IMG/VR virus record: IMGVR_UViG_3300010885_081999
Span: 39,726-103,725 of that record
DNA length: 64,000 nucleotides
Direction: 5' to 3' (one strand)
Source of the DNA: a virus
In this document: positions 1-64,000 of the stretch, in pieces
Numbering within the stretch: the stretch's first letter is position 1
Layout: the number at the start of each line of letters is the position of its first letter
Notes under the pieces: generated by a model
The model's database searches: none
Seen by the model: only the letters and a program-made list of their open reading frames with translations
What the model was told of the DNA's origin: nothing
Position numbers and translations under genes: made by a program

Positions 1-2
1 TT

Positions 3-392
3 CGCAGAAAGGCCAGAATAAGACGGCGGAAGTATGTGTCCGCTGAGGGCAACAACCCACTCTCTCGGGGCCGAAGAGAAAGAGTCTATGTATTCGAGGA
101 CCGCGGAGGTCATGTTGGCCTCGGTCGCTCCCTGGGAGATCCAGTCCGCCATCCTGTCGACGATTGGATCGGTCTCTTTAGGGGGATACATGACGCCTGG
201 GAGACCACGAAGATACGACCAGGCTTCAACGGCAGCGCCGTATGCATTGCCTGTCTTAAAGGCCTTGACGAACCCTGCGTTGGCCAATACCCTCTTGACG
301 ATCTGTGCACTGACGTCGGTTCCTTCGCGGAGGGCGACCTTCTGCACTTCTTCCTTGATGATTCTGCGAAGCTGACTGACTGTGATCTTCAT
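3..392 (-). CDS. Hypothetical protein with MKITVSQLRRIIKEEV leader (3' end runs off the window)
   Basis: Manually translated open frame from ATG at 392 to the window edge; not in the ORF track; ATATTTA motif upstream (425-431). Confidence 0.8.
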   Translation of the reverse strand, partial: MKITVSQLRRIIKEEVQKVALREGTDVSAQIVKRVLANAGFVKAFKTGNAYGAAVEAWSYLRGLPGVMYPPKETDPIVDRMADWISQGATEANMTSAVLEYIDSFSSAPREWVVALSGHILPPSYSGLSA

Positions 393-435
393 GCGTTTTT
401 CCTTTTGATCGAAAGAAATGCAAATAAATATTCCG

Positions 436-1428
436 TCAGGCCGGAAAGTGCTGCAGCAGGTCCACTTTCTTTGCGGCTGCCTCGTCGAGGTACTTCAGCG
501 GGTTGTAGTCCTCGGATCCCCTGATCCACTCCAGGGTCTCTCGAATACCCTGCGACAAATCAAGTTCTGGTTTCCACCCAAGCTTTTCCCTGATTTTCTG
601 AGAGGACAATCGGTGGTTACCGAGGTAGTCCGTCTTGGGATGCCACACCAGCCGTCCGCTCGTGCCAGGGAGGTGGGCATCGACTTCGGACACGACCTCG
701 GACGCGGGACGGGCAGTCTCCGCCGCAACGTTCCAGTCGGTTCCCCATCCCTGACCCATGGGATCTCGGCACACGACCTCGATCGCCTTGCAGAAGTCCG
801 ACACGTGGAGGTAGTCCTTCACCTTGGTGGGATCGAGGAACATGTCGATCGAAGGTCGACCTTTCAGGGAGGCATAGATCGACTTCGCGATGAGGGAGTT
901 CATGTCACCGAGACCTCCGAAGGCGAAGAGGGGACGCACGATCGTCCATCGATTCGCCATCGCGGTGACGATCTGCTCGGCCGCGAGCTTCTGGACGCCG
1001 TAATATGTCCGCGGGCACTTGTCAGAGGCTTCCGTGATCCACTCGTCCTGGTATTTCGGAGTATCGTAGATCACCGTCGTGCCGAGGTAGCAGACAGCCG
1101 CCTTGGCCCTGTTCGCAGCCCGGACGATGTTGTAGGTGCCTTGCACGTTGGAAAGCACAGCTTCCTGAGGATCGAGCGCGACGACGTCTGTACCTACGAC
1201 GGCCGCATTGTGCACGACGACGTCGATGTCGTTACCGTAGAGAACGTTGTACCATGCATCTTCTGAGTTCTGCCAGATGCATGCCTCCCCCGTCTTCGGA
1301 ACCTTCTTGGGTTCTGCTGCGTCGGAGAAGAGCTCACCGTCAGTGACGACCTCGTGCTTACGAGACTCGAGGACGACCTTGAGGTTGCGTGAGATCAGCC
1401 CGTTTTGGCCCGTGATGTAGAACTTCAT
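436..1428 (-). CDS. NAD-dependent epimerase/dehydratase (extended SDR, NDP-sugar)
   Basis: ITGQNGLIS Rossmann motif, HNAA, YGVQK (YxxxK); GGAGG RBS before ATG 1428. Confidence 0.85.
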   Translation of the reverse strand: MKFYITGQNGLISRNLKVVLESRKHEVVTDGELFSDAAEPKKVPKTGEACIWQNSEDAWYNVLYGNDIDVVVHNAAVVGTDVVALDPQEAVLSNVQGTYNIVRAANRAKAAVCYLGTTVIYDTPKYQDEWITEASDKCPRTYYGVQKLAAEQIVTAMANRWTIVRPLFAFGGLGDMNSLIAKSIYASLKGRPSIDMFLDPTKVKDYLHVSDFCKAIEVVCRDPMGQGWGTDWNVAAETARPASEVVSEVDAHLPGTSGRLVWHPKTDYLGNHRLSSQKIREKLGWKPELDLSQGIRETLEWIRGSEDYNPLKYLDEAAAKKVDLLQHFPA

Positions 1429-1489
1429 TGTACCTCCATCATAAACGGCTCGGGCGGCCATTTTCACAGCCGCCCGAGCCGAAGCTATC

Positions 1490-1945
1490 TCACTCAATTT
1501 CCTTGTCGTACGGTTCGTAGAGCATCTTTCCTGCGGCCTTGCTGCGATCGAGATAATCCTCGAGCTCTTCGAATGAAGTACACACGCGTGCACCTGATCT
1601 ACTCAACATGAGGTTGAATTTTGCTCCAGCTGGGAGTCCGGCGCAGAAGTAGATGATGTGCTTGTCGAAGGCTGTTGCATATCCGCACTCCATGATAGTG
1701 CCCAAGTCCTTATCGCGAGTGTTGACGACAAGGAAGTCAGATTCGCGGATGTGTTTCAAATTACCCTGATAAGTCGCATCCTGAACCTCACGGGAAGCAT
1801 TTGGTGGGCAAATGAAGATTCGTCGTGGAGACGCCATGTCAATCCAGTCCTTACGTGCCTCCATGATTTGTTCGAGTCTGGTGAGCTCGGCGTCTTGAAC
1901 GGGGTTGAACCAGCCTGCGGCGAGGTACATCTTTTTGCGATTCAT
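1490..1945 (-). CDS. Nucleoside 2-deoxyribosyltransferase / nucleotide N-glycosidase family
   Basis: YLAAGWF, D-x-GT-x-x-E-x-GYA and NLML motifs. Confidence 0.8.
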   Translation of the reverse strand: MNRKKMYLAAGWFNPVQDAELTRLEQIMEARKDWIDMASPRRIFICPPNASREVQDATYQGNLKHIRESDFLVVNTRDKDLGTIMECGYATAFDKHIIYFCAGLPAGAKFNLMLSRSGARVCTSFEELEDYLDRSKAAGKMLYEPYDKEIE

Positions 1946-2835
1946 CTTTGATTTGCCTTTCTAGTTGTGTATTCCAATAGTAGCATGTCTTTATCAATTG
2001 AACAACGTGACTGTTTACGCACGTTGTCAACTGCAGGAATGAATTCTAAGTTAGAAATGTCACCAATGACTTCTGGTGGCAGGCCTTGCCTAAAGCCTTC
2101 GGCAACAGAGAACTTGTGATCTAGGTGATACTCACCTCGCTTATCGTGGTTGTCGAGTTGATCTATCGGTTGCATACGAGTGAAATGATCAACTCTTCTT
2201 CTATAGTCCTGAAATTCAGGTAGATCATCGACGTACTGTTGCCAAGTTTTTCCATGCGTCTTGAGCAGCTTCTTGTCCATAGAAGAAGAGATAAACGCTG
2301 GCGATAAGACGATGTTGTGCACTCCAAACTTTTCGACACAAGTTTCTTCTGCTCGAGATCGTAGAATAGGAGATTCGAAAGTCGATGGGCCACCCCATCT
2401 ATCAGTCATCGTTTGGCGCCGCCGGGCAAGCACTTCGGGATTTTCAATCGGAGACTTATAGCCGTATCTCTTCAAATTTGTCTCTTCGATCTTGGCCCTA
2501 AACTCTTCCGTCTGAGAGTAAACATCGACTCCATAACGCTCGCGAGTAGTCTTCTTCGACTTCTCTTTGGTTGAGTCAAGCTCAAATGTGCTAGCAACAC
2601 CATACTTTCTAATGTTGTTATTTTTGCGTTTTTCTTTTATCTCATCGCAAGACATTGGAAAGTCTGTCCCGTGCTTCTCTAAACTCTTCTTTCGACGAAG
2701 CTCGTATGTGATACCGCCTTTCTTCTGGGCAAGGTAGATGCACTCTTTCGAGCAAAAGAAGAAGCCAGATTTGTTGCTAAGCGGATTCTTTGGCACGAAT
2801 ATCGTCTTGCACTGCGAGCAGATTTTCTCTTTCAT
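1942..2835 (-). CDS. Putative homing endonuclease: Zn finger, (K/R)YG repeats, C-terminal HNH-like domain
   Basis: CSQC...CSKEC, repeated KYGV/RYG units, HLDH...NL...DN..K; visibly AT-richer than neighbours. Confidence 0.65.
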   Translation of the reverse strand: MKEKICSQCKTIFVPKNPLSNKSGFFFCSKECIYLAQKKGGITYELRRKKSLEKHGTDFPMSCDEIKEKRKNNNIRKYGVASTFELDSTKEKSKKTTRERYGVDVYSQTEEFRAKIEETNLKRYGYKSPIENPEVLARRRQTMTDRWGGPSTFESPILRSRAEETCVEKFGVHNIVLSPAFISSSMDKKLLKTHGKTWQQYVDDLPEFQDYRRRVDHFTRMQPIDQLDNHDKRGEYHLDHKFSVAEGFRQGLPPEVIGDISNLEFIPAVDNVRKQSRCSIDKDMLLLEYTTRKANQR

Positions 2836-2956
2836 CGCCAATCCTCTCTCGAATGATCTCGGCGACGAATTGACTCATCAGTAATCCATGTTGAGCACAA
2901 TACACCTTCAGCGCTTTGTGAGTCTCTTCGTCCACCGAGATCTTCGATTGTTTCAT
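2777..2956 (-). CDS. Small ribbon-helix-helix-like DNA-binding protein (59 aa)
   Basis: Manual translation MKQSKISVDEETHKALKVYCAQHGLLMSQFVAEIIRERI..., a beta-alpha-alpha pattern; below the ORF-track cutoff. Confidence 0.6.
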   Translation of the reverse strand: MKQSKISVDEETHKALKVYCAQHGLLMSQFVAEIIRERIGDERENLLAVQDDIRAKESA

Positions 2957-2992
2957 GGCTATACGTATCTAAGCAAGTACTAAAGTACTTAG

Positions 2993-3976
2993 TTACTTAC
3001 CTACCTTCCAATCGTTGTGCTGCCTCTTGATGGCATTCCAGTCTGTCATGTCTGCGTTCCACAGCTCGGTGAATCGCTTCTGTGGTCCGTTGCCGTGGGT
3101 GCCGTTGATGTCCTCGCGGGTCGACTGATAGATCGTGTCCTGTGGATGGAACTCGAACGTGTCGTTCTTCGGGATGGGCCAGTAGAGGTTCGTGCCTCGC
3201 GACACGAACTTGTCACCTTCCTTGACGCGGAAGGTCTTGATGTAGTGCATGTCGGGCTTGTTGAAGTCGATCACGGACGTGAACTCGGGGATCACCTTCG
3301 CCACCTCGACTGCCATGCGAGACGCGAGGAGGTTGTCGGCAGCCGGCTGGATCTGGGTGTCCATTCGCTGGTAGATGAAGCCGATGAGCTCCTTGAGTGG
3401 GAGGCGCATGTAGTAGAACGACGTCATGCACTTCGGGAGGATGAGTCGGGCATCCATCATCGACACGACCTTCGAATCCGTCATGTCGGCATAGAGCTGC
3501 TTCGAGTCCTCGACGAGCTTCTTCCATCGAGCGTGGAACTCAGGAGAGTTCTGGACGGGCTCGGGAATCACAGCGTCGTCGTCTCGGAGGTCACGGTCGC
3601 CCGTGCACTGGGCGGCGAAGGTGCCGGCACGATGGCGGATGATGTGTGTCACCTCCTGAAACGAGAGGCCGCTGAGACGGAAAGTGAAGCCGAGGCACTC
3701 CATGGGAGCGGGAAGCGTGCGGCCGCCGAACACGTCCTCGAGGTTCTTCGACAGCTCACGCTGGGTGACGCCGCTGGTGGGATCGATGTCCGGGCGGTCT
3801 GCCCACGTCGCCTTGACGTAGTGCCACGCGACGTTCCAGGCCTGCTGACGCGTGGGAGCGTCGACTAGCTCCACCTTGAGGGCATCGAGGTTGTTGTGGA
3901 ACTGGGTCTTCGGTTCTTGACCGAACTTGAGGACCATGGGAAGCTCAATGGGTTGAAGATCACGATTGATGGGCAT
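2993..3976 (-). CDS. Divergent ThyX-like flavin-dependent enzyme
   Basis: E..FTF, HIIRHR-x7-C, DARLILP; the canonical motif is RHR-x7/8-S. Confidence 0.75.
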   Translation of the reverse strand: MPINRDLQPIELPMVLKFGQEPKTQFHNNLDALKVELVDAPTRQQAWNVAWHYVKATWADRPDIDPTSGVTQRELSKNLEDVFGGRTLPAPMECLGFTFRLSGLSFQEVTHIIRHRAGTFAAQCTGDRDLRDDDAVIPEPVQNSPEFHARWKKLVEDSKQLYADMTDSKVVSMMDARLILPKCMTSFYYMRLPLKELIGFIYQRMDTQIQPAADNLLASRMAVEVAKVIPEFTSVIDFNKPDMHYIKTFRVKEGDKFVSRGTNLYWPIPKNDTFEFHPQDTIYQSTREDINGTHGNGPQKRFTELWNADMTDWNAIKRQHNDWKVGK

Positions 3977-4052
3977 TCTTACCTCTGTGTTTGAATTGAT
4001 GCAGACTCTTGTATCCTAAACAGACAAGTCGTTTCTTTGCATCGTCGGGACG

Positions 4053-4997
4053 TCAAATGACGTAATCGACGAAACTGATGGGGTCGCTGCCCTCTGGGAC
4101 ATACACGACGTTCTTCATTCCCTCGACCTCGGCGTTGTAAGTCTTTTCGGGAACGATCACAGGCACTCCGTGTTTCGCGTATTCCGCTGCGTGCTTCGCA
4201 GAATCATCGACGGCGAAATACTTGCCGGTGGAGTAGTAGGGTTGGTCGGTGAGCCACACGTATTTCTCAGGCGTGAATGTCACGCCGTCGGCCGCGATGT
4301 CGTGCCTCGAAAGCCAGGAGTACGTGTCGTAGAAGGCGGTGAGATTGGAGGCAGGACGTGCAGTGACGATCTGGATCCAGTATCCTCTGTCCTTGAGGTG
4401 CCTCAGGAGACCCGTGTACTTTTCGTTGCGTTCGAGCAGGAGAAATCCGTGTGTGTCGATGAAGGTCTTGAAGAGGACCTCGTTGTTGAGTCCGCTCTTC
4501 TTCAGTTCTTCTGTGGCATAATACTGTTTGCTCTTGGGATCGAGAAAGCAACCCGTCGTTTCGGTCACCCATCCACAGAATGAAGACCTGAACTCGGCGA
4601 GGACGTCGTCCATGTCGAACAGGGCGACAGGCTGTCCGGCCCACTTCTTTGTGGAAAGCTCGTGCCTGTAGTGGAGGAAGTCGTCCTTCTGCGACAAGGC
4701 GGCCTCGAAAGTGGAGGCGCCGATTCCCCAGAGGTTCAACATCGCGAGGATGTAACGGTATGCGTCGACGGACTTGTAGAGTATCTTCTGCACGTCGACG
4801 GGATGCTTGACACCTCGATGATCCTTGTAGTTGACGCCCTCAACGATTCCGCTTGCTTCGGCGTGAAGTGCAAGAACGAACGTCTTGAGAAGCTCTTGCT
4901 TCTGCCAGTCGTCCAGCTTCTCAGGATCGAAGAAGATGTCTGAGAAGGCCTTCTGACGCCCTAGGGCTTCGTGCAGCTTCGACCAGTCGTTCATCAA
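4053..4997 (-). CDS. Degenerate all-alpha NTP-pyrophosphatase domain fused to a HAD 5'-nucleotidase-like domain
   Basis: N-terminus resembles the upstream dUTPase-like gene; C-terminal HAD motifs FDMDDV, VTAR, K, VDDS. Confidence 0.7.
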   Translation of the reverse strand: MMNDWSKLHEALGRQKAFSDIFFDPEKLDDWQKQELLKTFVLALHAEASGIVEGVNYKDHRGVKHPVDVQKILYKSVDAYRYILAMLNLWGIGASTFEAALSQKDDFLHYRHELSTKKWAGQPVALFDMDDVLAEFRSSFCGWVTETTGCFLDPKSKQYYATEELKKSGLNNEVLFKTFIDTHGFLLLERNEKYTGLLRHLKDRGYWIQIVTARPASNLTAFYDTYSWLSRHDIAADGVTFTPEKYVWLTDQPYYSTGKYFAVDDSAKHAAEYAKHGVPVIVPEKTYNAEVEGMKNVVYVPEGSDPISFVDYVI

Positions 4998-5371
4998 TAG
5001 TCCTTCTTGATTCGATCGTTGATGATCTTGTCCTTCTTGAGATAGGCTTCGAACAGCTCATCCGCCGTGATTCCCAGCATGATGGGCACCGCGAGAAAGA
5101 AGTTGAACGCATCCACGTACTCCTCGAGGAATGCCTCCTGATCGAAGTCTTTCACCTCTGTCGCACGATGCGGCTTCCAGTTCTTCAGGTGCTGAAGCGC
5201 CTCGAACATCTCCTCGACGCCCTTCAGGACGTTGTCGCGCACTGCGATCTGACCCTCCTTCGAGGTGATGTCGACGGGCCACTTCTGCAACACGGCGGGC
5301 CTCGCAGCAGCGAGGTCTTTCATGAACTTCTCTCGAAGCTCCAGCATTTTCGATAGACGGTCTTCTTGCAT
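4994..5371 (-). CDS. All-alpha dimeric dUTPase/dCTPase (MazG-like superfamily)
   Basis: EEMFEAL...WKPH...EEYVDAFNF acidic metal-binding motifs. Confidence 0.75.
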   Translation of the reverse strand: MQEDRLSKMLELREKFMKDLAAARPAVLQKWPVDITSKEGQIAVRDNVLKGVEEMFEALQHLKNWKPHRATEVKDFDQEAFLEEYVDAFNFFLAVPIMLGITADELFEAYLKKDKIINDRIKKDY

Positions 5372-5427
5372 GACTAAGTTCATCATACACATGGGTCAAA
5401 CTGCAGTACAATCGATATTTACGGTAC

Positions 5428-5733
5428 ATGAGAAACGTCCGAAACATCGCGAAGATCCTTCAGGAGAGATTCGGTGACCCGATAGGAAGCTATGCAGGAG
5501 ACGCACCCGTCGGTGTGAGAGACGAAGTTTCCGTCTGTCCACACTGCGGAATGATGCCGGTCGGCGGTCGATGTGGATGTTCTGAGGACTGTGGATGCGG
5601 AGCACCTTCGGGCGAATGCAGCTGCGGCATGAAGACAGAGGGCGCCGACGTGACGGACGAGGGCCTCTCGACGTGCGACGAATGCGGAATGCTCGAGGTC
5701 GAAGGCGGGTGCGGATGCACCCACGAGATGTGA
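5428..5733 (+). CDS. Cysteine-rich small protein (12 Cys, metal-binding)
   Basis: CxxC and CxC clusters; ATATTTA motif 6 nt upstream of ATG. Confidence 0.65.
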   Translation: MRNVRNIAKILQERFGDPIGSYAGDAPVGVRDEVSVCPHCGMMPVGGRCGCSEDCGCGAPSGECSCGMKTEGADVTDEGLSTCDECGMLEVEGGCGCTHEM

Positions 5734-5742
5734 GAGGACCAC

Positions 5743-6375
5743 GTGAAGTTCTCTGTCGGCGTCGTGAAGTACGGTGACATGCCATCGAAGCAGTGGTACA
5801 TGTCGCCACAACACAAGGCGTGGTACTACCACACTCCCAGGACATCGCCTTCGGAGGAGCTGACGCCAAAGTTCCTCGAGGCGACGCTCGATGCTCCGCT
5901 GCGTCTCTTGGCACTGGGACTCAACTCCCTAGGATACACGACACTGCCTTCTTGCAGCGGACACTACAAGTCAGCCGACGAACTGAACGAGGCGTACGAC
6001 GCCCTGGTTGACGACGCAAGAAAGATCAGAAAATCGGGCTTAGAACTAATCGACGTTGAGACGGGGAATATTCTGACCCATCACGACGAGTCCTGGCACC
6101 TTCCCTGGGACCGACGGGAGTTCGCTGCAGCAGCGAGCGGTACCGATGGACGTCCTGAAGGCTACCTCGGATTCTGCGTTCCGAAGAACGACGGCTACAA
6201 GGTGGGCAAGGCAGTGGACGACGCCGTCTCCTCAACGATGGGTACCCGTTATGAGACGAAGAGGTCCCCGACGGGCTACGTGTTCGAGCTGAGGGTCCAC
6301 ACCGGAAAACAGAAATCCCAGGACGACGCATGGCGTGACCTGGGAGATTCCGTGATGTTGGGACTGTTGAAGTAG
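5743..6375 (+). CDS. Hypothetical protein (GY-x-T-x-x-SCSGH motif)
   Basis: 210-aa ORF directly after 5428..5733, convergent with 6377..7039. Confidence 0.6.
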   Translation: MKFSVGVVKYGDMPSKQWYMSPQHKAWYYHTPRTSPSEELTPKFLEATLDAPLRLLALGLNSLGYTTLPSCSGHYKSADELNEAYDALVDDARKIRKSGLELIDVETGNILTHHDESWHLPWDRREFAAAASGTDGRPEGYLGFCVPKNDGYKVGKAVDDAVSSTMGTRYETKRSPTGYVFELRVHTGKQKSQDDAWRDLGDSVMLGLLK

Positions 6376-6376
6376 A

Positions 6377-7039
6377 TCAGAGCATCGCGAGAGCAGACTG
6401 TAGAGTGGTTCTGTCCACCTTTCCAGCAAGCTGGTCGCCGACGTACTCCTTGAACACCGGATCGCTCACGTCATCGCATCCCAAATCGGGGCAATGTCCT
6501 TCGTAGTTGCGAATGATGTAGTCAACAAGCTTGACTGGGTCGGCAGGTATAACGTCCATCGACCGTCTACGAGGACCGCCGCCGTCGTGTTCGGCAACGA
6601 AGCCCCAATCGCCGCTCTTCCATGCCGCGAACTCCTCTTGGGTGATGCGAGCGTGGCCCTCTTTCAACGACTTCGCCTTGCGCTTGCGAGACTCGCCCAT
6701 TGGTGCAGCGGGCATCGAAACCGACGGCTTGTCGTAAGCACGAAGCTTCTCGTCACCCTCAAGGTAATCCTTGACGTGCTCCAGGTCGGTGTGAGCAGAG
6801 GCCACGAGGTCCTGCACCCAAGCAGGAAGCTGGTCTCCCATCTCGATGAGACCGCAGATGGTCTCGGCCATGTCCTTGACGTCTGACATGCGAGACTTCA
6901 CCATGTAACCCTCGTCGTCCATCGGGTGACCGGACTCAAAACCGTGGAGGAAGCGCTGGGGATCCTTGCCTCCGGCAGGCATCATGGACTCGACTTCTTC
7001 CTTGATGATCTTGCGTAGTTGTGTTGCTGTGAGCTTCAT
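6377..7039 (-). CDS. Hypothetical protein with MKLTATQLRKIIKEEV leader; putative virion internal protein
   Basis: Leader motif; DDEGYMVKS...LPAWVQ...DYL segment. Confidence 0.75.
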   Translation of the reverse strand: MKLTATQLRKIIKEEVESMMPAGGKDPQRFLHGFESGHPMDDEGYMVKSRMSDVKDMAETICGLIEMGDQLPAWVQDLVASAHTDLEHVKDYLEGDEKLRAYDKPSVSMPAAPMGESRKRKAKSLKEGHARITQEEFAAWKSGDWGFVAEHDGGGPRRRSMDVIPADPVKLVDYIIRNYEGHCPDLGCDDVSDPVFKEYVGDQLAGKVDRTTLQSALAML

Positions 7040-7051
7040 TGTAGTCGTCCT

Positions 7052-7510
7052 TTACTTCTTCCTTGTTGCCTTGAAATCCGCAGTCGCCTTGCCTGTGGGT
7101 TGGAATTTCTGACCGAAGCCGGCCTTCCACAGCATGCCTGTGGCCGTCTCGGCGTAGTAGAAGTCGCCGTCCCTGAAGAACTTCACGAGCTTGTTCTTCT
7201 TTGCCTCTGCAGGAGTCGTCCTCGTCGCACCGAATGCCTGCTCCGCGGGCACCGGTTGGAGCCTCTGACCCAGAGGAGTCGTCGCGACGTACTCATCGCG
7301 ACGATTCTTGCGTAGCGTCTCGGCAGCTCGGGCTGCGGCCACGACGAGGTCAAGTTGCTCGTCGTCGATATCATCGAGAGAAGATACACCAAAGAGGCTG
7401 AGAAGCGGCGTCTCGTCGACTCTCGCGCCGTATTTGTCCTTGATGACCTCAGTGATAGAAGTCATTTCTTCTTTGATGATCCTGCGAAGTTGTGTTGCTG
7501 TGAGTTTCAT
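7052..7510 (-). CDS. Hypothetical protein with MKLTATQLRRIIKEEM leader
   Basis: Leader motif; tightly packed with neighbours. Confidence 0.75.
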   Translation of the reverse strand: MKLTATQLRRIIKEEMTSITEVIKDKYGARVDETPLLSLFGVSSLDDIDDEQLDLVVAAARAAETLRKNRRDEYVATTPLGQRLQPVPAEQAFGATRTTPAEAKKNKLVKFFRDGDFYYAETATGMLWKAGFGQKFQPTGKATADFKATRKK

Positions 7511-7512
7511 CG

Positions 7513-7758
7513 TCACCACCGGCTCCCTCTACGGCCGTAACTTCCGCCTGAGCTTCCGCCCTCAAAGGGAGTCGCCTCCCCGTCCTCGAGCCACGAGTAT
7601 TCGGGGCTCTCAGCAGAGTCGAAGTACTCCTCATTGCCCTCGTCGTCCACGAGGTATAGCTCAGTGCCGCGGCGCACGATCGACTGTTCGTGCTCGAGCA
7701 GCACCTTCTGCAGTTCTTCTTTGATGATACGGCGGAGTTGTGTCGTTGTGATCTTCAT
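7513..7758 (-). CDS. Hypothetical protein with MKITTTQLRRIIKEEL leader
   Basis: Leader motif; ATGA overlap with the dps-like stop codon. Confidence 0.75.
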   Translation of the reverse strand: MKITTTQLRRIIKEELQKVLLEHEQSIVRRGTELYLVDDEGNEEYFDSAESPEYSWLEDGEATPFEGGSSGGSYGRRGSRW

Positions 7759-8309
7759 TGCGGTAGCACCCTTTGCTTCAGTAGATATACGTGTCCTTCG
7801 TGCTTGTCCTCGATGCCCTGTAGCATGTTGTCGAGGCCACGCGTCATCGTGCCGCACTCCTTAAGGAGCTCGGCGAGGTGGGACATCACCTTCAAGAAGT
7901 TCATCTCGGCGAGATACGACCGCTTCGCGAGCTCGGTGGGCTGCGGGATGGTCGACGTCATGCCGTATCCCTGGACGAGTTTCATGAGCTGTGAAGTGAC
8001 GAGGACGAGGTCCACACACGCGGTGGAGCCGAGACCGATCGACTTCTCGGCGACTGTGTCGACGTCCTCGACTGTCGCCTCGTGGATGCGCTGAAAGAGG
8101 AGGTGATCACCGTAGAAAGGATCACCCTTCGTGATCCAGTGGTGGTTCTGGTGCACCGCCGCGAGGAACTTGAGGTGGACGAGAGCCACCGAGAGCTGTG
8201 CATAGGGCGTGGATCCCCACTGTGCGACCATGTTGTCGGTCATGATGTCGAGGTTCGGCTCGACGACGATCGCCATCTCGAGAGTCTCTGAAAGCCTTCT
8301 CTTTGTCAT
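7755..8309 (-). CDS. dps: Dps/ferritin-like DNA protection protein
   Basis: HW-x3-G-x2-F-x3-H-x2-F and D-x-VAE ferroxidase signature. Confidence 0.75.
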   Translation of the reverse strand: MTKRRLSETLEMAIVVEPNLDIMTDNMVAQWGSTPYAQLSVALVHLKFLAAVHQNHHWITKGDPFYGDHLLFQRIHEATVEDVDTVAEKSIGLGSTACVDLVLVTSQLMKLVQGYGMTSTIPQPTELAKRSYLAEMNFLKVMSHLAELLKECGTMTRGLDNMLQGIEDKHEGHVYLLKQRVLPQ

Positions 8310-9457
8310 CACTTCAGCTCCAAGTTAAAGCCAACGAGGTCCACGCCAAGGGGATGAGGTCCCCACGTGATCCTGTACGGTTCGCCACGCAGCGACTGCT
8401 GGTTGTTCCAATGCGACACATAAGCGTCGAGAGCCTTCTCGGCTTTCGCATCGAAGCCACCCGGAACGGATGCCTTGACGGGCACGAGAGTCTCGGAGTT
8501 TCGGCCCTCGCCGATCCGATACTTCTTGATGCCTGCTGGAACCGTCGACTTGCGGACGGAGAATATCTTCTCCGCCTTCTCGATGTACTCTGAGGACGAG
8601 AGCGACGCCTCGAGGAGGTCTGCGACGGGATTCGCTGGTACTTCGATGACGGGCATCACGGCCTCGTCGAGGTGTGCCTCGGACCGAAGCCGGCGGACGA
8701 TCGACATCAGCGATCCTTCACCGAGGACCTCCTTGTCGCGGTCCTCGATGCACTTGTATATCGCCTTGAGAAGCTTCTCTCTGTCCACCTTCACGCCTGA
8801 AGTGGCGTAGTGCGAGGCGGAGACCCGAGTCGCGAGGATCTCTTCCCACTGTCCCTCCAGGTTGGTGCCGTATTCCTTGCACAGCTTGTGTGCGAGCCTC
8901 TCGTACCAAGTGTCGGGCAGGTCCTTCAGGGGATCGGGAGACTTGACTGCGTCGCCGAGCGGGCCGTCGCCGTACATGTCGAAGGGCTCGTCCTGGGTCT
9001 TCGGCGTCGGAAGTCCTCCTTCTGCGAGGCGCTTCTCACGGGCGATCGAACGAAGCTGATCGTCACCGGGATTCATCTTGACGGCCTCCTTCACGAGGGA
9101 GAGGGGGAGGCGGCGTGCAGCGGCACATCTCACGGAAGACGCTGCGTCTTCGAGGAGCCTGGCTGCGTGTCTCTCTGGAAGGAGACGGGCTGCGACCTTG
9201 CGGAGGACGACGGACTTGCTCGATGCCGCCTCGATGAGGACGGTGGTCTTTATCGCGGTGCGGTTGACTCCTCGTCCCGTGGACTCGAGGAGGTCGAGTT
9301 GTTCGATGGCGGCCTCTGCGACTTTCTCGCAGTTGCTTGAGACCATCACCGGAGGCCCAAATACTCTGAAAAGCTCGTCGCGAAGTGCGGTTCTGCTCTT
9401 CTCTTCTCTAATTGTGTTCTTCGCTACTCGCTGCAGCTCTTGAAGCTTCAGATGCAT
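8309..9457 (-). CDS. Hypothetical protein with short HEAT/LRV-like repeats
   Basis: LRKVAARLLP and VRCAAARRLP repeats; GGAG RBS; ATACTTA upstream. Confidence 0.65.
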   Translation of the reverse strand: MHLKLQELQRVAKNTIREEKSRTALRDELFRVFGPPVMVSSNCEKVAEAAIEQLDLLESTGRGVNRTAIKTTVLIEAASSKSVVLRKVAARLLPERHAARLLEDAASSVRCAAARRLPLSLVKEAVKMNPGDDQLRSIAREKRLAEGGLPTPKTQDEPFDMYGDGPLGDAVKSPDPLKDLPDTWYERLAHKLCKEYGTNLEGQWEEILATRVSASHYATSGVKVDREKLLKAIYKCIEDRDKEVLGEGSLMSIVRRLRSEAHLDEAVMPVIEVPANPVADLLEASLSSSEYIEKAEKIFSVRKSTVPAGIKKYRIGEGRNSETLVPVKASVPGGFDAKAEKALDAYVSHWNNQQSLRGEPYRITWGPHPLGVDLVGFNLELK

Positions 9458-9505
9458 GTTGAATAGACTCCTTTGCGTAAGTATCCGACAAGGAGTAAAT
9501 CATAA

Positions 9506-9694
9506 TCACTTAGAGGACAATTTCATGTCCTTTGCCCATGCCCTGATCTTCTTCTTCGCCCAGTTGGGGACATAGACGCTGTCCTCTTCGAAGGCAGGAT
9601 CGTCCATGAGCTCCATGGTATAGGTCTCGTCAGGCTGTGATCCTCCGAAGACCTTCCTCACTGTCTCGCGTAGTTGTCCTATCGTCATCCTCAT
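9506..9694 (-). CDS. Small protein with leader variant MRMTIGQLRETVR
   Basis: ATACTTA 6 nt upstream of ATG 9694. Confidence 0.6.
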   Translation of the reverse strand: MRMTIGQLRETVRKVFGGSQPDETYTMELMDDPAFEEDSVYVPNWAKKKIRAWAKDMKLSSK

Positions 9695-10227
9695 GACTGG
9701 TAAGTATCGCTTCCGAAGAAAGCAGTCCAGTCGGGATGCCACGTGTGGTGAGGATTGTACTCCCAGAAGTGGAGTACGCTAGGATCTGTCGGGTTCTTTC
9801 GAAGCTGCATTCCGACCTCCGACAGCGTCCGAGACCCCTTCTTCCAGTTGCACCGCTTGCACGACGCGACGCAGTTCTTCCAGTTAGTCGGTCCGCCTCT
9901 GGATCGCGGCATGACGTGGTCGATCGTGATCGTCTTCTGGTCGAGCTTGATGCCGCAGTACTGACACTGCCAGTTGTCACGATTGAACAACACCCACTTC
10001 CTGAAGCGAGGCGCGGTGTACTTCCTGTTGACTCTCTCGAGGAGTCGAAGAGTCGCAGGCATCTCGAACGACCTCGAGGGTGAGGACACCCTCTCGTTCC
10101 ACAGACTTGGCCTCTCGCTCATCGAGATGACCTCGGCACGTCCCTTGAAGATGAGGTTGAGGGCTCTGAAGCCCGACACGAAGTTGAGAGGCGACCAATC
10201 TGCGTTGAGGAGGAGTACTCTGTTCAT
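9691..10227 (-). CDS. HNH endonuclease (McrA-like)
   Basis: VLLLNAD start; RD..CQYCG...TIDHV.PRSRGG...W.N.V..C..CN..K. Confidence 0.9.
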   Translation of the reverse strand: MNRVLLLNADWSPLNFVSGFRALNLIFKGRAEVISMSERPSLWNERVSSPSRSFEMPATLRLLERVNRKYTAPRFRKWVLFNRDNWQCQYCGIKLDQKTITIDHVMPRSRGGPTNWKNCVASCKRCNWKKGSRTLSEVGMQLRKNPTDPSVLHFWEYNPHHTWHPDWTAFFGSDTYQS

Positions 10228-11180
10228 GACATCATCTTGAAGTCGAAGAAGACCTCGCCGGTATCCGCGTCTACGTGAGTGATGGCACCGATGGGAATCG
10301 GGCTCGTGTGAGGACCATGTGAGAAGCTGTAGCCGTACGTGCAAGGAACACCTGCACCGAAGTATTCGAGTATGACGTCCTCCACGGAGGGCACCTTGGG
10401 ATCTGTCCTGCAGTCGACGTCCTCGAACTCTCCGATCACGACGGCGGAGAGGCACGTGTAGAAGCCTGCGAGGCGAAGATGGAGAAGCTCACGTGAGATC
10501 TCTTCGCCGCCCTTGTGGACGTCCTCGATGAACAAGACCTTCCCACCGGGATCTGGCATGTATGGGGTTCCGATGAGATGCACGAAGGTGTCCATGTTGC
10601 CTCCCACGGCGATGCCGACCGCGGAGCCCGGCGACACCACCCTGGGAAAGTGAGGATTGAAGTCGAAGGGACGAGAGCCCCACACCTGATCGGACTTCAG
10701 CAGCTCCAGCGTCAGCTTGAAGGACTCAGAGTCTGCCTCGCGGATCTTCCGCCCCTTGTCGAGCCTTATCGACGGTGTCTGGGCATTGAAGCTGATGAGA
10801 CCCGATTTCGAGAGGATGCCCGTGTTGATGGCGGTGAGGTCGGACATCCCGACGAAGGCCTTGCGAGATGCACGAATCGTGTCGTAGTCGAGGTAGGGAA
10901 GGAGCGCCGCACTTCCCTCGCCGCCCACCGCGCCGATCACACCTGCGACGCTGGGATTCGAGAAGGCCCAGTTGAGCTCGTCGACCCTGTCCTTGACGGA
11001 GGCAGCATGGGCTGCCGTGGTCTTCAACGACTTGACGCAAGGACCGAGAACGGGTTCGAGTCCGCACTCTCTGATGATGTCTATGCCTGCCTGAACCTCA
11101 TCTGTGATGATAGGACCGGAAGGTGCCACGATCGCGACTCTTGAACCCGAACGCAATCGCTTAGGTGAGATGATGTTCAT
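10224..11180 (-). CDS. LD-carboxypeptidase (peptidase S66, LdcA/MccF family)
   Basis: IVAPSG, GMSDLT (Ser), GGN, FIED (Glu), FSHG (His) triad motifs. Confidence 0.88.
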   Translation of the reverse strand: MNIISPKRLRSGSRVAIVAPSGPIITDEVQAGIDIIRECGLEPVLGPCVKSLKTTAAHAASVKDRVDELNWAFSNPSVAGVIGAVGGEGSAALLPYLDYDTIRASRKAFVGMSDLTAINTGILSKSGLISFNAQTPSIRLDKGRKIREADSESFKLTLELLKSDQVWGSRPFDFNPHFPRVVSPGSAVGIAVGGNMDTFVHLIGTPYMPDPGGKVLFIEDVHKGGEEISRELLHLRLAGFYTCLSAVVIGEFEDVDCRTDPKVPSVEDVILEYFGAGVPCTYGYSFSHGPHTSPIPIGAITHVDADTGEVFFDFKMMS

Positions 11181-11188
11181 GTCGTTAA

Positions 11189-11995
11189 CTATCCTTGGAT
11201 CTCGACCTTTTCGTTCGAGCCGAAGCGGGTCCTCATCACGTCGATTGCATGCTGACTTTCGTCGCACACGATGAAATTTCGACCTGTCTGTAGGGCGGCG
11301 TCGGCCGTCGTGCCGCTGCCTGCGAAAGGATCCACGACGAGCTCGCCGGCGTTCGAGGATGCGAGCACTGCCCTCTTCACGAGTTTCACGGGTTTCTGAT
11401 TGGGATATCCCAAGCGTTCCTTCGAGGCGGTACCGACGATAGACATCGACCAGACATCGGTAGGTACCTGACCCTCCATTATCCTCTTCTCGGCTTCCTC
11501 ACGAGTCCGGCCGACGTACTGTAGTTCCGGGGCTGCATAGGGCACCCTATCGATGTCGCCCCAGTTGAAGGTGTGTCGACCCTTCTTCTTGACGTAGACG
11601 AGGATGTTGTCATGCTTCGTGGGCCACTTGTCCTTTCCGCGACCGCCGAAGTTATACGACCACACGACGTCGTTGAGGAAGTTCTCCATTCCGAAGATCT
11701 CGTCGCACATCACCTTCGCATAGTGGACCCAGCGCCAGTCCAGGTGAAGGTAGAGAGTTCCTGTCTCCTTGAGGACCCTGTGCATGTCTCTCAGGTGAGG
11801 CTCCAAGAAATCGAGATAATCTTCGTACTTATCACAGTATTGTATTTTGGAGACTATGTTGCCGAGTTTGCGGCGAGCCATTGTCTGCATGTCACCCGTC
11901 CCAAACGGTGGGTCGGTATAGATCATGTCGACAGAGTCGGTCTGGAGCGACTCGAGAAGCTCCGACGCCCTGCACCGACGTATCGTGCCGCTCAT
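11189..11995 (-). CDS. DNA N6-adenine/N4-cytosine methyltransferase (beta class)
   Basis: DPPF catalytic motif precedes YPNQKP and DPFAGSGT. Confidence 0.9.
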   Translation of the reverse strand: MSGTIRRCRASELLESLQTDSVDMIYTDPPFGTGDMQTMARRKLGNIVSKIQYCDKYEDYLDFLEPHLRDMHRVLKETGTLYLHLDWRWVHYAKVMCDEIFGMENFLNDVVWSYNFGGRGKDKWPTKHDNILVYVKKKGRHTFNWGDIDRVPYAAPELQYVGRTREEAEKRIMEGQVPTDVWSMSIVGTASKERLGYPNQKPVKLVKRAVLASSNAGELVVDPFAGSGTTADAALQTGRNFIVCDESQHAIDVMRTRFGSNEKVEIQG

Positions 11996-12777
11996 CGCTT
12001 CCTCTTGCCGTTTCTCAGTGCCTCGACGGCCTCGTCGAACATCTTCGTGTCTCGCTCGACGCAGATCCAGCGCCTGTCCAGCTTCCTCGCGGCGAAGGCA
12101 GCAGTCATGGATCCTGCGAAGGGATCGAGGACCCAGTCGCCCGGGTTCGTGTTCGCCTCGATGGGAATCTCGTACACCTTCAGCGGCTTCTGTGTCGGAT
12201 GGACCTTGCCGCTGAAGATCTCCGTGGTGTCCATCCACACGTTGGTTCGACGGTAGAACTCGCTCTTCGCCGGGTATTTGGCGTTGTAGCCGGCGTAGCC
12301 TCTCTTCGTCTCGAGGTACGGCACGTTAAAGACTGCAGGCTTCTTGACGTTTCCCTTCACGAGGTAGAGTACGTCCTCCCGCGTTGCGAGGTAGTTGTGT
12401 TGAACTCCGTACGCCCTCTTCTTCGACCACGTGATGATGTTCGCCATGCGGAGAGGTGTCTCACCCTCGAGACGTGCAGCATATTCGAAAAACGGCCTGA
12501 ATCCCGGCACGCCGTAGCCACCCCAGACATAGAACGCCCCTCCGTCCACGAGAAGGTCCGTGTAGGAATTGGTCCAGCCCATCATCCAGTCGACGAAGGC
12601 CTTCTGACCCTTGTTCCACTTGTCCCATTCTTCATCGATGATGTTTCCGTAGGGAGGGTCGGTGACGACGAGGTGGGAAAGCTTGTCGCCCATTCTGGAC
12701 TTCACCTCATCGAGGACGTCCTGTTGTGTACAGTCACCGTTGATGGCGACGCCATCGTTGAAAACTTCGACTCTCAT
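11992..12777 (-). CDS. DNA N6-adenine/N4-cytosine methyltransferase (beta class)
   Basis: DPPY, HPTQKP, DPFAGS. Confidence 0.9.
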   Translation of the reverse strand: MRVEVFNDGVAINGDCTQQDVLDEVKSRMGDKLSHLVVTDPPYGNIIDEEWDKWNKGQKAFVDWMMGWTNSYTDLLVDGGAFYVWGGYGVPGFRPFFEYAARLEGETPLRMANIITWSKKRAYGVQHNYLATREDVLYLVKGNVKKPAVFNVPYLETKRGYAGYNAKYPAKSEFYRRTNVWMDTTEIFSGKVHPTQKPLKVYEIPIEANTNPGDWVLDPFAGSMTAAFAARKLDRRWICVERDTKMFDEAVEALRNGKRKR

Positions 12778-12827
12778 GTGCCTCTCATCGTCATTATAGT
12801 CAACGCGGCTTCGATGTTCAGATCCTG

Positions 12828-13691
12828 TCAAGGCAGCTGGATCGTGCCAATCATGCGAGGATTTCCGTACTCCGCCCCGCCGACGTGACAGAACAAGTTC
12901 TCCTCGATCTGATCGTCGAACTGTCCGTGGGTGTGGCCACAGAACACCTCGAACCTCGTCTGAGGGTTTGCTGCAGCGACATCAGTCAATGCGTCGCCCA
13001 TCAGCTTCGAAGTGTACCACGGCATCGCCGCGGCGGAACCCGATTTCCCGTTGTGACGATGCACTTGTGGAAAAGGCGGGACATGCGTGAGGACGATCAC
13101 TATCCGATGATCGCGAGCAGCAGCAGATGCGACTTCTCTCACGTGCTCTGCGGCCTCGAACGAGGCCTTCCTGGAGATCGAGACGATGTTTCCAATGGAG
13201 AAGTTCGCTAGCGGTAGAAGACGGGCCCAGGGAAGTCCCGTGGAACCCGCATTGACGTAGTCCTCGATCTTGTGCCAGTCCGTCATGACGATGTTGGAAC
13301 GGGCGACATCTCCCCAGTAAGCATCGTACCAACCGTCGTGGCCCACCACGGCAGTGTTCTCCGTGAGCGAAACGTGTCTTTCGTTGGTGAGATACCGAAG
13401 GTTCTTGGAGTCCTTGCAAAGGGAAACGACTTCACCCCTCACTCTCTCGAAAGATCCACCGTAGAAATCGTGGTTGCCGAGGACGAAATAGATGGGTTTG
13501 TCCACGACCGAATCGAGTATCCTGAGATGGCGAACGATGTCGTTTGCCAAGGAGATGTCACCTGTCAAGAAGACGCCGTCCACGCCAGAATTCGACAGAG
13601 GACGTGCGAATTCCTCGTGGACCCGCCCGGTTTCGTTGGGACCGTCGATGAAATCGAGATGGATGTCGGTGCACCATGCGAATTTCTTCAC
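12828..13691 (-). CDS. Calcineurin-like metallophosphoesterase
   Basis: DIH, GD, GNHD, H, GHTH motifs. Confidence 0.88.
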   Translation of the reverse strand: MKKFAWCTDIHLDFIDGPNETGRVHEEFARPLSNSGVDGVFLTGDISLANDIVRHLRILDSVVDKPIYFVLGNHDFYGGSFERVRGEVVSLCKDSKNLRYLTNERHVSLTENTAVVGHDGWYDAYWGDVARSNIVMTDWHKIEDYVNAGSTGLPWARLLPLANFSIGNIVSISRKASFEAAEHVREVASAAARDHRIVIVLTHVPPFPQVHRHNGKSGSAAAMPWYTSKLMGDALTDVAAANPQTRFEVFCGHTHGQFDDQIEENLFCHVGGAEYGNPRMIGTIQLP

Positions 13692-14173
13692 TTCGTGGTT
13701 CCTGTAGTCCAGCGTTGAGCCCGCTTCTTTTCATACTCCTCACGGCAAGGAGCACAGAGGGTTCTGATCCAGCCGTCGTTGGACGACTTTCCTGGGTTGC
13801 CGCATTCCTCACAGAGCTTGTATGACATCGCCTCAGTCATTCGAATCATGCCGTGCACCTCTTCGTCAGCATATCCGACGTAGAAGCGAAGGCCTCCGAA
13901 CTTCTCCTTCACCTGTGCGGCGACGACCTGAAGGTCTTCCTCGGGCACGAGGTCTTCTTCTTTGACCTCGCCCCGGGCGTGAGCATACTTTTGTCTGCTG
14001 ATCTTTTGATCGACGTGTTGCTGGATCTGGTAACAAAGGGTGTCGATCAGGTCGTACCAGCCGTCGGCGCATGAAAATCCCCAGCACATGCAGGTCGCTT
14101 GTGGAGAACCGTTTCGGTCACGAAAGATCTTGGGATACTTCTCGCAGAGCTGTGCGTCTTTCTCGGGAGTCAT
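13688..14173 (-). CDS. Conserved phage hypothetical protein with C-terminal Zn ribbon
   Basis: QVKEKFGGLRFY...CEECG...GWIRTLC. Confidence 0.7.
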   Translation of the reverse strand: MTPEKDAQLCEKYPKIFRDRNGSPQATCMCWGFSCADGWYDLIDTLCYQIQQHVDQKISRQKYAHARGEVKEEDLVPEEDLQVVAAQVKEKFGGLRFYVGYADEEVHGMIRMTEAMSYKLCEECGNPGKSSNDGWIRTLCAPCREEYEKKRAQRWTTGTTK

Positions 14174-14239
14174 AGAATCATGATATACCAAACAGTGTCA
14201 GTTATACACTGAGTGAAGAAATATCGAGATCGTTGCGGC

Positions 14240-14277
14240 AAAACAAGAGTGCCTCTGAGCGGGGTACTCAGAGGCAC
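14240..14277 (-). terminator. Intrinsic terminator
   Basis: GTGCCTCTGAG/CTCAGAGGCAC stem followed by a T-rich tail on the minus strand. Confidence 0.7.
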
Positions 14278-14282
14278 ATCTG

Positions 14283-15455
14283 TCAGGCAGCGATCTTAAT
14301 CGCGTCCAGATCGTCAAGTGCTGCAAGAATCTTGGCGATGGATCCCTCGTCTGCCTCGGGTCCAACTGCCTTCTTGACGTCTTCTAGCGCTGCGCCGTAT
14401 TTTTTCTTGGCTTCTTCGGCAGCTTCTTTGGCCTTTTCGTCGCTCTTGCCTATGTTCTTGAGGTCTACGCCTGCATCTTTAGCTGCCTTCTCGATAGCCT
14501 CGGGCTTCTTCTCGCCGATCTTCGCAATGACTCCTTCGAGTCCTATGTCGCCGATCTGCTTCTCGAGCTCATCCACATTTATCTTCAAGGCTTTGGCAAG
14601 GTTTTCTCTGAAGCCGTCGTACATCGCTGTCTTCTGCTGAAGACCCTTGGCAAGGTCTTCTGCCTCTTCTTTCCAATTGTGATCGTCTTCTGTCAACAAG
14701 CCTCTTCTGCCGCCGAAGCCTGCAAGCTGCTGCCACCTCTCAATGATTCTTTTCCCTCTTTCTTGAGAGGCACCGACTTCTTTCGCCGCCTTGAGCAAGT
14801 CTTTGGCGTTAGGTCTGAAGATGCCTTCCGCCACAAGATGTCCAGACTTCATCAGCGCTTGGATGACTTGCGAAGTCAACTTGACATCCGTCCCTGTTTG
14901 CTTTGAGATGGATTTAGCAAGAACTTCTGTGGCTTTTTCGGGAGTGACCTTCTTTTCTTCAGCATCAGCAAGTGCTTTGTCGGGATCTATGTTCGCTGCC
15001 TGCGCAGCGCTTCTGACAAGAGCAGGAGTCGCCTGTTCTGGCTTGCCAGGATCGATTGCTGTGCCTGGCTTTGGCCCGCCAGATTCACCCTTGTCTCCGC
15101 CCTCGCCGCCTGTGGGCTTCGCAGAAGCGACTGCGGCGGGATCCACGCCGGCACCATCCAGGACTCCTTTGAGGAATTCATTCACGACTCCTTCGTCAAC
15201 GCCTGCTTTTGACGCAACGTCCTTGAGATCCTTCACCGCCTTGGTGATGTTGTCCTTGGCAGTGGCGAAGAGCTTCTGGTTCGCTTTGTCCTTGAAGAGC
15301 TTACCAAGATCAGCACCTACTTCCATGCCGCCTCCGAGAAATGCCTTGACCTTGTCAAGGAATCCCAGCTCGAGGAGCATGTCGTACTGCCTGTTGCTGA
15401 TATTGCCTTCAAGAAGTTGCGTGTAAAGCTTGTACTTCAGTGCAGCGTTATTCAT
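14283..15455 (-). CDS. Ala/Lys-rich helical hypothetical protein with ERWQQLAG motif; putative virion protein
   Basis: Long ORF; ATACTTA upstream; several (L/V)xE sites. Confidence 0.7.
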   Translation of the reverse strand: MNNAALKYKLYTQLLEGNISNRQYDMLLELGFLDKVKAFLGGGMEVGADLGKLFKDKANQKLFATAKDNITKAVKDLKDVASKAGVDEGVVNEFLKGVLDGAGVDPAAVASAKPTGGEGGDKGESGGPKPGTAIDPGKPEQATPALVRSAAQAANIDPDKALADAEEKKVTPEKATEVLAKSISKQTGTDVKLTSQVIQALMKSGHLVAEGIFRPNAKDLLKAAKEVGASQERGKRIIERWQQLAGFGGRRGLLTEDDHNWKEEAEDLAKGLQQKTAMYDGFRENLAKALKINVDELEKQIGDIGLEGVIAKIGEKKPEAIEKAAKDAGVDLKNIGKSDEKAKEAAEEAKKKYGAALEDVKKAVGPEADEGSIAKILAALDDLDAIKIAA

Positions 15456-15492
15456 TGCGTGTTTCCTCATCAGAACTAAGTATCTTGCAATC

Positions 15493-15536
15493 AAAAAAAG
15501 AAAGCGACAGGAGTACAGAAGAGCCCCTGTCGCTTC
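15493..15536 (-). terminator. Intrinsic terminator after Hsp20
   Basis: AAGCGACAGG/CCTGTCGCTT stem followed by T7. Confidence 0.75.
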
Positions 15537-15555
15537 GGTATCGTATCTGTGATTT

Positions 15556-15939
15556 CTACTTCAGTTTGATCTCAATGTTCTTGACTGACGCAGCTGCCGT
15601 CTTCTTGAACGATAGGGTCAGGACTCCGTCCTCAAGCGAGGCATCAGCAGTGTCAGCGTCGTATTCTCTAGAGAGTCGATAGGTGTGCTTGAAGTCTTCT
15701 CCTCGAAGCTTGCCGGTCACCTTCACGTCCCTCCCCGTGACCTGCACGGAAAGGTCAGTCGATTTGACGCCGGGAAGATCGATCGACAGTCTGAGTCCTG
15801 AGTCAGTGGCTTCTGTGCGATATGCCGACGACGTCCATTTCTTCGATCTCGACGCTGTCCCATAGTAGTCGTCGAAGAGGCGAAAAGTGTCGAAGAGGTC
15901 GGGTGTCTTCAGCATCGAATCGTAGTAATTGACAAGCAT
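15556..15939 (-). CDS. Small heat shock protein (Hsp20/alpha-crystallin)
   Basis: DLPGV...A.LEDGVLTL...IEI. Confidence 0.88.
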   Translation of the reverse strand: MLVNYYDSMLKTPDLFDTFRLFDDYYGTASRSKKWTSSAYRTEATDSGLRLSIDLPGVKSTDLSVQVTGRDVKVTGKLRGEDFKHTYRLSREYDADTADASLEDGVLTLSFKKTAAASVKNIEIKLK

Positions 15940-16113
15940 GACGTTTCTTTCTCCTTTGTTCTGACGAGGTTGTCTCCTCGTTGGAATGCAAGATAATCAC
16001 CTCGCGGAAGGAGGTAACCCCTCGAGAGAAAACTTTTTACTCGTCGTCGTCCATTACGAAGAATCTTACGTAGAACAACACGGAAAACATGCACACGAGA
16101 ACGATGAAGGAGA

Positions 16114-16353
16114 TCACACGAAGAACTTGCCTCTCAGGTCCTTCTTCTCGGCGGCCTCTGATTCGTACTTCTTGTGCATGTCCTCGACCGACTTGACGTA
16201 CTCGGGATCCAGAGTGAGACAGTTCTCTTCTGTCTTGTCCTCTACGAGGCGAACTTGACGAAAGAGGTCAGCGCCATCGATCCCAAAGATGACGGCTTCT
16301 TGAAAGATCTGGATCATGCGCATCGCGACGGCGTCTGAAATCTTGTAGCTCAT
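16114..16353 (-). CDS. Hypothetical protein
   Basis: AGGAG RBS; TTGACC-17-TAGTAT promoter upstream. Confidence 0.7.
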   Translation of the reverse strand: MSYKISDAVAMRMIQIFQEAVIFGIDGADLFRQVRLVEDKTEENCLTLDPEYVKSVEDMHKKYESEAAEKKDLRGKFFV

Positions 16354-16398
16354 TGGTAAACTCCTGTGTGTCGATACTACACTGTTGACGATTTTCGG

Positions 16399-16992
16399 TC
16401 AAGCTGGGATGCAACGGACAGTTGCGAGGATCGTCCTAATCTCCTGTGCGACTTTCTCCTTCGACTTCTCACAGTCTACGACGTGGACCTTCTCCTCTTG
16501 AGCGTCCACCCACTTCGCGTAGAGATCCCTCACTTTTTGCTGCAGGACGGTGTCTTTCTCGTAGGCGTCCTCGGCCTCGTGGGCATGTGCCTTGCCGAGA
16601 AGGACGAGCGTGAAATCGGGACAACGTAGAAGTCGATACATCTTGTCGATCGTGGCCTCATCGATCCCCTCGGCCATTCCGTACACAGAAGTCGAAGGAC
16701 TCCACCTGTCGAAGATGATGTAGTCGTACTCGTGCTCGAGTTTGACGAGCTGGAAGCTCTGAAAAATCCATCTATTCAAGACCTGTAACCACTGGAAAGT
16801 TTTTGGAAACTTTTTCGCAGACCCATTCCGCAACATCCAGTAGATCAATCGATAGGTGACGTTGTCGTGGATCGGCACCTCGACGACGCATGCCCTCTTC
16901 TTGAGGGCTCCCGTGATGTGATCGCAGAGCATTTGGCTCTGTGTCGCCTTTCCGACACGGTCCGGTCCCTCGATGACGATGATCCTGCTCAT
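16399..16992 (-). CDS. tmk: Thymidylate kinase
   Basis: IEGPDRVGKATQ P-loop, FDRW motif. Confidence 0.85.
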   Translation of the reverse strand: MSRIIVIEGPDRVGKATQSQMLCDHITGALKKRACVVEVPIHDNVTYRLIYWMLRNGSAKKFPKTFQWLQVLNRWIFQSFQLVKLEHEYDYIIFDRWSPSTSVYGMAEGIDEATIDKMYRLLRCPDFTLVLLGKAHAHEAEDAYEKDTVLQQKVRDLYAKWVDAQEEKVHVVDCEKSKEKVAQEIRTILATVRCIPA

Positions 16993-17675
16993 TCGAACGG
17001 CTCCCTGAGAGTGCTCACATACTGTCCGTGTGGAACCATTTCCTCGAAAGTCAACTTGAACGCCTCCAGCGTGGCATCGAACACGCCGAGGTCGGACACC
17101 TGTGCGAGCATCTCGTGTGCAAGCTCCCTGACTTCGAGTTGTGCGTGCTTAGAATAGCGCAGCTTGAGAAAGTGATAGAAGCTGCGGAAGTTGAACATGA
17201 CGTCTGCTGTGATCTGGTTTCCGTAGGGGAGGTAGAATCGGGCAGATTCCTTTGCCCTCTTGCGAGGCATTCCTTTCGAGACGAGTCGTTCTAGCGTCTC
17301 GTGATACTTGTGGAGAGAATACTCGAGGTGTGTGATGTACTTCTCTCGTTCCTCGGTGTCCCAATCGACAGGAACATAGTACTTGTCGTCTTTCAACTCC
17401 TTGTATCGGGCCGACTCCGCATTGACGGAGACGCCGATTCGATGCTTCAAGATGTGAATGTGTGTCGCTACGTCCGTGGTGACGAGGAAGTGCAACGCAC
17501 TCTTCTCGAAGGGCGTCTCGTGACTGTTCTCAGCCAGCATCTGCAAGAGAGAAGGAATTCGGGCTCTCTTCTCTTCTGTCAAGTCTCTCGACGTCGACGT
17601 CCAAGCAGAGAGCCCGTGTGTTTCGTCGGAACCATAATGTCCGACAAGCTCTACTTTGTTTTCTTGTGCAGGCAT
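16989..17675 (-). CDS. thyX: FAD-dependent thymidylate synthase ThyX
   Basis: HETPFE, KHR-x8-SARY, ESARFYLP, N.RS..HFL.LR...AQ.E.R. Confidence 0.9.
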   Translation of the reverse strand: MPAQENKVELVGHYGSDETHGLSAWTSTSRDLTEEKRARIPSLLQMLAENSHETPFEKSALHFLVTTDVATHIHILKHRIGVSVNAESARYKELKDDKYYVPVDWDTEEREKYITHLEYSLHKYHETLERLVSKGMPRKRAKESARFYLPYGNQITADVMFNFRSFYHFLKLRYSKHAQLEVRELAHEMLAQVSDLGVFDATLEAFKLTFEEMVPHGQYVSTLREPFE

Positions 17676-17681
17676 GTTCCG

Positions 17682-17710
17682 ATCTTACACCGGAATGCGC
17701 CAAAGTTCAA
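17682..17710 (-). promoter_or_regulatory. Sigma70-like promoter TTGAAC-17-TAAGAT (representative copy; leaderless thyX)
   Basis: One of 13 similar -35/-10 pairs with 17-18 nt spacers before non-structural genes. Confidence 0.7.
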
Positions 17711-17731
17711 ACGTGAGGTGTCTTCTCAGTC

Positions 17732-18013
17732 TCAGAGAACGGCGTCGATCGCATGCATCATGATGCTGAAAATTGCCTCTGAGCGGACGTCGCCTCGTTC
17801 TGCCTTCTCAGCGTATGCCTGCATGAAGGCTTCTTCGAGACCCGGAAGCGAAAATACCTTGGGAGCATCCGTCGTCGTCGTGTAGAGGTCCCAGTAGTGT
17901 TTCGCCTCACGTGAGATTCGAGGATCAACGGGAGGTGCCACGTCGGCTTCGCCTAGAGCCTTCTGAGCTTCTTCTCTGATTATCCTGCGGAGTTGTGTCG
18001 TAGTGATCTTCAT
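17732..18013 (-). CDS. Hypothetical protein with MKITTTQLRRIIREEA leader
   Basis: Leader motif; ATAGTTA and AGGAG upstream. Confidence 0.75.
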   Translation of the reverse strand: MKITTTQLRRIIREEAQKALGEADVAPPVDPRISREAKHYWDLYTTTTDAPKVFSLPGLEEAFMQAYAEKAERGDVRSEAIFSIMMHAIDAVL

Positions 18014-18027
18014 GACGCTTCTCCTAA

Positions 18028-18321
18028 CTATGTGCTCCTGATGAATTGTAGCATCTTGTCCTCGAGAACTTTCTTGATGTCTTCTTCAATCTCTTCGAGG
18101 ACTTCGTTCGCTGCAGCGAGCATCTCTCTCTGACGTACCGAATCCGATGCTGTTATCTGTATGTGACGTTTGAGGTGACGCTTGAGTCCCTCGGCTGCGT
18201 CGGATGCCACCTGCGACAGAGCGAAGTCAGGTATGCCACGAGCATAGTCTTCCGCAAGGACAGTTCGAATTTCTTCGACGACCAAACGCCTCAGTCCTGC
18301 CCTCGCGTCTTTCAAGGTCAC
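18028..18321 (-). CDS. Hypothetical protein with leader variant LRRLVVEEIRTVLAE
   Basis: GTGA overlap with the upstream gene. Confidence 0.65.
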   Translation of the reverse strand: MTLKDARAGLRRLVVEEIRTVLAEDYARGIPDFALSQVASDAAEGLKRHLKRHIQITASDSVRQREMLAAANEVLEEIEEDIKKVLEDKMLQFIRST

Positions 18322-18767
18322 ACCTCTTCAGTGTAGGCGAGCTTGGAGTTGTGGACGAGCAAAGCTATCTGATCGACGTATCTCTCAGCAGCTGCCGTGA
18401 TGTCAGAGACGAGTTCCTGTTGGACTTCCATGACTCCGTCCTGGTCGAAATCCTCCAGGTCGTTGCTGAGGGTCGTCGGAGACATCTTCTCGACTCCGTA
18501 CTTCTTCAGGGTGTCGGCAAGGACCTTGTACATGGCCTTGTCGAGGTCCTTCAAGAAGGCCTGCGCCATCTCGACAGACTTCTCGCTGACGATCCCCGAG
18601 ACTTCCATCTCAAAGTTGTCAGGATTCTCTGCTTCGAACATGAGCGTCTCGACGAGACGTGACTGAGACTGCATGCGATTTCTGGCATGATAGGCAGCAG
18701 AGATTTCTTCACGACCCTCGTTGAGGATGTCGGAGATGCTCAAAGCCTGACGTCTTCCTAGTTTCAT
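18318..18767 (-). CDS. Hypothetical acidic helical protein
   Basis: AAGGAG RBS; ATACTTA upstream. Confidence 0.7.
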   Translation of the reverse strand: MKLGRRQALSISDILNEGREEISAAYHARNRMQSQSRLVETLMFEAENPDNFEMEVSGIVSEKSVEMAQAFLKDLDKAMYKVLADTLKKYGVEKMSPTTLSNDLEDFDQDGVMEVQQELVSDITAAAERYVDQIALLVHNSKLAYTEEV

Positions 18768-18832
18768 TTCTGTGACTCCTTCGTCTAAGTATCGTCTCCA
18801 TCGTGATTTGGTGATCTAAGATTCCACTTGGA

Positions 18833-21430
18833 TCAGCCGCATTTGCTCGCGCCGCAGTTGACGCAGGTCACGCAGCCCTCCTTGTAGACGAGGCCATCGA
18901 CTCCACAATTGCTGCAGTTCTTGTCGGAAGCCGACTTTGTTCCGTCCGGGATGTATCCCTTCAGGACTCGGGCGAGGACCCGCGAGAAGCTCTGCATGTC
19001 ACTGTGTTTGTCCTTCTGCAGCTGCTCCACGACGTAACTGACGGGAACACCATGACGAAGCGCCAGTGAAAGCGTGCGAGTGAAAGCACCGTGATTCGGA
19101 TTCGCGAAGAGCTCCACGACGTCCTTGAAGAGGAGGTGGTCGTCGTCGCCCAGAGGAATGGAGAGATTGTACGTCGCGACGCCGTCCTTCTTTCCGTTCT
19201 TGACGAGGACTCCGCTCTTCACCTTCTTGGGCACTTCGACGTGTGAAGAGAGACCACAGAACACCTCGTAAGGAGCTCCATCGAGCTTACCCACGAGCAC
19301 GAGATAGCTCTCAGGTCCCCCAGAACCCTTCACGTTAATGCGGTGAATATCACACGGTAATTCCTTCGGACGTTTTGGTGCATGATTCTCTGTGACCTTC
19401 GACGGCTGCTCGTCGGTCGGGGCGGCCTCAGCCTTCTTTGGCTCGTCGGCAACGAGTACTCCAGTCCTGCAACCGTCGCGATAGATCGTGACGCCCTTGC
19501 AACCCGTCTCCCAACCGCGCATGTAGATCTCCTTGACAACGTCGACCGACGTGGAGTTGGGAATGTTCGTAGTGTTGGAGATCGAGTGGCAGATCCATTT
19601 CTGCGCTGCCGCCTGGAGGTCGACCTTCTTGACCCAGTCGATGTCGTTGGCGGTACCACCGAAGTACGGTGACTCCTTGACGTCCGTCTCGGTCTTGTGG
19701 TTGGCATCCATCCACTTCTTGAAAGCGTGGTGATAGACGGTGTACTCCTGCCACTTGTCGCCCATGGGATCCACGAAGTCGACACGAGCTGTAGGGTCTG
19801 CAGACGTCACCTTCTTCCGACGCTTGTAGAAGAGCATGAAGGCAGGCTCGATTCCCGAGGTCGTCTGCGTGAGGCACGAGACGGAACCGGCCGGAGCCGT
19901 TGTGGTCAGAGCGATGTTTCTGCGACCGAACTTGTCGTAGTTCGCTGCAAGCTCTGGGTCGGCCTCGAGCACCTGGAGGATGAACGGGTGCTTCGACTCG
20001 AAGTTGTGCGAGTACACCGGGAACGCTCCGCGTTCCTCTGCCATCTTGACGGAAGAACGGTAGGCGTTGAGGCACAGTCCCTTATAGAGAGTCTCTGTCA
20101 TCGTGATAGAGATGTCGCTACCGTACACGAAGTTCATGGCAGCGAGTGCGTCTCCGAGGCCCGTCACGCCAAGTCCGGTCCTACGACCACCGAGAGCCGC
20201 CGACTTGATCTTGTTCCACAACTCGAGCTCGGACCTCTTCACATCCATCGGCTCTGGATCCGCCTCGATCTTTGCGATGATCCTGTCTACCGCCTCGATC
20301 TCCAGGTCGATGAGGTCGTCCATGAGCCGCTGGGCCTTCTGAACTGTTGCGTGGAAGCGAGGCATGTCGTAAGCTGCCTCGGATGTGAACGACTTCTTGA
20401 CAAACTTGTAGAGGTTGACGAGAAGAAGACGACAAGAATCGTACGGAGAAAGGACGATCTCCCCACAAGGATTGGTCGACACCGACTTGTAACCGTCGTA
20501 GCACTCGGTGGGTGTGCGCTTCTTGACCGTGTCCCAGAAGAGGAGTCCAGGCTCAGCCGAAGCCCATGCTGCCTCGATGATCTCGTGCCATAGTTCCTTG
20601 GCGTCTACCCAGCTCTCCACGGTGTGGACCGCATCCGCTTGAACAGGGAAGCGTAGATGGACCTTGCCACCGTCCTTCACCGCCTGCATGAACTCGTCAG
20701 TGAGACGGATGGAGATGTTTGCGCCAGTCACCTTCTTGAGGTCGCGCTTGATGTTGATGAAGGTGCGAATCTCGGGGTGGTGGACATCGATCGTGAGCAT
20801 CAGGGCTCCTCGACGACCACCCTGCGCAACCTCACGGCAGGTGTTGGAGAACCTCTCCATGAAGACGCTGATGCCGTCGGTGGTACGTGCAGCGTTGGCA
20901 GTGACCAAGCCCTTGGGTCGAATCGTAGAGATGTCGAAGCCGACGCCGCCTCTACGCTTCATGATCTGCGCCTGCTCCTGGTCGGCCTTGAGGATGCCGG
21001 CATAGGAGTCGTAAGGTGACTCCACGACGAAGCAGTTGGAGAGTGACTGGTACTGATAGGGATTCCCGACCGCAGACATGGGAGAACCCTGCGGGACGAC
21101 AGGTCCCAGACCGCGAGACTCCGCAGCCAGCTCATCCAAGGTCATGACTTCACGTCGAGAAGCATCGATGTGCTCAACGTCGGCGAGGAGACAGAAGATC
21201 TCCTTCTCCGACATCGGGTTGGGATACTTTGCCTCGATTCGTGCGAACTCTCGTGCGAGTCGTCGGTGCATGTCCGACGGCGTCTTCTCGAGAATGTTGC
21301 CTGAGTTGTCCCTCAGCGCGTACTTGGACACGAAGACAGAGGCGGCGAGTTCGTCACCGCCAAAGTATTCCAACGTCGCGCTGTAAGCCTCGTCCTGTGT
21401 GTACTTGGTCATGATTTGCGATTGCTCCAT
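18833..21430 (-). CDS. nrdJ: Class II (B12-dependent) ribonucleotide reductase
   Basis: SNCFV, GGVG, RRGA, TNPCGEI, TAPAG, C-terminal Cys Zn ribbon; no nrdB nearby. Confidence 0.88.
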   Translation of the reverse strand: MEQSQIMTKYTQDEAYSATLEYFGGDELAASVFVSKYALRDNSGNILEKTPSDMHRRLAREFARIEAKYPNPMSEKEIFCLLADVEHIDASRREVMTLDELAAESRGLGPVVPQGSPMSAVGNPYQYQSLSNCFVVESPYDSYAGILKADQEQAQIMKRRGGVGFDISTIRPKGLVTANAARTTDGISVFMERFSNTCREVAQGGRRGALMLTIDVHHPEIRTFINIKRDLKKVTGANISIRLTDEFMQAVKDGGKVHLRFPVQADAVHTVESWVDAKELWHEIIEAAWASAEPGLLFWDTVKKRTPTECYDGYKSVSTNPCGEIVLSPYDSCRLLLVNLYKFVKKSFTSEAAYDMPRFHATVQKAQRLMDDLIDLEIEAVDRIIAKIEADPEPMDVKRSELELWNKIKSAALGGRRTGLGVTGLGDALAAMNFVYGSDISITMTETLYKGLCLNAYRSSVKMAEERGAFPVYSHNFESKHPFILQVLEADPELAANYDKFGRRNIALTTTAPAGSVSCLTQTTSGIEPAFMLFYKRRKKVTSADPTARVDFVDPMGDKWQEYTVYHHAFKKWMDANHKTETDVKESPYFGGTANDIDWVKKVDLQAAAQKWICHSISNTTNIPNSTSVDVVKEIYMRGWETGCKGVTIYRDGCRTGVLVADEPKKAEAAPTDEQPSKVTENHAPKRPKELPCDIHRINVKGSGGPESYLVLVGKLDGAPYEVFCGLSSHVEVPKKVKSGVLVKNGKKDGVATYNLSIPLGDDDHLLFKDVVELFANPNHGAFTRTLSLALRHGVPVSYVVEQLQKDKHSDMQSFSRVLARVLKGYIPDGTKSASDKNCSNCGVDGLVYKEGCVTCVNCGASKCG

Positions 21431-21450
21431 GATGTGGATCCTTAACTATA

Positions 21451-22887
21451 CTACAATGCTCGTGCTTCTTCAGCGACGTTCGGGCTGGTTTTCTGAGGAG
21501 GGAATTCGTTCTTCATTTCCTTCCACTTCGCGCGAAGAGCTTGACGTTGGGCCTCTTCTTCGGACACCACCGCCGTGTCAGGAGCGTCTGACTCTCCTGT
21601 GATCTCAAACTTACTACGTGCCGTGTTCATCTTCAGAGGAAAGACAAGGCCGTCTCGGCCTGCACGATTCTTAGCCACATAGAGGCGACCCCAGCCGCTT
21701 GCTTTCTCGTGTGGTCGCCTCGAGACCGAGACGATGAGGTCGCAAATCATCGCCTTGCCGTAGGCCTCTGACATGTTCGTCATGTCGATCACCTCGGCAT
21801 TCGCACCCTCTTTGTTCGACTGTGATGCAGTCCAGATGGGTACGCCAAGCTCCATCGCGAGGCCTCGTAGCTCCTCGTAGACGAGCTTGAGCTCGTGTCG
21901 TAGAGAGTCGAACTGTCGAGTCGACCTCATGATGTCAGCGTAGTCGATGATGATGATGTCTGGCTTGAATCCCTTTAGGTCGAGACGTTCGATGTGCGAC
22001 TTGATCGTGTAGATGGATGCTGTATTTGTGGGATATTCTTTGATGAACAACCGACCAAGTCGATTGTCCTCGTAGAACTTCTTGACCTCCTCCTTACGGT
22101 CCATCACCTCGTTCGAGTCGATGTCACAGAGATTGGAGTCGTACCTGATACCGACTGCCGTCTCGGACAGCTCGAAGGTGTAGTGGAGGACGTTCTTGCC
22201 TTCACGAAGGGCGTTGGCTCCAATCATGGTGAGCCAGTGAGACTTGCCGCTGCCGGAGGCACCGACGACGCAGAGGAGTTCACCCTTGCCGCTGCCGCCG
22301 TTGAGGATCTCTTTCTTGTCGAGCTCCGGGATTCGAGTCGGAATGGTGTCACGCTTCAACTTCGTGAAACGTGCGTCCATCTCGTTGAAGAAGTCGTGTC
22401 CCACAGAGGGAGCAGTACCGACTTGGACGGCCTTCTTGATCGTCTCCACGATGGACTCATATTTGTTCGCCTGCATCTGGTCGACTGCAGACTCGAGAGC
22501 CTTCTTGAGTGCCTGCTTCCTGCAGAACTCGAGCGACTTCTCCTTGACGTACTGAAGGTCGCCAGGATCTGGGTTCGCCTTCATTCTCTGGAGGTAGTCG
22601 ATGATCTGGTCCCGCAGGATGACGTCCGTTCCCGTCTTCAGATCGTCACGAATGATCGTGACGAGAAGCTGTAGCGTCGGAAACACCTTGTATTTCTTCG
22701 AATACGCAAAGTAACGATCCGCCAAGAACTTGAGATAATTCACCTCGAAGTAGGAGATGTCGACCACCTCCGTCATCTGTTCGGCCCATTTGTGATCGGT
22801 CAGAAGAGCTTGTCCGAGTTTCTCCTGGAAGGACTTGCCGAACTGACCGAAAGTTACGCCTGAGTGCTTATTGTCGTTTTCTAGCAT
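21451..22887 (-). CDS. dnaB: DnaB-like replicative helicase
   Basis: GASGSGKS Walker A, IIDYAD, WTASQ, KNR.G.DG. Confidence 0.9.
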   Translation of the reverse strand: MLENDNKHSGVTFGQFGKSFQEKLGQALLTDHKWAEQMTEVVDISYFEVNYLKFLADRYFAYSKKYKVFPTLQLLVTIIRDDLKTGTDVILRDQIIDYLQRMKANPDPGDLQYVKEKSLEFCRKQALKKALESAVDQMQANKYESIVETIKKAVQVGTAPSVGHDFFNEMDARFTKLKRDTIPTRIPELDKKEILNGGSGKGELLCVVGASGSGKSHWLTMIGANALREGKNVLHYTFELSETAVGIRYDSNLCDIDSNEVMDRKEEVKKFYEDNRLGRLFIKEYPTNTASIYTIKSHIERLDLKGFKPDIIIIDYADIMRSTRQFDSLRHELKLVYEELRGLAMELGVPIWTASQSNKEGANAEVIDMTNMSEAYGKAMICDLIVSVSRRPHEKASGWGRLYVAKNRAGRDGLVFPLKMNTARSKFEITGESDAPDTAVVSEEEAQRQALRAKWKEMKNEFPPQKTSPNVAEEARAL

Positions 22888-23858
22888 TGACTCTCCGAAG
22901 TATATCTCAGCTTCTCAATGCACTTGAGGTCATAGAAGAACCCCTCAGCATCAAAGTCGTTGATTCCTTCCTTTACAAGGATCTTTAGTAGGCCCATCTT
23001 ATTGATCACGGGAGCAAATGTATCGACCACATAATCCACCTTCTTCATCTGGTCAGGCGACATCATGTTTCCGTCGAGGTGGACGAGTTGCCAGTTCCTC
23101 TTCACGTCACCTGAGGACTCGTCGACCCTCTTGTATGCCACGCTGTCGTCCCTGTGACTCGTCGCATAGTCGAGGAGGTCTTGAAGCACGATCGTGTCGT
23201 CGCTTCCCAGCATGGGAAACTTCTTCGCGATGCTCTTGAAGCCCAAGCCTTTGACACCGGGAATGTTGTCGGAGTCGTCGCCGCAGAGGCACTTGGCGAG
23301 GGCAAAGTTGTGCGACTTGATGCGAAATTCTCCGAAGAGGTCATCGTTAGTGATGAACTTCTTCCTGTAGAGCGAGTAGATCTTCGTCCTTTCGTCCAGC
23401 AGCTGATACATGTCTTTGTCGGCAGAGACGATGACCTTGTCTACTTCCCGAAAAGTCGACCTGCAGAGATATGCGACGACGTCGTCACCCTCGCAGTCAG
23501 ACACGTAGATCTGGCACACGGGAACGTTCTTGAGAACGTTGAGGAGAGTGATGAGCTGGTGTTGCTTGTTCTCCTCAGAGTCTGGGATGTCGTCCTCGTA
23601 GAATCGATTGAGTCTTCCGGGCTTTCGATTCATCTTGTATTCTGAGTAGATCTTTCTTCGTCTCTGGGATCCTCCGCCTTCCCAAGTGACGTAGACCTGC
23701 GACGGCTGATATTCCCTACAGAGGCGTTGAAGCGTCTTGAGAAAACCGATGCATCCTCCCATCTGATAGCCATGGGAGGACATCTGTGGAAACGCACTGT
23801 ATGCCCTGAGGTATGCGTTCATTCCGTCAATGATGAAGATGGGTCGCTCACTCGACAT
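22881..23858 (-). CDS. 5'-3' exonuclease / flap endonuclease (T4 RNase H or PolI N-terminal-like)
   Basis: IIDGMN, YK.NR, EGDD, SADKD..QL, GD.SDNIPGVKG.G. Confidence 0.9.
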   Translation of the reverse strand: MSSERPIFIIDGMNAYLRAYSAFPQMSSHGYQMGGCIGFLKTLQRLCREYQPSQVYVTWEGGGSQRRRKIYSEYKMNRKPGRLNRFYEDDIPDSEENKQHQLITLLNVLKNVPVCQIYVSDCEGDDVVAYLCRSTFREVDKVIVSADKDMYQLLDERTKIYSLYRKKFITNDDLFGEFRIKSHNFALAKCLCGDDSDNIPGVKGLGFKSIAKKFPMLGSDDTIVLQDLLDYATSHRDDSVAYKRVDESSGDVKRNWQLVHLDGNMMSPDQMKKVDYVVDTFAPVINKMGLLKILVKEGINDFDAEGFFYDLKCIEKLRYTSESQC

Positions 23859-23903
23859 GGGTAGAACTTACCACACGTCGAGTGAGCAGTACAAAGGATC
23901 GTC

Positions 23904-24908
23904 TCAAAGGATTTGCGATGCGATGAGACAGCCTCTTGCCACCGCGTGGAGAGGATCGGCGGCGTGGCGGACTTCCTTTACGGGAAGTGGGAATCCGTTT
24001 GCGATCAGCTTCTTCTCGAAGTGTGCCACGAATCCTTTCGCCTTCGACGTTCCTCCTGCCACGATCACGGGCAGGGGATCCTTGAAATTGGGGAGCGACT
24101 TGTGACCTTCCATCGAGGCAGCAAGCTGCTTCGTGGTGTAGTCGATGAGACGGTCGTAGTAGGACGACACGGCTGCGAGCACCTGGTTTTCGTTTGGTTC
24201 TGCGACAGTAAAGTCGCCCTGTTCTTTCTCGGCCTGAACGACGGAGTCAGACTCTCCCGTCGCGACGGCGGACATCCTGTCGATCCAGTCGCCACTCTTC
24301 GTGGTGGAGAACGTGACAGTGGGCTCGCCGTTCAGCATCACGCAGACGTTCACCATGCCTGCACCCCAAGAGAGAGCGACGCCCGTGTAGTCGTCGTCCG
24401 ACAACTCAGAATAGCAGAGAGCTTCTGCCTCGTTGATGGCACGAGAGTCGTAGCCGCACTCCTGAAGCACCTTCTTCACGACGTCCTCGTGGTAGCCTAC
24501 GTCGAAGTCGTCGTCCTCTTGGTCGACTGGCTGTGCAGGGATGCAGAAGACGAGCTTCTCTCCCTGCGTCGTCGCCTTGCCTGCGACTTCCTTGAGGATG
24601 TAGGAGAGGACACGGCGAGCATCCTTTTCCTTCGCAGAGACGACGCCTCTGTACATGGGACGCTTCGCAGAGTCATTTCTCTCAACTGCTTTCTCGATCG
24701 CGTCTTGCCCCAAGATGATGAAGGACCCGTCTGTGTCCTTGACGAAGACTTTGCCCGTGAGGCCCTTCTCGATCATCTTCGTCGCGATGGGTGTCGTCGG
24801 CTTGATGACGTAGAAAGCGTCACGAAAATCCTTGTACTCTACGGTTCCTTCGGTACCCTCCGAGGAGAGGACGATGAACGATGTGCCTACGTCTAGTCCC
24901 TTTGCCAT
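23904..24908 (-). CDS. Actin-like ATPase (MreB/ParM/FtsA fold)
   Basis: GLDVGT (phosphate 1), INEAEA (connect 1), WGAG (phosphate 2), AGGTS (adenosine), ARG (connect 2). Confidence 0.8.
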   Translation of the reverse strand: MAKGLDVGTSFIVLSSEGTEGTVEYKDFRDAFYVIKPTTPIATKMIEKGLTGKVFVKDTDGSFIILGQDAIEKAVERNDSAKRPMYRGVVSAKEKDARRVLSYILKEVAGKATTQGEKLVFCIPAQPVDQEDDDFDVGYHEDVVKKVLQECGYDSRAINEAEALCYSELSDDDYTGVALSWGAGMVNVCVMLNGEPTVTFSTTKSGDWIDRMSAVATGESDSVVQAEKEQGDFTVAEPNENQVLAAVSSYYDRLIDYTTKQLAASMEGHKSLPNFKDPLPVIVAGGTSKAKGFVAHFEKKLIANGFPLPVKEVRHAADPLHAVARGCLIASQIL

Positions 24909-24913
24909 GTCGT

Positions 24914-25216
24914 TTATCCTTTCATCTTCTTCAGTTGTGCGAGCTTGCTCGTCGCAGAAGCGATATCGTCAGACGTCTGTGAGACCTTTCCCAGAGGCTC
25001 CTTGCTGAGAGTCTGCATCCCGCTGGTGGACACGTCTGTCACAAACTTGGCGTCGTCGATGTCGATCTTCTTGCGTTGCTTCTGCTCCTTGGCGACGGTT
25101 GCCACGAAGGAAGTGGACTCGGTCCCCCGCAGGATCCGGAAGATGCTGTCCACCCGACCTGTGAGGTAACCGAGACCGAATCCCAAACCTAAGCCACCGA
25201 GTAAGTATTCGATCAT
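24914..25216 (-). CDS. Small protein with N-terminal Gly-rich membrane anchor
   Basis: MIEYLLGGLGLGFGLGYLTG; basic C-terminal helix. Confidence 0.7.
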   Translation of the reverse strand: MIEYLLGGLGLGFGLGYLTGRVDSIFRILRGTESTSFVATVAKEQKQRKKIDIDDAKFVTDVSTSGMQTLSKEPLGKVSQTSDDIASATSKLAQLKKMKG

Positions 25217-25217
25217 G

Positions 25218-25652
25218 TCACTTTCCTGTCGAACCAAAGCCGCCGCTGCCTCGCTCCGTCTCCGAGAGGCTGTCCACATTGCGCAGGTTGACCTGTAGCG
25301 TTGGCGAGAAAACGAGTTGGGCAATCCTATCGCCCTTTTTGACGGAATAAACCTCGTGACCGTGGTTGATGAGGAGGACCTTGACTTCACCTCGATAGTC
25401 GGCGTCGATGGTGCCTGGGGTGTTGAGGACTGTCACCCCGTGCTTCAGCGCGAGGCCCGACCGAGGCCTCACCTGACCCTCGAAACCCTCAGGAATCTCG
25501 AGGTACAGGCCTGTCGGCACCAGAGCCCTTTGTGCAGGAAGGATGTCGACGTCGACGGTCGACCTCACGTCGACCCCAGATGCACCCTTAGTGGCATACT
25601 CGGGGACGTACTGCCCCTTGAAGGGAACGTTGGGTCTAATCAGCTTACTCAT
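25218..25652 (-). CDS. dut: Trimeric dUTPase
   Basis: [35 protein letters not shown]. Confidence 0.95.
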
Positions 25653-26835
25653 CTGATGTGATCTCCTCCTCGATTAGTTGCTCGATCGTCCCAGGATTGA
25701 TGGTGAGTGCAGCATCGATTGCCGTCATGATGTACTTCCTGTACTTCTCGTCCCTCATCAAGGCACCGAACTCGCTCTTGTAGAACTTCTTCTCGGCGAG
25801 GACCTCACCCGTCTTCTCGTCGTTAACGGTGAGCTCTTTCCAGGCACCGTCACCGCTGATGTTGATGCGGAGGTTGTCGCGCAGGACGCCCTTGTTCTCC
25901 TTGCAGTAAGTCCTCACCTCGTCGAAGATGTAGTCGTCCTCGACGATGCCCTTGCCGAAGATGATGTCGAACTCGCACTTCTTGAAGGGCGGTGCCACCT
26001 TGTTCTTCTTCACGGTGCAGATGACGTGGATTCCGATGATGTTTCCCGCCTTGTCCTTGACAGGATTGCCGCTCGTGAGAGAGACCCTCACAGAGGCGTG
26101 GAAGGGGATCGCCTTTCCACCAGGCGTCGTGGTCGGGTCTCCATACATCACACCAATCTTGTCTCGAATCTGGTTGAGGCACAGGAGCGTGACGTTGTTC
26201 TGACCGATGACACCAGTGATCTTGCGCATGCCCTTGGAGATGACTCGGGCCTGCAGACCGATCGTGTTGTCCTCGTACTCACCGTCGAGCTCCATCTTGG
26301 GAGACGTGGCGGCGACTGAGTCCCAGATCACGACGATGGGGACGTTCTTCTCCACGATGGCCTTCGCCTTCGTGATGGTGGACTCGATGATGGAGAACAC
26401 CTCCTCTGTCATGTGGGAGTCGCAGTACACGAAACGCTTCCTGATGTCGATCCCCATGTCAGAAAGCTTCTGAACGGGCACGGAATTCTCCGTATCTACG
26501 TAAACAACAAGACCTCCCAATTTCTGGGCGACTGATGCTGCGTGGTAAGCCAAGTGCGACTTACCGCTCGAGGGAGGACCGCTAATTTCGATGATTCTAC
26601 CCTCAGGGTAACCGCCCTCAGAGGCGTTTCTGATGGCATAGTTAAGCTGAAGTGAGCCGGTGTCTATCCAGCGCTTCACAACGGTAGGCGCATCCATCTC
26701 TGAAAGATTGTATGCGATTCGCGTTCCAAACTCTTTGTTGATGTCTCTAATCAACTCAGCTGTCAAGTCAATTACGCTGTCTTTTGACTTAAGCGTTGAA
26801 GAATCATCATTTTGAGCTCGTTCTTTTTTTGCCAT
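25645..26835 (-). CDS. recA: RecA/UvsX recombinase
   Basis: [46 protein letters not shown]. Confidence 0.93.
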
Positions 26836-27701
26836 GTGTTTATGTCCTCGTCCGTTATTCTAACCAGGCGGATACCTGATTGTTCAGCCCACTCGTCTTG
26901 TTCGCGGTCTTTAACATAAGTCTTGAGAATCCTCGCGTCTTTTGACGACTTGCTCTCTCTTATGAGCTCGTGAGGTCGGTTTAGCCCATGCCAATAAACA
27001 CCATCTACCTGAAGATAGACGTTCAATGACGAGATGAAGAAGTCAATAGACCAACGATTGTTAACACTAACTTGTGTCTTGACGTCTTCGTCACCAAAGA
27101 TCTCTTTTAAGGTCTCACCTACGAAGTTTTCGATTTTAGAACTGTACGAACCCGTACGTGTCTGACGTCTTGTTTCTTGTGACTTCCTATAAACTTCAGA
27201 CCAGTCGAAGTTCTTCTTCACTTCTTCTATTTGCATGGGATATGCAACGCCGTAGCGTGTCATGTTGGTCTCAACTCTCTTTTCAAGAATCGAGGTTTTT
27301 TCTTCGATCGACTTTCTCTTATAAGTCTCACTTTCTTTGTCTTTGACCTGTTGAGACTTTGCTGGATTGTCTACACCGTACTTCTCGATGCACGTTCTCT
27401 TGACTTTGTCAGAGATGACTTTACATCGCAAAGGATTATCGGCACCGTATCTCTCTTCGAGAACAGATCTGATCTTTTCCTTTATCACAGGACTTTTGAA
27501 AACATTTTCTGTGCCGAATCGTTCGAGCGTAGTCTTCTTAGTTTTTTCGAAGATTTTTCCGCCTTCTTCTTTTGCTTTTCTGATGCATTCCTTACAACAA
27601 AAATGCAGGTCGCCGCATTGTGAGATGTATTTGATGAAAGTGGTATTGCATGTGTCACATGCAACTTCACACTTAGTGCGTGTAACGTTTCTGATAAACA
27701 T
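26772..27701 (-). CDS. Putative homing endonuclease: Zn finger, (K/R)YG repeats, Vsr/DUF559-like PD-(D/E)xK domain
   Basis: CDTC...CCKEC, repeated YG units, IDF...QVDGVYWHG...D...D...RI; AT-rich; overlaps the recA start. Confidence 0.7.
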   Translation of the reverse strand: MFIRNVTRTKCEVACDTCNTTFIKYISQCGDLHFCCKECIRKAKEEGGKIFEKTKKTTLERFGTENVFKSPVIKEKIRSVLEERYGADNPLRCKVISDKVKRTCIEKYGVDNPAKSQQVKDKESETYKRKSIEEKTSILEKRVETNMTRYGVAYPMQIEEVKKNFDWSEVYRKSQETRRQTRTGSYSSKIENFVGETLKEIFGDEDVKTQVSVNNRWSIDFFISSLNVYLQVDGVYWHGLNRPHELIRESKSSKDARILKTYVKDREQDEWAEQSGIRLVRITDEDINTWQKKNELKMMILQRLSQKTA

Positions 27702-27726
27702 GCATCTAAGTATGCTATGCTTGTGC

Positions 27727-27763
27727 AAAAAAGAAGGGGGACAGCATATGCTGTCCCCCTTCT
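27727..27763 (-). terminator. Intrinsic terminator after SSB (perfect 32-bp palindrome plus T-tract)
   Basis: AGAAGGGGGACAGCATATGCTGTCCCCCTTCT followed by Ts on the minus strand. Confidence 0.75.
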
Positions 27764-27771
27764 CATGTCTG

Positions 27772-28611
27772 TTACTCGTCCATCAGCTCGGCGAAGGCGT
27801 CATCAAGCGATGACTTCTTCGTCTCGGTCTTCTTTGGAGCAGGCTTCTTTTCCACCTTCTCCGAAGAAGGCTTCAGTTCGGCGGCGAGAGAGTCGAGCTC
27901 GTCGGTCGGTGCAGGACCTCGAGTCGAGCCACCCTCGTGGACCGGCTCAGGAGAGCTGCCGCCGTTGAGCCAGTTGTTGAGGACGGCCTCGATCTCTTGC
28001 GTCGTCTTGAGACGATACATGTCGTCGATGTTCGGGATCGAGTCAAGCCACTTCTGGGCGGTGGCGGAGTCCTCGTGAAGCTTCGAGGGACGACGGGCCG
28101 GATCGACCGTTGTGTCGTTGAACTGCTTGCCTGGTGCCTTCGTGATTGACACCTTGAGGTCGAAACCCTCCGTCGGAGAGAGGATGTCGCCCACCTCCTC
28201 GTCGAGGAAGAATCCCAGCATGCGCTGGTACACCTGCTTGCCGAAGGACCACACCTGTACGCCCTTGTCCTCTTCGCCACGAACGATGACGGGAGCGTAG
28301 CATCGCATCTTTGCAGAAAGCTTCTTCGCGAGGACACGGTCGTCGGGCTTGCCGCTGCTGTACAGCTTCCTCATGAGGTCGTTGATTGGGTCCGGCTTTC
28401 CGAACTGATTCGGTGCCAAGATTCCGCTGTTCTCACCGATGTAGTAGAACCACCGCTCCATGAACGGCTGACCGTCAGAAGCGTTCTTCCAAGGCAGACA
28501 GCGGACCTTGTGTTCACCGAGACCCGGCTTCCACATCTGCACAGACGAGGTCTTCTTCACACCACTGAGCTCAGCGACACGCTTCTTGATTGCTTCGAGA
28601 TCGATAGCCAT
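27772..28611 (-). CDS. Single-stranded DNA-binding protein (T4 gp32-like)
   Basis: WKP...VR.LP, V.VRGEE..GV.VW.FGK, EGFDL; acidic C-terminal tail; lies next to recA. Confidence 0.8.
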   Translation of the reverse strand: MAIDLEAIKKRVAELSGVKKTSSVQMWKPGLGEHKVRCLPWKNASDGQPFMERWFYYIGENSGILAPNQFGKPDPINDLMRKLYSSGKPDDRVLAKKLSAKMRCYAPVIVRGEEDKGVQVWSFGKQVYQRMLGFFLDEEVGDILSPTEGFDLKVSITKAPGKQFNDTTVDPARRPSKLHEDSATAQKWLDSIPNIDDMYRLKTTQEIEAVLNNWLNGGSSPEPVHEGGSTRGPAPTDELDSLAAELKPSSEKVEKKPAPKKTETKKSSLDDAFAELMDE

Positions 28612-28756
28612 ATTCCTATTCCTATTCCTTCTTGTTCTCCGAAAGTCGACGATTCATCGCACCGTGCGATTTGTCGATCGACGTCCTTTGAGTCTTCAAC
28701 TTATCAGGTCGAGACGTAACTGTTCACATCGTGACGCAACAAAGAAACACAGACGA

Positions 28757-29029
28757 TCACTTCCAGCGGACGAAGCCCTTCTTGGACTTCTTCAGCTTCT
28801 TGCCGGGAGCCGTGGGATTTCTTCCCATGTCTTCCGACGATGCCCCCAAGGGGCCAGTGAATCCTGCGATGTTGGCGACGACGGCCATCTCTTCCATCTC
28901 TTCCGTCTCCTCTTCCTTTTTCTTGCTTTGCTTCGACGATCCCTTGCTTGGGATCAGCTGATTGGGCACGCGGGGGTCCTGGATCTCCGCCAGGGCCTCC
29001 GCGATGAACTTCCTCAGTAAAGCGCTCAT
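28757..29029 (-). CDS. Small hypothetical protein (MSALLRKFIAEALAE)
   Basis: ATACTTA 5 nt upstream of ATG. Confidence 0.65.
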   Translation of the reverse strand: MSALLRKFIAEALAEIQDPRVPNQLIPSKGSSKQSKKKEEETEEMEEMAVVANIAGFTGPLGASSEDMGRNPTAPGKKLKKSKKGFVRWK

Positions 29030-29045
29030 GCCGATAAGTATTCGG

Positions 29046-29636
29046 TCAGTCCGAGTTCTTCTCCTGTTTTGTGGAGATGTAGTCGGCAAGATGCACGACG
29101 TCGGCGAGCATGGGCTCCTTCATCTTGTAGGGAGCGTTCTCCTCGGCATACTGCCCGTCGTTCAGCTTAATCGCGAGGAACTCTGCCTGCGTGAGCTTGA
29201 GACTGAAATGCTGACAGAGCCACACACCGCGGTCGGGAACGGTCATGTACTGCATCGCACGATTGTGCGTGTAGTTCTCACCCAACTTTTCCACCCTCCA
29301 ACCGTCCGTCTGTGGCAGGTAGTAGTCCTGTTCGTGGTCACCCACCTTGCCGATGTCGTGGAGGAGGCATCCGATGATGAGCGACTCTCTCGGAATGTCC
29401 CAGCCGAATGCCTTGACGAGACGCATCGCGTTGCCGAGGACGCGGATGGAATGATCCACGAGACCACCCGGAAAAGCTGCATGATAATCCTTGCGCGACG
29501 ACGCTGGGCACAAAGCAAGACGCTCACCGAGGTGGTCAACCAGGGCGAGCGCTGCCTCGGATCTGTCTCCGAGCTTCTCCATGAAGGAGCGATACTTGTC
29601 GAAATTTGAAGCGATGTCTTCGGGACTTAGGGTCAT
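29046..29636 (-). CDS. HD-domain phosphohydrolase
   Basis: PAS...H.A..GGL.DHS, LLHDIGK, ADY. Confidence 0.85.
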   Translation of the reverse strand: MTLSPEDIASNFDKYRSFMEKLGDRSEAALALVDHLGERLALCPASSRKDYHAAFPGGLVDHSIRVLGNAMRLVKAFGWDIPRESLIIGCLLHDIGKVGDHEQDYYLPQTDGWRVEKLGENYTHNRAMQYMTVPDRGVWLCQHFSLKLTQAEFLAIKLNDGQYAEENAPYKMKEPMLADVVHLADYISTKQEKNSD

Positions 29637-29689
29637 GAGACCACAGTATCACACCGCGGTCTCAATGTATCAAGCGCTAGGCGCTGTTA

Positions 29690-30232
29690 TCAGCTAGAAG
29701 AGGCGAGGCTCTTCGCTATCTGCTTGACCTTGGCGAGCGAAGAATCGTACAAACGATCGGCTTCCTCATCGGACATCTTCCTGAACGTGTCGCTATCCCC
29801 CGTGACGTAGACGAGCGCATCGAGGAAGTCCGCTCCGTAGCCCATACCCAAAGCTCCGTCGACGGCATACTTGACAGCATCTTGCTTTGCGTAGTCCGGT
29901 CGGCCGGGAGAGGCACCTGTCCAGGACCAGTCCGAAGATCCAAAAGACTTCTGGATCTTCGAGGCGAGCGTGGCGGGATCAAGTGCCGCGGCGGCGCCCT
30001 TCATAGCCGAGAAGCTAGCTCCTGACTTCTTCTCGTTGGACGCGTCCTTGAAAGCAAGACGAAACTTGTCGAAGTCGGCGTCCGACAGCGCAAGCAGCGC
30101 CGTCTTGATCACGCCCCTGCCCACGCCGGCGAGGGTGCCAGAGGCCAAGGCGGTGCCGAAGTCCGCAGCTTCTCTCAAGTTGTTGACTTCTTCATTGATG
30201 ATTCTACGTAGTTGGGACGATGTGAGCTTCAT
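29690..30232 (-). CDS. Hypothetical protein with MKLTSSQLRRIINEEV leader
   Basis: Leader motif; AAGGA RBS. Confidence 0.75.
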   Translation of the reverse strand: MKLTSSQLRRIINEEVNNLREAADFGTALASGTLAGVGRGVIKTALLALSDADFDKFRLAFKDASNEKKSGASFSAMKGAAAALDPATLASKIQKSFGSSDWSWTGASPGRPDYAKQDAVKYAVDGALGMGYGADFLDALVYVTGDSDTFRKMSDEEADRLYDSSLAKVKQIAKSLASSS

Positions 30233-30275
30233 TGTGATTTCCTTTTTGTGAGGACATTCACTACATATTCTGGGC

Positions 30276-31481
30276 CTATCCAATTGTCTCCAACTTGAGC
30301 GGTAAAGGCTTGTCGTAACCCGGCACAGACACGGAGTCGAATGTTTCCACGTCACCGAGTCGAGAAGCATCGACGTCGAGGAGTAGCGCGTCGTGGAGCA
30401 CGAAGAGGGGACGGACGCCTTCGCTTCCGAGCTTCTGGATCACAGCATCGAAGCCGAGCATCGCGACGTCCACTCCGCTCGACTGTGCGTACGTGTTGAC
30501 GAGGAGGTTGTCCTGTCCCTGTGCGACGGGGACGGGTCTACCGAATCGATTGACGATCGTCCCAGACTTCGCCGCTTCCTCGCGGAGGCGACGCTTCAGG
30601 GGCTCGACACCGAAGTGCATGCGGATGGCACCGATGAACGCGTCGATCTCCTTGTCAGACACGCCGAGGCGGGCCTTCAGCGAGGCCCGCGAGATGCCGT
30701 ATAGTTCTGCGAGGACGGCCGTCTTCACGACGTCCCGTGCGACCCGACCGCCGAAGAGACTCTGCGACACGTCCTCGTACATGTCCTCCGCGTCGGAATG
30801 GCGACCCGCCTCTGCGAGGACGATCCTCGCCTCCAGCGCCCTGAAGTCGAGGTAGGCGACGGACCCGCCCTCGAAAGACGACCGAAGGACGCTGCGGCAC
30901 GACTTCTTGAGGACGAGGATGTTGGGTCCCTCCGCCACCGTGAGACGACCCGTCCTCGTGGCGAATCGATCGTATACGACGGGATGTGCGAATCCGCTCC
31001 GCTTGGGACGAAATCCCTCGAGGGCAGCCGAGTTCTGCCCCGCAGACTCCGCACACTTGGAGAGTTCCTCAGCGTCGACTTTCGCTGGTCGGAGGGACGA
31101 GAGGACCCTGCTGCCGGCGACCCATGCGGTCTCGTAGTAGTCGAAGGGTAATCTCGGGAATGCGTCCATTGTTTCCTGCACGAGACTTTTGAAGAATATT
31201 CTGAACTCACCCTGCGGCAGCGCATGCTGCCACGGAATGGGAAAGGACCCCGTGGTGAGACACCGCATCGCGTTGACGTACCTCTCGGGAGGCGTGGTCG
31301 CCTTGTGGCCCACGAGACGGAACAGCGTGTCGAGGCACTTTGCCGAAGGTGCGGTCTTTGCCTCTCCCGAGAGGTGCCATGTGTCCCGAGGCACGGAATC
31401 CGACCATGTGAAACCCTCTGGGTCGCCGACGATGTGTCGAGAAGTTCCGAGGAGCGATGAGTCTATCGTGAAACGCCTCAC
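30276..31481 (-). CDS. Short family A DNA polymerase-like protein
   Basis: TGRL, motif A DFRALEAR, motif B R..VKT.....LYG, motif C LHDA. Confidence 0.75.
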   Translation of the reverse strand: MRRFTIDSSLLGTSRHIVGDPEGFTWSDSVPRDTWHLSGEAKTAPSAKCLDTLFRLVGHKATTPPERYVNAMRCLTTGSFPIPWQHALPQGEFRIFFKSLVQETMDAFPRLPFDYYETAWVAGSRVLSSLRPAKVDAEELSKCAESAGQNSAALEGFRPKRSGFAHPVVYDRFATRTGRLTVAEGPNILVLKKSCRSVLRSSFEGGSVAYLDFRALEARIVLAEAGRHSDAEDMYEDVSQSLFGGRVARDVVKTAVLAELYGISRASLKARLGVSDKEIDAFIGAIRMHFGVEPLKRRLREEAAKSGTIVNRFGRPVPVAQGQDNLLVNTYAQSSGVDVAMLGFDAVIQKLGSEGVRPLFVLHDALLLDVDASRLGDVETFDSVSVPGYDKPLPLKLETIG

Positions 31482-31522
31482 ACCACGACTCTAACACGCA
31501 GAACGAAGCGTTTACACTTCCA

Positions 31523-34500
31523 TCACTTTGACTTGCCCGCGGGTGCGGGCTTCGCCTTGTCTTTGTTTTGTTCACCCAGAGCCTTTGCCGCAGATGCCAT
31601 CGCTCCTGTAATTTGGGCACCAGAAGACTGGGACACTGAGAACTTGCCGTAGCCGTTACTGAACGAGAACGTCCACTGGGTCGTGAACTTGCCCTTCGCG
31701 ATGTTGTGCTGGATCTGGGTGCAGATGTAGAGGTTGTCGATCGTCGTTCCCGTGTCGAGGTCGATGAAGAAGTTTTGGTAGAGCTGTGCAGTGGGACATC
31801 CCAGCGACATCATCGTGAGTTGCATCGGCACAGTCCTCATGGGAAGTCCTCCGAACGGCCCGGATTCCTCGAGTCTATTCGACGACATCGTGGACTTTCC
31901 GCTCTTGGTTCCCTTGATCGAATTCATGAGATTGAGGGTACCCTGTTGACCGTCTGTCTTCGATGACGCCTGCACTGTCGACACGAGGGAACCATTGTAA
32001 CCCACGTTGATCGTGGGGACTCCTGTCTTGAGGGCTTCTTTGAGAGAGCGCCGGTCGCGGCCAAACTGGATTTTCATTCCCTGGGGTTGCTTTATGATGT
32101 CGAATTGGGCGATCTCCGTGGCCGTTGCGCCGTATTCTTGGAGAGATTTTTTATAGTCTGCGCCCGTCGCCTGGATTGCTGCTATGAGCTTGCTCTGTTT
32201 CTCTTGCTCGGCCTTCAAGGCTTCTTTTTGAAGGTTCGTCAGCTTTGATTTCAAGAACGCGCTAAACTTCGCGTCGATCTTATCAGTGTCAACCTCGCCC
32301 AGTTCGTATCCTTCGGCTGTATTGAGGATCTTCTGCGCGAGCTTGTAGGGATTGTTCTGCTTGTCGTAGATGTGGATCTTCTTGATGATCTTCGTCGTAG
32401 AAGAAGCTCCCGTGTCTGACATGAGAGCTCGAAAGTCGGCCTTCAACATGTCGATCATCTGCGTCTCGTTCTTCGCGGCGTCGTGCGTCTCGATCTGCAT
32501 CTCGATGAGAGGCAGCTGCAGAGATCCATAATCTGAAGCCCACTTTATCATGCCGTCAGCAGCCATATCTGCTGGGGATTTTCCGCCTTTGGTGGAAGCC
32601 TCCTTGGGAAGTTCCTCAACGGTGCCGAGCTTCGTGGGATCCGCGCTCTTGAAGAAGGAGTTCATTCCGTAGCCGATCGCGCGCTGGTCGGTGAATTGTG
32701 TGCCGATGACGAGCCCGAGAAACGACTGTATCGTCAAGGCATCAGTGCCCGACGACTTCACTTCCTCGGCGTATGCATAACCGAGATTCGTGAGTGCTAT
32801 GGGAAATTCTGCGATGCTGTGTCCGCTGATGGGGCCACATGAGTCGTTGAGGCCATAGAACACAACCTGGAGTTCGTTACATTTTGCGGAGCTTGCGATC
32901 CCGGGTACGACGAAATCAAGAAACAGCTTACCGAAAGAGATCACTTCTTTCCTGAAGGGAGCTAGAACAAAGGGCGGATCCTTGTCCTTGCTCTTTTTCG
33001 CCTCGTCCAACTTCTTCGCGATCTCCGCATTCCTCTCTTTTGACTTCGAGTTGTACTCATTGATGACACGGAGTAGGTCGGCGTCGTGTGTCTTAGCGCC
33101 AGAAGAGATGTTCGCGTCTGAAGGTAGAAAGGGATCCGGTCCGTCGGCAAGCTTGTCGAATTTTCCTTGTACGTAAGTCTGTACGCTGGTCACTACGCTG
33201 GCATTGTTCTTGACTTTTTCGATGGCGCTTGAGAGTGCAGACACATCCTTCTCGAGAGCGCTGTTCTTCTTCATCGCTGCGATGAGTTGTTCCTGCGCCT
33301 TGTCAACATTTACGTCCTTCTTGAGAGACGCGAAAGAACCTCCAGCGGCTGCGTTGAGGACTTGCTCAGGTGCTCCCGACAGCGTGAAAGACGATTCTCC
33401 TGAGATCTTCGCCTTGATGTCACTGATCGTCTGTAGAGCCTTGTTAAAGTCATCGAGTGCAGACGCCGGTGAGCCTGCGCCACCGTGGGCGACGGTGAGT
33501 TCGTCCATCGTCTTGGAACCCTTCAAGATCATCTCGAGAGTCATCGTCATCTGCCCGGTCTGGTCGAAAGAGTAGTTGGCGTTGATGACAGACCAGCACT
33601 CACGCATCATCATGTTGTCGTTGATGAACTTGCTGAATGGATCCTCCTCGCCGCGGCCTCGAGGGGCCAACCAGCCGTACGTGGTCCAGACCACAGCTGA
33701 GCGGAATCCAGGTGCCCCTCTGATAAACTCCGAAAATTCCGACATCCTGCTCTTGTCGTGAATTTTCATCCTTAGTGTGGCCTTCTTGTGTGTGAACTTT
33801 CCCGCACCGGCGTTGAGCACCGTGATGTCCAAGCCCTCTATCGAAGCGAAGGGTAAGAAAGGCTTGGGTCTGACGAGCCTCACAGTGCCGAGGTCGTATC
33901 CAGCGCTGTCCATGTTCGACAAGGACTGAGGCATGAGAAACATCTCCATGCCCGAATACGACGTGACCGTGCCGTTCACTTCCTTTCCCTCGACGGAAAG
34001 CGGTACGAGACTGGCGTCCACGAGGGCCCTGTCGATCGGAGACACGTCTGAGGTCGTCATGTCCCTGGATCCGAGGAGGAACCGCATCGAGGAGGGGCGG
34101 TTGGACTGAGTGGGTCCGGACTGGTCGTCGGTTATCTGGAAAGTCACGTCGAGACACGGGACTAGCTGGGCTGCGAGGATGCTCGGTGTGTAGTTGAGGA
34201 AGATGTCCAACTCGTAGACGCCTCTTCCCGAAGGTGCGACATAGGGGTCCTTGACGACGAAGGCTGAGGCTTTGAAATTGACCGCAGATTTGAGTTCTGG
34301 CACGATGTCGCCGAGGCTATTCACACCGCTCCAATACTTCTTCGAGATGTCGCCGAAGTCGACGTACGACATCTGCGCGTCCGAGCCGATGATGTGGTAC
34401 ATCGCGCCGTATTCTTGCTTGCTTTCTGCGGGTGCTTTCGTGAGGTTGTCCGTCAGCTTCTTGTGGATGTCGACGAATGAGTAGATCTTTCCGCCGGGGT

Positions 34501-34624
34501 GAAGTACGAGACCCTTCAACAGATCGGGAAGTGGCAACACTGTCGTGTCGGGCGCCTCGACGAACGACGCGCCGAGGGGATTCCGAAATTGAAAGAGGGA
34601 CTCTATCGTGTCGAAGTCGCCCAT
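31523..34624 (-). CDS. Large virion protein, probable baseplate hub
   Basis: Position after tape measure, tube-initiator-like and LysM-like genes; function inferred from synteny only. Confidence 0.45.
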   Translation of the reverse strand: MGDFDTIESLFQFRNPLGASFVEAPDTTVLPLPDLLKGLVLHPGGKIYSFVDIHKKLTDNLTKAPAESKQEYGAMYHIIGSDAQMSYVDFGDISKKYWSGVNSLGDIVPELKSAVNFKASAFVVKDPYVAPSGRGVYELDIFLNYTPSILAAQLVPCLDVTFQITDDQSGPTQSNRPSSMRFLLGSRDMTTSDVSPIDRALVDASLVPLSVEGKEVNGTVTSYSGMEMFLMPQSLSNMDSAGYDLGTVRLVRPKPFLPFASIEGLDITVLNAGAGKFTHKKATLRMKIHDKSRMSEFSEFIRGAPGFRSAVVWTTYGWLAPRGRGEEDPFSKFINDNMMMRECWSVINANYSFDQTGQMTMTLEMILKGSKTMDELTVAHGGAGSPASALDDFNKALQTISDIKAKISGESSFTLSGAPEQVLNAAAGGSFASLKKDVNVDKAQEQLIAAMKKNSALEKDVSALSSAIEKVKNNASVVTSVQTYVQGKFDKLADGPDPFLPSDANISSGAKTHDADLLRVINEYNSKSKERNAEIAKKLDEAKKSKDKDPPFVLAPFRKEVISFGKLFLDFVVPGIASSAKCNELQVVFYGLNDSCGPISGHSIAEFPIALTNLGYAYAEEVKSSGTDALTIQSFLGLVIGTQFTDQRAIGYGMNSFFKSADPTKLGTVEELPKEASTKGGKSPADMAADGMIKWASDYGSLQLPLIEMQIETHDAAKNETQMIDMLKADFRALMSDTGASSTTKIIKKIHIYDKQNNPYKLAQKILNTAEGYELGEVDTDKIDAKFSAFLKSKLTNLQKEALKAEQEKQSKLIAAIQATGADYKKSLQEYGATATEIAQFDIIKQPQGMKIQFGRDRRSLKEALKTGVPTINVGYNGSLVSTVQASSKTDGQQGTLNLMNSIKGTKSGKSTMSSNRLEESGPFGGLPMRTVPMQLTMMSLGCPTAQLYQNFFIDLDTGTTIDNLYICTQIQHNIAKGKFTTQWTFSFSNGYGKFSVSQSSGAQITGAMASAAKALGEQNKDKAKPAPAGKSK

Positions 34625-34920
34625 CAGCCTGTCACCTTTTGCTTCACCGTCGCGAGGTCGACGACCTTTATCACGGTGCCGGGTGGGATCTGCATCCCCC
34701 AGCCTATGTCACTCGCCGCGGCGAGGACCCACCAGTAACGAGCGTCGCCGTATATGACACCCGCCAGGGTATCGAGCCTGTCGTCGCCCGTCGCGATCAC
34801 TTGACCTACGATGGGAATGAGACCCGTCTTGATGGCGGAACGGAGGTAGACGAGTGAGGTGTTCGTTCCGAGCTGTCCTCCAAGGTTCAGTCTAGGATCT
34901 TTTGCATACCTTTTTGACAT
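34624..34920 (-). CDS. LysM-like baseplate protein (T4 gp53 / P2 gpX-like)
   Basis: GDDRLDTLA..IYGD..YWWVLA. Confidence 0.75.
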   Translation of the reverse strand: MSKRYAKDPRLNLGGQLGTNTSLVYLRSAIKTGLIPIVGQVIATGDDRLDTLAGVIYGDARYWWVLAAASDIGWGMQIPPGTVIKVVDLATVKQKVTG

Positions 34921-34946
34921 GATTCGCTCAACTCCTCATGGTGGTG

Positions 34947-37900
34947 TCAACTGTCCGACTTGTAAATGATGTCGTTAGCGTAGCTAGATCCGACAGGATA
35001 GATCGGTGCCCTGTTCATGCCAAGGTGATCAAGACCCGGAGTGATGTCGTGTATCGGAGAGAACGAGATGGTGACCTTGCACATCTTTGGTGCCCTTCGG
35101 CCTCGTTGAGGCTGAGGATTATCGACGCCCGCACCGATCTCCCATGTCACTCGGTCGTACCAGTCGAAGTTCATCGACTCGATGAATCCTGCGAGGCCCT
35201 TTCCGCCGGACGATCGGAAGGAACGCGAAATTGCGTTTCCTTTCTGCGGATCGTTGTCAATCATGAAGTCGTTGACGGCGTCCATGTAAGCAGTGGAGAT
35301 TCCCTTGGTTCCGAGATATTCTTGGATCTTTTCTGTTATCTTTATTTCAGTAGTGGGCGTAGGCTCCAAATTGCTGATGTGAATGTCGAAAGTAGTACCC
35401 AAGACGTTCCTCTTGCTTCCTGCAGCGCCGCTTGCGGCGGCGACGGAAACGGGTATCTGAGTAGGATCTGGTGCGGAAGCTTTTTTGTCTTCTCCCTTCG
35501 CCTCAACTACCTTGAGTTGAAACCAACCAGGCTTATCCGGTATTTCCTTGACCAATTCGAGACATAGTCCAACAGGTAACGATTGAGGCTCAGGCGGCGG
35601 CGCTGAATTTCCGACAGGTAGCGGAAGACCGATACCCTTCGGCGGTGTATAGAAGAGTTGTATTGTTGTGAAGTAAGTGTTTCCTGGTGCTGCTGTCTCG
35701 ATCTTCGCTTTCGTTCTTCCCGATTCTGTCTCCAGACGATTGACATATTCCTTCTTTTTTGCATCTACTGAAGTTTCGACTGTGTTTCCGTCGAAAGTCG
35801 TCCCCGCATAAGTGGCACCGAACAGCCTAGCGAGGTGAAACTTAGAATAGTTTGATCGTATCAGATCACCTATCCTGAGGCGTATCATCGGTGACGCCTG
35901 TATCGTCTGACTGAAGGGGGCATAGAATGAGTTTTTGCCCATTGACGCACCCCTTCCCTCCGAGAACTGTGGATACACCATCGTCGTGAGCTTGTTGATC
36001 TTCAGCCACATGGAGTTGAAGTCTGCGGGATTGGTCGCTGAAATATAGAAAGAGAAGCCTATTTTTCTTTGTGTCCCCTTGTACGTCTTGATGGGTTCCA
36101 CCCTTCCGAAGGCGTCGAAAGAGTCGTACGACGGAGAATAGTCGTCGCTCAAAGATGCCAAGAAAGCATGAAAGCTAATGATCTCGTTCGTTCGGACGTC
36201 ATGGAGATAGAAGGGAACGTATTCCGCCTCTAACGCCTCTTCCATCATCTCTCGATTCTCTGTAGGTATTCTTCCTGAATCGCTACCGACGTAGATTCCG
36301 CCGTACTTAAGACCATTCTTGCCGCCAGGATCGGGTGCAATTGTTGGTAGGAGTGAGGGGGCGCCTAACTTCTTGTTGCCGTCAATCGCTGCAGCTTGAC
36401 CATAGCCAGTGGGCATGATCAACATGTCAGGTGCACGATAGGAAGACCAAGCAAGCGTTCTCGAAAAAGCTTTTGTCTCTACGGTACCACCTAAACGTTC
36501 TCTGCTCGCAGCATCGTTCGTTCGACCATCTACGCTGTCTATCTTTGAAGGGTGCCTCCTCGTGAATCCCGTAGACACCATGTCCTTGAGGAATTCCTCG
36601 TCGACGCTCTTGTCCTCGATAATGTCGTCACCGAGGCGCGCGAAGACGTTGATGGCCCTGAAGAACTTCGACTCCCTAAAGACATCGAGCATACCGAAGA
36701 GTGCCTTGACTCCAGAAAGGGCTCCCGTCGCGAATGCCTTTCCGAGGTTGCGGAATGCGTCGCCGATCGCGACGAAAGAGCGCGAGATGTTCCTCGCCAT
36801 GATTGAGTAGTAGCCGGGCTGCTGTGCGACTGAGAGCGGTCCCTCTTTCAGAACGTCGAGAAGGAGAGCGAAGGAGCTCGTGTCGCCTGACGGGTCGATT
36901 CCAAAGAAAGCCAGAGAGCCTATCGCGATGCAGTCGCCCATCTGGTGACGGGTCTGAATGAGTCCTATCGCACGCCAGAAGTTGAACTTTCCGCCGATGA
37001 TCGCCTTGATGATTCCTGCGATGGAGGTGTAGTCGCCCTTAGAAGGATCGTCTCTAAATGCACCGTAAAATGGTCGTCCCAAATCGTCTGTCACGAATTT
37101 GTCATTTCCACCGTTGCCCGGGCTGATCAGCTTCATGAGCAGTGCGAAGACGCCGATTATCACGACGAGGGCGAGGAGCATCGCGACGGCGAGCAACTGC
37201 ATTCCCCAGTTCGTGATGCCGCTGAACTGGTCGTGCACGTTGTTGAGCGTTCCCCACGACACGCCTGCAGGACTGATCACCACCGACTCGCTGATTCCGT
37301 CCGAGATGCCGTCCTTCTTCAGGAAGTCGATGAACGAGCGTGCCTCGAGCTCTTCTCGATTGGGACGATACAGGCCGAGCTGTGCCGCTCCGGGCACGAG
37401 ACCACGAGTCTCTGCCCCGTCACCCGAAGGATTTCCAACGTCCTCAGGTGCAGAACCCAGTTCGACAGAAGACCTGAACGACAGCGCTGAGCCGAGCTGG
37501 GCGAGCTGTCCGAAAGTGACGTCGCGTTCCGCGATCGAAGTACCCATCGTGTACTTCCTAGCGAACAGCTTCGTACCGAGGCCTGCGCCTCTCGAAGATC
37601 CTCCCGTCGGATCCCAAGTGTTACGTCCCTTCTCGATGCCGGAGGCGCCGTCGGCAGAGTACTCGACCCTGGAGGCGTTGACGCCTAGACCTGTCTCGAA
37701 AGGAGCATCAGGATTGAATCTATTGTAGATGACTGACTTGCTGACGTCACCGCCGGAAGACGGTCCATAGTAGTCCTGGAGGATCTTGTTTGTCGATGTT
37801 ACGACTGTCGTCTTTAGCTGTGGGAGCGAACCACCTTGCGCCTCTGCGCCCAGTTGGTCCTTGCCGTCCAACTCGCCCGGTATAGCTTCCCGTAGTATCT

Positions 37901-39518
37901 CTTCGCCGCCGTTTCGAAGGGCGAGAGCAGCGGGAACACCCAGAGGGTCGAGTCGTGCAGCAGCAGATGACCTGCTACGGATCTTTTCGAAATCGACGAA
38001 AGTCTTCTGATTCTCAGGAGAGGCCTGAGGTAGAGTTGGCAGTCCCAGCGGATCCAGAAGCTTGAGAGTCTGTGCTGTTCCTCCGGGGTCTACGTCGACA
38101 GGATACGGGTTGCCTGCGAAATTCCACTCTGTGGGGCGGAGAATCGATGTGCTTTGACCCGGACCCGTCTTCGTGATGTTTCCGAGGTAGTCTGAAAGAG
38201 TCTTCAGGCGAGCCTTCGGGACGTCGACGCCGTTGGTGGTGAGTCCAACGAAAGGCTCAGACGCTATCTTGTTGGCAGGACGCAGCGGGACCGTCTTTCC
38301 CGCTTCGAGATAGTTGCTGCTGGGCGTGTAACTGTTGCCGCCGAGCACACCGTCGGTGTAGATCTTCACCGGGCTCGCCTTGGGAGCGTCGACGAGCTTC
38401 GAGAAGTTCGCGGTGCCTCTGGGAGGGGGCGAGGCAGCACCGGACGACACGACCGCGGAAGTCAACAGGAAGTTTCCGTCGACTGATTTGTCCTTCGTCG
38501 CGTCTGTGGAGGGTTCTGGTTTCTGACGTCCCCTGAGGATGTTGAACTTCTCTGCGAACGAAGACCTGCTCGACCACGACCAAGAAGCGGCGAGGTCCTT
38601 CGCGAAGATCGTCTGACCGGGCGTGAGGTTGGATATCGGAAGGGTGGGATATCCTGCTGTCTCAAGAGACGCAGCTTGGATCGTCACTGCGTCGATCGGA
38701 TAGATGTTTCCGACCGACATGGGAGACTCACCGTTCTTCGTGATGTTGACGAGGTACGATGAGGCGACGGCGAGGTCAGCAGGAGTCTTGTCCTGCTGCG
38801 GCATCGGTGAGAACGTCGTCGTCTTCAGGGTATTTGCGAGACGCAGAACGAAGGGCTGGCCGGCCTGGAGGAACAACTTGTCGACGCTATAGGTGTTCTT
38901 GCCGATGACACCCTCAGTGTAAGTCTTCACTGGACTTACAGGTGTGTTTGGGTCTATTCCTTGAAGCTTAGAGAAGTTGAGAGTGCCGGGCGGCGGCGGA
39001 TTTTCTGGTGCGGGGGCAAAGGCGACGGCCGCCGGAAGGAGGGTGTTTCCGTCGTATACAGCACCGTTAGGAGGCTCGGCTGCACCTCGGACGATGTTGA
39101 GATTAGCAGCGTCAGACGACCTGCTGTCGCCCGGTGTGACGTCTGCGAAGTGTGGTTGTGAGTTTCCAAAAGAATAAGGCGTGAGAGGCGCTGTGTTTCC
39201 CGCAGCATCACGGAGCGTCCCTGGGATTGGTACTTCCGCAGGCGCGTGATAGACTGGGTACTTGTTGGGCTTTTGTCCTCCCGAGGACCTTGTGGAACCG
39301 AGTGTGGTGGAGCTGAGATACGATGCCAGAGTCTGCCTAGTACCGGGAGACAAGTCGACCATAGACTTGCTCACTTTGACCTGACCGGGGCTCCAGTCGA
39401 CCTGAGACGGTTCGTCAACTCCTATGTCGTAGGTGTGAGCCTTTCCGTCAGAGGCGGGGAATCCTCCCGTTCCTGTATCTAGACCCTGTCCGGGACCGGG
39501 GTATTTGGGATCGGCCAT
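34947..39518 (-). CDS. Large structural protein with N-terminal repeats, a hydrophobic segment and a tube-initiator-like C-terminal domain
   Basis: F.AFL..LSD.YSP.Y....GR.EPI..Y..T.R.I.FSF pattern; downstream of tape measure. Confidence 0.5.
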   Translation of the reverse strand: MADPKYPGPGQGLDTGTGGFPASDGKAHTYDIGVDEPSQVDWSPGQVKVSKSMVDLSPGTRQTLASYLSSTTLGSTRSSGGQKPNKYPVYHAPAEVPIPGTLRDAAGNTAPLTPYSFGNSQPHFADVTPGDSRSSDAANLNIVRGAAEPPNGAVYDGNTLLPAAVAFAPAPENPPPPGTLNFSKLQGIDPNTPVSPVKTYTEGVIGKNTYSVDKLFLQAGQPFVLRLANTLKTTTFSPMPQQDKTPADLAVASSYLVNITKNGESPMSVGNIYPIDAVTIQAASLETAGYPTLPISNLTPGQTIFAKDLAASWSWSSRSSFAEKFNILRGRQKPEPSTDATKDKSVDGNFLLTSAVVSSGAASPPPRGTANFSKLVDAPKASPVKIYTDGVLGGNSYTPSSNYLEAGKTVPLRPANKIASEPFVGLTTNGVDVPKARLKTLSDYLGNITKTGPGQSTSILRPTEWNFAGNPYPVDVDPGGTAQTLKLLDPLGLPTLPQASPENQKTFVDFEKIRSRSSAAARLDPLGVPAALALRNGGEEILREAIPGELDGKDQLGAEAQGGSLPQLKTTVVTSTNKILQDYYGPSSGGDVSKSVIYNRFNPDAPFETGLGVNASRVEYSADGASGIEKGRNTWDPTGGSSRGAGLGTKLFARKYTMGTSIAERDVTFGQLAQLGSALSFRSSVELGSAPEDVGNPSGDGAETRGLVPGAAQLGLYRPNREELEARSFIDFLKKDGISDGISESVVISPAGVSWGTLNNVHDQFSGITNWGMQLLAVAMLLALVVIIGVFALLMKLISPGNGGNDKFVTDDLGRPFYGAFRDDPSKGDYTSIAGIIKAIIGGKFNFWRAIGLIQTRHQMGDCIAIGSLAFFGIDPSGDTSSFALLLDVLKEGPLSVAQQPGYYSIMARNISRSFVAIGDAFRNLGKAFATGALSGVKALFGMLDVFRESKFFRAINVFARLGDDIIEDKSVDEEFLKDMVSTGFTRRHPSKIDSVDGRTNDAASRERLGGTVETKAFSRTLAWSSYRAPDMLIMPTGYGQAAAIDGNKKLGAPSLLPTIAPDPGGKNGLKYGGIYVGSDSGRIPTENREMMEEALEAEYVPFYLHDVRTNEIISFHAFLASLSDDYSPSYDSFDAFGRVEPIKTYKGTQRKIGFSFYISATNPADFNSMWLKINKLTTMVYPQFSEGRGASMGKNSFYAPFSQTIQASPMIRLRIGDLIRSNYSKFHLARLFGATYAGTTFDGNTVETSVDAKKKEYVNRLETESGRTKAKIETAAPGNTYFTTIQLFYTPPKGIGLPLPVGNSAPPPEPQSLPVGLCLELVKEIPDKPGWFQLKVVEAKGEDKKASAPDPTQIPVSVAAASGAAGSKRNVLGTTFDIHISNLEPTPTTEIKITEKIQEYLGTKGISTAYMDAVNDFMIDNDPQKGNAISRSFRSSGGKGLAGFIESMNFDWYDRVTWEIGAGVDNPQPQRGRRAPKMCKVTISFSPIHDITPGLDHLGMNRAPIYPVGSSYANDIIYKSDS

Positions 39519-39527
39519 TTTGCTCCG

Positions 39528-39779
39528 TTACTCAGATGAGATGCTTCCGCTCTTAACTAGGCTTGTGTTCATTTCTTCCATCGCTTTCTTTAGCGATTCC
39601 GGTCCAGCGTTGCCTGATCTGACGATGGGATCGAAGAGATTGTCGTACGTCCGCAGGAGGAAGTCCTCCGTGTGTGCCTTCACAGCTCGACGTTCCTCTG
39701 GGGTCGATGCCCTGTCGAGTATCATCTTGAAGTGAGGATTCTCACGAAGCATCTTCAACATTTCTTCACGTGACACCAT
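39528..39779 (-). CDS. Hypothetical protein
   Basis: Fills the gap in the operon; AGGTG RBS. Confidence 0.6.
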   Translation of the reverse strand: MVSREEMLKMLRENPHFKMILDRASTPEERRAVKAHTEDFLLRTYDNLFDPIVRSGNAGPESLKKAMEEMNTSLVKSGSISSE

Positions 39780-39792
39780 TTCTATTCACCTT

Positions 39793-42700
39793 TCATGTAA
39801 CACTGCGTGCGATGAGGCCGTGGCCGCCAGCAGACGAGAGAGATGCAGGGGTCGGCTTGTTTTCGCCATTGCCATTGCCGAGTGCAAAGTTGATTCTATC
39901 ACGTATGATGGAGTTGGAACGATATACGATTGCCCTTTCGACCTTGTCAGCGTCCATCGTCACAGTGAAGGAGACGTTGATGACGACTTCCTTGCTCTGC
40001 ACCGTGTAGACGCCGCTGCTTCCCAGACCCAGCTTGCCTGCGGCCTCACCCATCCTCGCTGAGAGGTTTATCTTGGGAAGCTTGGTGAGAGAATCGTCGA
40101 TCTTCTGGATGAGACTGACCATCGCCTCGAAGTCTTTGATCGACTTCTGCGCAGCTGCGATGGGGAGGTTCGAGAAATCCTTGCTCGTGATCGCTTCCAT
40201 GATGGGTCGAATGTGTTCGGGAAGGACCTTGATCTGATAGGCTATTCCTGCTGCCTCTTCGTTGAGAGCCCAGATCTTTCCCGTGAGTCCCTTCGATTTT
40301 TCTGCCTGCTCGCCCAGGGAGTTCATTGATGTGAGAAGAGAGGTGAGCCGCGTCGCGACGTCGAGGGTCTTCTTTCCCGTGTCTGCCGTGAGAGTCTTTC
40401 CGATCTCGTTCAGGTTGACGATTATCTCTTGGAGCGGGTTCTTGCCGTAGTCTGAGACGAGGCGCCCGAGGAACGTCTTGATGTTGCCCACTGAACCGAG
40501 GATCGCGTCGACCGGAGCAGGACCTCCTGACGTGGCCGCACCGGACAGCTTGCTGGAGAGTTCGGGAATCTTGCCGAGGAACTCGAATAGTTTCAGACCG
40601 ACGTCGAGCGTCTCCTTGAACTTCGCGTCGGTCGGTACTGACTTCACGACGTCGATCATCGCCTTCACGAGAGGCCCTGCCTCTTGCTTGATGCCGTTGA
40701 CGAGCTGCATGATCGAAGGAACGGCGGCAGTGATCGCGCTGACGGTCGCGGGATTGATGTCGCCTTCCGGCTTCTTACCGCCCACGGCGTGTGAGATCGC
40801 AGTCACGAGGTCGGTGATCATCTTGATGATCTTCGTGGCCATCTCGATGGAGGCAGGCGACGCTTCAGTCGCACCTCCAGAGGGAGGCGGCGTTGCAGCC
40901 TGCTGTGCGACGGCGTTCGGTGCAGCAGCTGACTGAGGAGCGAGAGAGTTCATCTGCTTGCTCATGTCCTTCGCCTCGACGACTGTCTTGTCGAACGCCT
41001 TGCCTGCGTTCTTCGGGATCTGAGACATCGACTTGTCCATACCCTCGGTGATGTTGTCTCCTATCTCCTCGAACACCTTGGAGGGCGAAGCAATCTTGAA
41101 GATCTTCTTGGCGACAGTGATGAGGTCCTTGAACGGGCCTACGTCTGCGAGCTTGCCGAGGGATTCTTTGATGGAGTCGATGAGATTGACGAAGACGCTC
41201 TTGACGTTTTCCCAATTGAAGATCTTCCTGATCTCGGCTATCACGTCAGTGAAGGGCTTCGTGAGCTTGCCCAAGACCTCGGCGCCCCAGGCGACGAACT
41301 TGCCGGGAAGCTCTGAGAACACGGTCCAGACGTATTCTCCTGCAGCCTTGAGTCGGTCCATCGCCGTGGTCCCTGGTGCTGTCAAGATCTTGACGAGGTC
41401 TTCACCGATCTTCTTTATGTTCTTGACGAGGCCGGTGATCGTGCTCCAGACCACATCGACCTGTGCTTCGATCATCCTGAAGGGCGTGAGAACGATGTTG
41501 GTGAGAGTGTCCCAATTAGACTTGATGAATTCGATGACTTTCGAAACGATGTCCTTGAGGAAATTGAAGGGGGCGACGATCAATGCGAGCACTGCACTGC
41601 CCCAATACTTGATGAAGTCCACGACAGGCGATATCACCTTGTTCATCAAGAAGTCGAACGCCACCTTCGCAGCCTTCCACATCATCCTGTAGGGGAACGT
41701 GAGGACGTCAAGGATCGTCGGGCCCCACTCCATCAGCTTGTTGACGACCGGGTTTATCACGCTGTCCATCAGGAAATCGAACGCTGCCTTTACAGCCTTC
41801 CACATCATCCTGTAAGGCCAGGTTAGGAAGTCGAGGACCTTAGGTCCCCATTCCACCACCTTGTCGAACAGAGGCTTGATGGCGACGTCCCACACGGCTT
41901 CGATCACAGTCTTCACGAAAGCATAAGCTAGTCTGTAGGGAAGCGTGAGCCACTCGAAGAGCTGCTTTCCCCACTCCATGATCTTCGTGCCGAGGGCCGA
42001 TATTGCGTCCCAGGCAGGCTTCACGAAATCGATGACTGCGTCGAACACCTTCTTGATCTTGTCGCCGAGGCCCTTGAAGGAATCGGCGAGCGGTGCTGTC
42101 GCCTCGTTCGCAGACTGCAGCCCGAAGAAGATCTTGATCTTCCTTATCGCACCCTCGAAAGGAGCGAGGATGGCTGGGAGAATCTTGCTGAAGACCTCCC
42201 CTGCGGAGTCGACGATGCTGTTGAACAGCGTCTTGAAACCCTCAGCACTGAAGTTCTTCTTGATCCAGGCCCATGCATTGCTGGGTCCTTCGATGAAGAC
42301 CTTCTCGACGAGCTTCACGATCTTGTCAGCACTCTCATTGAATGCCTTCTCCAGCTCGACGATCTTGTCCTTCATGTTCTCCATGAAGGATTTCTCGGAG
42401 TTCCACGAGAAGATGATGTTGAAGAACTTACGAAGCATCTTGTAAGGCTCCTCGATGATTGCGACGAGGTCCTTGAACCATCCGATGATGCTACTGAAGA
42501 ATCCTCCTCCCTCTTTCGATCCGGAGGTGAAGAAAGTCGTCATCGCGGTCCAGGCCTTCTTGAAGAACTCGGCGATGTCGATCTTCTTGAGGATGTCCTG
42601 AAGCCATCCAAACATGTCGGCGATCTTGTTCTGTATGTCACCAAGTTTGTGGAACAAATCTGCCATGAGACCAAACAGGGGTCCAATGATAGGAATATTC

Positions 42701-45564
42701 TCAAGGGCTTGGAATAGGTCTCCGACCTTATTGAACAACCAGCCTGTCATCTTGTAGAAGCCTTGAAACATATAGACGCCAAGCTGGACGATCAACTTTG
42801 GAACCTCGATCTCTAGAAATTCCCAGCCCCAAATGATGGCCTTGAGAATGCCTTCCCCGATGTCCTTGAGGGCCTTTTCGGTCTTCGCAGAGTCTCCGTT
42901 CCAGAGACCAGAAATGAGGTTTCCTAATCCACCGAAGATCTGGAAGTAAGCAGCGAGGCGCTCCTTCATGCTCTTCGCTAGTCCAGGGCCGAACCACTTG
43001 TCCAACACCTTCGTCAAAGAGTCTGACATCGATGCTATGCCTTCGGCGATCTTTCCCTGGAAGCTCTCGGGTATGAGACCGAAGGTGAGCGTGTTGATGA
43101 GACCCGTCGTTCCTGCGGCTATCTTTGCCGTCGCAGGATCGAAGCCCTTCTTCTCGAGGACGCCGGCGTACTTGTCGATTGCTGCTCCGACGTCGACTGC
43201 GGCCGTGGCGATGGCAGCGACTAATGCAGCTTTGCCCAAGAGCTTTCCGGCGGCGCCCTGCATGAACGTGCCGACTGAACTGTACATTCCTTCCAGACCA
43301 CTCGTCAGCTTCGCCACGAAGGGACCGGATTCCGCCAATGCAACTTCTGACCCTCCCGATATGGAGTGCATCAGAGCTTTGCCCAAAGAATTCGTCAAGA
43401 CGCTAGTGACACCGCCGAGGAGACCCTTCAGAGCGGCCGGGGCCACGACAAACAACAGTCCGGTCTTCAGTGCCTCCCATCCCCACTTCATGATGTATGG
43501 TTTTACGTTCTCCCACAACACCTTGAACATGTCCGAGAGAGCAGGTACCAACTTATCCTTGACCTCCATGAAGAGCGCGATGAGCGGTTGTGCCCATGCA
43601 GGTGCTCCGCCGCCGAGATTGACTCCTGCCTTCTTCGGGTCCTTTAGGAAATCGAAGAGTTTCGGTATGAATGCCGTCACCTTCGGGATGATCTTCACCA
43701 ATTCGTCTACTATCCAGATTCCCAACTGGGAAATGATGGCGATTACTGCAGTACCGAATTTCTTGAATCCGTCGAGGAGTTGACCTGCGCCTGCCCCGCC
43801 GGCCCCGAGGAACTGATCAAAAATCTTCTTGATCGAGTTCATGAAATCTCCGATCGCAGCAGGTCCTCCCTTCTTGAGAATGTTGAATGAATTGATGATG
43901 CCGCCGAACAGTGCGGAGAATCGTCCTGGATCGAACAGCTTGGTCAGGCCTCCGAGAATGTCCTTGATGCCCGGGAACACTTCGACGAACATCTTTCCCA
44001 GCTTGTAGCCGAATTGGTAAGACAGCATGAGAACCCTGTTGAGGCCCATCATCAGCTGACGGAATTCCTTTGTGTTCTGGATTCCTGCCGTGAATCCCTC
44101 CATGATGCGGCCCATGATGCTGTTCGAGCCGCCGCCACCACCGCTGGGTACGATCCTCTTGATGGAGTCTGCGAGCTCCTTCATCGCGTCGGCCTGCGAG
44201 AGGACCTGCTTCTCGTTCTTGTCGGCCTGCTTCGACATCTTGTCGAACGTCGCACCTGCGTCCTTGTTCGCGATCATCGCGTTGAGGGCCTCGTCGGTCA
44301 TTCCCGACTGGGCCTTGATGAAGTCGCGGTCCTGTGCGGAGAGGTTCTTCAGGTCCTTGCCTGCCGCCTTGAAGCCCTTCGCGACGATCGCGAACTTCTC
44401 GGCGGGGTTCTGGGCCATCATCACCTCGGTTGCGTCGATGTTGGTGCCGTACTGTTCGTTGAGCTTGCCCATTCCCTCGGCGGCCTGATCGAACGTCTTC
44501 GTGGCGTCCATCATGCTCGTGAGCTTGTCCACCGAGATGCCCATCTTGTTCGCGAAGGCAGCAGCGAGGCCCATCTCCTTCGTGGAGAGGTGGCCGAAGT
44601 GGGCCAGGTCCTGCATTGCCTTGCCCATGTCCTTCGAGACGACCTTCGCATTGACGCCGAAGGCCTTAGACATACCGAGCGCTTGCTTCGTCATCTCGTT
44701 CTGGACGTCGGCAATTCCCTTGCCCATCCTCATTGCGTTGGACGCGAGGGAGCCCATCTGCTCGTCGGTGAGACCCAGGCCGCGCTGATAGCGCATGATC
44801 GCCTCACCGTTTTGCTTGATCTCTCCCTGGAAGACCTGGAACGTCGCACCCATTCCGGCGGCGAGTTTGTTGACCTCCTCGATCCTCTGGGCGAGGTTGC
44901 CGAAGACTCTGAAGGCGGACACTCCGCTGCTGTCCAGCTTGCCCATTCCCTTGGCGACGTCGATGACGGTGGATGCTGACTCAGACTTGAGGGACCCGAA
45001 CTGCTCTCTCACGTTCTCGTAGGCCTGGGCCAGCTCGCTTCCGCCGCCGCCCTTGCCCGCCATGTCGAAGAGCTTACCCATCATCTTGAAGGGGATCGCC
45101 AGGATGGCTTTACCGACGCTCCAAGCACCCGATGCGATGCTGCCGAAAAACCCCAAGACGCTCTTCGTCAAAGCAGCGAAGTTCTTGAAGCCTTGCACCA
45201 TGCCGTCGAGTGCTGCCGTGGCGATGATGAGACCCGAAGTCAACTTCGACTTCATCGCCTTACCGAGAGCCTCTGCCGCCTTCTGTGCGGCAGTCATCTC
45301 GGTCTTGTTCTCCTTGACCTTCCTCGTCGCCTTGTCCCAGGTCGCGGCGTCCATCGCAGCGCAGTCCTGCTTGCACATGGCAGCCATGCTCTTCGTCACA
45401 GCCTCCATCGCATCCTTCATCTGAAGGATAATCTTCAGCTGCTGGTCGAATGCAGACGTGACTGACGTGGAGGCCTCGCGGGCCGACTTCATCGCCGCGG
45501 CGAGTGCTTCCGCCTGTTTCGGGTCTATTCCGGTGCCTCCACCGCCGCCTTCACCAATAGCCAT
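39793..45564 (-). CDS. Tail tape measure protein
   Basis: 1923 aa, helical and Ala/Gly-rich, periodic W/F repeats, follows tube and chaperone genes. Confidence 0.88.
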   Translation of the reverse strand: MAIGEGGGGGTGIDPKQAEALAAAMKSAREASTSVTSAFDQQLKIILQMKDAMEAVTKSMAAMCKQDCAAMDAATWDKATRKVKENKTEMTAAQKAAEALGKAMKSKLTSGLIIATAALDGMVQGFKNFAALTKSVLGFFGSIASGAWSVGKAILAIPFKMMGKLFDMAGKGGGGSELAQAYENVREQFGSLKSESASTVIDVAKGMGKLDSSGVSAFRVFGNLAQRIEEVNKLAAGMGATFQVFQGEIKQNGEAIMRYQRGLGLTDEQMGSLASNAMRMGKGIADVQNEMTKQALGMSKAFGVNAKVVSKDMGKAMQDLAHFGHLSTKEMGLAAAFANKMGISVDKLTSMMDATKTFDQAAEGMGKLNEQYGTNIDATEVMMAQNPAEKFAIVAKGFKAAGKDLKNLSAQDRDFIKAQSGMTDEALNAMIANKDAGATFDKMSKQADKNEKQVLSQADAMKELADSIKRIVPSGGGGGSNSIMGRIMEGFTAGIQNTKEFRQLMMGLNRVLMLSYQFGYKLGKMFVEVFPGIKDILGGLTKLFDPGRFSALFGGIINSFNILKKGGPAAIGDFMNSIKKIFDQFLGAGGAGAGQLLDGFKKFGTAVIAIISQLGIWIVDELVKIIPKVTAFIPKLFDFLKDPKKAGVNLGGGAPAWAQPLIALFMEVKDKLVPALSDMFKVLWENVKPYIMKWGWEALKTGLLFVVAPAALKGLLGGVTSVLTNSLGKALMHSISGGSEVALAESGPFVAKLTSGLEGMYSSVGTFMQGAAGKLLGKAALVAAIATAAVDVGAAIDKYAGVLEKKGFDPATAKIAAGTTGLINTLTFGLIPESFQGKIAEGIASMSDSLTKVLDKWFGPGLAKSMKERLAAYFQIFGGLGNLISGLWNGDSAKTEKALKDIGEGILKAIIWGWEFLEIEVPKLIVQLGVYMFQGFYKMTGWLFNKVGDLFQALENIPIIGPLFGLMADLFHKLGDIQNKIADMFGWLQDILKKIDIAEFFKKAWTAMTTFFTSGSKEGGGFFSSIIGWFKDLVAIIEEPYKMLRKFFNIIFSWNSEKSFMENMKDKIVELEKAFNESADKIVKLVEKVFIEGPSNAWAWIKKNFSAEGFKTLFNSIVDSAGEVFSKILPAILAPFEGAIRKIKIFFGLQSANEATAPLADSFKGLGDKIKKVFDAVIDFVKPAWDAISALGTKIMEWGKQLFEWLTLPYRLAYAFVKTVIEAVWDVAIKPLFDKVVEWGPKVLDFLTWPYRMMWKAVKAAFDFLMDSVINPVVNKLMEWGPTILDVLTFPYRMMWKAAKVAFDFLMNKVISPVVDFIKYWGSAVLALIVAPFNFLKDIVSKVIEFIKSNWDTLTNIVLTPFRMIEAQVDVVWSTITGLVKNIKKIGEDLVKILTAPGTTAMDRLKAAGEYVWTVFSELPGKFVAWGAEVLGKLTKPFTDVIAEIRKIFNWENVKSVFVNLIDSIKESLGKLADVGPFKDLITVAKKIFKIASPSKVFEEIGDNITEGMDKSMSQIPKNAGKAFDKTVVEAKDMSKQMNSLAPQSAAAPNAVAQQAATPPPSGGATEASPASIEMATKIIKMITDLVTAISHAVGGKKPEGDINPATVSAITAAVPSIMQLVNGIKQEAGPLVKAMIDVVKSVPTDAKFKETLDVGLKLFEFLGKIPELSSKLSGAATSGGPAPVDAILGSVGNIKTFLGRLVSDYGKNPLQEIIVNLNEIGKTLTADTGKKTLDVATRLTSLLTSMNSLGEQAEKSKGLTGKIWALNEEAAGIAYQIKVLPEHIRPIMEAITSKDFSNLPIAAAQKSIKDFEAMVSLIQKIDDSLTKLPKINLSARMGEAAGKLGLGSSGVYTVQSKEVVINVSFTVTMDADKVERAIVYRSNSIIRDRINFALGNGNGENKPTPASLSSAGGHGLIARSVT

Positions 45565-45577
45565 GGTTCAACACCGA

Positions 45578-45871
45578 TCAAAGGGGCCAACGAACGCCGA
45601 GTACTCTTTCGAACTCGGAAGCAGACATCTGCTTGATCCTCAGCTTCTCCATGACGCTTTCGACGGAAGCACCAGGACGATTCAACTCTTCCTGGAACTT
45701 CCTCGAAGACATCAGGGCATTTGACACTGCAGTGATCTCGTCGTGACTTCCCCTTATCTTGGTGTTGACGAGCTTGCCCACAAGCCACGCGCCGAGGGAT
45801 GCGATGAACATCTTGCCCGTGAGACTGAGGTATGCTCCCTCATTCAGTGTGTCGTCTTTGCGTGATTCCAT
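45578..45871 (-). CDS. Hypothetical protein
   Basis: GAGGAG RBS; N-terminal TLNE. Confidence 0.65.
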   Translation of the reverse strand: MESRKDDTLNEGAYLSLTGKMFIASLGAWLVGKLVNTKIRGSHDEITAVSNALMSSRKFQEELNRPGASVESVMEKLRIKQMSASEFERVLGVRWPL

Positions 45872-45934
45872 TGCAGTGATCGCTCCTCTTGATGCTGTAA
45901 ATAAGAGGGAACCGTCAAAAGATGCCAACACTTT

Positions 45935-46207
45935 TCAAGTGAATCTTCGAAGTCTCGAGGGCGACTGCTCCCTGTTTCGACCCATCAGAGAACGAGTCTC
46001 TGGATCGTTCTGGTGAAGGGCCCGACTCTGTGTCTGGCCCGACTCACTCGTCCTCGTCAACTCCCTGTTGATCCTCTCGATGAACCAGCGCTTGTAGAAG
46101 ACGGGCATGTGCGTCGTCTCCCTCCATGTGAATCCTCCATAGTACATCAGGAGGAACGCTGGCTCGAGGATGAGTTGTTCTCTATCTGCCGGCTGAAGGC
46201 CAAAGAA
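45935..46207 (-). CDS. Tail assembly chaperone C-terminal extension, probably reached by frameshift
   Basis: Frame open from FFGLQPADREQLILEPAFLLMYYGGFTW..., overlapping the end of 46182..47063. Confidence 0.6.
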   Translation of the reverse strand, partial: FFGLQPADREQLILEPAFLLMYYGGFTWRETTHMPVFYKRWFIERINRELTRTSESGQTQSRALHQNDPETRSLMGRNREQSPSRLRRFT

Positions 46208-47063
46208 AGGAGACGCCGAGAGGCATGCTCACTTCCTCCGTGTGACCACACGCGTTGCACGTGGAGTCCTGCTTCATGATGATGCCGGGCTCGTTGTCCT
46301 TCATGTAGTTCCTCAGGGCGAGAGAGTCCCTCGCAGGCATCGCCTTGACGAAGTTGGCGATCTTGGCCCTGTCTTCGACGCCGTCGATCGACACGATCGA
46401 ATAGAGGAGGTTCGTCGTGACGTTCGACTCCGTCGAGAGACCCAGCTTCTTCTGCTTCTGACCCATCTGCATGATCTCTTCCTCGTCGCGACCTGTCATG
46501 AACTTGAACTTGACGACCTTCTTGCTGAAAGGAAGGAGGAAGTCGAAGAGGTTCTGGCCTGGGATCGAGGGATCGATCTCGAGGCGCTTGATGGGAAGCG
46601 AGGCGAGGTCGAAGTCGTGGGGCGACTTCACGGAGCACTCAGGGCACTCCAGCTCCACTGCGTACTCCGGGCCGTAGCCCGTGACGCGGATCGCGACCAT
46701 CAGAGCGTTCCTGTCGCCGCTCAAGAGGTCGAGGACGTTCATCGAACGGTCCACGAGGCAGCTCTTGATGAGCTCCGTGATGACAGTGCCCTTCTTGAGG
46801 AGGGCCTGGGAGGTGAGGATGTCCTCCTCACGGGCAGTCATCGCCCTGATCTCCACGGCATCGACGCCGTAGAAGGAGGACGCCTGCGGATAGACCTTTC
46901 CGCTCGAGGGAAGCGGCACAAGCTCGTGAGGAACGTCGAGACCGAAATCTGCCTTCACCTTGTCTGCCTGCGTGATCTTTGGCATGCGAGGATCGATGCC
47001 TGCAGGCACGCCCTGCGTCGGAGTTGCGAAAACTGCGTTCTTCTGTTCTCTATCGTCGGACAT
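46182..47063 (-). CDS. Baseplate hub assembly protein / tail chaperone (T4 gp26-like)
   Basis: LPS.G..Y, MTAREEDIL, GDRNAL, CPEC and CNAC, ends FLWP; between tube and tape measure. Confidence 0.7.
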   Translation of the reverse strand: MSDDREQKNAVFATPTQGVPAGIDPRMPKITQADKVKADFGLDVPHELVPLPSSGKVYPQASSFYGVDAVEIRAMTAREEDILTSQALLKKGTVITELIKSCLVDRSMNVLDLLSGDRNALMVAIRVTGYGPEYAVELECPECSVKSPHDFDLASLPIKRLEIDPSIPGQNLFDFLLPFSKKVVKFKFMTGRDEEEIMQMGQKQKKLGLSTESNVTTNLLYSIVSIDGVEDRAKIANFVKAMPARDSLALRNYMKDNEPGIIMKQDSTCNACGHTEEVSMPLGVSFLWPSAGR

Positions 47064-47221
47064 GTTGTTGGTCTTCTCCTGTGTCTACATGATAAACATC
47101 TGACACGTCAAGTAAATAGAGAAGCCCCAAAAAGGGTGCCCGTATTTCGATGTGTGTAACATCGACAAGATACTTCGGATTATTCTGAGACCGTCTGGCG
47201 ATGTACCGAATCCGCAGGACC

Positions 47222-47268
47222 AAAAGTCGAAGGGGTCCGAGGCAACGAGTGCCAGGGACCCCACCGAC
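47222..47268 (-). terminator. Probable terminator after tail tube
   Basis: GGGGTCC/GGACCCC extended hairpin followed by TTTT. Confidence 0.5.
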
Positions 47269-47293
47269 GAGAACGCTCGACAGTGTACTTGTA

Positions 47294-47785
47294 TCAGAAC
47301 TGCAACACGCAGTTGTCGAAGCGGAGGGTCATGGAGATTTCCATCGGACCGCCGTCTTCGTACGTCACTTCACCGAAGTTAGCCTCGGTGATGAATGCAC
47401 CCTTGATGTCCCAGAGCTCGACGACCGTACCGACGGGATCAAGCATCTTCAGCTGGATGTCACGCTTGTAGAAGTCGGCGTAGCCTGCGCGGCCGGAGAC
47501 CGACTCGAAGTGTGTGCGGACCCACTCCATCACCTGCTGTGCGCCTGAGGGAGCGATGGGGTCGTGGAGGGTGACCGCGATCGTTCCGAAGCTCGTCTTG
47601 CCCGCGAGGTACCTGCGGGAGTTGATGAACGGAACCTCGACCTCTTCGGTCGTGATCGTGGGGCGAGCTGAGGTCTTGATGATGTAGGCGTCGATGCCCT
47701 CGATCATGAGGACCCAGCGGTTCTTGCGCTTCGGCTCAAACTTGGCCGGAATCATCGATGTGACGTCAAGTGTCTCTGCGGGCAT
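47294..47785 (-). CDS. Tail tube protein (T4 gp19-like)
   Basis: FEPKR.NR, YLAGK, DPI.PSGAQ.VMEW, LDPVG.VVE.W..KGAF; follows the sheath genes. Confidence 0.85.
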   Translation of the reverse strand: MPAETLDVTSMIPAKFEPKRKNRWVLMIEGIDAYIIKTSARPTITTEEVEVPFINSRRYLAGKTSFGTIAVTLHDPIAPSGAQQVMEWVRTHFESVSGRAGYADFYKRDIQLKMLDPVGTVVELWDIKGAFITEANFGEVTYEDGGPMEISMTLRFDNCVLQF

Positions 47786-47809
47786 GTTGTTCTCCTGTTA
47801 TCCTAGCTG

Positions 47810-47816
47810 TAAGTAT
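47810..47816 (-). promoter_or_regulatory. Putative late-promoter motif ATA(C/G/T)TTA (representative copy, before tail tube)
   Basis: Recurs at 425, 9478, 9701, 11186, 15477, 18025, 18786, 21443, 27707, 29035, 51833, 54935, 58106, 58411, 63680 (minus) and 5415 (plus). Confidence 0.7.
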
Positions 47817-47856
47817 TCGTGTTCTACCAAAATTGCTCTGAAAATCGAGTGGGACT

Positions 47857-48201
47857 CTACACGGGTCCGTTTGCTTCTTTCCACGCCTCGAGGGCTGTGT
47901 CGATCTCGTGGTTCATGCCGCCCAGTCTGTCTTCGATGATCTGTACGGCGTTGGGATTTACTTCTGCGGCCTCGCCCGAGTCGAGGAGGTCGCGAAGCTG
48001 GTCTTGAACTGCTGCTCCGAGGGAGGCATAGCTCTCTGCGAAGTCTAGAAGCTCGACGGCGTCGAGGTCGTAGAGGCCTCCGTGTCCCGTGTCTCCGTAG
48101 GAAGACACAGCCTCGACGAGACGACGGTTCTGTTTCTTGAGAAGCGCAGTTGCGATCTCATCGTCCACCATTTCTTGAAGCTGTGTCCTTGTGATTCTCA
48201 C
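47857..48201 (-). CDS. Hypothetical protein with leader variant (M)RITRTQLQEMVDDEI
   Basis: AAGGA RBS before GTG 48201. Confidence 0.65.
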   Translation of the reverse strand: MRITRTQLQEMVDDEIATALLKKQNRRLVEAVSSYGDTGHGGLYDLDAVELLDFAESYASLGAAVQDQLRDLLDSGEAAEVNPNAVQIIEDRLGGMNHEIDTALEAWKEANGPV

Positions 48202-48280
48202 GGTTGTTCCTTTTGTCTCTACGAATATTCCCCGCAAATCCCGTCAGTAAACCGGTTGGGGATTTGCGGGGAATATCTCG

Positions 48281-51200
48281 TCACTGTACCTGCGTGAGGT
48301 TGTTGGCAACGACGAAGTCAAGCGAGACGAACTCGATGCTCTTCGTGGGCTGCACGTAGATCTTGCCACGGATCGTGTTGTTGAGGATGTCGTCCTGGGT
48401 CGTCGTCGAGGAGTCGATGATGACCTTGAACCTCTCGAGGCCGCTGAGGGCCTGGATCCTCTGCAGGCGGGGTGTGACCGCCGAGGAGAAGCGTGCGAGG
48501 GTCGCCTCACGGTTGGGCTCGAAGAGGATCGTCTGCGCGATGTCGCGGACCTGACGACGGATGTCGATGAGGAGACGACGCACGTTGACGCGGTCGAGGG
48601 CCGAGGCAGCGAACTGCAGGGTCTTCTGACCCCACACCACGATGCCGCCCTTCGGATTGAGGCCGCCCTTCGCGGCTCCTGGGAACGCCACGATAGGGTT
48701 GATGGAGTTGTCGTACAACTTGTCCATGTCCGTCTGACCCAACCTGACGCGGGGTTCGAGTGCTGCGTCCGGAAGGGCGCCGCGCGTGAAGCCTGCGGGA
48801 GCGAACCAGGGATATCCGACGGAGTCGTTGAGGGCGAGGGCGCCGAGGACGAGGACCGAGGGAGGCACCTGCATGTTGACACCGATCGGATCCCTGTAGA
48901 GGACGTCGGGGAAGTATGCCGCCGCGAACGAGGAGTCGACCGACCTGTTGACGAAGTAGTCGACCGTGTTGATGACGGACGGCAGCTGGCTGTCGGAGAT
49001 GATTGCATCGCCGTTCTCGTCCTGCTGCTCGATGTCCATGATGTAGAGCGCGTCGAACCTCTCCTGCACTGCGAGGGTCGCAGCGTCCGTGACGATGGGC
49101 TCTCTGATGCCGGGGATCGCGAGGATCTGTATGTCGAGGTTGACGACGTTCTTCATGATGTCGAGGGCCTTGAGGTACGTCCTCACGTTGGGTCCCTCCT
49201 CGGGCTTCGAGGCGCGTGCCGCAGCAGGATCCATGTCGTACATCACGGCGTTGTTGTTGATCTCCGTCTCGTTCCTGTCGAAGATGTTGACGCCGTCCTG
49301 TCCGCCCTGCATGATGAGGGTGAACTTGGCGAACTGCTTGTTGGTGGGGATGTCCTCGACCTTGAAGCCGCGGACCTTGTTCTCGTCTCCCTTGCCGTCG
49401 GTCGCAATCTGATCGAGGTTAGTCGATCCGACCGCTCCGTTCCTGACGTACACGGCCTTCGACCACTTCGTGGGGCTCGCGAGGCCGTTGCTGCCAGTGA
49501 CGACCTGGATGTTCTCGAGGGAGAAGAAGTTGTTGCAGAACCTGTCCGCGTCGAGGATGCCGAGGTCGGCCGAGTCGGGCTGTCCTGCGTTGCTTCCCGT
49601 GAGGAACGAGGCATCACTGATCGAGAAGTTGGGGAACGCGAGGGCGAAGGACTTGATCGAGGCGTTGGGAAGTATGCTTCCGTTCTTCCTGATGAGGTTC
49701 TCCGGGTGCTCGAACTGGACGCCCCAGTAGAACTTGGACTCCGTCTGCTCCTTGACCGACCACTCGTCGGCAGACGTGATCTTACGCCTGAACGGCAGCG
49801 GAGGGGTCTGTGCCTTCTTCGCCGTGTCCGTGACCGCGAGGAGGCCGTTGTCGTCGATTCCGAACTCCTGCATGGGAGCAGAGCCGCTCGTGACGAGGTG
49901 GTCGATGCCGCGGAAGCCCATGGGCAGTGCGACGGGATCGACGAATCCGTTCTCGATGTCGGGGTGGACCTCGACGCGGATGTAGTTGGAGCGGTTCTCG
50001 TAGTTGCCCTCCACGACGATCTTCTGTGAGGATTCCTCACGGTCGAAGTCGAAGTAGGCATGGACGTCGCCGATCACCTTCGCGATGTAGCGGTCGGAAG
50101 AAGGATCGAGGTTTACGCCTGCGAAGACCTCGTTGGGGAGGTTCTTCTTGTCGAGGTCCCTGTCGCCGAACTCGCGGAGAGAGACAGTAAAGGAGCCGTA
50201 CTTGTTGAGAGGATCGTTGGAGACCGTGACGTTCTCGACGGACACCTTGAACTTCGAGGAGATGCCTGCGCCGTCGTCGAGCGCGTGGATTCTGAAGAGG
50301 TCCTGCGGCTTTCCGCCGAACTTCTGTGAGACTATCCACGGAGACACTGCGTGGCTGAACCTGTCCTCGAAGGACTCGTAATCGGGAACCGTCGTGCTCG
50401 ACTCGTTGCGTCCGAGGGACGACGTGACGATGAAGGCGCTGGGCTCGAGACCGCCGTTCGAGTCGGCCGAGTAGGCGTCGTCGACGAGGCCCGATCCTGT
50501 GATGACGGCGAGCGTCGGGTGGACGTCCCAGTTCGCGTAGAGGAAGTGTCCTGCCTCCTGGAGCTTATAGGGGTCCGTGTTGAACGACTTCGCGAAGTAG
50601 TTGTTTGCCGTCGGGTCGAACGACGCCGTGAGGACCCTGGGGTACCTCGCGTCGGAGCCGAGGTGACCGTTGAGGAACATCGTGAACTCCTGACGGGGCT
50701 CGTTGTTGTTCTTCAGCACGACCGTTCCCAAGGCAGCGCCCTTCGCGTCTGCGTCCGTTCCCACCGTGGTCGCGGTGGGTGCCTCGCCGCCGTCGGCGAT
50801 GAAGGTCGAGGAGAGACGAAGCACGACGCCAGACGGTGCCATCAGCACGCCTCTGATTATGGGAAGGGCCGCGGCGCCGCCGGAGGCGCCGCCTGGTCCC
50901 TGAAGACCTGCCTCACTGAAGAAGGTGGATCCTGCCGACTCGGACATGAAGCATCCGAGGAAGTAGGTGCGTCCGAGGTCGGGTCCGAGGTAAGTATCGT
51001 CCACACCGCCGCTGAAGTCCGAAGACACGATCTCTGTGATGGAACCCGACGGGAAAGTGAGCGATCCGTTGGGGAGAGCTCCGTTGTCCTGCATCGAGAT
51101 GGTGACCACACCTGCTCCGTTGTTGCCGCCGTTGATCAGCGCACCGAGACCATAGAGTGGTGTGATACCGGCAAAGATCTTGTCTGCGAGCTTCTTTCCT

Positions 51201-51811
51201 GTGGTGACGCCGCCGCCGACCGGGATGGTCGACTGGAAGACGCCGGGCGAGGGATTCGTCACCACCGGAGCGTGGCTTCCCGTCATCGATTCGTCGAGGA
51301 CGAACTTCACGGTCTGGCTCGCAGGGGTGAGGAACGAGAAGTAACGACCGTTCTCTCCACCGCCCGGAGTATACGGCGAGCAGGTGAAGGTAGCTGAGGC
51401 TGCAGCTCCTAGCAACAGATAGGGATCAGGATTCGCGTGTGGATTGTCGGTGAGCACTCCGTTGGTACCGGGCTGACGCTCTCCGACGACGAATCCTGCT
51501 GACGTCACCTTGCCCGTGACAGTATCGCGGGCACGGCCGTCGCCGGCTCCGAGGACGCGGAGATAGGCCACGGAGCGGGCGCTCCGCAGCCACTCTACCA
51601 CGGCCAAGGGGCCGAACTTCTTGCCGTCTGTGGTGCCGAACTTGGAATACCAGTCAGACAGAGTTCCAACAGTGATGGGGACGAATGCGGGGCCCTTGAT
51701 TGAGGTGCCGATGATGCCCGCGGGGATGCCCACGGGCTGCTGCGTGATCGGACCTGAGATGTCGATCTCCCTCGATGTGACGCCTGCGCTACCGAATTTC
51801 AGTTGTGCCAT
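48281..51811 (-). CDS. Tail sheath protein (paralog 2)
   Basis: SAGV..REID, GPAFVP, PWFAPAGF.RG, WGQKTLQ..SALDRVNVRRLL, FEPN. Confidence 0.92.
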   Translation of the reverse strand: MAQLKFGSAGVTSREIDISGPITQQPVGIPAGIIGTSIKGPAFVPITVGTLSDWYSKFGTTDGKKFGPLAVVEWLRSARSVAYLRVLGAGDGRARDTVTGKVTSAGFVVGERQPGTNGVLTDNPHANPDPYLLLGAAASATFTCSPYTPGGGENGRYFSFLTPASQTVKFVLDESMTGSHAPVVTNPSPGVFQSTIPVGGGVTTGKKLADKIFAGITPLYGLGALINGGNNGAGVVTISMQDNGALPNGSLTFPSGSITEIVSSDFSGGVDDTYLGPDLGRTYFLGCFMSESAGSTFFSEAGLQGPGGASGGAAALPIIRGVLMAPSGVVLRLSSTFIADGGEAPTATTVGTDADAKGAALGTVVLKNNNEPRQEFTMFLNGHLGSDARYPRVLTASFDPTANNYFAKSFNTDPYKLQEAGHFLYANWDVHPTLAVITGSGLVDDAYSADSNGGLEPSAFIVTSSLGRNESSTTVPDYESFEDRFSHAVSPWIVSQKFGGKPQDLFRIHALDDGAGISSKFKVSVENVTVSNDPLNKYGSFTVSLREFGDRDLDKKNLPNEVFAGVNLDPSSDRYIAKVIGDVHAYFDFDREESSQKIVVEGNYENRSNYIRVEVHPDIENGFVDPVALPMGFRGIDHLVTSGSAPMQEFGIDDNGLLAVTDTAKKAQTPPLPFRRKITSADEWSVKEQTESKFYWGVQFEHPENLIRKNGSILPNASIKSFALAFPNFSISDASFLTGSNAGQPDSADLGILDADRFCNNFFSLENIQVVTGSNGLASPTKWSKAVYVRNGAVGSTNLDQIATDGKGDENKVRGFKVEDIPTNKQFAKFTLIMQGGQDGVNIFDRNETEINNNAVMYDMDPAAARASKPEEGPNVRTYLKALDIMKNVVNLDIQILAIPGIREPIVTDAATLAVQERFDALYIMDIEQQDENGDAIISDSQLPSVINTVDYFVNRSVDSSFAAAYFPDVLYRDPIGVNMQVPPSVLVLGALALNDSVGYPWFAPAGFTRGALPDAALEPRVRLGQTDMDKLYDNSINPIVAFPGAAKGGLNPKGGIVVWGQKTLQFAASALDRVNVRRLLIDIRRQVRDIAQTILFEPNREATLARFSSAVTPRLQRIQALSGLERFKVIIDSSTTTQDDILNNTIRGKIYVQPTKSIEFVSLDFVVANNLTQVQ

Positions 51812-51856
51812 TTCTCTGCTCCCAATTATTGCTAACTATGCCTTTGAACCTGATTT

Positions 51857-54800
51857 TCAGACGAACTGCACGCCACTATTTGTGATGATGAAGTCGATGG
51901 CGATGTACTCAATAACTCTCGTTGGGACCACGACGATGCGGCCGTTCAACTTGTTGAGGTCGACGTCCTCCTGAGTGTTGTTCGACTCGTTCATGACGAC
52001 CTGGAAGGCCTCGATTCCTGCCTGGGCCTGGATGAGACCGAGCTGGAACGATGCGTCCGCCACGAACTTGTTGCGTACTGCAGGGGTGTTCTGCTCGAAC
52101 ACGATCCTCTGCGCGATTCCGATGATGATACGCTTCACCTCGAGGAGGAGGCGACGCACGTTGACGCGGTCGAGGGCCGACTTGTTGATCTGCAGGGTCT
52201 TCTGACCGTAGATCACGTAGCCGAGTCTCGGGAACGTCGCGATCGGGTTGATGCGTGATTCGTACAGCCTGTCCCTGTCCGAGACGTTGAGTCTCACCGC
52301 GACGTTCGTCACGAAGTCCAGTGCCGCGCGGTTGAAGCCTGCAGGAGCGAACCACGGGTACGACACGCGATCGTTGAATCCGAGGGCGCTCATTGCGGCG
52401 ACTGATGCGGGAACCTTCACCTTGCGGCGATTCGTCGCGTCGTCGATGAAGATCTCGGGGTAGTACACTGCGGCGTAGTTGTTGTCGATCGTGCGACTGT
52501 CGAACTGTGCCGTCGTGTAGTTGACGTTGGGCTTCGCGGTGGAGTCGTCGTACAGACGGTTTCCTTCGTCGTCATAGGACGGGATGTCCATCACGTACAT
52601 CGCGAGGCCGTAGTCCCTCACCTTCTTCATCGTCTGATCGGTGATGTAGGGCTCCTTGATGCCCGGGATTGTGAGGATGTTGTTGTTCGCCTCGAGAGGG
52701 TTCGTCATGATGTCGACCGCCGTGAGGTACGACGCGACGCCGTTGTTGTCGACGTCCTGGCCCGACGGATTTCCGTTGACGGGGAATCCCGGGATGTCGT
52801 TGTTGGACGAAGCTCCGCCGCCCGCGTCGAAGGACACCGACTTGTCGTTGAGGCGGCGCGCGTCCCTGTTGAGGAAGTTGGTGCCATCGAATCCTCCGTA
52901 CATGAAGTTCGTGAACTTCGCGTATGCGGAGAACCTGTTGAACTGCGACGCAGTTCCCGACGAGATGAGGGTGCCGAACGTGAGACGCTTGCGACCGTTC
53001 TCCGACCACGTGTAGTCAGTGGAGTCAAGCTTCGCGTTTCTCACGTATGCTGCCTCTCTCATGTGAGTGTTCACCGAGCTGGTGAGATGAGAGAAGGCAG
53101 TGTTGTAGAAGGCCACCTTCGCGAGGCTGAACTTGTTGTCGTGCAGCTTGTCGGCAGAAGATCCCGTGACGAGGGCATCGAGCTTCTCGATTCCCACGAA
53201 CTTAGTGAGAGACTCGAGGAGCATATTTTTCTCGCTCGTCACGTTGGGGTTGAGGACGTTGTTGGAGTCGGGATCCGAAGAGACGCTGTCTCTCTCGAAC
53301 TTCACACCCCAGTAGAATGCAGGATTCGCCTGTTCGGCAGCACCTGGTTCTCCCACGAATGCGGAGGACTTCGTCTCGCCTCTCGTCGCCTTGAAGCGGT
53401 GAGGTATGGGCGGGAGGAACGATCCGGAGAGGCCGAGACCCGCAGGGGCGGCGACGACGCCGAGGCGGGCGATTCCTGCGTCGAGGACTTCGTCAACTTT
53501 AAGGTTCGGATTGACGTTGAGGACCTCGGGACCGTGGAAGCCGAAGGGAAGCACGTTCGGAGGAACGATTCCGTTCTCGACCGCCTCGTTCATGACGACC
53601 CTGACGTACTTCGAGTTGTTGGGATAGTTGCCCGTGGCCACGAGACGCTTCTCCGAGGGATTGAGCGTGTCGAAGTTGTAGAACAGCTTCCTGTTTCCGA
53701 TCAGCTTCGCGATGTAGTTGCTCGACTTGGGATCGAGGCTGCAGTTGGAGAACTGCTCGATCACCTTCGGGCTCGCGTCGGTGTCGGTCCAGTCACGGAT
53801 CTGAACGTTGAACGTTCCGTACTTGTTCGCGTCGTTGGTGGACGCCTTGATGTTGCTGATAGAGATCTTGTAGAGGCTGTTCGCGTACTCTCCGTCGTCG
53901 ATCGCCTCGAACTTGAAGAGGTCGTATTCAGTCGTGCCGAAGGGCTGCGAGATGAAGAACGACGTCTGCGGCGCCTTGAAGCGGGTGTTGTAGGAACCGT
54001 ACACCTCTCGGAAGAACATACCTGTGTCGCCGTTCACCGCTGTGTTGGAGGATCCGGAGAGTACACCGACCGCCATCGAGGACGAGACGTAAGCGACGTT
54101 GGCGTCGACGGCATAGTCCGCATGGAGGTAGTGCTGCTCCTGATAGAACTTGTCCGGGTCCGTGTTGAGGATCTTGCCGAAGTAGTCCTTGCTTGAGGGA
54201 TCGAGCGACGCGGTGAGCACGCGTACTCCGTCGACGCCGTCGGTCTTGTAGAACGAAGAACCGAGGGACGAAGAGATGATGATCTTGAACTTGCCGTCGC
54301 CGTCGACGACCGTCGTGTCCTTGCGAGCATCATGGCCATACGTGACCTTTGCGGACGACGTCAGGACCATGAGACGTGCAGTGTCAGGAGTCATCACGAG
54401 GCCGCGAACGAGGTTGACGTAATCGGAGCCTCCCACGGTGTCGTTGTCCTCGAAGGAGGGGGCGCCAGTTATTCCCTTGGCAGTCTTGAAGTGGGTGGCA
54501 GCGATGAACTGAACCACGCCTGGGTTCCTCTTGTCGAGGACTCCGGCGTTAGTACCCGAGAGCTTGAAGCCTGCGTTCTTCACGATTCCATAAGTTGTCG
54601 TGGCCGTGAGGTCGACGTCTGAAGAGTTCGCACCTGCACCGAGGACCCTCATGTAGGTCAGGGCCGCGCGGTGCTTCAGGAACTCGTTGACTGCATAGGG
54701 TCCAAACTGCTTCGTGTCGAGGTTGCCGAACGTCTGCACGAAATCATTGAATTTCGCGACAGTGACGGGAACGAAGGCAGGACCCTTGTTGGAAGTACCG

Positions 54801-54901
54801 ATCACAGCCGCTGGGACGCCCACAGGGCCTTGGACTGACGGAGCGGAAAGGTCTATCTCGCGCTCATAGAAGTTGGGCGACTTAAATGTCTGCTCGGGCA
54901 T
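51857..54901 (-). CDS. Tail sheath protein (paralog 1)
   Basis: SP....EIDLS, GPAFVP, PWFAPAGFNR, YGQKTLQ..SALDRVNVRRLL, FEQN. Confidence 0.92.
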   Translation of the reverse strand: MPEQTFKSPNFYEREIDLSAPSVQGPVGVPAAVIGTSNKGPAFVPVTVAKFNDFVQTFGNLDTKQFGPYAVNEFLKHRAALTYMRVLGAGANSSDVDLTATTTYGIVKNAGFKLSGTNAGVLDKRNPGVVQFIAATHFKTAKGITGAPSFEDNDTVGGSDYVNLVRGLVMTPDTARLMVLTSSAKVTYGHDARKDTTVVDGDGKFKIIISSSLGSSFYKTDGVDGVRVLTASLDPSSKDYFGKILNTDPDKFYQEQHYLHADYAVDANVAYVSSSMAVGVLSGSSNTAVNGDTGMFFREVYGSYNTRFKAPQTSFFISQPFGTTEYDLFKFEAIDDGEYANSLYKISISNIKASTNDANKYGTFNVQIRDWTDTDASPKVIEQFSNCSLDPKSSNYIAKLIGNRKLFYNFDTLNPSEKRLVATGNYPNNSKYVRVVMNEAVENGIVPPNVLPFGFHGPEVLNVNPNLKVDEVLDAGIARLGVVAAPAGLGLSGSFLPPIPHRFKATRGETKSSAFVGEPGAAEQANPAFYWGVKFERDSVSSDPDSNNVLNPNVTSEKNMLLESLTKFVGIEKLDALVTGSSADKLHDNKFSLAKVAFYNTAFSHLTSSVNTHMREAAYVRNAKLDSTDYTWSENGRKRLTFGTLISSGTASQFNRFSAYAKFTNFMYGGFDGTNFLNRDARRLNDKSVSFDAGGGASSNNDIPGFPVNGNPSGQDVDNNGVASYLTAVDIMTNPLEANNNILTIPGIKEPYITDQTMKKVRDYGLAMYVMDIPSYDDEGNRLYDDSTAKPNVNYTTAQFDSRTIDNNYAAVYYPEIFIDDATNRRKVKVPASVAAMSALGFNDRVSYPWFAPAGFNRAALDFVTNVAVRLNVSDRDRLYESRINPIATFPRLGYVIYGQKTLQINKSALDRVNVRRLLLEVKRIIIGIAQRIVFEQNTPAVRNKFVADASFQLGLIQAQAGIEAFQVVMNESNNTQEDVDLNKLNGRIVVVPTRVIEYIAIDFIITNSGVQFV

Positions 54902-54973
54902 TATACAATCTCCTTGAATCTGTGATTCTTGGCATAACTATCACGCATAAAGCTAGGAATCACCACTTTGTGG

Positions 54974-56218
54974 TCAGATTTTCGTGAGGTCCTTGACGCG
55001 AATCAGTTCAAGACCTCCCTGCATCGAATACACCGTCTCGCCGCCGGGTGATCGGCTGAGGACCTTGGGTTCGTAGCCTCTCGGAAGTCCTGAGGCTGCA
55101 GGATCTCCGTCGACGTAGCCTTGATAGTTGGGCTGACGTGGGAAGAGACGCTGGGTGCCTGTCTGTCTCTGATCGGCTTGATTGAGCCTCGTGTCGTTGA
55201 TGGGCAGAGTGGGATCGTCTGATCCGACGACGTATTTCGATAGCTTCGTCTCCGACCCTATCTCCACAGGATCGGTCGCAGTCTCGAAGCTGATCACGGG
55301 AGACGAGACGTAGCGCTTGATGGGAATGGGTGTACCGGGAGAAGCAGACGCGAAGAAGTATGCCGGGACGCTGACGCTGAAGGTGTGCTTGATGAACCTC
55401 TCGGCCTGAGACATGTCGTCGAAGTTTGTCTCCACCGCAAAGTTGCCGTCTTCGAGCTTCGCGACGAACCAGTACCCCTTGGGCGTCGTGAGCTTCCACG
55501 ACTGGGCCTGCGGGAGGAGAGAGCTCATTATCTTCTCGATGATCTGGTTGGAGTGCTGTGTGTATTGCGTCCAGATCGTGATCTGGTACTTCGCAGTGAA
55601 GAACTGAGGCGTCGGGACGACGATCGTCTCGAAGACGTTGTTGAGCCTGCGGGGTGTGAGGTACGCTCCGTCCTTCATTTCAGGATTCGTCGAGAGTTCT
55701 CCCAGCGACCGATCCGTCGTCACCTCGCCTGGGACGACGTTCTGTCCCGGGGCCACAGCGAGGTTCTGCTGATTCTGCAGAAGAATCTTGTTAATGAGGG
55801 CCTGATAACCACGGTCAGATTTATCGAGACGTCTCCTGATGACAAACTCGCCTACCTGTTGGTTTATGCCGCGGCCCGTGAAGTCCTCTGATCCTTGGAC
55901 GAGATCCGTCCTCATGATCGTGATGAGTGGCAGGAGGAGCGAGTTGTTCCTGTCGCGGATGGGGCGTCCGTTCTTCAGCAGTGCCCACTTCTCTCCCGCT
56001 GCGAAGACGACGGGCACCTTCGACACAGGAGTCGAGTTCTTGCCTCCGTACTCCGGAACGATCTCCTTGTCGAAGAGCTCGAAGAGGGCGACGTCGACGT
56101 CCTCGACGCCACAAGGCGGAATGCTGAGGTCGGGTACTCCCGTGGAGGTCGCATAGCCTGTCGGCAGCGGACTGATGCCGTAGTTTGTTTTTGATCCTGT
56201 CTTGAATCTAGTCGACAT
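54974..56218 (-). CDS. Tail completion/terminator protein (T4 gp15-like)
   Basis: VPV.FA.GEKW, LPLI.I.R, Y.ITIWT.Y....NQI.E; between neck and sheath genes. Confidence 0.55.
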   Translation of the reverse strand: MSTRFKTGSKTNYGISPLPTGYATSTGVPDLSIPPCGVEDVDVALFELFDKEIVPEYGGKNSTPVSKVPVVFAAGEKWALLKNGRPIRDRNNSLLLPLITIMRTDLVQGSEDFTGRGINQQVGEFVIRRRLDKSDRGYQALINKILLQNQQNLAVAPGQNVVPGEVTTDRSLGELSTNPEMKDGAYLTPRRLNNVFETIVVPTPQFFTAKYQITIWTQYTQHSNQIIEKIMSSLLPQAQSWKLTTPKGYWFVAKLEDGNFAVETNFDDMSQAERFIKHTFSVSVPAYFFASASPGTPIPIKRYVSSPVISFETATDPVEIGSETKLSKYVVGSDDPTLPINDTRLNQADQRQTGTQRLFPRQPNYQGYVDGDPAASGLPRGYEPKVLSRSPGGETVYSMQGGLELIRVKDLTKI

Positions 56219-56226
56219 GTCGTCCC

Positions 56227-56895
56227 TCACTCGTCATAGAAAGCCGAACCCACACCGTCGGGGTCACCCTTCGCAGAAATCTCTTTGGGTCCTGTGAGAG
56301 GCTTGTCGAGGACTCCCGTCTCGACGAGGTCTCTCTTGTCTCCCGTCGGGTCACCATTCTGGTCGAGTGCCTCACCTCGCTGCTGATGGAATTCAGTCTG
56401 CACTGCATCCGCATCGGGTCGTGAAATGTCGGTCGGCCCGATCGTGGGAGCCTTGAAGAGGCCTTCGCGAGCCTTGACACCCACGAGCTTCACACCGTCC
56501 TTATGCTCGGGCAGTCCATAGATGTTCCTCATGAACACCCTCTCGGTGATCTCGTAGAACACGTCGGAGAAGGAGAAGAAGTCTCCTATGTTGACGTTGA
56601 TTCCCTTGTCGACGAGGTCCCGATGTTGGAGGAACACCTCCATCTTGAACTGCGCATCGATTCCGAACTTGTCGATCTTCGTGTCAGTCTGGAAGTTGTT
56701 GTCGACGAGGCCGTCGATCGCGATGGGATTGTCGTACACCTTCTGAAGGGCCTCGTTGTAGACGCCGTGCGTCTGAGTCTTCAGCTCAGAGATGGGATAG
56801 TAGTAGATCTTCTGACCCACTACGTCCTTGATCAGCTCCTTCGTGATGTCAGAGATGAAGTTCAGTTCTCTCGGTGTGATGAATAGACGGGCCAT
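56227..56895 (-). CDS. Neck / head-closure protein (T4 gp14-like)
   Basis: ELI..V.GQ.I.YY, YNEA..K, GDF....FYEI; synteny. Confidence 0.6.
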   Translation of the reverse strand: MARLFITPRELNFISDITKELIKDVVGQKIYYYPISELKTQTHGVYNEALQKVYDNPIAIDGLVDNNFQTDTKIDKFGIDAQFKMEVFLQHRDLVDKGINVNIGDFFSFSDVFYEITERVFMRNIYGLPEHKDGVKLVGVKAREGLFKAPTIGPTDISRPDADAVQTEFHQQRGEALDQNGDPTGDKRDLVETGVLDKPLTGPKEISAKGDPDGVGSAFYDE

Positions 56896-56904
56896 CGGTC
56901 CTCC

Positions 56905-58083
56905 TCAACCTATCACTATGCCCTTGCCGAGAGGCATGGGCACGAATCGAAGCTGCTTGTTGAGCGACTCGGCAGCCAGGGCGTCTGCCTCGAGGAGCTT
57001 CTGGTGCGTCAGCTGCCCCAAGAACTCCTTCATCTGCGTCTGAAGCTTGTCCTTGTCCTCCCTCGCCTGTGAGAGAAGCGCCTCGCCGTTCAGCTGGAGG
57101 TCGGCATTGGGTATCGGTATGGTCTGGAATTTCGACCTGATGAGACCGAGCAGCTCTCTGCTGAGTGCCAAGGTGTACTGCCGTATCCACTGACGACCCG
57201 GCTGATTGATCGTGGCGAAAGGAATGTTGTCGAGGGGAATCGACGCAGGACCCGATATGCCGTAGACCGAATCGTCCTTGTATGCCGAAGGATTGAGTGG
57301 GTCTTGGGGAGGAAGCACCTTGCAGAACAGCTTTCCGACCTGCAGGTCAGTGATGGGTATGGGATAGATCCTCAGCTTGCTGCCTTGTATCTCGTACGAG
57401 TAGTGTGACCTCCTCACGCGGAAGGCCGATTCCAGCATGCCTCTCCTCAGGACGTCCTCGAAGATGGGGAGGACGTAGAAGACGGAGGAGTTGACGTACG
57501 ACTCGTAGTTGAAGTTGGTGGCGAGGAAGTTGGTGATGTTCGACGCGTTGAGGAGGAAGTGCTGTGCCGCGAGAGGTTCCATGTGGAACAGCTCCACGAC
57601 TCTCATCTTTCCCTTCGATCCGGAGGGCAAGTTGTCGAATATCACAGATCCAGAAACTACGTCCTTGAGGTCCTTGTAGAGGTCGTAGTCCTGTTGCCCA
57701 CCGACGAGGTCGAAGTAACCGAACACGGGATTGCTCGATCCTCCCACGAAAGCATTCGTCGCATAGGGCTCAGCCATCCTGAGTAGGTACTCGAGAGACC
57801 GCTGTGAGTACCTGTTGGTGAGGTTCGTGGATCCCGTCGGGAGACCGAGGACGTTAGTGAGCTCCGAGACGATCTTCGTCTCGTGTATGAGACGTGAGTA
57901 CTCGCAGGTCGCCTCTTCGAAGCAGGCCCAGATCTCCTTCTTCGTCAGCTCGACAGAAAGGACGTCGTCGCCGAGCTTGCGCTTGACGTACGTAACCATT
58001 GAGTCCGCCTCAGACTGAAACGCCGAGTCGGCATCGAAGAATCCGAAGGGCGTAGGCCCGATGGTCGAGTTGAAGCTAGTCAT
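56905..58083 (-). CDS. Neck / head-tail adaptor protein (T4 gp13-like)
   Basis: RKLG...VEL, WIRQY.LAL.RE.LG.IRSKF..IP, LNG..L. Confidence 0.7.
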   Translation of the reverse strand: MTSFNSTIGPTPFGFFDADSAFQSEADSMVTYVKRKLGDDVLSVELTKKEIWACFEEATCEYSRLIHETKIVSELTNVLGLPTGSTNLTNRYSQRSLEYLLRMAEPYATNAFVGGSSNPVFGYFDLVGGQQDYDLYKDLKDVVSGSVIFDNLPSGSKGKMRVVELFHMEPLAAQHFLLNASNITNFLATNFNYESYVNSSVFYVLPIFEDVLRRGMLESAFRVRRSHYSYEIQGSKLRIYPIPITDLQVGKLFCKVLPPQDPLNPSAYKDDSVYGISGPASIPLDNIPFATINQPGRQWIRQYTLALSRELLGLIRSKFQTIPIPNADLQLNGEALLSQAREDKDKLQTQMKEFLGQLTHQKLLEADALAAESLNKQLRFVPMPLGKGIVIG

Positions 58084-58136
58084 TCGTCATACCTATCCCG
58101 TGAGATAAGTATGCGTTTAAAGGCGATTCGACAACG

Positions 58137-58340
58137 TCAACCGCCTCGAGCCTTTATCGCCCTCTCCTGACGCTCGGCACCTTTGCGGCTCGAATGAGTT
58201 CCAAGCCGTCTACGCTTTCCCGTCTTGTGGTCCTTCTTCTTCGTGTAGAGACACCAGTCGTCTCCGCATTTCCTGATAATCTCAGTGATGAGTTGCCTCA
58301 ACAGATTCTCTGAGATTGTCTCTTCGTCTCCTCGTTTCAT
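58137..58340 (-). CDS. Small basic hypothetical protein
   Basis: GGAGG RBS; ISENLLRQLITE followed by KCG..WCLY...RLGTH. Confidence 0.6.
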   Translation of the reverse strand: MKRGDEETISENLLRQLITEIIRKCGDDWCLYTKKKDHKTGKRRRLGTHSSRKGAERQERAIKARGG

Positions 58341-58356
58341 CGGAGGCCTCCGAGAC

Positions 58357-58386
58357 AAAAAGAAAGGGTCCCAGCTTGGGGACCCT
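58357..58386 (-). terminator. Intrinsic terminator
   Basis: AGGGTCCC/GGGACCCT stem followed by TTCTTTTT. Confidence 0.7.
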
Positions 58387-58425
58387 GAAGACATGAAAGA
58401 ATCATGTGCCTAAGTATTCAGGACA

Positions 58426-58647
58426 TCACATTCCTGAGATGAGTGCCTGAACGGCAGTCTTAACTCTCTCCTGGAGTTCCTTCGGAAGGGCCGAGAGGAG
58501 GACATAGCTCTCGCCTTTGAGAGCTGCCTGAGGCACTCCGCCGGCAATGCTGTCTTGATTTGACGTGATGACTGCACGAACTACGACAGGCGCAGGGCCG
58601 ATGTGCGATGCGTAGATGGGTTTGAAGAAGTCTGCTCTGTTGTCCAT
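58426..58647 (-). CDS. Hypothetical protein
   Basis: 73-aa ORF abutting the upstream gene. Confidence 0.55.
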   Translation of the reverse strand: MDNRADFFKPIYASHIGPAPVVVRAVITSNQDSIAGGVPQAALKGESYVLLSALPKELQERVKTAVQALISGM

Positions 58648-58648
58648 G

Positions 58649-58834
58649 TCAACCCTTCAGTACCGATCTGCTCTCGATGAGTGTCTCGTTTGCCTTCGCG
58701 AAGTGCTTCTTCAACTCTGAAAGCTTCACCTCGATCGACATGATCTTGACGGGATCATTGGCGAGGCGGGCCTCCAGTAAGTTGCTTTCCAACTTGACGA
58801 TCTCTTCCAATAGAAGCTCTGTAGTCGACGACAT
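58649..58834 (-). CDS. Small coiled-coil hypothetical protein
   Basis: AAGGAG RBS before ATG 58834. Confidence 0.6.
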   Translation of the reverse strand: MSSTTELLLEEIVKLESNLLEARLANDPVKIMSIEVKLSELKKHFAKANETLIESRSVLKG

Positions 58835-58863
58835 TTTTTCTCCTTTGACCGTTACGAGATGAG

Positions 58864-58936
58864 TGGACTCGGACGGGATCGAACCGACGACATCCGCCTT
58901 GCAAAGGCGGCGCTCTCCCAGCTGAGCTACGAGCCC
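58864..58936 (-). tRNA. tRNA-Ala(TGC)
   Basis: Cloverleaf; anticodon arm CCGCC-TTTGCAA-GGCGG; G3:U70; GTTCGAT T-loop; CCA not encoded. Confidence 0.95.
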
Positions 58937-58937
58937 T

Positions 58938-59012
58938 TGGTTGCAGAGGCAGGAATTGAACCTGCGATCTTCTGGGTATGAACCAGACGGGATGCCACTT
59001 CCCCACTCTGCG
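58938..59012 (-). tRNA. tRNA-Met(CAT), initiator-like
   Basis: Anticodon arm TCTGG-TTCATAC-CCAGA; C1:A72 mismatch; CCA encoded. Confidence 0.88.
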
Positions 59013-59040
59013 TCAACTTCAGTATCATACACTAGATCTG

Positions 59041-59114
59041 TGGGACGTACACGACTCGAACGTGTGACCTCAACTTTATCAGAGTTGCTATCTAACCAAC
59101 TGATATAACGTCCC
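59041..59114 (-). tRNA. tRNA-Ile(GAT)
   Basis: GGGACGT/ACGTCCC acceptor stem; anticodon arm CAACT-CTGATAA-AGTTG. Confidence 0.9.
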
Positions 59115-59191
59115 GACTTTCCTTCTTGCCTTCAGACACTGAGAGGTGGTGAGACTTGATCTAACTGAATCAAGTAGGAAACTCACTCTTA

Positions 59192-59566
59192 GGTGGAGGT
59201 GCCGGGAATCGAACCCGGGTCCACCACGACTCTTTCAAACACATCGTCCACAAGCTTGGAATGAGTTTATCGACCTCATCCTCGTCTAGAAAGTTCTCAC
59301 CTATGTGTTCGGGTAGAGGGCTTCCAACCTTCCCTATCCTGGGACCCACCATCCCAGTCGATCCACCCCAAACAACGGGGGTAACTACATTCTTCGGAAC
59401 GATTCTTTTTCTAGGCCGTTCCCGCCCATTCCTCAGGCCGCGAGGGCCATCGGAGCGATGCCGTTGTCGTTGGCGTCTATACGTCATTTGGGTTTTGATC
59501 GGGACCCTCATGCACCCGAGCCTGCTGCGTCTGCCTTCGTCGCGATGTCGAAACCTGATCACCCCC
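59192..59566 (-). ncRNA. ssrA: One-piece tmRNA; tag ANDNGIAPMALAA
   Basis: 5' GGGGGTGA...TTCGAC; 3' GGACCCGGGTTCGATTCCCGGCACCTCCA; G3:U70; tag ORF 59474-59433. Confidence 0.95.
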
Positions 59567-59571
59567 GAAGT

Positions 59572-59856
59572 CTACTTCCAAGACTTCTTAGACTTCATCG
59601 ATGCGACTTTCGGTCGCGCCGATCCTGCAATAGCTATGTTCTTCTGAGAGAGCTCTTCAATCCTTTTTGACTCTGACTCTGCCCATACTCCGAACTTCTC
59701 CTTTGAGACCCTCTCGTCTTCCCTCTCGAGAGTATCGAGGATGGGATTCTTGATCTTTATGAGAAGCTTGGACTGATCTTGAGGATCTGGAAGCGGATGA
59801 TTGAGGAGTGTCTCGAGAATGTGAAGGAGTTCCGTGGCCGTCAACGTCACATTCAT
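59572..59856 (-). CDS. Hypothetical protein
   Basis: GAGGAG RBS; ATGA overlap with the upstream gene. Confidence 0.6.
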   Translation of the reverse strand: MNVTLTATELLHILETLLNHPLPDPQDQSKLLIKIKNPILDTLEREDERVSKEKFGVWAESESKRIEELSQKNIAIAGSARPKVASMKSKKSWK

Positions 59857-60434
59857 GACTCCTCCTCGTCGGGCGAACCGAAGCCATAGACCGTGTTGGA
59901 GACGATCGTCTGCCAAGACTTTGGGAACTTCCTGACTTCGAACGTGTGACACTCAGCCTCGTCGTACAGCTCGATCGAGGTAGGAGTGAGACGTACCCTG
60001 ACGACTGAATCGATGATCATGGTTCCTTCATCGAGGAGTACATCGACGGAGTTCTCCTCTCCGACGTCCTCGAACTCCAGAGTGACCTTGTCGCCCGAAG
60101 GTGACGTCACTTTGATCGCAGGAAGCTCAGCGAACTCAGCAGGTGGTGCATATAGCTGCACCTCGGGAAGATCCTCTTCTTCCTCGTCACTCTCGTCTTC
60201 TTCGTCTTCCTGGTCCTCTTCGTCCTCCTCCGACGTGTCGTCGTACGGCTCATCCGAGGAGACAGTTTCCACGTCATCTTCAGACTCGTCATCTTCGGCA
60301 GACAAGAGGAAGTCGGACATGTCGTCCAGAATGTCTTCGAGGTGCTCTGTCACGCTTTCGCTCATCTTCTGCGTCGAAGCACAGTGGAACAAGACACCGT
60401 AAAGGAACAGTGCATCAGGCTTGGTAAGTTTCAT
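59853..60434 (-). CDS. Highly acidic hypothetical protein
   Basis: GGAGG RBS; long D/E tract. Confidence 0.7.
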   Translation of the reverse strand: MKLTKPDALFLYGVLFHCASTQKMSESVTEHLEDILDDMSDFLLSAEDDESEDDVETVSSDEPYDDTSEEDEEDQEDEEDESDEEEEDLPEVQLYAPPAEFAELPAIKVTSPSGDKVTLEFEDVGEENSVDVLLDEGTMIIDSVVRVRLTPTSIELYDEAECHTFEVRKFPKSWQTIVSNTVYGFGSPDEEES

Positions 60435-60503
60435 GTCATTGCCTCCCATTAAAGCAGAACGGCAAGCATTGCTGCTTGCCGTTCCAATCGCATCCTACTT
60501 CTT

Positions 60504-60770
60504 TCAGCAGGCCTTGTCGGCGGCCTGATAGTGCTTCTGAAGCATCCTGTAGATCGTGCGAGCAGTTCTACCATCGAAGCTGTAGGACTCGCCCGTCGGC
60601 GTGTCGATGAAGAGACGCGTCGAATCGTTGCGGGGATTCGTGCTGATAGCGACGGAGACAGTGTCCTGATCACGACGGAACGTCTCGGTGCGGAGGTTGC
60701 CTCGGCGGTCCTCGCGGGTACGAATCGAAGCGCTGCGGTTCTGGGCGACGGTGTTCTTCTTGTTAGCCAT
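60504..60770 (-). CDS. Hypothetical protein
   Basis: GAGGAG RBS; TTGAAC-18-TACTAT promoter. Confidence 0.7.
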   Translation of the reverse strand: MANKKNTVAQNRSASIRTREDRRGNLRTETFRRDQDTVSVAISTNPRNDSTRLFIDTPTGESYSFDGRTARTIYRMLQKHYQAADKAC

Positions 60771-60842
60771 GTTCTTTATCTCCTCGAGACGTATTGATTG
60801 GCGTCTCGTTGGTATGATAGTAGTCTTGGCCCCCGGTCTTGT

Positions 60843-61214
60843 TCAAGAAGTTTTGTCCTCCTCTGACTCGTAAGAACTCTGTAGATCTAGCATGGTTCCC
60901 CACACCTTTCCGCAGAGATGTGCGCGGAAGGGTCCCATCTTCGTGTAGACGGTGTCCTTGAAGTTGTCGTAGTCTATTGACTTCGCGATCGAAGAGACGA
61001 CAGTCGACCATGCGTCGTCGGACACCTCGATGCGGCTGCCGTAGTCGGCAGAAGGCGTCAACTTCACGGAAGACTTGTCGAGAGAGAGAACAGTTCCGTA
61101 CTTGTCGACAAGATTGTAGAGGTCCTGAGGGGACCGGGCACGGACTACGAGGTGATCGTGACGCGTCCTGTGACGCACGACGGAGAAGAAGCCGAAATCG
61201 GTGAATATCCACAT
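60843..61214 (-). CDS. Conserved hypothetical protein (MWIFT..GFFS.V...VRAR...DY..R...IDY.NFK)
   Basis: Leaderless promoter 6 nt upstream of ATG. Confidence 0.75.
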   Translation of the reverse strand: MWIFTDFGFFSVVRHRTRHDHLVVRARSPQDLYNLVDKYGTVLSLDKSSVKLTPSADYGSRIEVSDDAWSTVVSSIAKSIDYDNFKDTVYTKMGPFRAHLCGKVWGTMLDLQSSYESEEDKTS

Positions 61215-61245
61215 GTGGTAATCTTACCACGCAGGGGACGAAATT

Positions 61246-62343
61246 TCACAGAAGGCTGCTTATCAGGAGACGAAGTTCCGACTCAGAAATAACGTCGCCG
61301 TAACTCAATGCTGTTACACTCGTTCCATTTCTTCCGTTTATTCTGAGCGTCTTCTGGGCGACCTCTTGGACTCCCGACGACACCCATGCTGTCCGGTTGG
61401 CGACCCTCTTGAAGAAGTCCGCGGCGAGCTTCTTGCCTGCGGCGGCATTTCCACCTCGATAGCTGTCAGCAAGTGTCTTCAGCGAGTCGATCTCGGCAGG
61501 AGTGAAGAACACCTTGAAACCGGGACCGGGACCGCCAGAGGACATGTAGTCGATGTACTCGAGGACGTCCGAGACGGCCTTGTCGGACGAGGGATCTGCC
61601 GCGGCGGTCTTGAACCTCGCGATTGTCTCACGCTCGCGGCCGGCTCGAACGATGGCGTAGAACTTCGCCTGGCGCAGCTGTAGGTCTGCATAGGACCGTG
61701 AAGGAATCTTGAATCCCCTTCCTCCCGTCACGGTGCCGAACAGGCCCTCCATTCGGGACCCACCGAGGGTGGGAGGTATCTTGCCGCTGTCGACAAGATC
61801 CATGAGAAGTTCTTCGACTTCGAGCGTCTCCGCCTTCGTCGCGCTGCCCGAGGCGGCCTTGCGCCGAAACGACTTGAGAATCTTCTTCGTCTCGGGATCT
61901 GACACGATTCCTCCGACTGCCTTCCTGATGGAGTCCTTCGTGTAGAAGACGACGGAAGTCTGTGCTGCATTCAAGGCGTCAGCGACAGCCTTGCTCATGA
62001 CGCCACCGTATTCCACCGCCGTCACGGCGGCACTGAGGGGATAGTCGATGTAGTCAGGCCGCTTGGACTTCTTCAGCACCTCGAACTGATACCTGACCGT
62101 CTTCTTGACGGGCGGATGGTGCCGTTCGAGAGCTTCCTCGAGGTCGGGGAAATATCCGCCTCCGCCCGTAGGACTACCTGTCTTTATCGCGTAGTCGACA
62201 GACCCGTCGGGCTTCACAATGGCGGTGAGGTGCTGACCCGCCATCTTCTCGGTGAATTCGGCGGTCGTTTCTCCGCCGAGGAATGCATCGACGACGGAGG
62301 CGGCCGCCTCAGGAGACAGGTCCCTGAAGCGAGGAGTCGGCAT
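61246..62343 (-). CDS. Hypothetical protein (possible degenerate nucleotidyltransferase fold)
   Basis: TEKMAG resembles EKxDG; coupled to the upstream gene. Confidence 0.55.
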   Translation of the reverse strand: MPTPRFRDLSPEAAASVVDAFLGGETTAEFTEKMAGQHLTAIVKPDGSVDYAIKTGSPTGGGGYFPDLEEALERHHPPVKKTVRYQFEVLKKSKRPDYIDYPLSAAVTAVEYGGVMSKAVADALNAAQTSVVFYTKDSIRKAVGGIVSDPETKKILKSFRRKAASGSATKAETLEVEELLMDLVDSGKIPPTLGGSRMEGLFGTVTGGRGFKIPSRSYADLQLRQAKFYAIVRAGRERETIARFKTAAADPSSDKAVSDVLEYIDYMSSGGPGPGFKVFFTPAEIDSLKTLADSYRGGNAAAGKKLAADFFKRVANRTAWVSSGVQEVAQKTLRINGRNGTSVTALSYGDVISESELRLLISSLL

Positions 62344-62344
62344 C

Positions 62345-63307
62345 TCAACCCTTGATGATTCCTGCCAACTTCTGCCACCTCTCGAGGACGAAGCCTCGCT
62401 CCCTTGACTCCTGCTTCTTGACGGCGGACTCGCCAGCCGATGGTGCTACTTCGGGAGAGTACGGCGGATTGATGTCCATGATGCCTCTGCTGATGTCCTT
62501 CGCGACCTGAGCGAGCTGTTCTCCTTCGATCGCAGGCATGTCGATCTTGGCGGGCATCCATCCCTCGATCGTGCGCAAGTCAGCTGTTTCGTCCCAGTTC
62601 TTCTTGACGTGCTCCGCGGCGGCGTCGAGGCTATCGAAGCCTTGCTTCTTGAAGGACGCGAGGATGTCTTCGGGAGAGGGAAGGAACTTGCCGCCCTTCG
62701 AACACATCTCCTTAAACTTCTCTGAGACAGCATCGCCCGTGAGCGATGCGAGGTTCGTATCGGAAGGCTTGCCCTTGCCGCCGTGCGCCGCCGTCCAGAC
62801 GTTCAGCACGCCCACGAGCTGTTCACCGGGAAGGTCGACGAGGAGACCTCCCACCTTCGCGCTAGGGTCCACCATGAGCGTGGCTGCCCAACGGTGATGT
62901 CCGTCCATGATGTGACCGTCGGACGAGACGATGGCACCGAGGTCTCCTCCTGCGCCGCCCGAGAAGCTGCCCATCTTTCCCATCATCTGGATCGCCATTC
63001 CCACGAACTTTCCGAAGTCCATCGTGGTCTGACTCGCCTTCATCGCCGTCGCAGGACGAGAGACGTTTCCCGTGGGGGCAGTGTCGTCCTCCTCCTTCTT
63101 GTCTTCCTGACCCTTCGATGCGAGGCCCTTCGCGAGGGTGGGATCAACATCGCTCAGCTTCGTGGGAAAGAGCTTGGGATCGATCTTGGCGGGGTCTGCG
63201 TCCTCGAGGAGGAAACGCAGGGAGTACCTGCTGCGGCGGTTCTCGGAGACGAGCTTCCTCGTCTCTCTGGCGATGATGCTTCTCAGTCTTGTCTCGGTGA
63301 GTCTCAT
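62345..63307 (-). CDS. ParB/sulfiredoxin-like domain protein with leader and C-terminal ERWQKLAG
   Basis: IVSSDGHIMDGHHRWAA motif. Confidence 0.75.
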   Translation of the reverse strand: MRLTETRLRSIIARETRKLVSENRRSRYSLRFLLEDADPAKIDPKLFPTKLSDVDPTLAKGLASKGQEDKKEEDDTAPTGNVSRPATAMKASQTTMDFGKFVGMAIQMMGKMGSFSGGAGGDLGAIVSSDGHIMDGHHRWAATLMVDPSAKVGGLLVDLPGEQLVGVLNVWTAAHGGKGKPSDTNLASLTGDAVSEKFKEMCSKGGKFLPSPEDILASFKKQGFDSLDAAAEHVKKNWDETADLRTIEGWMPAKIDMPAIEGEQLAQVAKDISRGIMDINPPYSPEVAPSAGESAVKKQESRERGFVLERWQKLAGIIKG

Positions 63308-63320
63308 GGAGGATGTCCTT

Positions 63321-63674
63321 TCAGGCGCCGACGGCCTTCGCGACCTTTGCGGTCTCGGTTGAAGAAGTCTTCTTCTCGCTCATCATACTGTCGACGATGG
63401 ACATGATCTGCGTGAAGTATTTCTTGATCTGGTCGGCGTTGATGTTGGCCGCCTTCTCGTCGATGTCTCCCAAGATGCTGCCCAGCGTCTTCATCGAAGT
63501 GGCGAAGGCGTTGAGACCCGTGGGAGGGCTGCTCGCGAAGGCCTTCAGCTTCTTCTTCTGCTGGTCGGTGAGACCCGAGGCGCCTGCCGAACCCGAGGCA
63601 GCGTCTTCGGCCTCCAGGATCCTGCTGACTTCTTCTTTGATAATTAGACGCAACTGCTGTGGTGTCATCTTCAT
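63321..63674 (-). CDS. Hypothetical protein with MKMTPQQLRLIIKEEV leader
   Basis: Leader motif; ATACTTA 5 nt upstream of ATG. Confidence 0.75.
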   Translation of the reverse strand: MKMTPQQLRLIIKEEVSRILEAEDAASGSAGASGLTDQQKKKLKAFASSPPTGLNAFATSMKTLGSILGDIDEKAANINADQIKKYFTQIMSIVDSMMSEKKTSSTETAKVAKAVGA

Positions 63675-63825
63675 GTCGTTAAGTATGCGGGGACGAAGCA
63701 TTTTTTCTTGAGGCGGAGGCACATGTCGAATATTGACTCTCTGCGAACACTTATTCGACCACTGGGTTACACAAGTATTTTGTGAAGAATATTCTGGGTG
63801 TAAGCCTGAAGACTCACAGAGACAA

Positions 63826-63859
63826 GAAGACCGCCGAACCGTGAGGCAGGGCGGTCTTC
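63826..63859 (-). terminator. Probable terminator hairpin
   Basis: GAAGACCGCC/GGCGGTCTTC stem; weak T-tail. Confidence 0.5.
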
Positions 63860-63878
63860 CTCGTTCCCGGTCCTAGGA

Positions 63879-63998
63879 TCACGTTACAATCGTGAGCGGA
63901 TCGTTGGTCACCGCATGGAGGAACCAGTGGCTGCCGTTGCAGACGACTTCCATGAAATCTCCTCCTTGAAGGGCTACACCGAAAGCAACGGATATTGC
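63879..63998 (-). CDS. C-terminal fragment of a gene that starts beyond the window (beta-rich, possibly structural)
   Basis: Open frame ...GGDFMEVVCNGSHWFLHAVTNDPLTIVT*. Confidence 0.5.
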   Translation of the reverse strand, partial: AISVAFGVALQGGDFMEVVCNGSHWFLHAVTNDPLTIVT

Positions 63999-64000
63999 AG

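What the first reader, a model, noticed from the sequence alone, without database searches (positions are those of the whole stretch)
3..63674. Shared N-terminal leader on many unrelated proteins: candidate capsid-cargo addressing and cleavage system
Seen: near-identical leaders on proteins with otherwise dissimilar bodies, scattered over 63 kb: MKITVSQLRRIIKEEV (392), MKLTATQLRKIIKEEV (7039), MKLTATQLRRIIKEEM (7510), MKITTTQLRRIIKEEL (7758), MKITTTQLRRIIREEA (18013), MKLTSSQLRRIINEEV (30232), MKMTPQQLRLIIKEEV (63674) and MRLTETRLRSIIARET (63307). Looser variants occur at 9694, 18321, 29029, 48201 and 58340. The helix is usually followed by an (L/I)xE site (ALREG, SITEV, VLLEH, ALGEA, NLREA, RILEA, FLLED, VLAED, RLVEA). 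Most of these genes, or their operons, carry the ATA(C/G/T)TTA motif also found before the sheath, tube and neck genes. None of the replication enzymes has the leader. Established: T4 internal proteins carry a short N-terminal capsid-targeting sequence that the gp21 protease removes after (L/I)xE. Inference: this is a portable amphipathic tag that loads diverse cargo into the prohead, where it is cleaved; the cargo may then be injected into the host.
Basis: partly seen in the sequence, partly recalled or inferred. Interest (0 to 1): 0.9.

Follow-up and report, generated by a model that had tools for sequence, protein, structure and literature searches.

The report
Shared head-loading tag on phage proteins
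A fragment of an uncultured giant T4-like phage starts about ten unrelated proteins with one 22-residue helix; related phages carry the same helix on two small proteins encoded beside their head-maturation protease, so it is probably a tag that loads proteins into the capsid, though nobody has yet observed the loading or the clipping.

Summary
Seven ORFs in the window and two more in the rest of the 104-kb contig start with the same 15-22 residue peptide. Two divergent copies (63307, 48201) are also supported; four looser ones are marginal. The bodies share no detectable similarity. Synonymous sites are nearly randomised and upstream DNA is unrelated, so selection acts on the peptide, not the DNA.

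The tag is widespread. A profile finds 9,547 representative proteins (50% identity clusters), mostly from marine viral contigs. They often sit in tandem arrays of up to 37 genes per 150-300 kb genome.

The new evidence is a link to the head module. In relatives, two conserved small proteins beside the T4-type prohead protease gene start with a homologous segment, in register (hhalign P 7e-6 and 5e-7). Other lineages place canonical tag genes directly before the protease. Conservation stops at residue 22, where 75% of copies have (L/I/V/M)-x-E, the T4 protease site type. A radical-SAM maturase, a DNA cassette and a single paralogous family were tested and rejected.

Best reading (about 0.6): a much enlarged analogue of the T4 capsid-targeting sequence, not its homologue. 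Loading, cleavage and injection are inferred, and the window's own head module lies off the contig. The scan has flagged similar tags in other genomes.

The parts
3..392 (-). Strict leader ORF (200 aa in full; runs past the window start to genome 39515)
   Evidence: Leader HMM 37.5 bits. ATAnTTA lies 39 nt upstream.
6377..7039 (-). Strict leader ORF, 220 aa, last of a three-gene tandem set
   Evidence: HMM 37.0 bits. Leader-bearing orthologues in L078 and L085.
7052..7510 (-). Strict leader ORF, 152 aa
   Evidence: HMM 36.8 bits.
7513..7758 (-). Strict leader ORF, 81 aa
   Evidence: HMM 35.2 bits. Orthologue in L110.
17732..18013 (-). Strict leader ORF, 93 aa
   Evidence: HMM 35.0 bits. ATAnTTA lies 18 nt upstream.
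29690..30232 (-). Strict leader ORF, 180 aa, just downstream of the baseplate/tail block
   Evidence: HMM 37.9 bits. Leader-bearing orthologue in L054.
63321..63674 (-). Strict leader ORF, 117 aa
   Evidence: HMM 35.7 bits. ATAnTTA lies 12 nt upstream.
62345..63307 (-). Divergent leader ORF, 320 aa
   Evidence: hhalign against leader profile A3: P 7.5e-5, residues 1-22.
47857..48201 (-). Divergent leader ORF, 114 aa, between sheath 2 and tube
   Evidence: hhalign P 2.2e-5, residues 1-20. A similar ORF heads the first array in G004.
18028..18321 (-). Marginal leader-like ORF, 97 aa
   Evidence: hhalign P 0.003 against A3 and 0.047 against the protB family. Not established.
9506..9694 (-). Marginal leader-like ORF, 62 aa
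   Evidence: hhalign P 0.0015. ATAnTTA lies 13 nt upstream.
63680..63686 (-). ATAnTTA promoter-like site before leader ORF 63674
58106..58112 (-). ATAnTTA site before the neck/head-completion gene (56905-58083)
54935..54941 (-). ATAnTTA site before sheath paralogue 1 (51857-54901)
51833..51839 (-). ATAnTTA site before sheath paralogue 2 (48281-51811)
47810..47816 (-). ATAnTTA site before the tail tube gene (47294-47785)
18025..18031 (-). ATAnTTA site before leader ORF 18013
425..431 (-). ATAnTTA site before leader ORF 392
21443..21449 (-). ATAnTTA site before the RNR gene (18833-21430): the exception to a purely structural regulon

Best explanation
The 22-residue N-terminal amphipathic helix is a portable prohead-addressing module. 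It is the same module that starts two small conserved head-assembly proteins encoded beside the T4-type (Peptidase S77) prohead protease. Proteins that carry it would co-assemble with the scaffolding core through this helix while the prohead forms. The protease would then cut after the conserved (L/I/V/M)-x-E at the end of the helix, leaving the mostly small, acidic bodies inside the capsid. Shown here: peptide-level conservation, unrelated bodies, homology to head-module proteins, a conservation boundary at a Glu site, and the protease in all near-complete relatives. Inferred: binding to the core, cleavage, retention in the virion, and ejection into the host.
For: 1) The tag always sits at residue 1. 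Conservation falls to background after position 22.
2) 74.5% of 231 copies have (L/I/V/M)-x-E with Glu at positions 19-24, against 10-19% in equal-width windows of the bodies.
3) Selection is on the peptide. Identical residues use identical codons in 62% of pairs against 51% expected from codon usage, and upstream DNA is 27% identical.
4) The bodies are unrelated. 299 tagged proteins fall into 204 BLASTP components. They include a YkuD transpeptidase, a P-loop kinase, a zinc ribbon and an EF-hand.
5) Leader profile against the family encoded right after the protease (protA): hhalign P 6.8e-6. Against the next gene's family (protB, 50 sequences): P 4.7e-7. Both align in register at the N-terminus.
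6) In G006, a closer relative (neck protein 77% identical), both proteins start at residue 1 with the tag.
7) A protB HMM built without any window sequence retrieves all seven strict window leader ORFs as its top hits in the contig.
8) In G014, G010 and the cultured Flavobacterium phage immuto, tag-bearing small ORFs lie directly before the protease.
9) PF03420 is present in 5 of 5 tag-bearing records that are at least 90% complete, and in 22 of 33 overall.
10) Tag genes share the ATAnTTA site with the neck, sheath and tube genes in the contig, and the same site precedes structural genes in G004.
11) T4 precedent: diverse internal proteins share only a targeting sequence, which the prohead protease removes C-terminal to Glu (PMC3012670, PMC5694885).
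Against: No virion proteomics or expression data exist for any tag-bearing phage.
The window's own contig has no protease, capsid or protA/protB gene.
A quarter of copies lack the site near position 22.
Most tag genes lie in arrays far from the head module; in G004 they are 115 kb away.
Up to 37 cargo species per genome far exceeds T4.
The bodies are strongly acidic (median pI 4.6), which is awkward next to packed DNA.
The major capsid protein and the large putative scaffold do not carry the tag.
ATAnTTA also precedes the RNR gene.
The co-occurrence with the protease is at lineage level, not independent evidence.
Confidence: 0.6

Rival explanations
1. The helix is a general docking or oligomerisation module that is not cleaved and has nothing to do with virion loading. 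It might bind a common phage or host partner in the infected cell, for example a phage-encoded chaperone. The head-module proteins would simply share the same ancient helix.
For: The helix has a continuous hydrophobic stripe flanked by basic residues. The protB model is helix-linker-long helix, and its only PDB sequence hits are weak coiled coils. G004 encodes DnaK- and DnaJ-like genes near two arrays. Most arrays lie far from the head genes. The small acidic bodies resemble host-takeover proteins.
Against: This reading does not explain the sharp boundary at a Glu site of the protease type. It also does not explain why tagged ORFs repeatedly sit immediately beside the protease gene in four separate lineages.
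Confidence: 0.2
2. The shared 5' coding stretch is a DNA-level recombination anchor or mobile cassette boundary that lets genes be swapped, and the peptide is a by-product.
For: The genes form tandem arrays with abutting stop and start codons. ORFs with 2-4 fused units exist. Another first-reader note proposed this.
Against: Synonymous positions are close to random given codon usage, and upstream DNA is unrelated. The same peptide is kept in genomes of 39% and 55% G+C with different codons. Recombination at the tag may still occur as a secondary effect.
Confidence: 0.05
3. The tag is a recognition leader for a modifying enzyme (RiPP-like, for example a radical-SAM/SPASM maturase), as an earlier follow-up proposed for a different shared phage tag.
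For: That earlier scan finding on phage RB43, and the general logic of one enzyme serving many leader-bearing substrates.
Against: No Radical_SAM domain is found in the contig, in G004 (complete, 30 tag genes), in G014 (complete) or in G006. Only G008 has such genes, and they are not next to its arrays.
Confidence: 0.03
4. All tagged proteins are fast-diverging paralogues of one small scaffold-like family, so the 'cargo' is only diverged scaffold.
For: Most bodies are short, helical and acidic with no detectable domain. protB itself is tag plus coiled coil.
Against: Some bodies carry clearly unrelated folds: YkuD, a P-loop kinase and a zinc ribbon. There are 204 BLASTP components among 299 proteins.
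Confidence: 0.1

Closest known systems
Phage T4 capsid targeting sequence (CTS) on internal proteins IPI, IPII, IPIII and Alt, removed by the gp21 prohead protease (Mullaney and Black 1996, as cited in PMC5694885 and PMC3012670)
   Same: A short N-terminal peptide shared by otherwise unrelated proteins. It ends at a site with Glu at P1. The phages encode the same protease family (Peptidase S77). The variable gene sets sit in plastic loci.
   Different: There is no sequence similarity: the leader profile finds nothing in the T4 genome. The tag is 22 residues against about 10. There are up to 37 carriers per genome and about 9,500 representative clusters overall. The tag is shared with two conserved head-module proteins. 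Some ORFs hold several units. Nothing has been shown experimentally.
Long N-terminal propeptides of inner-head and ejection proteins of phiKZ-like giant phages (SPN3US, 201phi2-1, phiKZ), cut at (A/S/G)-x-E (PMC5694885)
   Same: Many head-internal proteins are processed after Glu by a T4-related protease. Paralogues can share identical N-termini. The capsids are large, with dozens of protein species.
   Different: Those propeptides are mostly over 100 residues and specific to each family. They are not one portable 22-residue tag on thousands of families.
T4 prohead core proteins gp67 and gp68
   Same: Small proteins encoded next to the protease gene, part of the scaffolding core, and cut by the protease. 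This matches protA and protB in position.
   Different: No significant profile similarity (P 0.05-0.36). Only position and size correspond.

Membership tests
T4-type capsid targeting sequence / protease-removed N-terminal propeptide | Sits at the extreme N-terminus of otherwise unrelated proteins | tested here: met
   The tag starts at the start codon in 300 of 317 HMM hits and in all window copies. The bodies are unrelated.
T4-type capsid targeting sequence / protease-removed N-terminal propeptide | Short (10-20 residues in T4, per PMC5694885) | tested here: met
   The conserved unit is 22 residues; information content drops to background at position 23.
T4-type capsid targeting sequence / protease-removed N-terminal propeptide | Ends at a prohead-protease site with Glu at P1 | tested here: met
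   (L/I/V/M)-x-E with Glu at positions 19-24 in 74.5% of copies, against 10-19% in body windows, and in 7 of 9 strict copies of this contig. This is at sequence level only.
T4-type capsid targeting sequence / protease-removed N-terminal propeptide | The same genome encodes a gp21-type (Peptidase S77) prohead protease | tested here: inconclusive
   Absent from this 32%-complete contig. Present in 5 of 5 near-complete and 22 of 33 tag-bearing relatives.
T4-type capsid targeting sequence / protease-removed N-terminal propeptide | Sequence homology to T4's own CTS | tested here: not met
   The leader profile gives 0 hits in the T4 genome at E up to 1. A direct pattern comparison with the T4 CTS could not be run.
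T4-type capsid targeting sequence / protease-removed N-terminal propeptide | Association with the prohead core or head-assembly module | tested here: met
   The tag is homologous to the N-termini of two head-module families beside the protease (P 6.8e-6 and 4.7e-7). Canonical tag ORFs lie before the protease in G014, G010 and phage immuto.
T4-type capsid targeting sequence / protease-removed N-terminal propeptide | Late expression | tested here: inconclusive
   The tag genes share the ATAnTTA site with the neck, sheath and tube genes, but the RNR gene has it too. There are no transcript data.
T4-type capsid targeting sequence / protease-removed N-terminal propeptide | Carriers are physically packed into proheads and the tag is cleaved off | not testable with these tools
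   Needs virion mass spectrometry or fusion-protein encapsidation.
RiPP-like leader served by a radical-SAM maturase | A radical-SAM enzyme is encoded with the tagged genes | tested here: not met
   PF04055 is absent from the contig, G004, G006 and G014.
DNA-level repeat or recombination cassette | Nucleotide conservation beyond what the peptide requires, extending into flanks | tested here: not met
   Codon identity is 62% against 51% expected, and upstream identity is 27%.

The most novel reading that the evidence does not exclude
The tag is the homotypic assembly helix of a modular prohead core, and any protein fused to it is drafted into the capsid. On this reading the roughly 9,500 tagged clusters are a vast, fast-turning 'ejectome' of mostly small acidic effectors (anti-defence and host-takeover proteins, plus enzymes such as an L,D-transpeptidase). 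They would be injected with the DNA of abundant marine jumbo phages. The ORFs with several units would be polyproteins that the head protease cuts at each tag.
Probability: 0.3. Interest if true: 0.85.

Novelty: new variant of a known kind. Interest (0 to 1): 0.65.

Why it matters
If the tag really addresses proteins to the capsid, a simple profile would predict the packaged, probably injected, protein set of a large group of uncultured marine jumbo phages directly from sequence. That set is thousands of small proteins of unknown function, the most likely place to find new anti-defence and host-takeover factors. It would also show that the T4 'load and clip' principle has arisen, or diverged beyond recognition, with a different peptide and at far larger scale. 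It would tie the address to identifiable core proteins (protA and protB), which gives a concrete binding partner to test. The tag could also serve as a packaging handle in engineered phages of this group.

Tried and rejected
- Pfam and PHROG scans of the tagged proteins found no family for the tag.
- Megablast of 22 kb of the window against cultured phages gave no match.
- tblastn of a consensus tag against cultured phages gave one weak hit only.
- Full-text searches for eight-residue pieces of the tag and for the concept in marine phages found no paper. There is no proteomics paper for phage immuto or Mel-JY01.
- The tight leader HMM did not score the head-module proteins. The link appeared only with family profiles.
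- The resemblance to T4 gp67 and gp68 is not significant.
- The major capsid protein and the 562-aa putative scaffold of G004 carry no tag.
- The radical-SAM partner is rejected.
- Sigma-70-like promoter hits are near background, with none placed before a tag gene.
- The protein atlas returned only 'hypothetical protein, viruses'.
- PDB sequence searches with protA and protB found nothing significant.
Full report
WHAT IS THERE. The window is the right-hand 64 kb of a single 103,725-bp viral contig, which CheckV rates 32% complete. It carries a T4-like tail module on the minus strand: a neck/head-completion protein, a gp15-like protein, two sheath paralogues, a tube, a hub and a tape measure. 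It also carries replication and nucleotide genes: RNR, a DnaB-like helicase and RecA. It holds no capsid, portal or protease gene.

A regular expression and then an HMM of the quoted peptide find seven strict copies in the window, at 392, 7039, 7510, 7758, 18013, 30232 and 63674. Each begins exactly at the start codon of a minus-strand ORF, at 35-38 bits. Two more lie in the left part of the contig. Profile comparison also supports the divergent copies at 63307 (P 7.5e-5) and 48201 (P 2.2e-5). The copies at 9694, 18321, 29029 and 58340 are marginal (P 0.0015-0.011); unrelated control proteins give P 0.09-0.28.

PEPTIDE, NOT DNA. The bodies show no pairwise BLASTP similarity (best E 0.2). Where two copies have the same residue, they use the same codon in 62% of cases; 51% is expected from this genome's codon usage alone. 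The 40 nt upstream are 27% identical, which is random. The same peptide is kept in a relative of 39% G+C with different codons. So the conserved object is the peptide.

HOW WIDESPREAD. In those loci an HMM finds 317 copies, 300 of them starting at a Met.
- A profile search of 1.84 billion representative proteins returns 9,547 with E up to 0.001.
- The word-indexed search of 90% clusters returned 5,296 among the 8,000 candidates it scored.
- Many high scorers hold two to four tag-plus-body units in one ORF.
- Near-complete genomes carry 4 to 37 copies, mostly in tandem arrays with abutting stop and start codons. G004, a complete 293-kb genome, has about 30, of which 21 are consecutive.
- G004 is a true relative of the window phage: neck, gp14-like, gp15-like, both sheaths and tube are syntenic at 35-51% identity. 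G006 and G011 are closer, with the neck protein at 76-77%.
- Among 299 tagged proteins the bodies form 204 BLASTP components, 160 of them singletons.
- A few bodies are recognisable and unrelated to one another: a YkuD L,D-transpeptidase, a P-loop kinase, a zinc ribbon and an EF-hand.
- The bodies are mostly acidic: median pI 4.6, and 82% are below pI 6.

ANATOMY OF THE TAG. In 264 distinct copies, positions 1-15 are nearly invariant and positions 16-22 are moderately conserved. Information then falls to background from position 23, where Asp, Pro, Gly and Glu become common. 74.5% of copies have (L/I/V/M)-x-E with the Glu at positions 19-24 (mode 22), against 10-19% in equal windows further in. 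The hydrophobic residues form one stripe on a helix flanked by basic residues (read from the sequence).

THE LINK TO HEAD ASSEMBLY. In G004, G001 and G002 the gene immediately after the S77 prohead protease (here called protA, about 140 aa) and the next gene (protB, about 90 aa) both begin with a tag-like segment. It ends in (I/L/M)-x-E at the same register.
- 280 IMG/VR loci encode protA relatives, and both families keep this N-terminus.
- Profile-profile comparison of the tag with protA gives P 6.8e-6 (probability 85%), and with protB P 4.7e-7 (probability 93%). Both align from the N-terminus.
- In G006, both proteins start with the tag at residue 1 with no extension. Its protB is a secure family member (P 1e-17) and matches the tag profile at P 3.3e-6. 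Further tagged ORFs follow its capsid gene.
- A protB HMM that contains no window sequence pulls out all seven strict window ORFs as its best hits in the contig.
- In G014 and G010, canonical tag ORFs lie directly before the protease.
- In the cultured Flavobacterium phage immuto, a variant tag occurs both on three or four dispersed ORFs and on a 73-aa ORF between portal and protease.
- PF03420 is present in all five tag-bearing records that are at least 90% complete, and in 22 of 33 overall.
- The AlphaFold model of protB is a tag helix, a disordered linker and a long confident helix, which is scaffold-like.

EXPRESSION SIGNAL. ATAnTTA occurs 32 times in the contig against 3.6 expected. It is nearly always on the coding strand, 12-40 nt before a start. 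It precedes the neck, both sheaths, the tube and five strict tag genes or the heads of their operons. It also precedes the RNR gene and some unknown genes. The same site precedes the portal, sheath, tube and neck genes in G004, and lies upstream of its three arrays. This fits a T4-like late promoter but does not prove timing.

MECHANISM. The best reading is that the helix docks its carrier into the scaffolding core, alongside protA and protB, as the prohead assembles. The S77 protease would then cut after the terminal Glu, as T4 gp21 does with the targeting sequences of its internal proteins (PMC3012670 and PMC5694885). Shown here: the peptide-level constraint, the portability, the homology to head-module proteins, the boundary at a Glu site and the presence of the protease. 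Docking, cutting, retention and injection are inferred.

RIVALS. A DNA cassette is rejected. A radical-SAM maturase partner, proposed elsewhere in this scan for another phage tag, is rejected because two complete tag-rich genomes have no such enzyme. A single diverged paralogous family is contradicted by the unrelated domains. An uncleaved docking helix with a non-virion partner remains possible, at about 0.2.

COMPARISON AND NOVELTY. Functionally this looks like the T4 CTS, but it is not a sequence relative: there are no hits in T4, and gp67 and gp68 are not similar. It is longer, is shared with conserved head proteins, and is used at a scale not described for T4. No paper in the searchable library contains the tag or the concept for marine phages. 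Other follow-ups in this scan have reported comparable tags in other uncultured T4-like jumbo phages, so the phenomenon recurs in the scan.

Noticed in passing
window 58863-59566 (-): Three tRNA genes (Ala, Met, Ile) and a tmRNA gene with its own tag peptide lie between the neck gene and the upstream tag genes.
   Followed up: no
window 48281-51811 and 51857-54901 (-): Two adjacent, very long sheath paralogues (1176 and 1014 aa), each with its own ATAnTTA site. The same pair is present in G004.
   Followed up: partly
G000 genome 11777, 19464, 21366, 23027 (L001/L002); G004 282952-293409 (L138/L139): A second, different N-terminal tag class, also ending in hydrophobic-x-E, heads another set of unrelated ORFs in both genomes. 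In G004 it sits next to a type-1 array.
   Followed up: partly
P0001, P0002, P0003, P0004, P0031, P0079, P0113: Metagenomic ORFs hold two to four complete tag-plus-body units in one frame, and the internal tags still begin with Met. They may be polyproteins, or fusions of neighbouring array genes.
   Followed up: no
L029:6258-7055 (-): A YkuD-type L,D-transpeptidase domain carries the tag where a signal peptide would be expected. A cell-wall enzyme with no export signal would fit delivery by the virion.
   Followed up: no
G004 264955-265776 and 281033-282907 (L137/L139): DnaJ-like and DnaK-like genes lie close to the second and third tag arrays (read from N-terminal sequence only).
   Followed up: no
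L232:7902-8126, L231:9859-10095, L147:5204-5431: A ribosomal protein S21-like gene sits inside the head module of G010, G014 and Microcystis phage Mel-JY01. It is annotated RpsU in the last of these.
   Followed up: no
G000 genome 1-612 (L001): The contig starts inside a collagen-like Gly-x-y repeat ORF, so the assembly probably broke in a repeat.
   Followed up: no

Follow-up and report, generated by a model that had tools for sequence, protein, structure and literature searches.

A conserved phage gene module beside DnaE that may supply a C5-modified pyrimidine deoxynucleotide

A large uncultured freshwater phage carries, adjoining its DNA polymerase gene, a conserved gene module that, judged from its sequence, appears to make, ahead of replication, a pyrimidine deoxynucleotide modified at C5, probably a modified dCMP; we hold this reading with moderate confidence. 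In the 64,000-nucleotide stretch analyzed (the window), minus-strand genes between 436 and 5392 encode a MazG-like pyrophosphatase, a dUTPase-like/HAD fusion, a rewired ThyX paralog (ThyXp), a nucleoside 2-deoxyribosyltransferase-like protein (NDT), and an SDR. An initial annotation of the window had placed the same five co-oriented genes here correctly, but its list was incomplete, missing a homing endonuclease gene at 1942–2841. The five genes form the upstream half of a larger conserved module, whose far end lies beyond the window with a split DnaE gene and a kinase gene fused to a miniature ThyA-type domain. The gene arrangement is far from anything expected by chance: it was found again in 80 related viral loci and, with parts substituted, in four other lineages of unrelated phages, so that the proposal of a functional module rather than a chance run was borne out by the neighborhood conservation check suggested with it.

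The MazG-like all-alpha NTP pyrophosphatase (4994..5392, minus strand, 132 aa) matched Pfam dUTPase_2 with 26.7 bits (cut-off 22.9) and phrog_12184/173. Its likely start is the Met at 5371, which is internal in the ORF and agrees with the homologs. The metal motifs EExxE and EExxD and a KNWKxHR motif were invariant among 18 homologs, and the gene was present in all 65 related loci with enough flanking sequence. The enzyme is a candidate dCTPase/dUTPase, converting a canonical dNTP to the dNMP. The start of the fusion gene (4053..4997, minus strand) overlaps the MazG stop by 4 bp. Residues 1–115 of the fusion form a degenerate dimeric-dUTPase-like all-alpha domain, which is similar to the dimeric dUTPase of C. 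jejuni (1w2y; profile E 0.004) and has two of the four acidic metal ligands left. Residues 120–300 form an NT5C-type HAD 5'(3')-deoxyribonucleotidase (Pfam NT5C; profile match 3bwv) with HAD motif I (DxDxV) intact and with invariant DxDxV, T, K, and DD motifs. A structure model of the fusion (pLDDT 93) gave the deoxyribonucleotidases 3bwv (TM 0.80) and 4mum (TM 0.72) as best Foldseek folds. The fusion gene was found in 60 of 71 related loci, and HD/YfbR-type nucleotidases stand in for it in other lineages.

ThyXp (2993..3976, minus strand, 327 aa) is a ThyX-fold flavoprotein that matched Pfam Thy1 with 60.9 bits. Against TIGR02170 (cut-off 87.9), it scored 32.5 bits versus 96.9 bits for the phage's canonical ThyX, and phmmer returned zero matches among PDB chains. 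The AF2 model folds like ThyX and its atypical relatives, the UMP methylase PolB and the atypical ThyX of C. glutamicum. Residues were mapped by profile alignments to T. maritima ThyX (TM0449) and the phage's own ThyX. Like the T. maritima enzyme, ThyXp has the RHR flavin motif and, at the positions of Arg147 and Arg174, both arginines that bind the nucleotide. Unlike canonical ThyX, it has ~70 additional N-terminal and ~90 additional C-terminal residues, and the Ser/Arg/Tyr/Glu of the ThyX motif are gone. The motif reads A-Q-C-T-G-D, with Glu86 changed to Ala, Ser88 to Cys, Arg90 to Gly, and Tyr91 to Asp; the folate-stacking His53 is replaced by Cys (Thr in Geobacillus phage GR1, the one isolate that carries the module). 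C124, G126, and D127 are invariant across lineages. The family is virtually restricted to viruses; a search of 185,579 species genomes gave only five matches, each on a MAG contig. ThyXp is probably a flavin enzyme with nucleotide binding retained.

The initial annotation had proposed that the base is modified by an enzyme of ThyX fold, in place of the customary ThyA fold. This did not hold, as the same module contains a miniature ThyA-type domain of the cytosine type. Just past the split DnaE, outside the window, lies a gene for a 301-aa kinase::mini-ThyA fusion. Its YorR-like P-loop kinase part matched 2axp (E 2.6e-8). The mini-ThyA core (~115–150 aa, without a Pfam match) matched T4 dCMP hydroxymethylase 1b49 best (E 3.7e-7), and the D179N and C148S/D179N mutant chains scored lower. 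An Arg, the Cys, an Arg-Ser pair, an Asp at the Asn177 position, and a His are all invariant in the core. Of 14 large aquatic contigs, 10 carry the core as a kinase fusion; the remaining four stop within ~2–10 kb of ThyXp, and their kinase gene may be cut off at the contig end. In the small phages GR1, G004, G005, and G002, the mini-ThyA domain stands alone directly downstream of ThyXp. The Asn177-to-Asp change is the published rule for dCMP specificity, and Asp169-to-Asn is the signature of 5-hydroxy-dCMP synthases, which need a cognate dNMP kinase (PMC13326640). Position 169 is Asn in GR1-like phages and Asp in this phage; therefore, by this rule, the enzyme here is not of the 5-hydroxy type, and its product would be hydroxymethyl-type. 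The mini-ThyA domain is a better candidate than ThyXp for base modification.

NDT (1490..1945, minus strand, 151 aa; phrog_7995) matched Pfam Nuc_deoxyrib_tr with 49.2 bits (cut-off 28.8). Its best PDB matches were the nucleoside deoxyribosyltransferases 6evs (Bacillus psychrosaccharolyticus) and 1f8x (Lactobacillus, type II), with which it shares the AGWF loop, a Tyr, the catalytic Glu, and the deoxyribose-binding Asp/Asn. Unlike these enzymes, it has an invariant Asn in place of the base-contacting Asp72, an invariant C-terminal Ile-Glu, and, in one lineage, a fused P-loop kinase. It was present in 69 of 69 related loci and in the GR1-like, low-GC, and L109 lineages. The initial annotation had called it a deoxyribosyltransferase/N-glycosidase. 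The loop is of the nucleoside type, not the phosphate-binding loop of DNPH1, and NDT looks like a true nucleoside transferase rather than a MilB/DNPH1-type nucleotide glycosidase.

In the pathway we favor, the MazG-like enzyme would hydrolyze canonical dCTP and/or dUTP to the dNMP, as T4 gp56 does. The mini-ThyA domain, with its Cys nucleophile and cytosine-specifying Asp, would modify dCMP at C5, the fused kinase would form the diphosphate like T4 gp1, and the modified product would be put into DNA by DnaE. The HAD deoxyribonucleotidase and NDT could break unwanted dNMPs down to nucleosides and transfer their deoxyribose to a different base, clearing competitors and recycling deoxyribose. ThyXp may catalyze a second, non-thymidylate C5 reaction or act jointly with the mini-ThyA domain. 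In favor of this scheme, four other lineages achieve the same functions from non-orthologous parts beside ThyXp and usually beside DnaE. In low-GC phages, the set is made up of dUTPase_2, a kinase::NDT fusion, and a YfbR-like HD nucleotidase; L109 combines NDT with HD, dUTPase_2, DnaE, and the kinase; in GR1-like phages, NDT and HD occur with a P-loop protein, a nitroreductase, and a glycosyltransferase; and the L111/112 lineage has an NT5C HAD. Several observations weigh against the scheme. ThyXp still has the Arg by which ThyX reads uracil O4. The mini-ThyA core lacks most folate-binding parts and may not be catalytic alone. The role given to the nucleotidase and NDT is a rationalization only, since T4-type systems need neither. 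The phage carries three DNA methyltransferases and may therefore rely on methylation for protection, and good assembly from ordinary metagenomes argues against a bulky hypermodification.

The analogy to base-substituting phages drawn in the initial annotation held and grew stronger. As in T4 (gp56, gp42, and gp1), an all-alpha pyrophosphatase, a ThyA-type core with Cys and cytosine Asp, and a dedicated kinase occur together, with an ordinary thymidylate synthase, dCMP deaminase, and TK encoded alongside (T4 Td, Cd, and Tk). Unlike in T4, the ThyA-type part is only the core, fused to the kinase or standalone. The rewired ThyX, 5'-deoxynucleotidase, and NDT are constant partners without a T4 counterpart, the module has no linked DNA glycosyltransferase, and the polymerase is DnaE-type. 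Bacillus hmU/U phages (SP8, phi-e, SP5C, and PBS2) encode a dTTPase-dUTPase, a dTMP 5'-nucleotidase, a full ThyA-type dUMP hydroxymethylase, and an hmdUMP kinase. The present module likewise combines a pyrophosphatase, a deoxynucleotide 5'-nucleotidase, a C5-modifying enzyme, and a dedicated kinase. However, the Bacillus phages are not known to have an NDT, and the complete dTTP pathway of this phage is at odds with thymine exclusion. The 5-hydroxy-dCMP synthases of RB69, DLP3, HY126, and RL38JI use flavin-dependent C5 chemistry on dCMP with a cognate dNMP kinase and later glycosylation (PMC13326640). GR1-like members share with this pathway both diagnostic substitutions and a nearby flavin reductase and glycosyltransferase, whereas this phage keeps Asp169. 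The RB69-type enzymes are full-length ThyA homologs rather than miniature cores, and the text describing them mentions no ThyX-fold partner (PMC13326640).

The closest rival is ordinary thymidylate supply with deoxyribose salvage, which we regard as possible but rather unlikely. Here, ThyXp would be a divergent dUMP methylase, the all-alpha protein a dimeric-type dUTPase, and the kinase a dTMP kinase, and the nucleotidase, NDT, and a nucleoside kinase would convert host deoxynucleotides to dU/dUMP. E. coli reportedly runs a deoxycytidine route of this kind to thymidylate, from dCTP through dCMP, dC (YfbR), and dU to dUMP (Tdk), and nucleotidases of the YfbR-like and NT5C-like kinds act in pyrimidine salvage. 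Among five small complete or near-complete genomes, ThyXp is the only full-size thymidylate-synthase-like gene in four (GR1 and three of the other four), and the set there could be read as an ordinary dUTPase, synthase, and kinase. A trimeric dUTPase was absent from all five and from the complete 284-kb relative G010. These small phages are mostly AT-rich (24–40% GC) and would gain from extra dTTP, and the retained RHR and arginines of ThyXp also suit dUMP methylation.

Against salvage, this phage and most large relatives would hold two complete sets. Canonical ThyX (16989–17675), Tmk (16399–16992), trimeric Dut (25218–25652), and RNR (18833–21430) were found in the window as annotated, with TK and dCMP deaminase upstream on the contig. 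The claim that the module is separate from these ordinary dTTP genes was supported by the joint presence of canonical ThyX and ThyXp in 10 of 13 large related contigs, one of them a complete 284-kb genome. In one sub-clade, canonical ThyX lies three genes upstream of ThyXp in the same orientation, so that one gene cluster holds both types. The exchange of four ThyX motif residues and the folate-stacking His for invariant residues and the near confinement of the family to viruses also speak against salvage, which leaves unexplained the cytosine-type mini-ThyA domain that always accompanies ThyXp.

Improbable in our judgment is the version first proposed, in which ThyXp itself would modify dUMP or dCMP as a ThyX-fold analogue of T4 gp42 and the SDR would help to provide a sugar for decorating the base. 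The ThyXp active site is indeed rewired, with a new invariant Cys and Asp, and there is precedent for flavin-dependent C5 chemistry in relatives of thymidylate synthase (PMC13326640). With a ThyA-type cytosine enzyme present, however, ThyXp need not be the modifier. The SDR (436..1428, minus strand, ~330 aa) is a divergent extended SDR of the NDP-sugar epimerase/reductase type (Pfam Epimerase, 98.9 bits). Homologs begin at residue 56 of the listed ORF; the listed start at 1593 therefore lies too far upstream, and the start was set to 1428. The protein has the T/Y/K triad and lacks the TDE dehydratase motif, 6bwl was the best PDB match, and all NCBIfam equivalogs fell far under their cut-offs. 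Among 43 aquatic loci, 38 carry the gene, and the four other lineages lack it. Its pathway membership is uncertain, and it is probably an accessory specific to this lineage. A strong GC-rich 16-bp hairpin (1446..1481, minus strand) lies between NDT and the SDR, a possible boundary between transcription units that overlaps a promoter-like GTGAAA-N18-TATGAT (consensus scan only); in relatives, unrelated genes also separate the two. The contig does encode a UDP-sugar pyrophosphorylase-like protein and two further GalE/TviC-like SDRs, and GR1 has its glycosyltransferase and flavin reductase close to ThyXp. Yet a scan of ~60 ORFs of the 104-kb contig detected no glycosyltransferase. Five large genomes lack a homolog of the GR1 enzyme, and the GT-B glycosyltransferase genes of large relatives lie ~100 kb from the module. 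Sugar decoration is therefore speculation.

Thymidylate-synthase-like and NDT-family pairs (MilA/MilB and BcmA/BcmB) free 5-hydroxymethylcytosine in mildiomycin and bacimethrin biosynthesis. On this model, and with three of the five window genes degradative (pyrophosphatase, nucleotidase, and glycosyl-transfer/hydrolase enzyme) and the NDT relative DNPH1 hydrolyzing 5-hydroxymethyl-dUMP (per PDB names), the module might instead degrade nucleotides (sanitation, host shut-off, or counter-defense) or release a free modified base or nucleoside, but the nucleoside-type NDT loop, the tight link to replicative DnaE in four of five lineages, and the dedicated kinase point to triphosphate synthesis and make this very improbable.

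The homing endonuclease gene missed in the initial list (1942..2841, minus strand; Pfam DUF7487, phrog_3339) sits between the ThyXp and NDT genes. Only 3 of 81 related loci have it here, and it is a mobile insertion outside the pathway. A second DUF7487 homing endonuclease copy lies at 26772–27728.

The module lies on an IMG/VR viral contig of 103,725 bp with a CheckV completeness of 32%, of which the window forms the final 64 kb. Its source is a jumbo-size phage, since a complete relative measures 284 kb, and nearly all genes are on the minus strand. Public runs containing the region were freshwater metagenomes from several studies. A DNA-level search of the region against 50,697 phage records returned no match, and the DnaE polymerase of the source phage shares at most about 28% identity with the DnaE of any isolate. 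On the minus strand, an all-alpha NTP pyrophosphatase of the MazG-like/dimeric dUTPase type (132 aa, 4994-5392; Pfam dUTPase_2, PF08761; phrog_12184) is followed by a HAD nucleotidase fusion (314 aa, 4053-4997), whose start overlaps the preceding stop by 4 bp. Next come a rewired ThyX-fold paralog (ThyXp, 327 aa, 2993-3976), a nucleoside 2-deoxyribosyltransferase family protein (NDT, 1490-1945) and an extended SDR (436-1428), the true start of which is near residue 56 of the listed ORF. A DUF7487 homing endonuclease at 1942-2841, missing from the gene list of the initial annotation, is a mobile insertion because just 3 of 81 related loci have it at the module site. A 16-bp GC-rich hairpin at 1446-1481 is overlapped by a promoter-like site; the promoter-like motif GTGAAA-N-TATRAT occurs once in the window and is therefore not a recurrent phage promoter here. 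An Rfam scan of window positions 1-9000 gave no match.

The initial annotation had proposed that these genes form one operon for nucleotide or DNA modification. In line with this, the module was kept across 80 related loci of an aquatic clade (ThyXp identity 56-91%), and its functions recurred in other lineages. In loci with enough flank, NDT (69/69) and the MazG-like pyrophosphatase (65/65) were found with ThyXp without exception, and the HAD fusion (60/71) and the SDR (38/43) in most cases. Synteny within one clade could be mere inherited gene order. Stronger evidence for a module is that other lineages assemble the same functions from different parts. Low-GC phages (~45 kb; loci L094-97, L108 and L110) carry dUTPase_2, a P-loop kinase::NDT fusion, a YfbR-like HD 5'-deoxynucleotidase, ThyXp, a small protein and DnaE, and a marine contig (L109) carries NDT, an HD nucleotidase, ThyXp, a stand-alone dUTPase_2 domain, DnaE and a kinase. 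The Geobacillus phage GR1, which infects G. stearothermophilus ATCC 10149 and is the one cultured phage with the module core, and its relatives encode NDT, thioredoxin, an HD nucleotidase, a glycosyltransferase and a P-loop protein, then a nitroreductase, ThyXp, a small protein, DnaE and a MazG-like dUTPase. In the most distant lineage (L111/112), with ThyXp 29-30% identical, an NT5C-type HAD directly follows ThyXp. HAD and HD nucleotidases interchange between lineages, which is the pattern expected if the function and not the gene is under selection.

The AF2 model of ThyXp (pLDDT 76) has the ThyX fold, and Foldseek retrieved only ThyX, PolB and atypical-ThyX chains with it (E ~1e-9 to 1e-7). 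A phmmer search of ThyXp against the PDB gave no match; matches needed a profile, for which the top-scoring chain was the S88C mutant 3g4c. ThyXp scored above the broader Pfam Thy1 cut-off (60.9 vs 24.8) and below the TIGR02170 equivalog cut-off for ThyX/FDTS, EC 2.1.1.148 (32.5 bits vs 87.9). Profile alignments with PDB chains and with canonical ThyX from the same phage clade located the substitutions, given here relative to the motif RHRxxSxxxxSxRY in T. maritima numbering. ThyXp retains RHR, and the remainder of the motif reads A-Q-C-T-G-D, with Ala122 at Glu86, Cys124 at Ser88, Gly126 at Arg90 and Asp127 at Tyr91. Cys94 replaces the folate-stacking His53, and Arg177 and Arg204, the equivalents of T. 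maritima Arg147 and Arg174, are retained. Cys124, Gly126 and Asp127 were invariant in all lineages sampled. Fused ThyXp forms of 574-2000 aa were not found, which is weak evidence. At 90% identity the family falls into more than 1000 clusters from freshwater, marine, gut and thermophile phages, its ESM Atlas clusters are 86-97% viral, and a search of 185,579 species genomes yielded 5 matches, all on MAG contigs with phage-type replication genes. The ThyXp family is thus almost confined to viruses.

The main rival explanation is that ThyXp serves as the module's own thymidylate synthase, as would fit the small phages, which have no other full-size synthase-like gene and lack trimeric dUTPase. 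However, the aquatic clade has long kept canonical ThyX together with ThyXp, both being present on 10 of 13 large contigs and lying three genes apart in one sub-clade, and five ThyX signature residues are replaced in ThyXp by residues that are themselves conserved. The source phage also bears out the view that ordinary dTTP supply is covered elsewhere in the window: its canonical ThyX at 16989-17675 scored 96.9 bits with TIGR02170 (cut-off 87.9), and Tmk, trimeric dUTPase and an NrdJ-like RNR were confirmed. TK and dCMP deaminase are encoded upstream on the contig.

Beyond the SDR, at lower contig coordinates, a split DnaE gene is followed by a protein of about 301 aa (contig 33523-34428). DnaE (contig 34425-39405; L084:14425-19405 in the related-locus set) is divided into a PHP/N-terminal part of 588 aa and a finger/C-terminal part of 775 aa by an endonuclease-I-like gene (306 aa), and the same intervening family was found in 29 related loci. 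The N-terminal half of the 301-aa protein matched the SPbeta YorR P-loop kinase 2axp (E 2.6e-8) and phrog_761 'thymidylate kinase', and source labels for the protein are thymidylate kinase or hypothetical. Fused to this kinase is a miniature ThyA-type domain (mini-ThyA) of ~115-150 residues, too short for the full-length ThyA fold with its folate site. Pfam does not recognise mini-ThyA. A PF00303 search of the genome returned no match, and tblastn of the kinase::mini-ThyA protein against isolated phages returned none. A profile of 9 mini-ThyA sequences from the sampled lineages matched T4 dCMP hydroxymethylase 1b49 with an E of 3.7e-7 over residues 135-219 of gp42's 246. Mutant T4 chains matched more weakly (D179N, E 8.7e-6; C148S/D179N, E 7.6e-4), and true thymidylate synthases gave E 0.2 or worse. 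Invariant among the 9 sequences were an Arg, the Cys nucleophile, an Arg-Ser pair, an Asp at the ThyA Asn177 position (Asp179) and a His.

Asp at the ThyA Asn177 position leads to dCMP preference, and an Asp169-to-Asn change is the mark of 5-hydroxy-dCMP synthases (PMC13326640). The source phage keeps Asp169 (RSTD) and does not carry the 5-hydroxy-dCMP synthase signature; Asn at 169 (RSSN) was found in 3 of 14 aquatic relatives and in GR1-like phages. Of 14 large aquatic contigs, 10 encode mini-ThyA as a fusion with the kinase. The other 4, where it is missing, have ThyXp within ~2-10 kb of a contig end, and the mini-ThyA region may therefore be cut off. A stand-alone mini-ThyA stands directly downstream of ThyXp in GR1, where it is annotated hypothetical, and in three other genomes (G004, G005 and G002). 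Because mini-ThyA is fused or adjacent across these phages, L111/112 not included, ThyXp and the cytosine-type mini-ThyA are a conserved pair.

The remaining enzymes were examined for their catalytic residues. The EExxE and EExxD metal motifs of the pyrophosphatase were invariant in 18 homologs, and its dUTPase_2 score was 26.7 against a cut-off of 22.9. The N-terminal 115 residues of the HAD fusion resemble C. jejuni dimeric dUTPase 1w2y (profile E 0.004) and retain two of the four acidic ligands, Glu47 and Asp78. All four HAD motifs are present in the C-terminal part, which is of the NT5C type (NT5C score 25.8 vs 24.8); DxDxV, Thr212, Lys245 and Asp264-Asp265 were invariant. The best matches to the model of the fusion (pLDDT 93) were the deoxyribonucleotidases 3bwv (TM 0.80) and 4mum (TM 0.72). 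The next enzyme had been described as a deoxyribosyltransferase or N-glycosidase, and the former assignment is the one that held. Its Glu86, Tyr7, Asp80 and Asn111 were invariant and correspond to L. leichmannii Glu98, Tyr7, Asp92 and Asn123 (PF05014), and the loop after strand 1, AAGWFNP, is of the NDT kind. A nucleotide N-glycosidase of the DNPH1/MilB type was not borne out: the phosphate-binding GSIRGG-type loop is missing, and DNPH1 chains align from residue 59 onward only, with E of at least 0.05. The base-contacting Asp72 is absent from this NDT, where an invariant Asn62 was found in 20 sequences including GR1.

Throughout, enzyme substrates and products were inferred from residues and gene context. 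The module has a counterpart for each of three T-even proteins, namely the all-alpha dNTP pyrophosphatase gp56, the ThyA-type dCMP enzyme gp42 and the dedicated kinase gp1. Like T-even phages, the source phage retains an ordinary thymidylate synthase, dCMP deaminase and TK alongside. Given this close parallel, the module product is most likely a C5-modified dCMP and its triphosphate, which the adjacent DnaE would incorporate. The predicted product of the source phage would be 5-hydroxymethyl-dC; for GR1, the Asn at 169 and the glycosyltransferase close by would point to 5-hydroxy-dC or its glycoside. The nucleotidase and NDT would act at the nucleoside level, the AGWF loop being that of true NDTs. 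In one lineage NDT is fused to a kinase, which suggests immediate phosphorylation of the NDT-made nucleoside, and the simplest reading of the nucleotidase/NDT branch would be a deoxyribose-recycling shunt. ThyXp may be a second C5-modifying flavoenzyme, or it may be the partner that gives flavin chemistry to the truncated ThyA core. Taken to its full extent, this reasoning would lead to a two-component, flavin-dependent dCMP C5-modifying enzyme made of ThyXp and mini-ThyA and fed by a new deoxyribose-recycling shunt, a reading that we consider improbable as a whole. In such an enzyme, the mini-ThyA core would bind and activate dCMP via Cys and Asp, while ThyXp would bring in, carried by flavin, the one-carbon unit or oxygen no longer available to the truncated core from folate. 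The Asp/Asn switch at 169 would set hydroxymethyl versus hydroxy product, and the feeding shunt would consist of the nucleotidase, the NDT and the kinase. If true, the two-component reading would mean an enzyme architecture and a salvage logic undescribed for any DNA modification system.

Sugar decoration of the modified pyrimidine, also raised by the initial annotation, found little backing. The ORFs scanned on the 104-kb contig (~32% of the genome) yielded no glycosyltransferase and, linked to the module, neither a post-replicative 5-hmdU DNA kinase nor an enzyme that glycosylates DNA. GT-B genes in large relatives lie ~100 kb from the module, and five large aquatic-clade genomes contain no homolog of the GR1 glycosyltransferase. 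The SDR has the Rossmann loop and Thr/Tyr/Lys triad of general extended SDRs, falls below all NDP-sugar 4,6-dehydratase/4-epimerase equivalog cut-offs (best 92.7 bits vs 365 for RmlB) and lacks the dehydratase TDE motif, with GTTVIYD where STDEVYG is expected. No SDR counterpart was found in the four lineages outside the aquatic clade, and for this reason the SDR was rejected as a core member; that it belongs to the pathway is doubtful. The contig encodes a UDPGP-family sugar-1-phosphate nucleotidyltransferase (contig 9710-10771, in L083) and two further GalE/TviC-like SDRs, which cluster with TK and dCMP deaminase (contig 29728-33513, in L084). A phage-encoded UDP-sugar supply is possible from these genes. 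There are also N6/N4 DNA methyltransferase ORFs at 11189-12238 and 11992-12831 (minus strand), overlapping as listed, and a D12-class methyltransferase at contig 7480-8238; with these three ORFs, the phage therefore also methylates its own DNA.

Replacement of bases in phage DNA decides escape from restriction, CRISPR and glycosylase defences and has been the source of many biotechnology enzymes. Pre-replicative pyrimidine replacement, the kind of system to which the module would belong, has been described before; the module's enzymes and salvage branch are not known from earlier work. To our knowledge, the module contains at least two uncharacterised enzyme types, a ThyX fold with an invariant Cys-x-Gly-Asp and a cytosine-type ThyA core, and we know of no modification pathway that recruits a deoxyribosyltransferase and a deoxynucleotidase. 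In the literature searched, no study dealt with phage ThyX-fold paralogs accompanied by NDT, with miniature ThyA domains or with phage GR1 itself. The module is abundant and almost exclusive to viruses.

Several further genes were observed in and around the module. A Fpg/Nei-family DNA glycosylase lies inside or beside it in 47 related loci (for example, L009:3759-4559, L058:9985-10776 and L064:4847-5638), between NDT and SDR in one sub-clade; none was found on the partial contig of the source. This glycosylase may act as a check on base identity in the phage DNA. No convincing minus-strand gene was seen in the ~1-kb stretch that precedes the MazG-like gene. An ORF at 5396-5914 was rejected as a gene, having no family match, a low-complexity translation and no conservation, and the sole part of the stretch conserved in the closest relatives is an opposite-strand ORF of 101 aa (5428-5733, plus strand). 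Four small minus-strand ORFs on both module flanks (3-392, 6377-7039, 7052-7519 and 7513-7857) have near-identical N-termini with the motif MK-I/L-T-x-x-QLR-R/K-IIKEE and resemble a paralogous small-protein family. They match no Pfam family; one (6377-7039) has a weak match to phrog_32745, where function is unassigned.

Mobile endonucleases are many in the genome, and a second DUF7487 homing endonuclease (26772-27728) and an HNH endonuclease (9691-10455) sit, like the module's copy, among replication and nucleotide genes. Besides DnaE, the phage has a 401-aa ORF at 30276-31481 (minus strand) that weakly matches family-A DNA polymerase. Between a FEN-like exonuclease and dUTPase, positions 23904-24908 (minus strand) encode an actin-like protein matching Pfam Volactin (E 9e-64), a family described from haloarchaea, in a phage otherwise equipped with bacterial-type RecA, DnaB and gp32. 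Elsewhere, contig 3042-7469 (L083) carries a complete DUF444/SpoVR/PrkA trio, corresponding to the bacterial YeaH, YcgB and YeaG stress-kinase genes, with matches of E 1e-103 to 1e-136.

Follow-up and report, generated by a model that had tools for sequence, protein, structure and literature searches.

What does a phage do with a second ThyX homolog with a rebuilt catalytic loop? The window analyzed here, a 64,000-nt stretch of viral DNA, encodes a canonical ThyX and a ThyX-like protein, P0001 (Table 1). The original prediction singled out the latter for a cysteine in place of the motif serine, and proposed an altered substrate or chemistry: a thiol nucleophile, dCMP as substrate, or hydroxymethylation rather than methylation. 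To our knowledge, phages always reach hydroxymethyl- and hydroxy-pyrimidine nucleotides through enzymes of the ThyA fold; a route built on the ThyX fold, if true, would be a second, independent invention. Judging from sequence, we see about an even chance that P0001 is a C5 hydroxymethylase or hydroxylase of dUMP.

Table 1. Features of the window discussed in the text
Feature	Position	Strand	Remarks
NAD-dependent epimerase/dehydratase (SDR)	436..1428	(-)	kept beside the module by jumbo-clade relatives
Strong hairpin	1446..1481	(-)	16 pairs (12 G-C), then T-rich tail; directly after the NDT stop
Nucleoside 2-deoxyribosyltransferase-family protein (NDT)	1490..1945	(-)	151 aa; PF05014 E 6.9e-13; catalytic-Glu motif DLGTIMECGYA
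DUF7487/HNH-type homing endonuclease	1942..2841	(-)	Pfam DUF7487; inserted between the ThyX-like and NDT genes
ThyX-like gene P0001	2993..3976	(-)	327 aa, open frame; Pfam Thy1 E 1.9e-16; AF2 pLDDT 95.5
Family-specific C-terminal region of P0001	2996..3259	(-)	~residues 240-327; two short strands, long ordered coil, terminal helix
Rebuilt ThyX motif and active-site loop, RHRAGTFAAQCTGDR	3593..3637	(-)	residues 114-128; RHRAGTFAAQ-C124-TGDR
C124 codon	3605-3607	(-)	inside the rebuilt ThyX motif
L88 codon	3713..3715	(-)	at the position of folate-stacking His53 of T. maritima ThyX, by alignment
MazG-NT5C fusion: N-terminal all-alpha pyrophosphatase-like, C-terminal NT5C (HAD) 5'(3')-deoxyribonucleotidase	4053..4997	(-)	314 aa; NT5C E 1.1e-5
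All-alpha NTP pyrophosphatase (MazG/dimeric-dUTPase type)	4994..5392	(-)	132 aa; dUTPase_2 E 7.6e-6; phrog_12184 E 1.3e-18
Thymidylate kinase-like ORF	16399..16992	(-)	197 aa; P-loop GPDRVGKAT (sequence reading); overlaps the end of canonical thyX
Canonical ThyX	16989..17675	(-)	228 aa; keeps H53, Ser, R-Y; Thy1 117.5 bits
Canonical ThyX motif, KHRIGVSVNAESARY	17403-17447	(-)	residues 77-91

A phage family with the ThyX fold

An SD-like AGAGGT precedes the ATG of the P0001 gene by 7 nt, and the product matches Thy1 (PF02511) over residues 70-231 with 60.9 bits, the curated cut-off being 24.8. In a six-frame search of the genome it scores 62.5 bits and the canonical second copy 117.5. Identity to ThyX enzymes is 13-19%, and a phmmer search with P0001 matched no chain among the PDB sequences. 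The fold is nevertheless that of ThyX: the AF2 model (pLDDT 95.5) superposes on Mtb, Tm and Cg ThyX and on PolB with Z of 15-16.6 and rmsd of 2.3-3.2 Å over ~200 residues, and superposition on Thermotoga ThyX, which the original prediction had named as a check, gives a Z within this range. With Hp ThyX added, the Z range is 13.9-16.6 (Foldseek E 1e-8 to 3e-10).

Relatives of P0001 number 1003 in the 90% protein database, with 345 representatives in the 50% database. They form a separate clade, the branch splitting off canonical ThyX at 99% SH-aLRT, and appear to be confined to phages; we found no characterization of the family in the literature. In the 50-member alignment P0001 carries all parts of the family signature: RHRxxSFSAQ[C/S/T/G/A]TGD[R/K]DxR, Leu in the H53 column, the motifs DAR and QRxDxQxQP, and the conserved C-terminal region with P267. 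A pseudogene or relic is ruled out by a family dN/dS of 0.03-0.05, that is, strong purifying selection, and by fixation of the Cys in 121 of 121 close relatives. From sequence and model, we predict that P0001 works as an FAD-binding ThyX-fold enzyme in which the sites for nucleotide and flavin are retained.

The rebuilt active-site loop

Residues 114-128 read as had been described, RHR followed by seven residues and a Cys. The whole motif is identical in 115 of the 121 close relatives and is thus no chance feature. That this Cys sits on the ThyX Ser is borne out by hhalign: with the 50-member family alignment set against the canonical ThyX profile (probability 98.4%, E 8.5e-15), C124 pairs gap-free with the motif Ser (T. 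maritima S88), and the pairing is anchored just downstream by RDLRDDDAVIP / KELKDDKYYVP. The canonical copy, for its part, has the KHR-x8-SARY motif attributed to it.

The larger change in P0001 is not the Cys but the loss of H53, R90 and Y91. The S-x-R-Y stretch (Tm S88, R90, Y91) is not kept, the aligned residues being C124-T-G126-D127; three canonical residues are thereby replaced (H53 by L88, R90 by G126, Y91 by D127). His, Arg and Tyr are found at these columns in 0 of 50 family representatives, and the H53 column, never His, holds 43 Leu, five Ile, one Val and one Phe. In ThyX, S88, R90 and Y91 have been reported to be strictly conserved; the dUMP-triggered step is slower in the S88A, R90A and Y91A variants, in the last of them more than 100-fold (PMC8316439), and flavin oxidation becomes 1000-fold slower when Y91 is mutated (PMC11940539). 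Above C5/N5 the Tyr forms a lid against solvent (PMC6514825), and H53 is stacked on the folate pterin (PMC11940539). The RHR that binds the FAD phosphate and dUMP is kept as R114-H115-R116, and the arginines corresponding to Tm R78, R80, R147 and R174 are conserved across the representatives: R114 in 50/50, R116 in 45/50, R177 in 49/50 and R204 in 49/50.

This combination of losses and retentions bears on the main rival reading, which we consider possible, if tentative: P0001 would be a true dTMP synthase despite its divergence, a ThyX of phage type whose loop is built differently but which still carries out methylene transfer and reduction. In its favor, the four nucleotide/FAD arginines are all retained, and thymidylate synthase function persists in highly diverged ThyX proteins, for example the H. 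pylori one with 11% identity to the P0001 model. The rival reading is hard to reconcile with the absence of H53, R90 and Y91 from 50 of 50 representatives, since mutating these residues cripples canonical ThyX (PMC8316439, PMC11940539). R128, D129, R131 or the C-terminal region might, as far as sequence can suggest, functionally stand in for R90/Y91. This region, the extension of about 90 aa noticed at the outset, has no counterpart in most solved ThyX chains, although the last helix (300-313) is placed on the ThyX C-terminus in some structural alignments. It is conserved within the family (P267 in 47/50, Y283 in 33/50).

Could C124 itself be a new, ThyA-like thiol nucleophile attacking pyrimidine C6, as had been proposed? 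The residue occupies the Ser88 position, near the substrate in ThyX structures, and is invariant among the 121 close relatives that make up the jumbo-phage clade. In the wider family, however, the column is variable (35 Cys, six Ser, four Thr, three Gly and two Ala among the 50 representatives), with at least eight replacements on the tree, so a thiol nucleophile is not supported. The mechanism is impossible for the Gly/Ala members (5/50), which keep all other family signatures; the Ser/Thr members account for a further 10/50. Nor does ThyX chemistry need an enzyme nucleophile: the canonical Ser is not a covalent one, activation proceeding by polarization with no ThyA-style Cys Michael addition (PMC11940539). 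We therefore regard the thiol nucleophile as very improbable, and C124 is a clade-level variant, not a catalytic novelty. T. maritima ThyX S88A and S88C have already been crystallized (3g4a, 3g4c).

Gene neighborhood and other thymidylate synthases

The P0001-type gene belongs to a nucleotide-metabolism module in which an NDT, enzymes that clear dNTPs and dNMPs, and a kinase are found beside PolIII alpha. The following counts are for the jumbo clade. The MazG-type gene, whose stop overlaps the start of the next gene by 4 nt, lies upstream in 54 of 58 loci, and the MazG-NT5C fusion, a homolog of which has a weak dUTPase_2 match at its N-terminus, is conserved in 54/58. Across the family as a whole NDT is the most constant partner: in 75 of 80 related loci a tblastn match lies no farther than 10 kb away, and Geobacillus phage GR1 has the gene as well. 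Its closest solved relatives are true NDTs (6evs, 1f8x). The hairpin that follows it is likely the operon end, and the SDR gene beyond probably starts at the ATG at 1426-1428, giving 330 aa. PolIII alpha is encoded just upstream of the module on the contig, and a dCMP deaminase and TK are in the same gene block. We do not count the DUF7487 ORF as part of the pathway; it encodes an HNH homing endonuclease that occurs sporadically, among relatives in L008-L010 only.

The module has a different composition in small phages, with a YfbR-like HD 5'-deoxynucleotidase and a P-loop-kinase-NDT fusion as against MazG and MazG-NT5C in the jumbo clade. In jumbo and small phages alike PolIII alpha is near the module, usually a few genes off and in some small phages directly adjacent. 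The arrangement in the window, an NDT (PF05014) together with a dNTP/dNMP phosphohydrolase and PolIII alpha close by, recurs in the related loci. Matches of the ~45-kb carriers in genome collections are limited to contigs in Clostridia and Ruminococcus (fecal) MAGs.

All jumbo-clade contigs of sufficient size, the 284-kb G033 (100% complete) among them, carry both canonical ThyX and the P0001-type gene. Other carriers with a second thymidylate synthase are G039 (canonical ThyX) and G003 and G042 (ThyA), so that the P0001-type gene stands alongside a canonical enzyme in three lineages. The whole contig carrying P0001 has no match to PF00303 (Thymidylat_synt). In nine metagenomic phage genomes that are complete or almost so (G001, G002, G004, G040, G043-G047) the P0001-type gene is the only Thy1 homolog, and no convincing ThyA was found there, with one sub-threshold match of 16.8 bits in G002. 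The same holds for GR1, where it is the sole Thy1 homolog and no ThyA-family gene was found.

Being the sole thymidylate synthase homolog in these nine genomes and GR1 is the pattern expected of a normal phage thymidylate synthase, and it speaks for the dTMP synthase alternative. On that account the enzyme would be fed by salvage: the nucleotidase would convert dNMP to deoxynucleoside, NDT would exchange the base to give dU, and the kinase would make dUMP. The NDT partner is indeed closer to true nucleoside deoxyribosyltransferases (E 3.5e-4) than to dNMP hydrolases (E 0.055), which fits, and in the GR1 group a nitroreductase-type flavin reductase is encoded directly upstream. The jumbo phage would, on this view, just retain two thymidylate synthases, for example for different infection stages or reductants. 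Against it stand the stable retention of both copies across the jumbo clade and the fact that two more lineages have independently combined the gene with ThyX or ThyA.

The GR1 group offers a further counterargument. Between its HD gene and ThyX-like gene, within the nucleotide module, lies a gene for a 464-aa protein that matches phrog_2888 'alpha-glucosyltransferase' (E 6.8e-51) and ~420 T4-type a-gt genes (E ~1e-4); nothing else in the phage is a candidate for supplying this a-gt-like glucosyltransferase with a base that bears a hydroxyl. In P0148, also of the P0001 family, a viral GT2-like domain is fused on, possibly through gene calling. The jumbo clade yielded no a-gt-like glucosyltransferase, and the GT2 genes of the jumbo-clade relatives are far from the module. 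A Tet/JBP search gave no match anywhere, controls included.

The nearest characterized relatives of the a-gt-like protein act on 5-hmC DNA, which raises the alternative that the substrate is dCMP. The product would be 5-methyl-, 5-hydroxymethyl- or 5-hydroxy-dCMP, in a T4-like pathway with the MazG-type enzyme as dCTPase. In its favor are the all-alpha NTP-PPase directly upstream, like gp56 in T4, the patchy distribution independent of canonical thymidylate synthase genes that a cytosine pathway predicts, and the family-specific acidic residues D127 and D175. Against it, R174, which deprotonates and activates uracil N3 (PMC8316439), has its counterpart R204 kept in 49 of 50 representatives, and a dCMP deaminase in the same gene block, seen in the jumbo clade and several small-phage loci, would drain dCMP to dUMP. 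This part of the original prediction is thus disfavored, and we consider dCMP an unlikely substrate.

Candidate reaction and known relatives

Of what had been proposed, altered chemistry stands as plausible and as our preferred reading, on the strength of the H53/R90/Y91 loss, the co-occurrence with canonical thymidylate synthases and the linkage to nucleotide-clearing and glycosyltransferase genes; the Cys lends it no support. Hydroxymethylation is a live candidate. We put at about evens the proposal that here, for the first time, a class of ThyX-fold enzymes makes something other than a methyl group: the P0001 family would consist of flavin-dependent dUMP C5-hydroxymethylases or C5-hydroxylases that start a DNA base modification new to the literature, with glycosylation following in some lineages.

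The fold, the residue correspondences, the conservation, the gene linkage and the co-occurrence are findings of the analysis; the substrate, the product and the roles of the partner genes we infer as follows. The substrate would be dUMP, supplied by the adjacent NTP pyrophosphatase and the same-block dCMP deaminase. With catalytic loop and folate-stacking His replaced, P0001 would install a C5 group other than a reduced methyl. One possible product is 5-hydroxymethyl-dUMP, formed by flavin-mediated methylene transfer and then hydration in place of the hydride step, since Asp stands where the Tyr lid would keep solvent away from C5/N5. The other, about equally likely, is 5-hydroxy-dUMP, made with flavin and O2 and without folate; within the thymidylate synthase superfamily, 5hodCMP synthase provides a precedent for a switch to flavin/O2 hydroxylation (PMC13326640). 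A dedicated Tmk-like kinase would phosphorylate the product for use by the phage's own PolIII alpha; for ordinary dTTP the phage would rely on its canonical ThyX-Tmk pair, encoded elsewhere in the genome. It counts against the modification reading that nucleotidase, NDT, kinase, dCMP deaminase and flavin reductase suit a salvage-fed dTMP pathway equally well.

If the modification reading is true, a flavin methylene-transfer enzyme has been diverted from reduction to hydration or oxygenation, and hundreds of metagenomic phages (the 1003 / 345 relatives) are flagged as likely carriers of modified DNA, which bears on enzyme discovery, on bias in sequencing and on the evasion of restriction and CRISPR. 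The carriers would be a widespread aquatic jumbo-phage clade and ~45-kb phages, with GR1 culturable. If P0001 is instead an ordinary thymidylate synthase, then H53, R90 and Y91, held to be strictly essential, are dispensable, with consequences for ThyX mechanism and inhibitor design.

GR1 is the only cultured carrier that we found. Its protein UDY80709, annotated 'FAD-dependent thymidylate synthase' (OK896991.1), is 47% identical to P0001 over 93% of the length and belongs to the same family, in the same NDT/HD/PolIII neighborhood; GR1 differs from the phage studied here in having a sole thymidylate synthase homolog and, within the module, the a-gt-like glucosyltransferase and the nitroreductase. 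With characterized ThyX/FDTS (EC 2.1.1.148; T. maritima TM0449, M. tuberculosis Rv2754c, PBCV-1 A674R) P0001 has in common the fold, Thy1, RHR and the R147 and R174 equivalents. It departs from them in H53 to Leu, S88 to Cys (variable in the family), R90 to Gly and Y91 to Asp, and in the extra conserved C-terminal region of ~90 residues.

PolB, the UMP/dUMP C5-methylase of polyoxin biosynthesis (4p5a, 4p5b), superposes on P0001 with Z 16.0 and rmsd 2.3 Å and is a neofunctionalized ThyX paralog found beside a housekeeping ThyX (PMC5954106). Unlike the role proposed for P0001, it still methylates; it comes from Streptomyces secondary metabolism and not from a phage, and lacks the NDT, nucleotidase or polymerase context.

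Close pathway parallels are the hmU/hmC routes of SPO1/SP8 and T4, built from a dUMP or dCMP hydroxymethylase, a dNTPase, a dNMP kinase and a DNA glucosyltransferase. The logic is shared: an NTP pyrophosphatase, a nucleotidase, a thymidylate synthase-like enzyme, a dedicated kinase and a phage polymerase (PMC8989533), with an a-gt-like glucosyltransferase as a further likeness in the GR1 group. Their C5-modifying enzyme has the ThyA fold, whereas P0001 has the ThyX fold; neither the P0001 contig nor GR1 has a ThyA homolog, and NDT is an added constant partner. P0001 is set apart from ThyA-fold hydroxymethylases and 5hodCMP synthases by failing to show the PF00303 fold with its catalytic Cys. 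In its proposed role it resembles, all the same, the 5-hydroxy-dCMP synthase of RB69, DLP3 and RL38J1, a flavin/O2 enzyme of the ThyA fold in which a thymidylate synthase relative has been repurposed to provide a C5 oxygen as glycosylation handle (PMC13326640). Both have phage NDP-sugar enzymes nearby; they differ in fold, ThyA as opposed to ThyX, and in that the known synthase acts on dCMP, the chemistry of P0001 being putative.

The two Thy1 genes and their source contig

The window covers bases 39726-103725 of an IMG/VR viral contig. At 103.7 kb this contig reaches a CheckV completeness of only 32%, and the source is therefore a jumbo phage. Its replication genes are both T4-like and bacterial-type (gp32, RecA/UvsX, DnaB, PolA and class II RNR), with a split PolIII alpha immediately upstream of the window. 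P0001, the 327-aa ThyX-like protein, is encoded by an open ORF with an SD-like AGAGGT 5' of the ATG; residues 70-231 match Pfam Thy1 (E 1.9e-16), and the motif RHRAGTFAAQCTGDR occupies residues 114-128, the cysteine being residue 124. The second copy is a canonical ThyX (Thy1, 117.5 bits) with the motif KHRIGVSVNAESARY at residues 77-91.

Features of the window
Feature	Position	Strand	Remark
ORFs with shared N-terminal motif	3-392, 6377-7039, 7052-7519, 7513-7857, 8309-9457	-	
SDR epimerase/dehydratase			last of gene run, after hairpin
Strong hairpin terminator	1446-1481		between NDT and SDR
Nucleoside 2-deoxyribosyltransferase-family gene (NDT)	1490-1945		3' of homing endonuclease
DUF7487/HNH-type homing endonuclease	1942-2841	-	inserted between ThyX-like and NDT genes
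ThyX-like gene (P0001)	2993-3976	-	
Pyrophosphatase-like/NT5C deoxynucleotidase fusion	4053-4997		second in run
All-alpha NTP pyrophosphatase	4994-5392		first in run
Cys/Gly-rich 101-aa ORF	5428-5733	+	opposite nucleotide operon
Thymidylate-kinase-like ORF	16399-16992	-	overlaps end of canonical ThyX gene
Canonical ThyX, 228 aa	16989-17675	-	
Actin-fold protein, Volactin (Pfam, E 8.8e-64)	23904-24908	-	within phage replication region

The split PolIII alpha lies in two ORFs (G000:C1:34425-39405 of the source contig, equivalent to L005:14425-19405) of 588 aa (PHP and the beginning of the NTPase domain) and 775 aa (the remaining NTPase domain, fingers and HhH). The halves are ~0.9 kb apart with a small opposite-strand ORF in the gap, as if an intron or some other mobile element had inserted into the replicase gene. 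An actin-like protein is also encoded by Geobacillus phage GR1 (OK896991.1), a cultured carrier of the ThyX-like family. Five paralogous, otherwise unlike ORFs share the N-terminal motif M-K-[IL]-T-x-[ST]-Q-L-R-[RK]-I-I-K-E-E, which may be a common targeting or packaging tag; the one ORF of the set that was scanned, 8309-9457, has no Pfam match. The Cys/Gly-rich ORF, with its repeated CGC/CxxC patterns, could encode a metal-binding protein or be an artefact of ORF calling.

Fold and active site of the ThyX-like family

The AF2 model of P0001, made from a 50-sequence family alignment (pLDDT 95.5, pTM 0.92), matches solved ThyX structures with Foldseek E-values of 3e-10 to 1e-8. VIA-align pairs ~200 residues (Z 15-16.6, rmsd 2.3-3.2 Å) with the M. 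tuberculosis, T. maritima and C. glutamicum ThyX and with the UMP/dUMP methylase PolB. Profile comparison by hhalign, also run in a single-sequence version, gives 98.4% probability (E 8.5e-15) against canonical ThyX. The family forms a separate clade (99% SH-aLRT) and is abundant: the 90% database contains 1003 relatives, and the 50% database 345 representatives. It is under strong purifying selection (dN/dS 0.03-0.05). Searching 185,579 genomes of prokaryotic species returned just two matches. The contigs that carry them, 22-44 kb long and assigned to Clostridia and Ruminococcus MAGs, resemble the ~45-kb phage genomes in size and identity.

We transferred T. maritima numbering through a phmmer alignment of the canonical window copy with TM0449. 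R114/H115/R116 of P0001 correspond to R78/H79/R80, Q123 to E86, C124 to S88, G126 to R90, D127 to Y91, L88 to H53, R177 to R147 and R204 to R174. The cysteine thus pairs with the ThyX serine, as originally predicted, and the C-terminal extension of ~90 residues is real and conserved across the family. A thiol nucleophile, which the original prediction had offered as one route to altered chemistry, is not supported. C124 is invariant in 121 close relatives (≥79% identity; the 15-mer is identical in 115), and 50 wider-family representatives, aligned at 23-44% identity, have C35 S6 T4 G3 A2 at this position. A tree with canonical ThyX as the root shows at least eight changes of state, and the Gly and Ala members retain all other family signatures. 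The canonical serine is itself not a covalent nucleophile, dUMP being activated by polarisation rather than Michael addition (PMC11940539); crystallised S88A and S88C variants (3g4a, 3g4c) are among the structure matches.

Judged from the alignments, the main departure from ThyX is the loss of H53, R90 and Y91 and not the cysteine, and this makes altered chemistry as such plausible. In the 50 representatives the H53 column is never His (L43 I5 V1 F1), and the R90 and Y91 columns contain neither Arg nor Tyr (G35 A9 D5, and D39 plus others). ThyX strictly conserves S88, R90 and Y91, and in the S88A, R90A and Y91A variants the flavin carbinolamine is consumed more slowly once dUMP triggers the step, by more than 100-fold for Y91A (PMC8316439). 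Mutation of Y91 lowers the flavin oxidation rate 1000-fold, and H53 provides the stacking contact to the folate pterin (PMC11940539); the tyrosine is a lid that keeps solvent from dUMP C5 and flavin N5 (PMC6514825). The arginines responsible for holding FAD and dUMP, and for activating uracil N3/O4, remain in place: R114 in 50/50, R177 in 49/50 and R204 in 49/50.

Genomic context and ordinary thymidylate synthases

The ThyX-like gene sits in a co-oriented run from the pyrophosphatase to the SDR. The homing endonuclease within it occurs in only 3 of 80 related viral loci (L008-L010) and is therefore a recent mobile insertion. In 75 of the 80, including loci just 40-46% identical to P0001, the ThyX-like gene has an NDT homologue no more than 10 kb away. 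In the close jumbo-phage relatives the conserved order is Fpg/Nei, MazG, MazG-NT5C, ThyX-like, NDT, SDR, PolIII alpha, Tmk-like kinase, SDR and TK, with a dCMP deaminase adjoining TK. The Fpg/Nei-family DNA glycosylase is found just 5' of MazG at L044:5952-6767 and in 32 other jumbo-clade loci, and is missing at the corresponding place in the window. Small phages have, in this order, a P-loop kinase (either fused to NDT or next to it), a YfbR-like HD 5'-deoxynucleotidase, the ThyX-like gene and PolIII alpha (directly after it or one short ORF later), some with an added dCMP deaminase. Some also carry a ~200-aa ORF directly 3' of the ThyX-like gene (L082:11002-11598, L071:3539-4192, L064:11067-11669), weakly like the ThyA C-terminal half (PF00303 E 5.7e-5; phrog_160 E 2e-6) and perhaps encoding a truncated partner of ThyA fold. 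In the GR1-related group a nitroreductase gene immediately precedes the ThyX-like gene, with NDT and HD located upstream at a distance of a few kb.

Every large-enough jumbo-clade contig carries canonical ThyX together with the ThyX-like gene, among them the 284-kb, 100% complete G033; ThyA was not found in eight large records of this clade (G033, G022, G011, G005, G028, G031, G036, G015) or in the source contig. Elsewhere, the ThyX-like gene stands beside canonical ThyX in G039 and beside ThyA in G003 and G042. It is the sole Thy1 homologue in GR1 and in nine complete or near-complete 45-85-kb genomes (G001, G002, G004, G040, G043-G047), where a convincing ThyA is absent, G002 alone giving a sub-threshold 16.8-bit match. 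These genomes weaken the argument that the ThyX-like gene would be redundant as a thymidylate synthase. They cut both ways, fitting an ordinary phage synthase, full replacement of T, or modification of another base with dTMP from the host. They do favour the main rival explanation, a divergent true dTMP synthase fed by a nucleotidase-NDT-kinase salvage route, as does the NDT itself, which is nearer true nucleoside deoxyribosyltransferases (6evs, 1f8x; E 3.5e-4) than DNPH1-type dNMP hydrolases (E 0.055); given the lost residues, we regard this explanation as possible, though doubtful.

A candidate base-modifying flavoenzyme

The best-supported reading, to which we give about an even chance, is that P0001 is a ThyX-fold flavoenzyme that binds FAD and dUMP and would no longer make a reduced methyl group. 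The residue losses are compatible with two chemistries. In hydroxymethylation, the flavin would carry the methylene to the substrate as usual and, with Asp in place of the Tyr lid, water could add to the exocyclic methylene before flavin reduction. In hydroxylation, flavin and O2 would act with no need of folate, in keeping with the missing pterin-stacking His.

Candidate genes for glycosylation lie close by in some carriers. Between the HD and ThyX-like genes, inside the nucleotide module, the GR1 group encodes a 464-aa protein matching phrog_2888 'alpha-glucosyltransferase' (E 6.8e-51). In tblastn comparisons it shares 92% identity with the GR1 glycosyltransferase and 34% with Bacillus phage G gp313; it shows ~22% identity over 64% of its length to ~420 T4-type a-gt DNA alpha-glucosyltransferases (E ~1e-4). 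The GR1 genome has no ThyA-family enzyme able to make a hydroxymethyl base. GR1 further encodes two NDTs, TK, an amidoligase and a gamma-glutamylcyclotransferase, the last two adjoining each other near TK (40057-41289, locus L086); amidoligase domains are known from contigs of thymidine-hypermodification pathways (PMC8989533). Family member P0148 has an N-terminal viral GT2-like domain (Pfam E 1.6e-4; Atlas score 0.97). An a-gt-like gene was not found in the jumbo clade, whose block retains two to three SDR sugar-nucleotide-type enzymes. Modified DNA is a prediction for these phages, and with GR1 in culture the chemistry of the family is readily testable.

A precedent for hydroxylation, from 2026, is provided by ThyA-fold enzymes that are flavin-dependent 5-hydroxy-dCMP synthases feeding glycosylation (PMC13326640). 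Those enzymes act on dCMP, whereas P0001 has the ThyX fold and its substrate is more probably dUMP, since R204 is kept and a dCMP deaminase is encoded in the same block.
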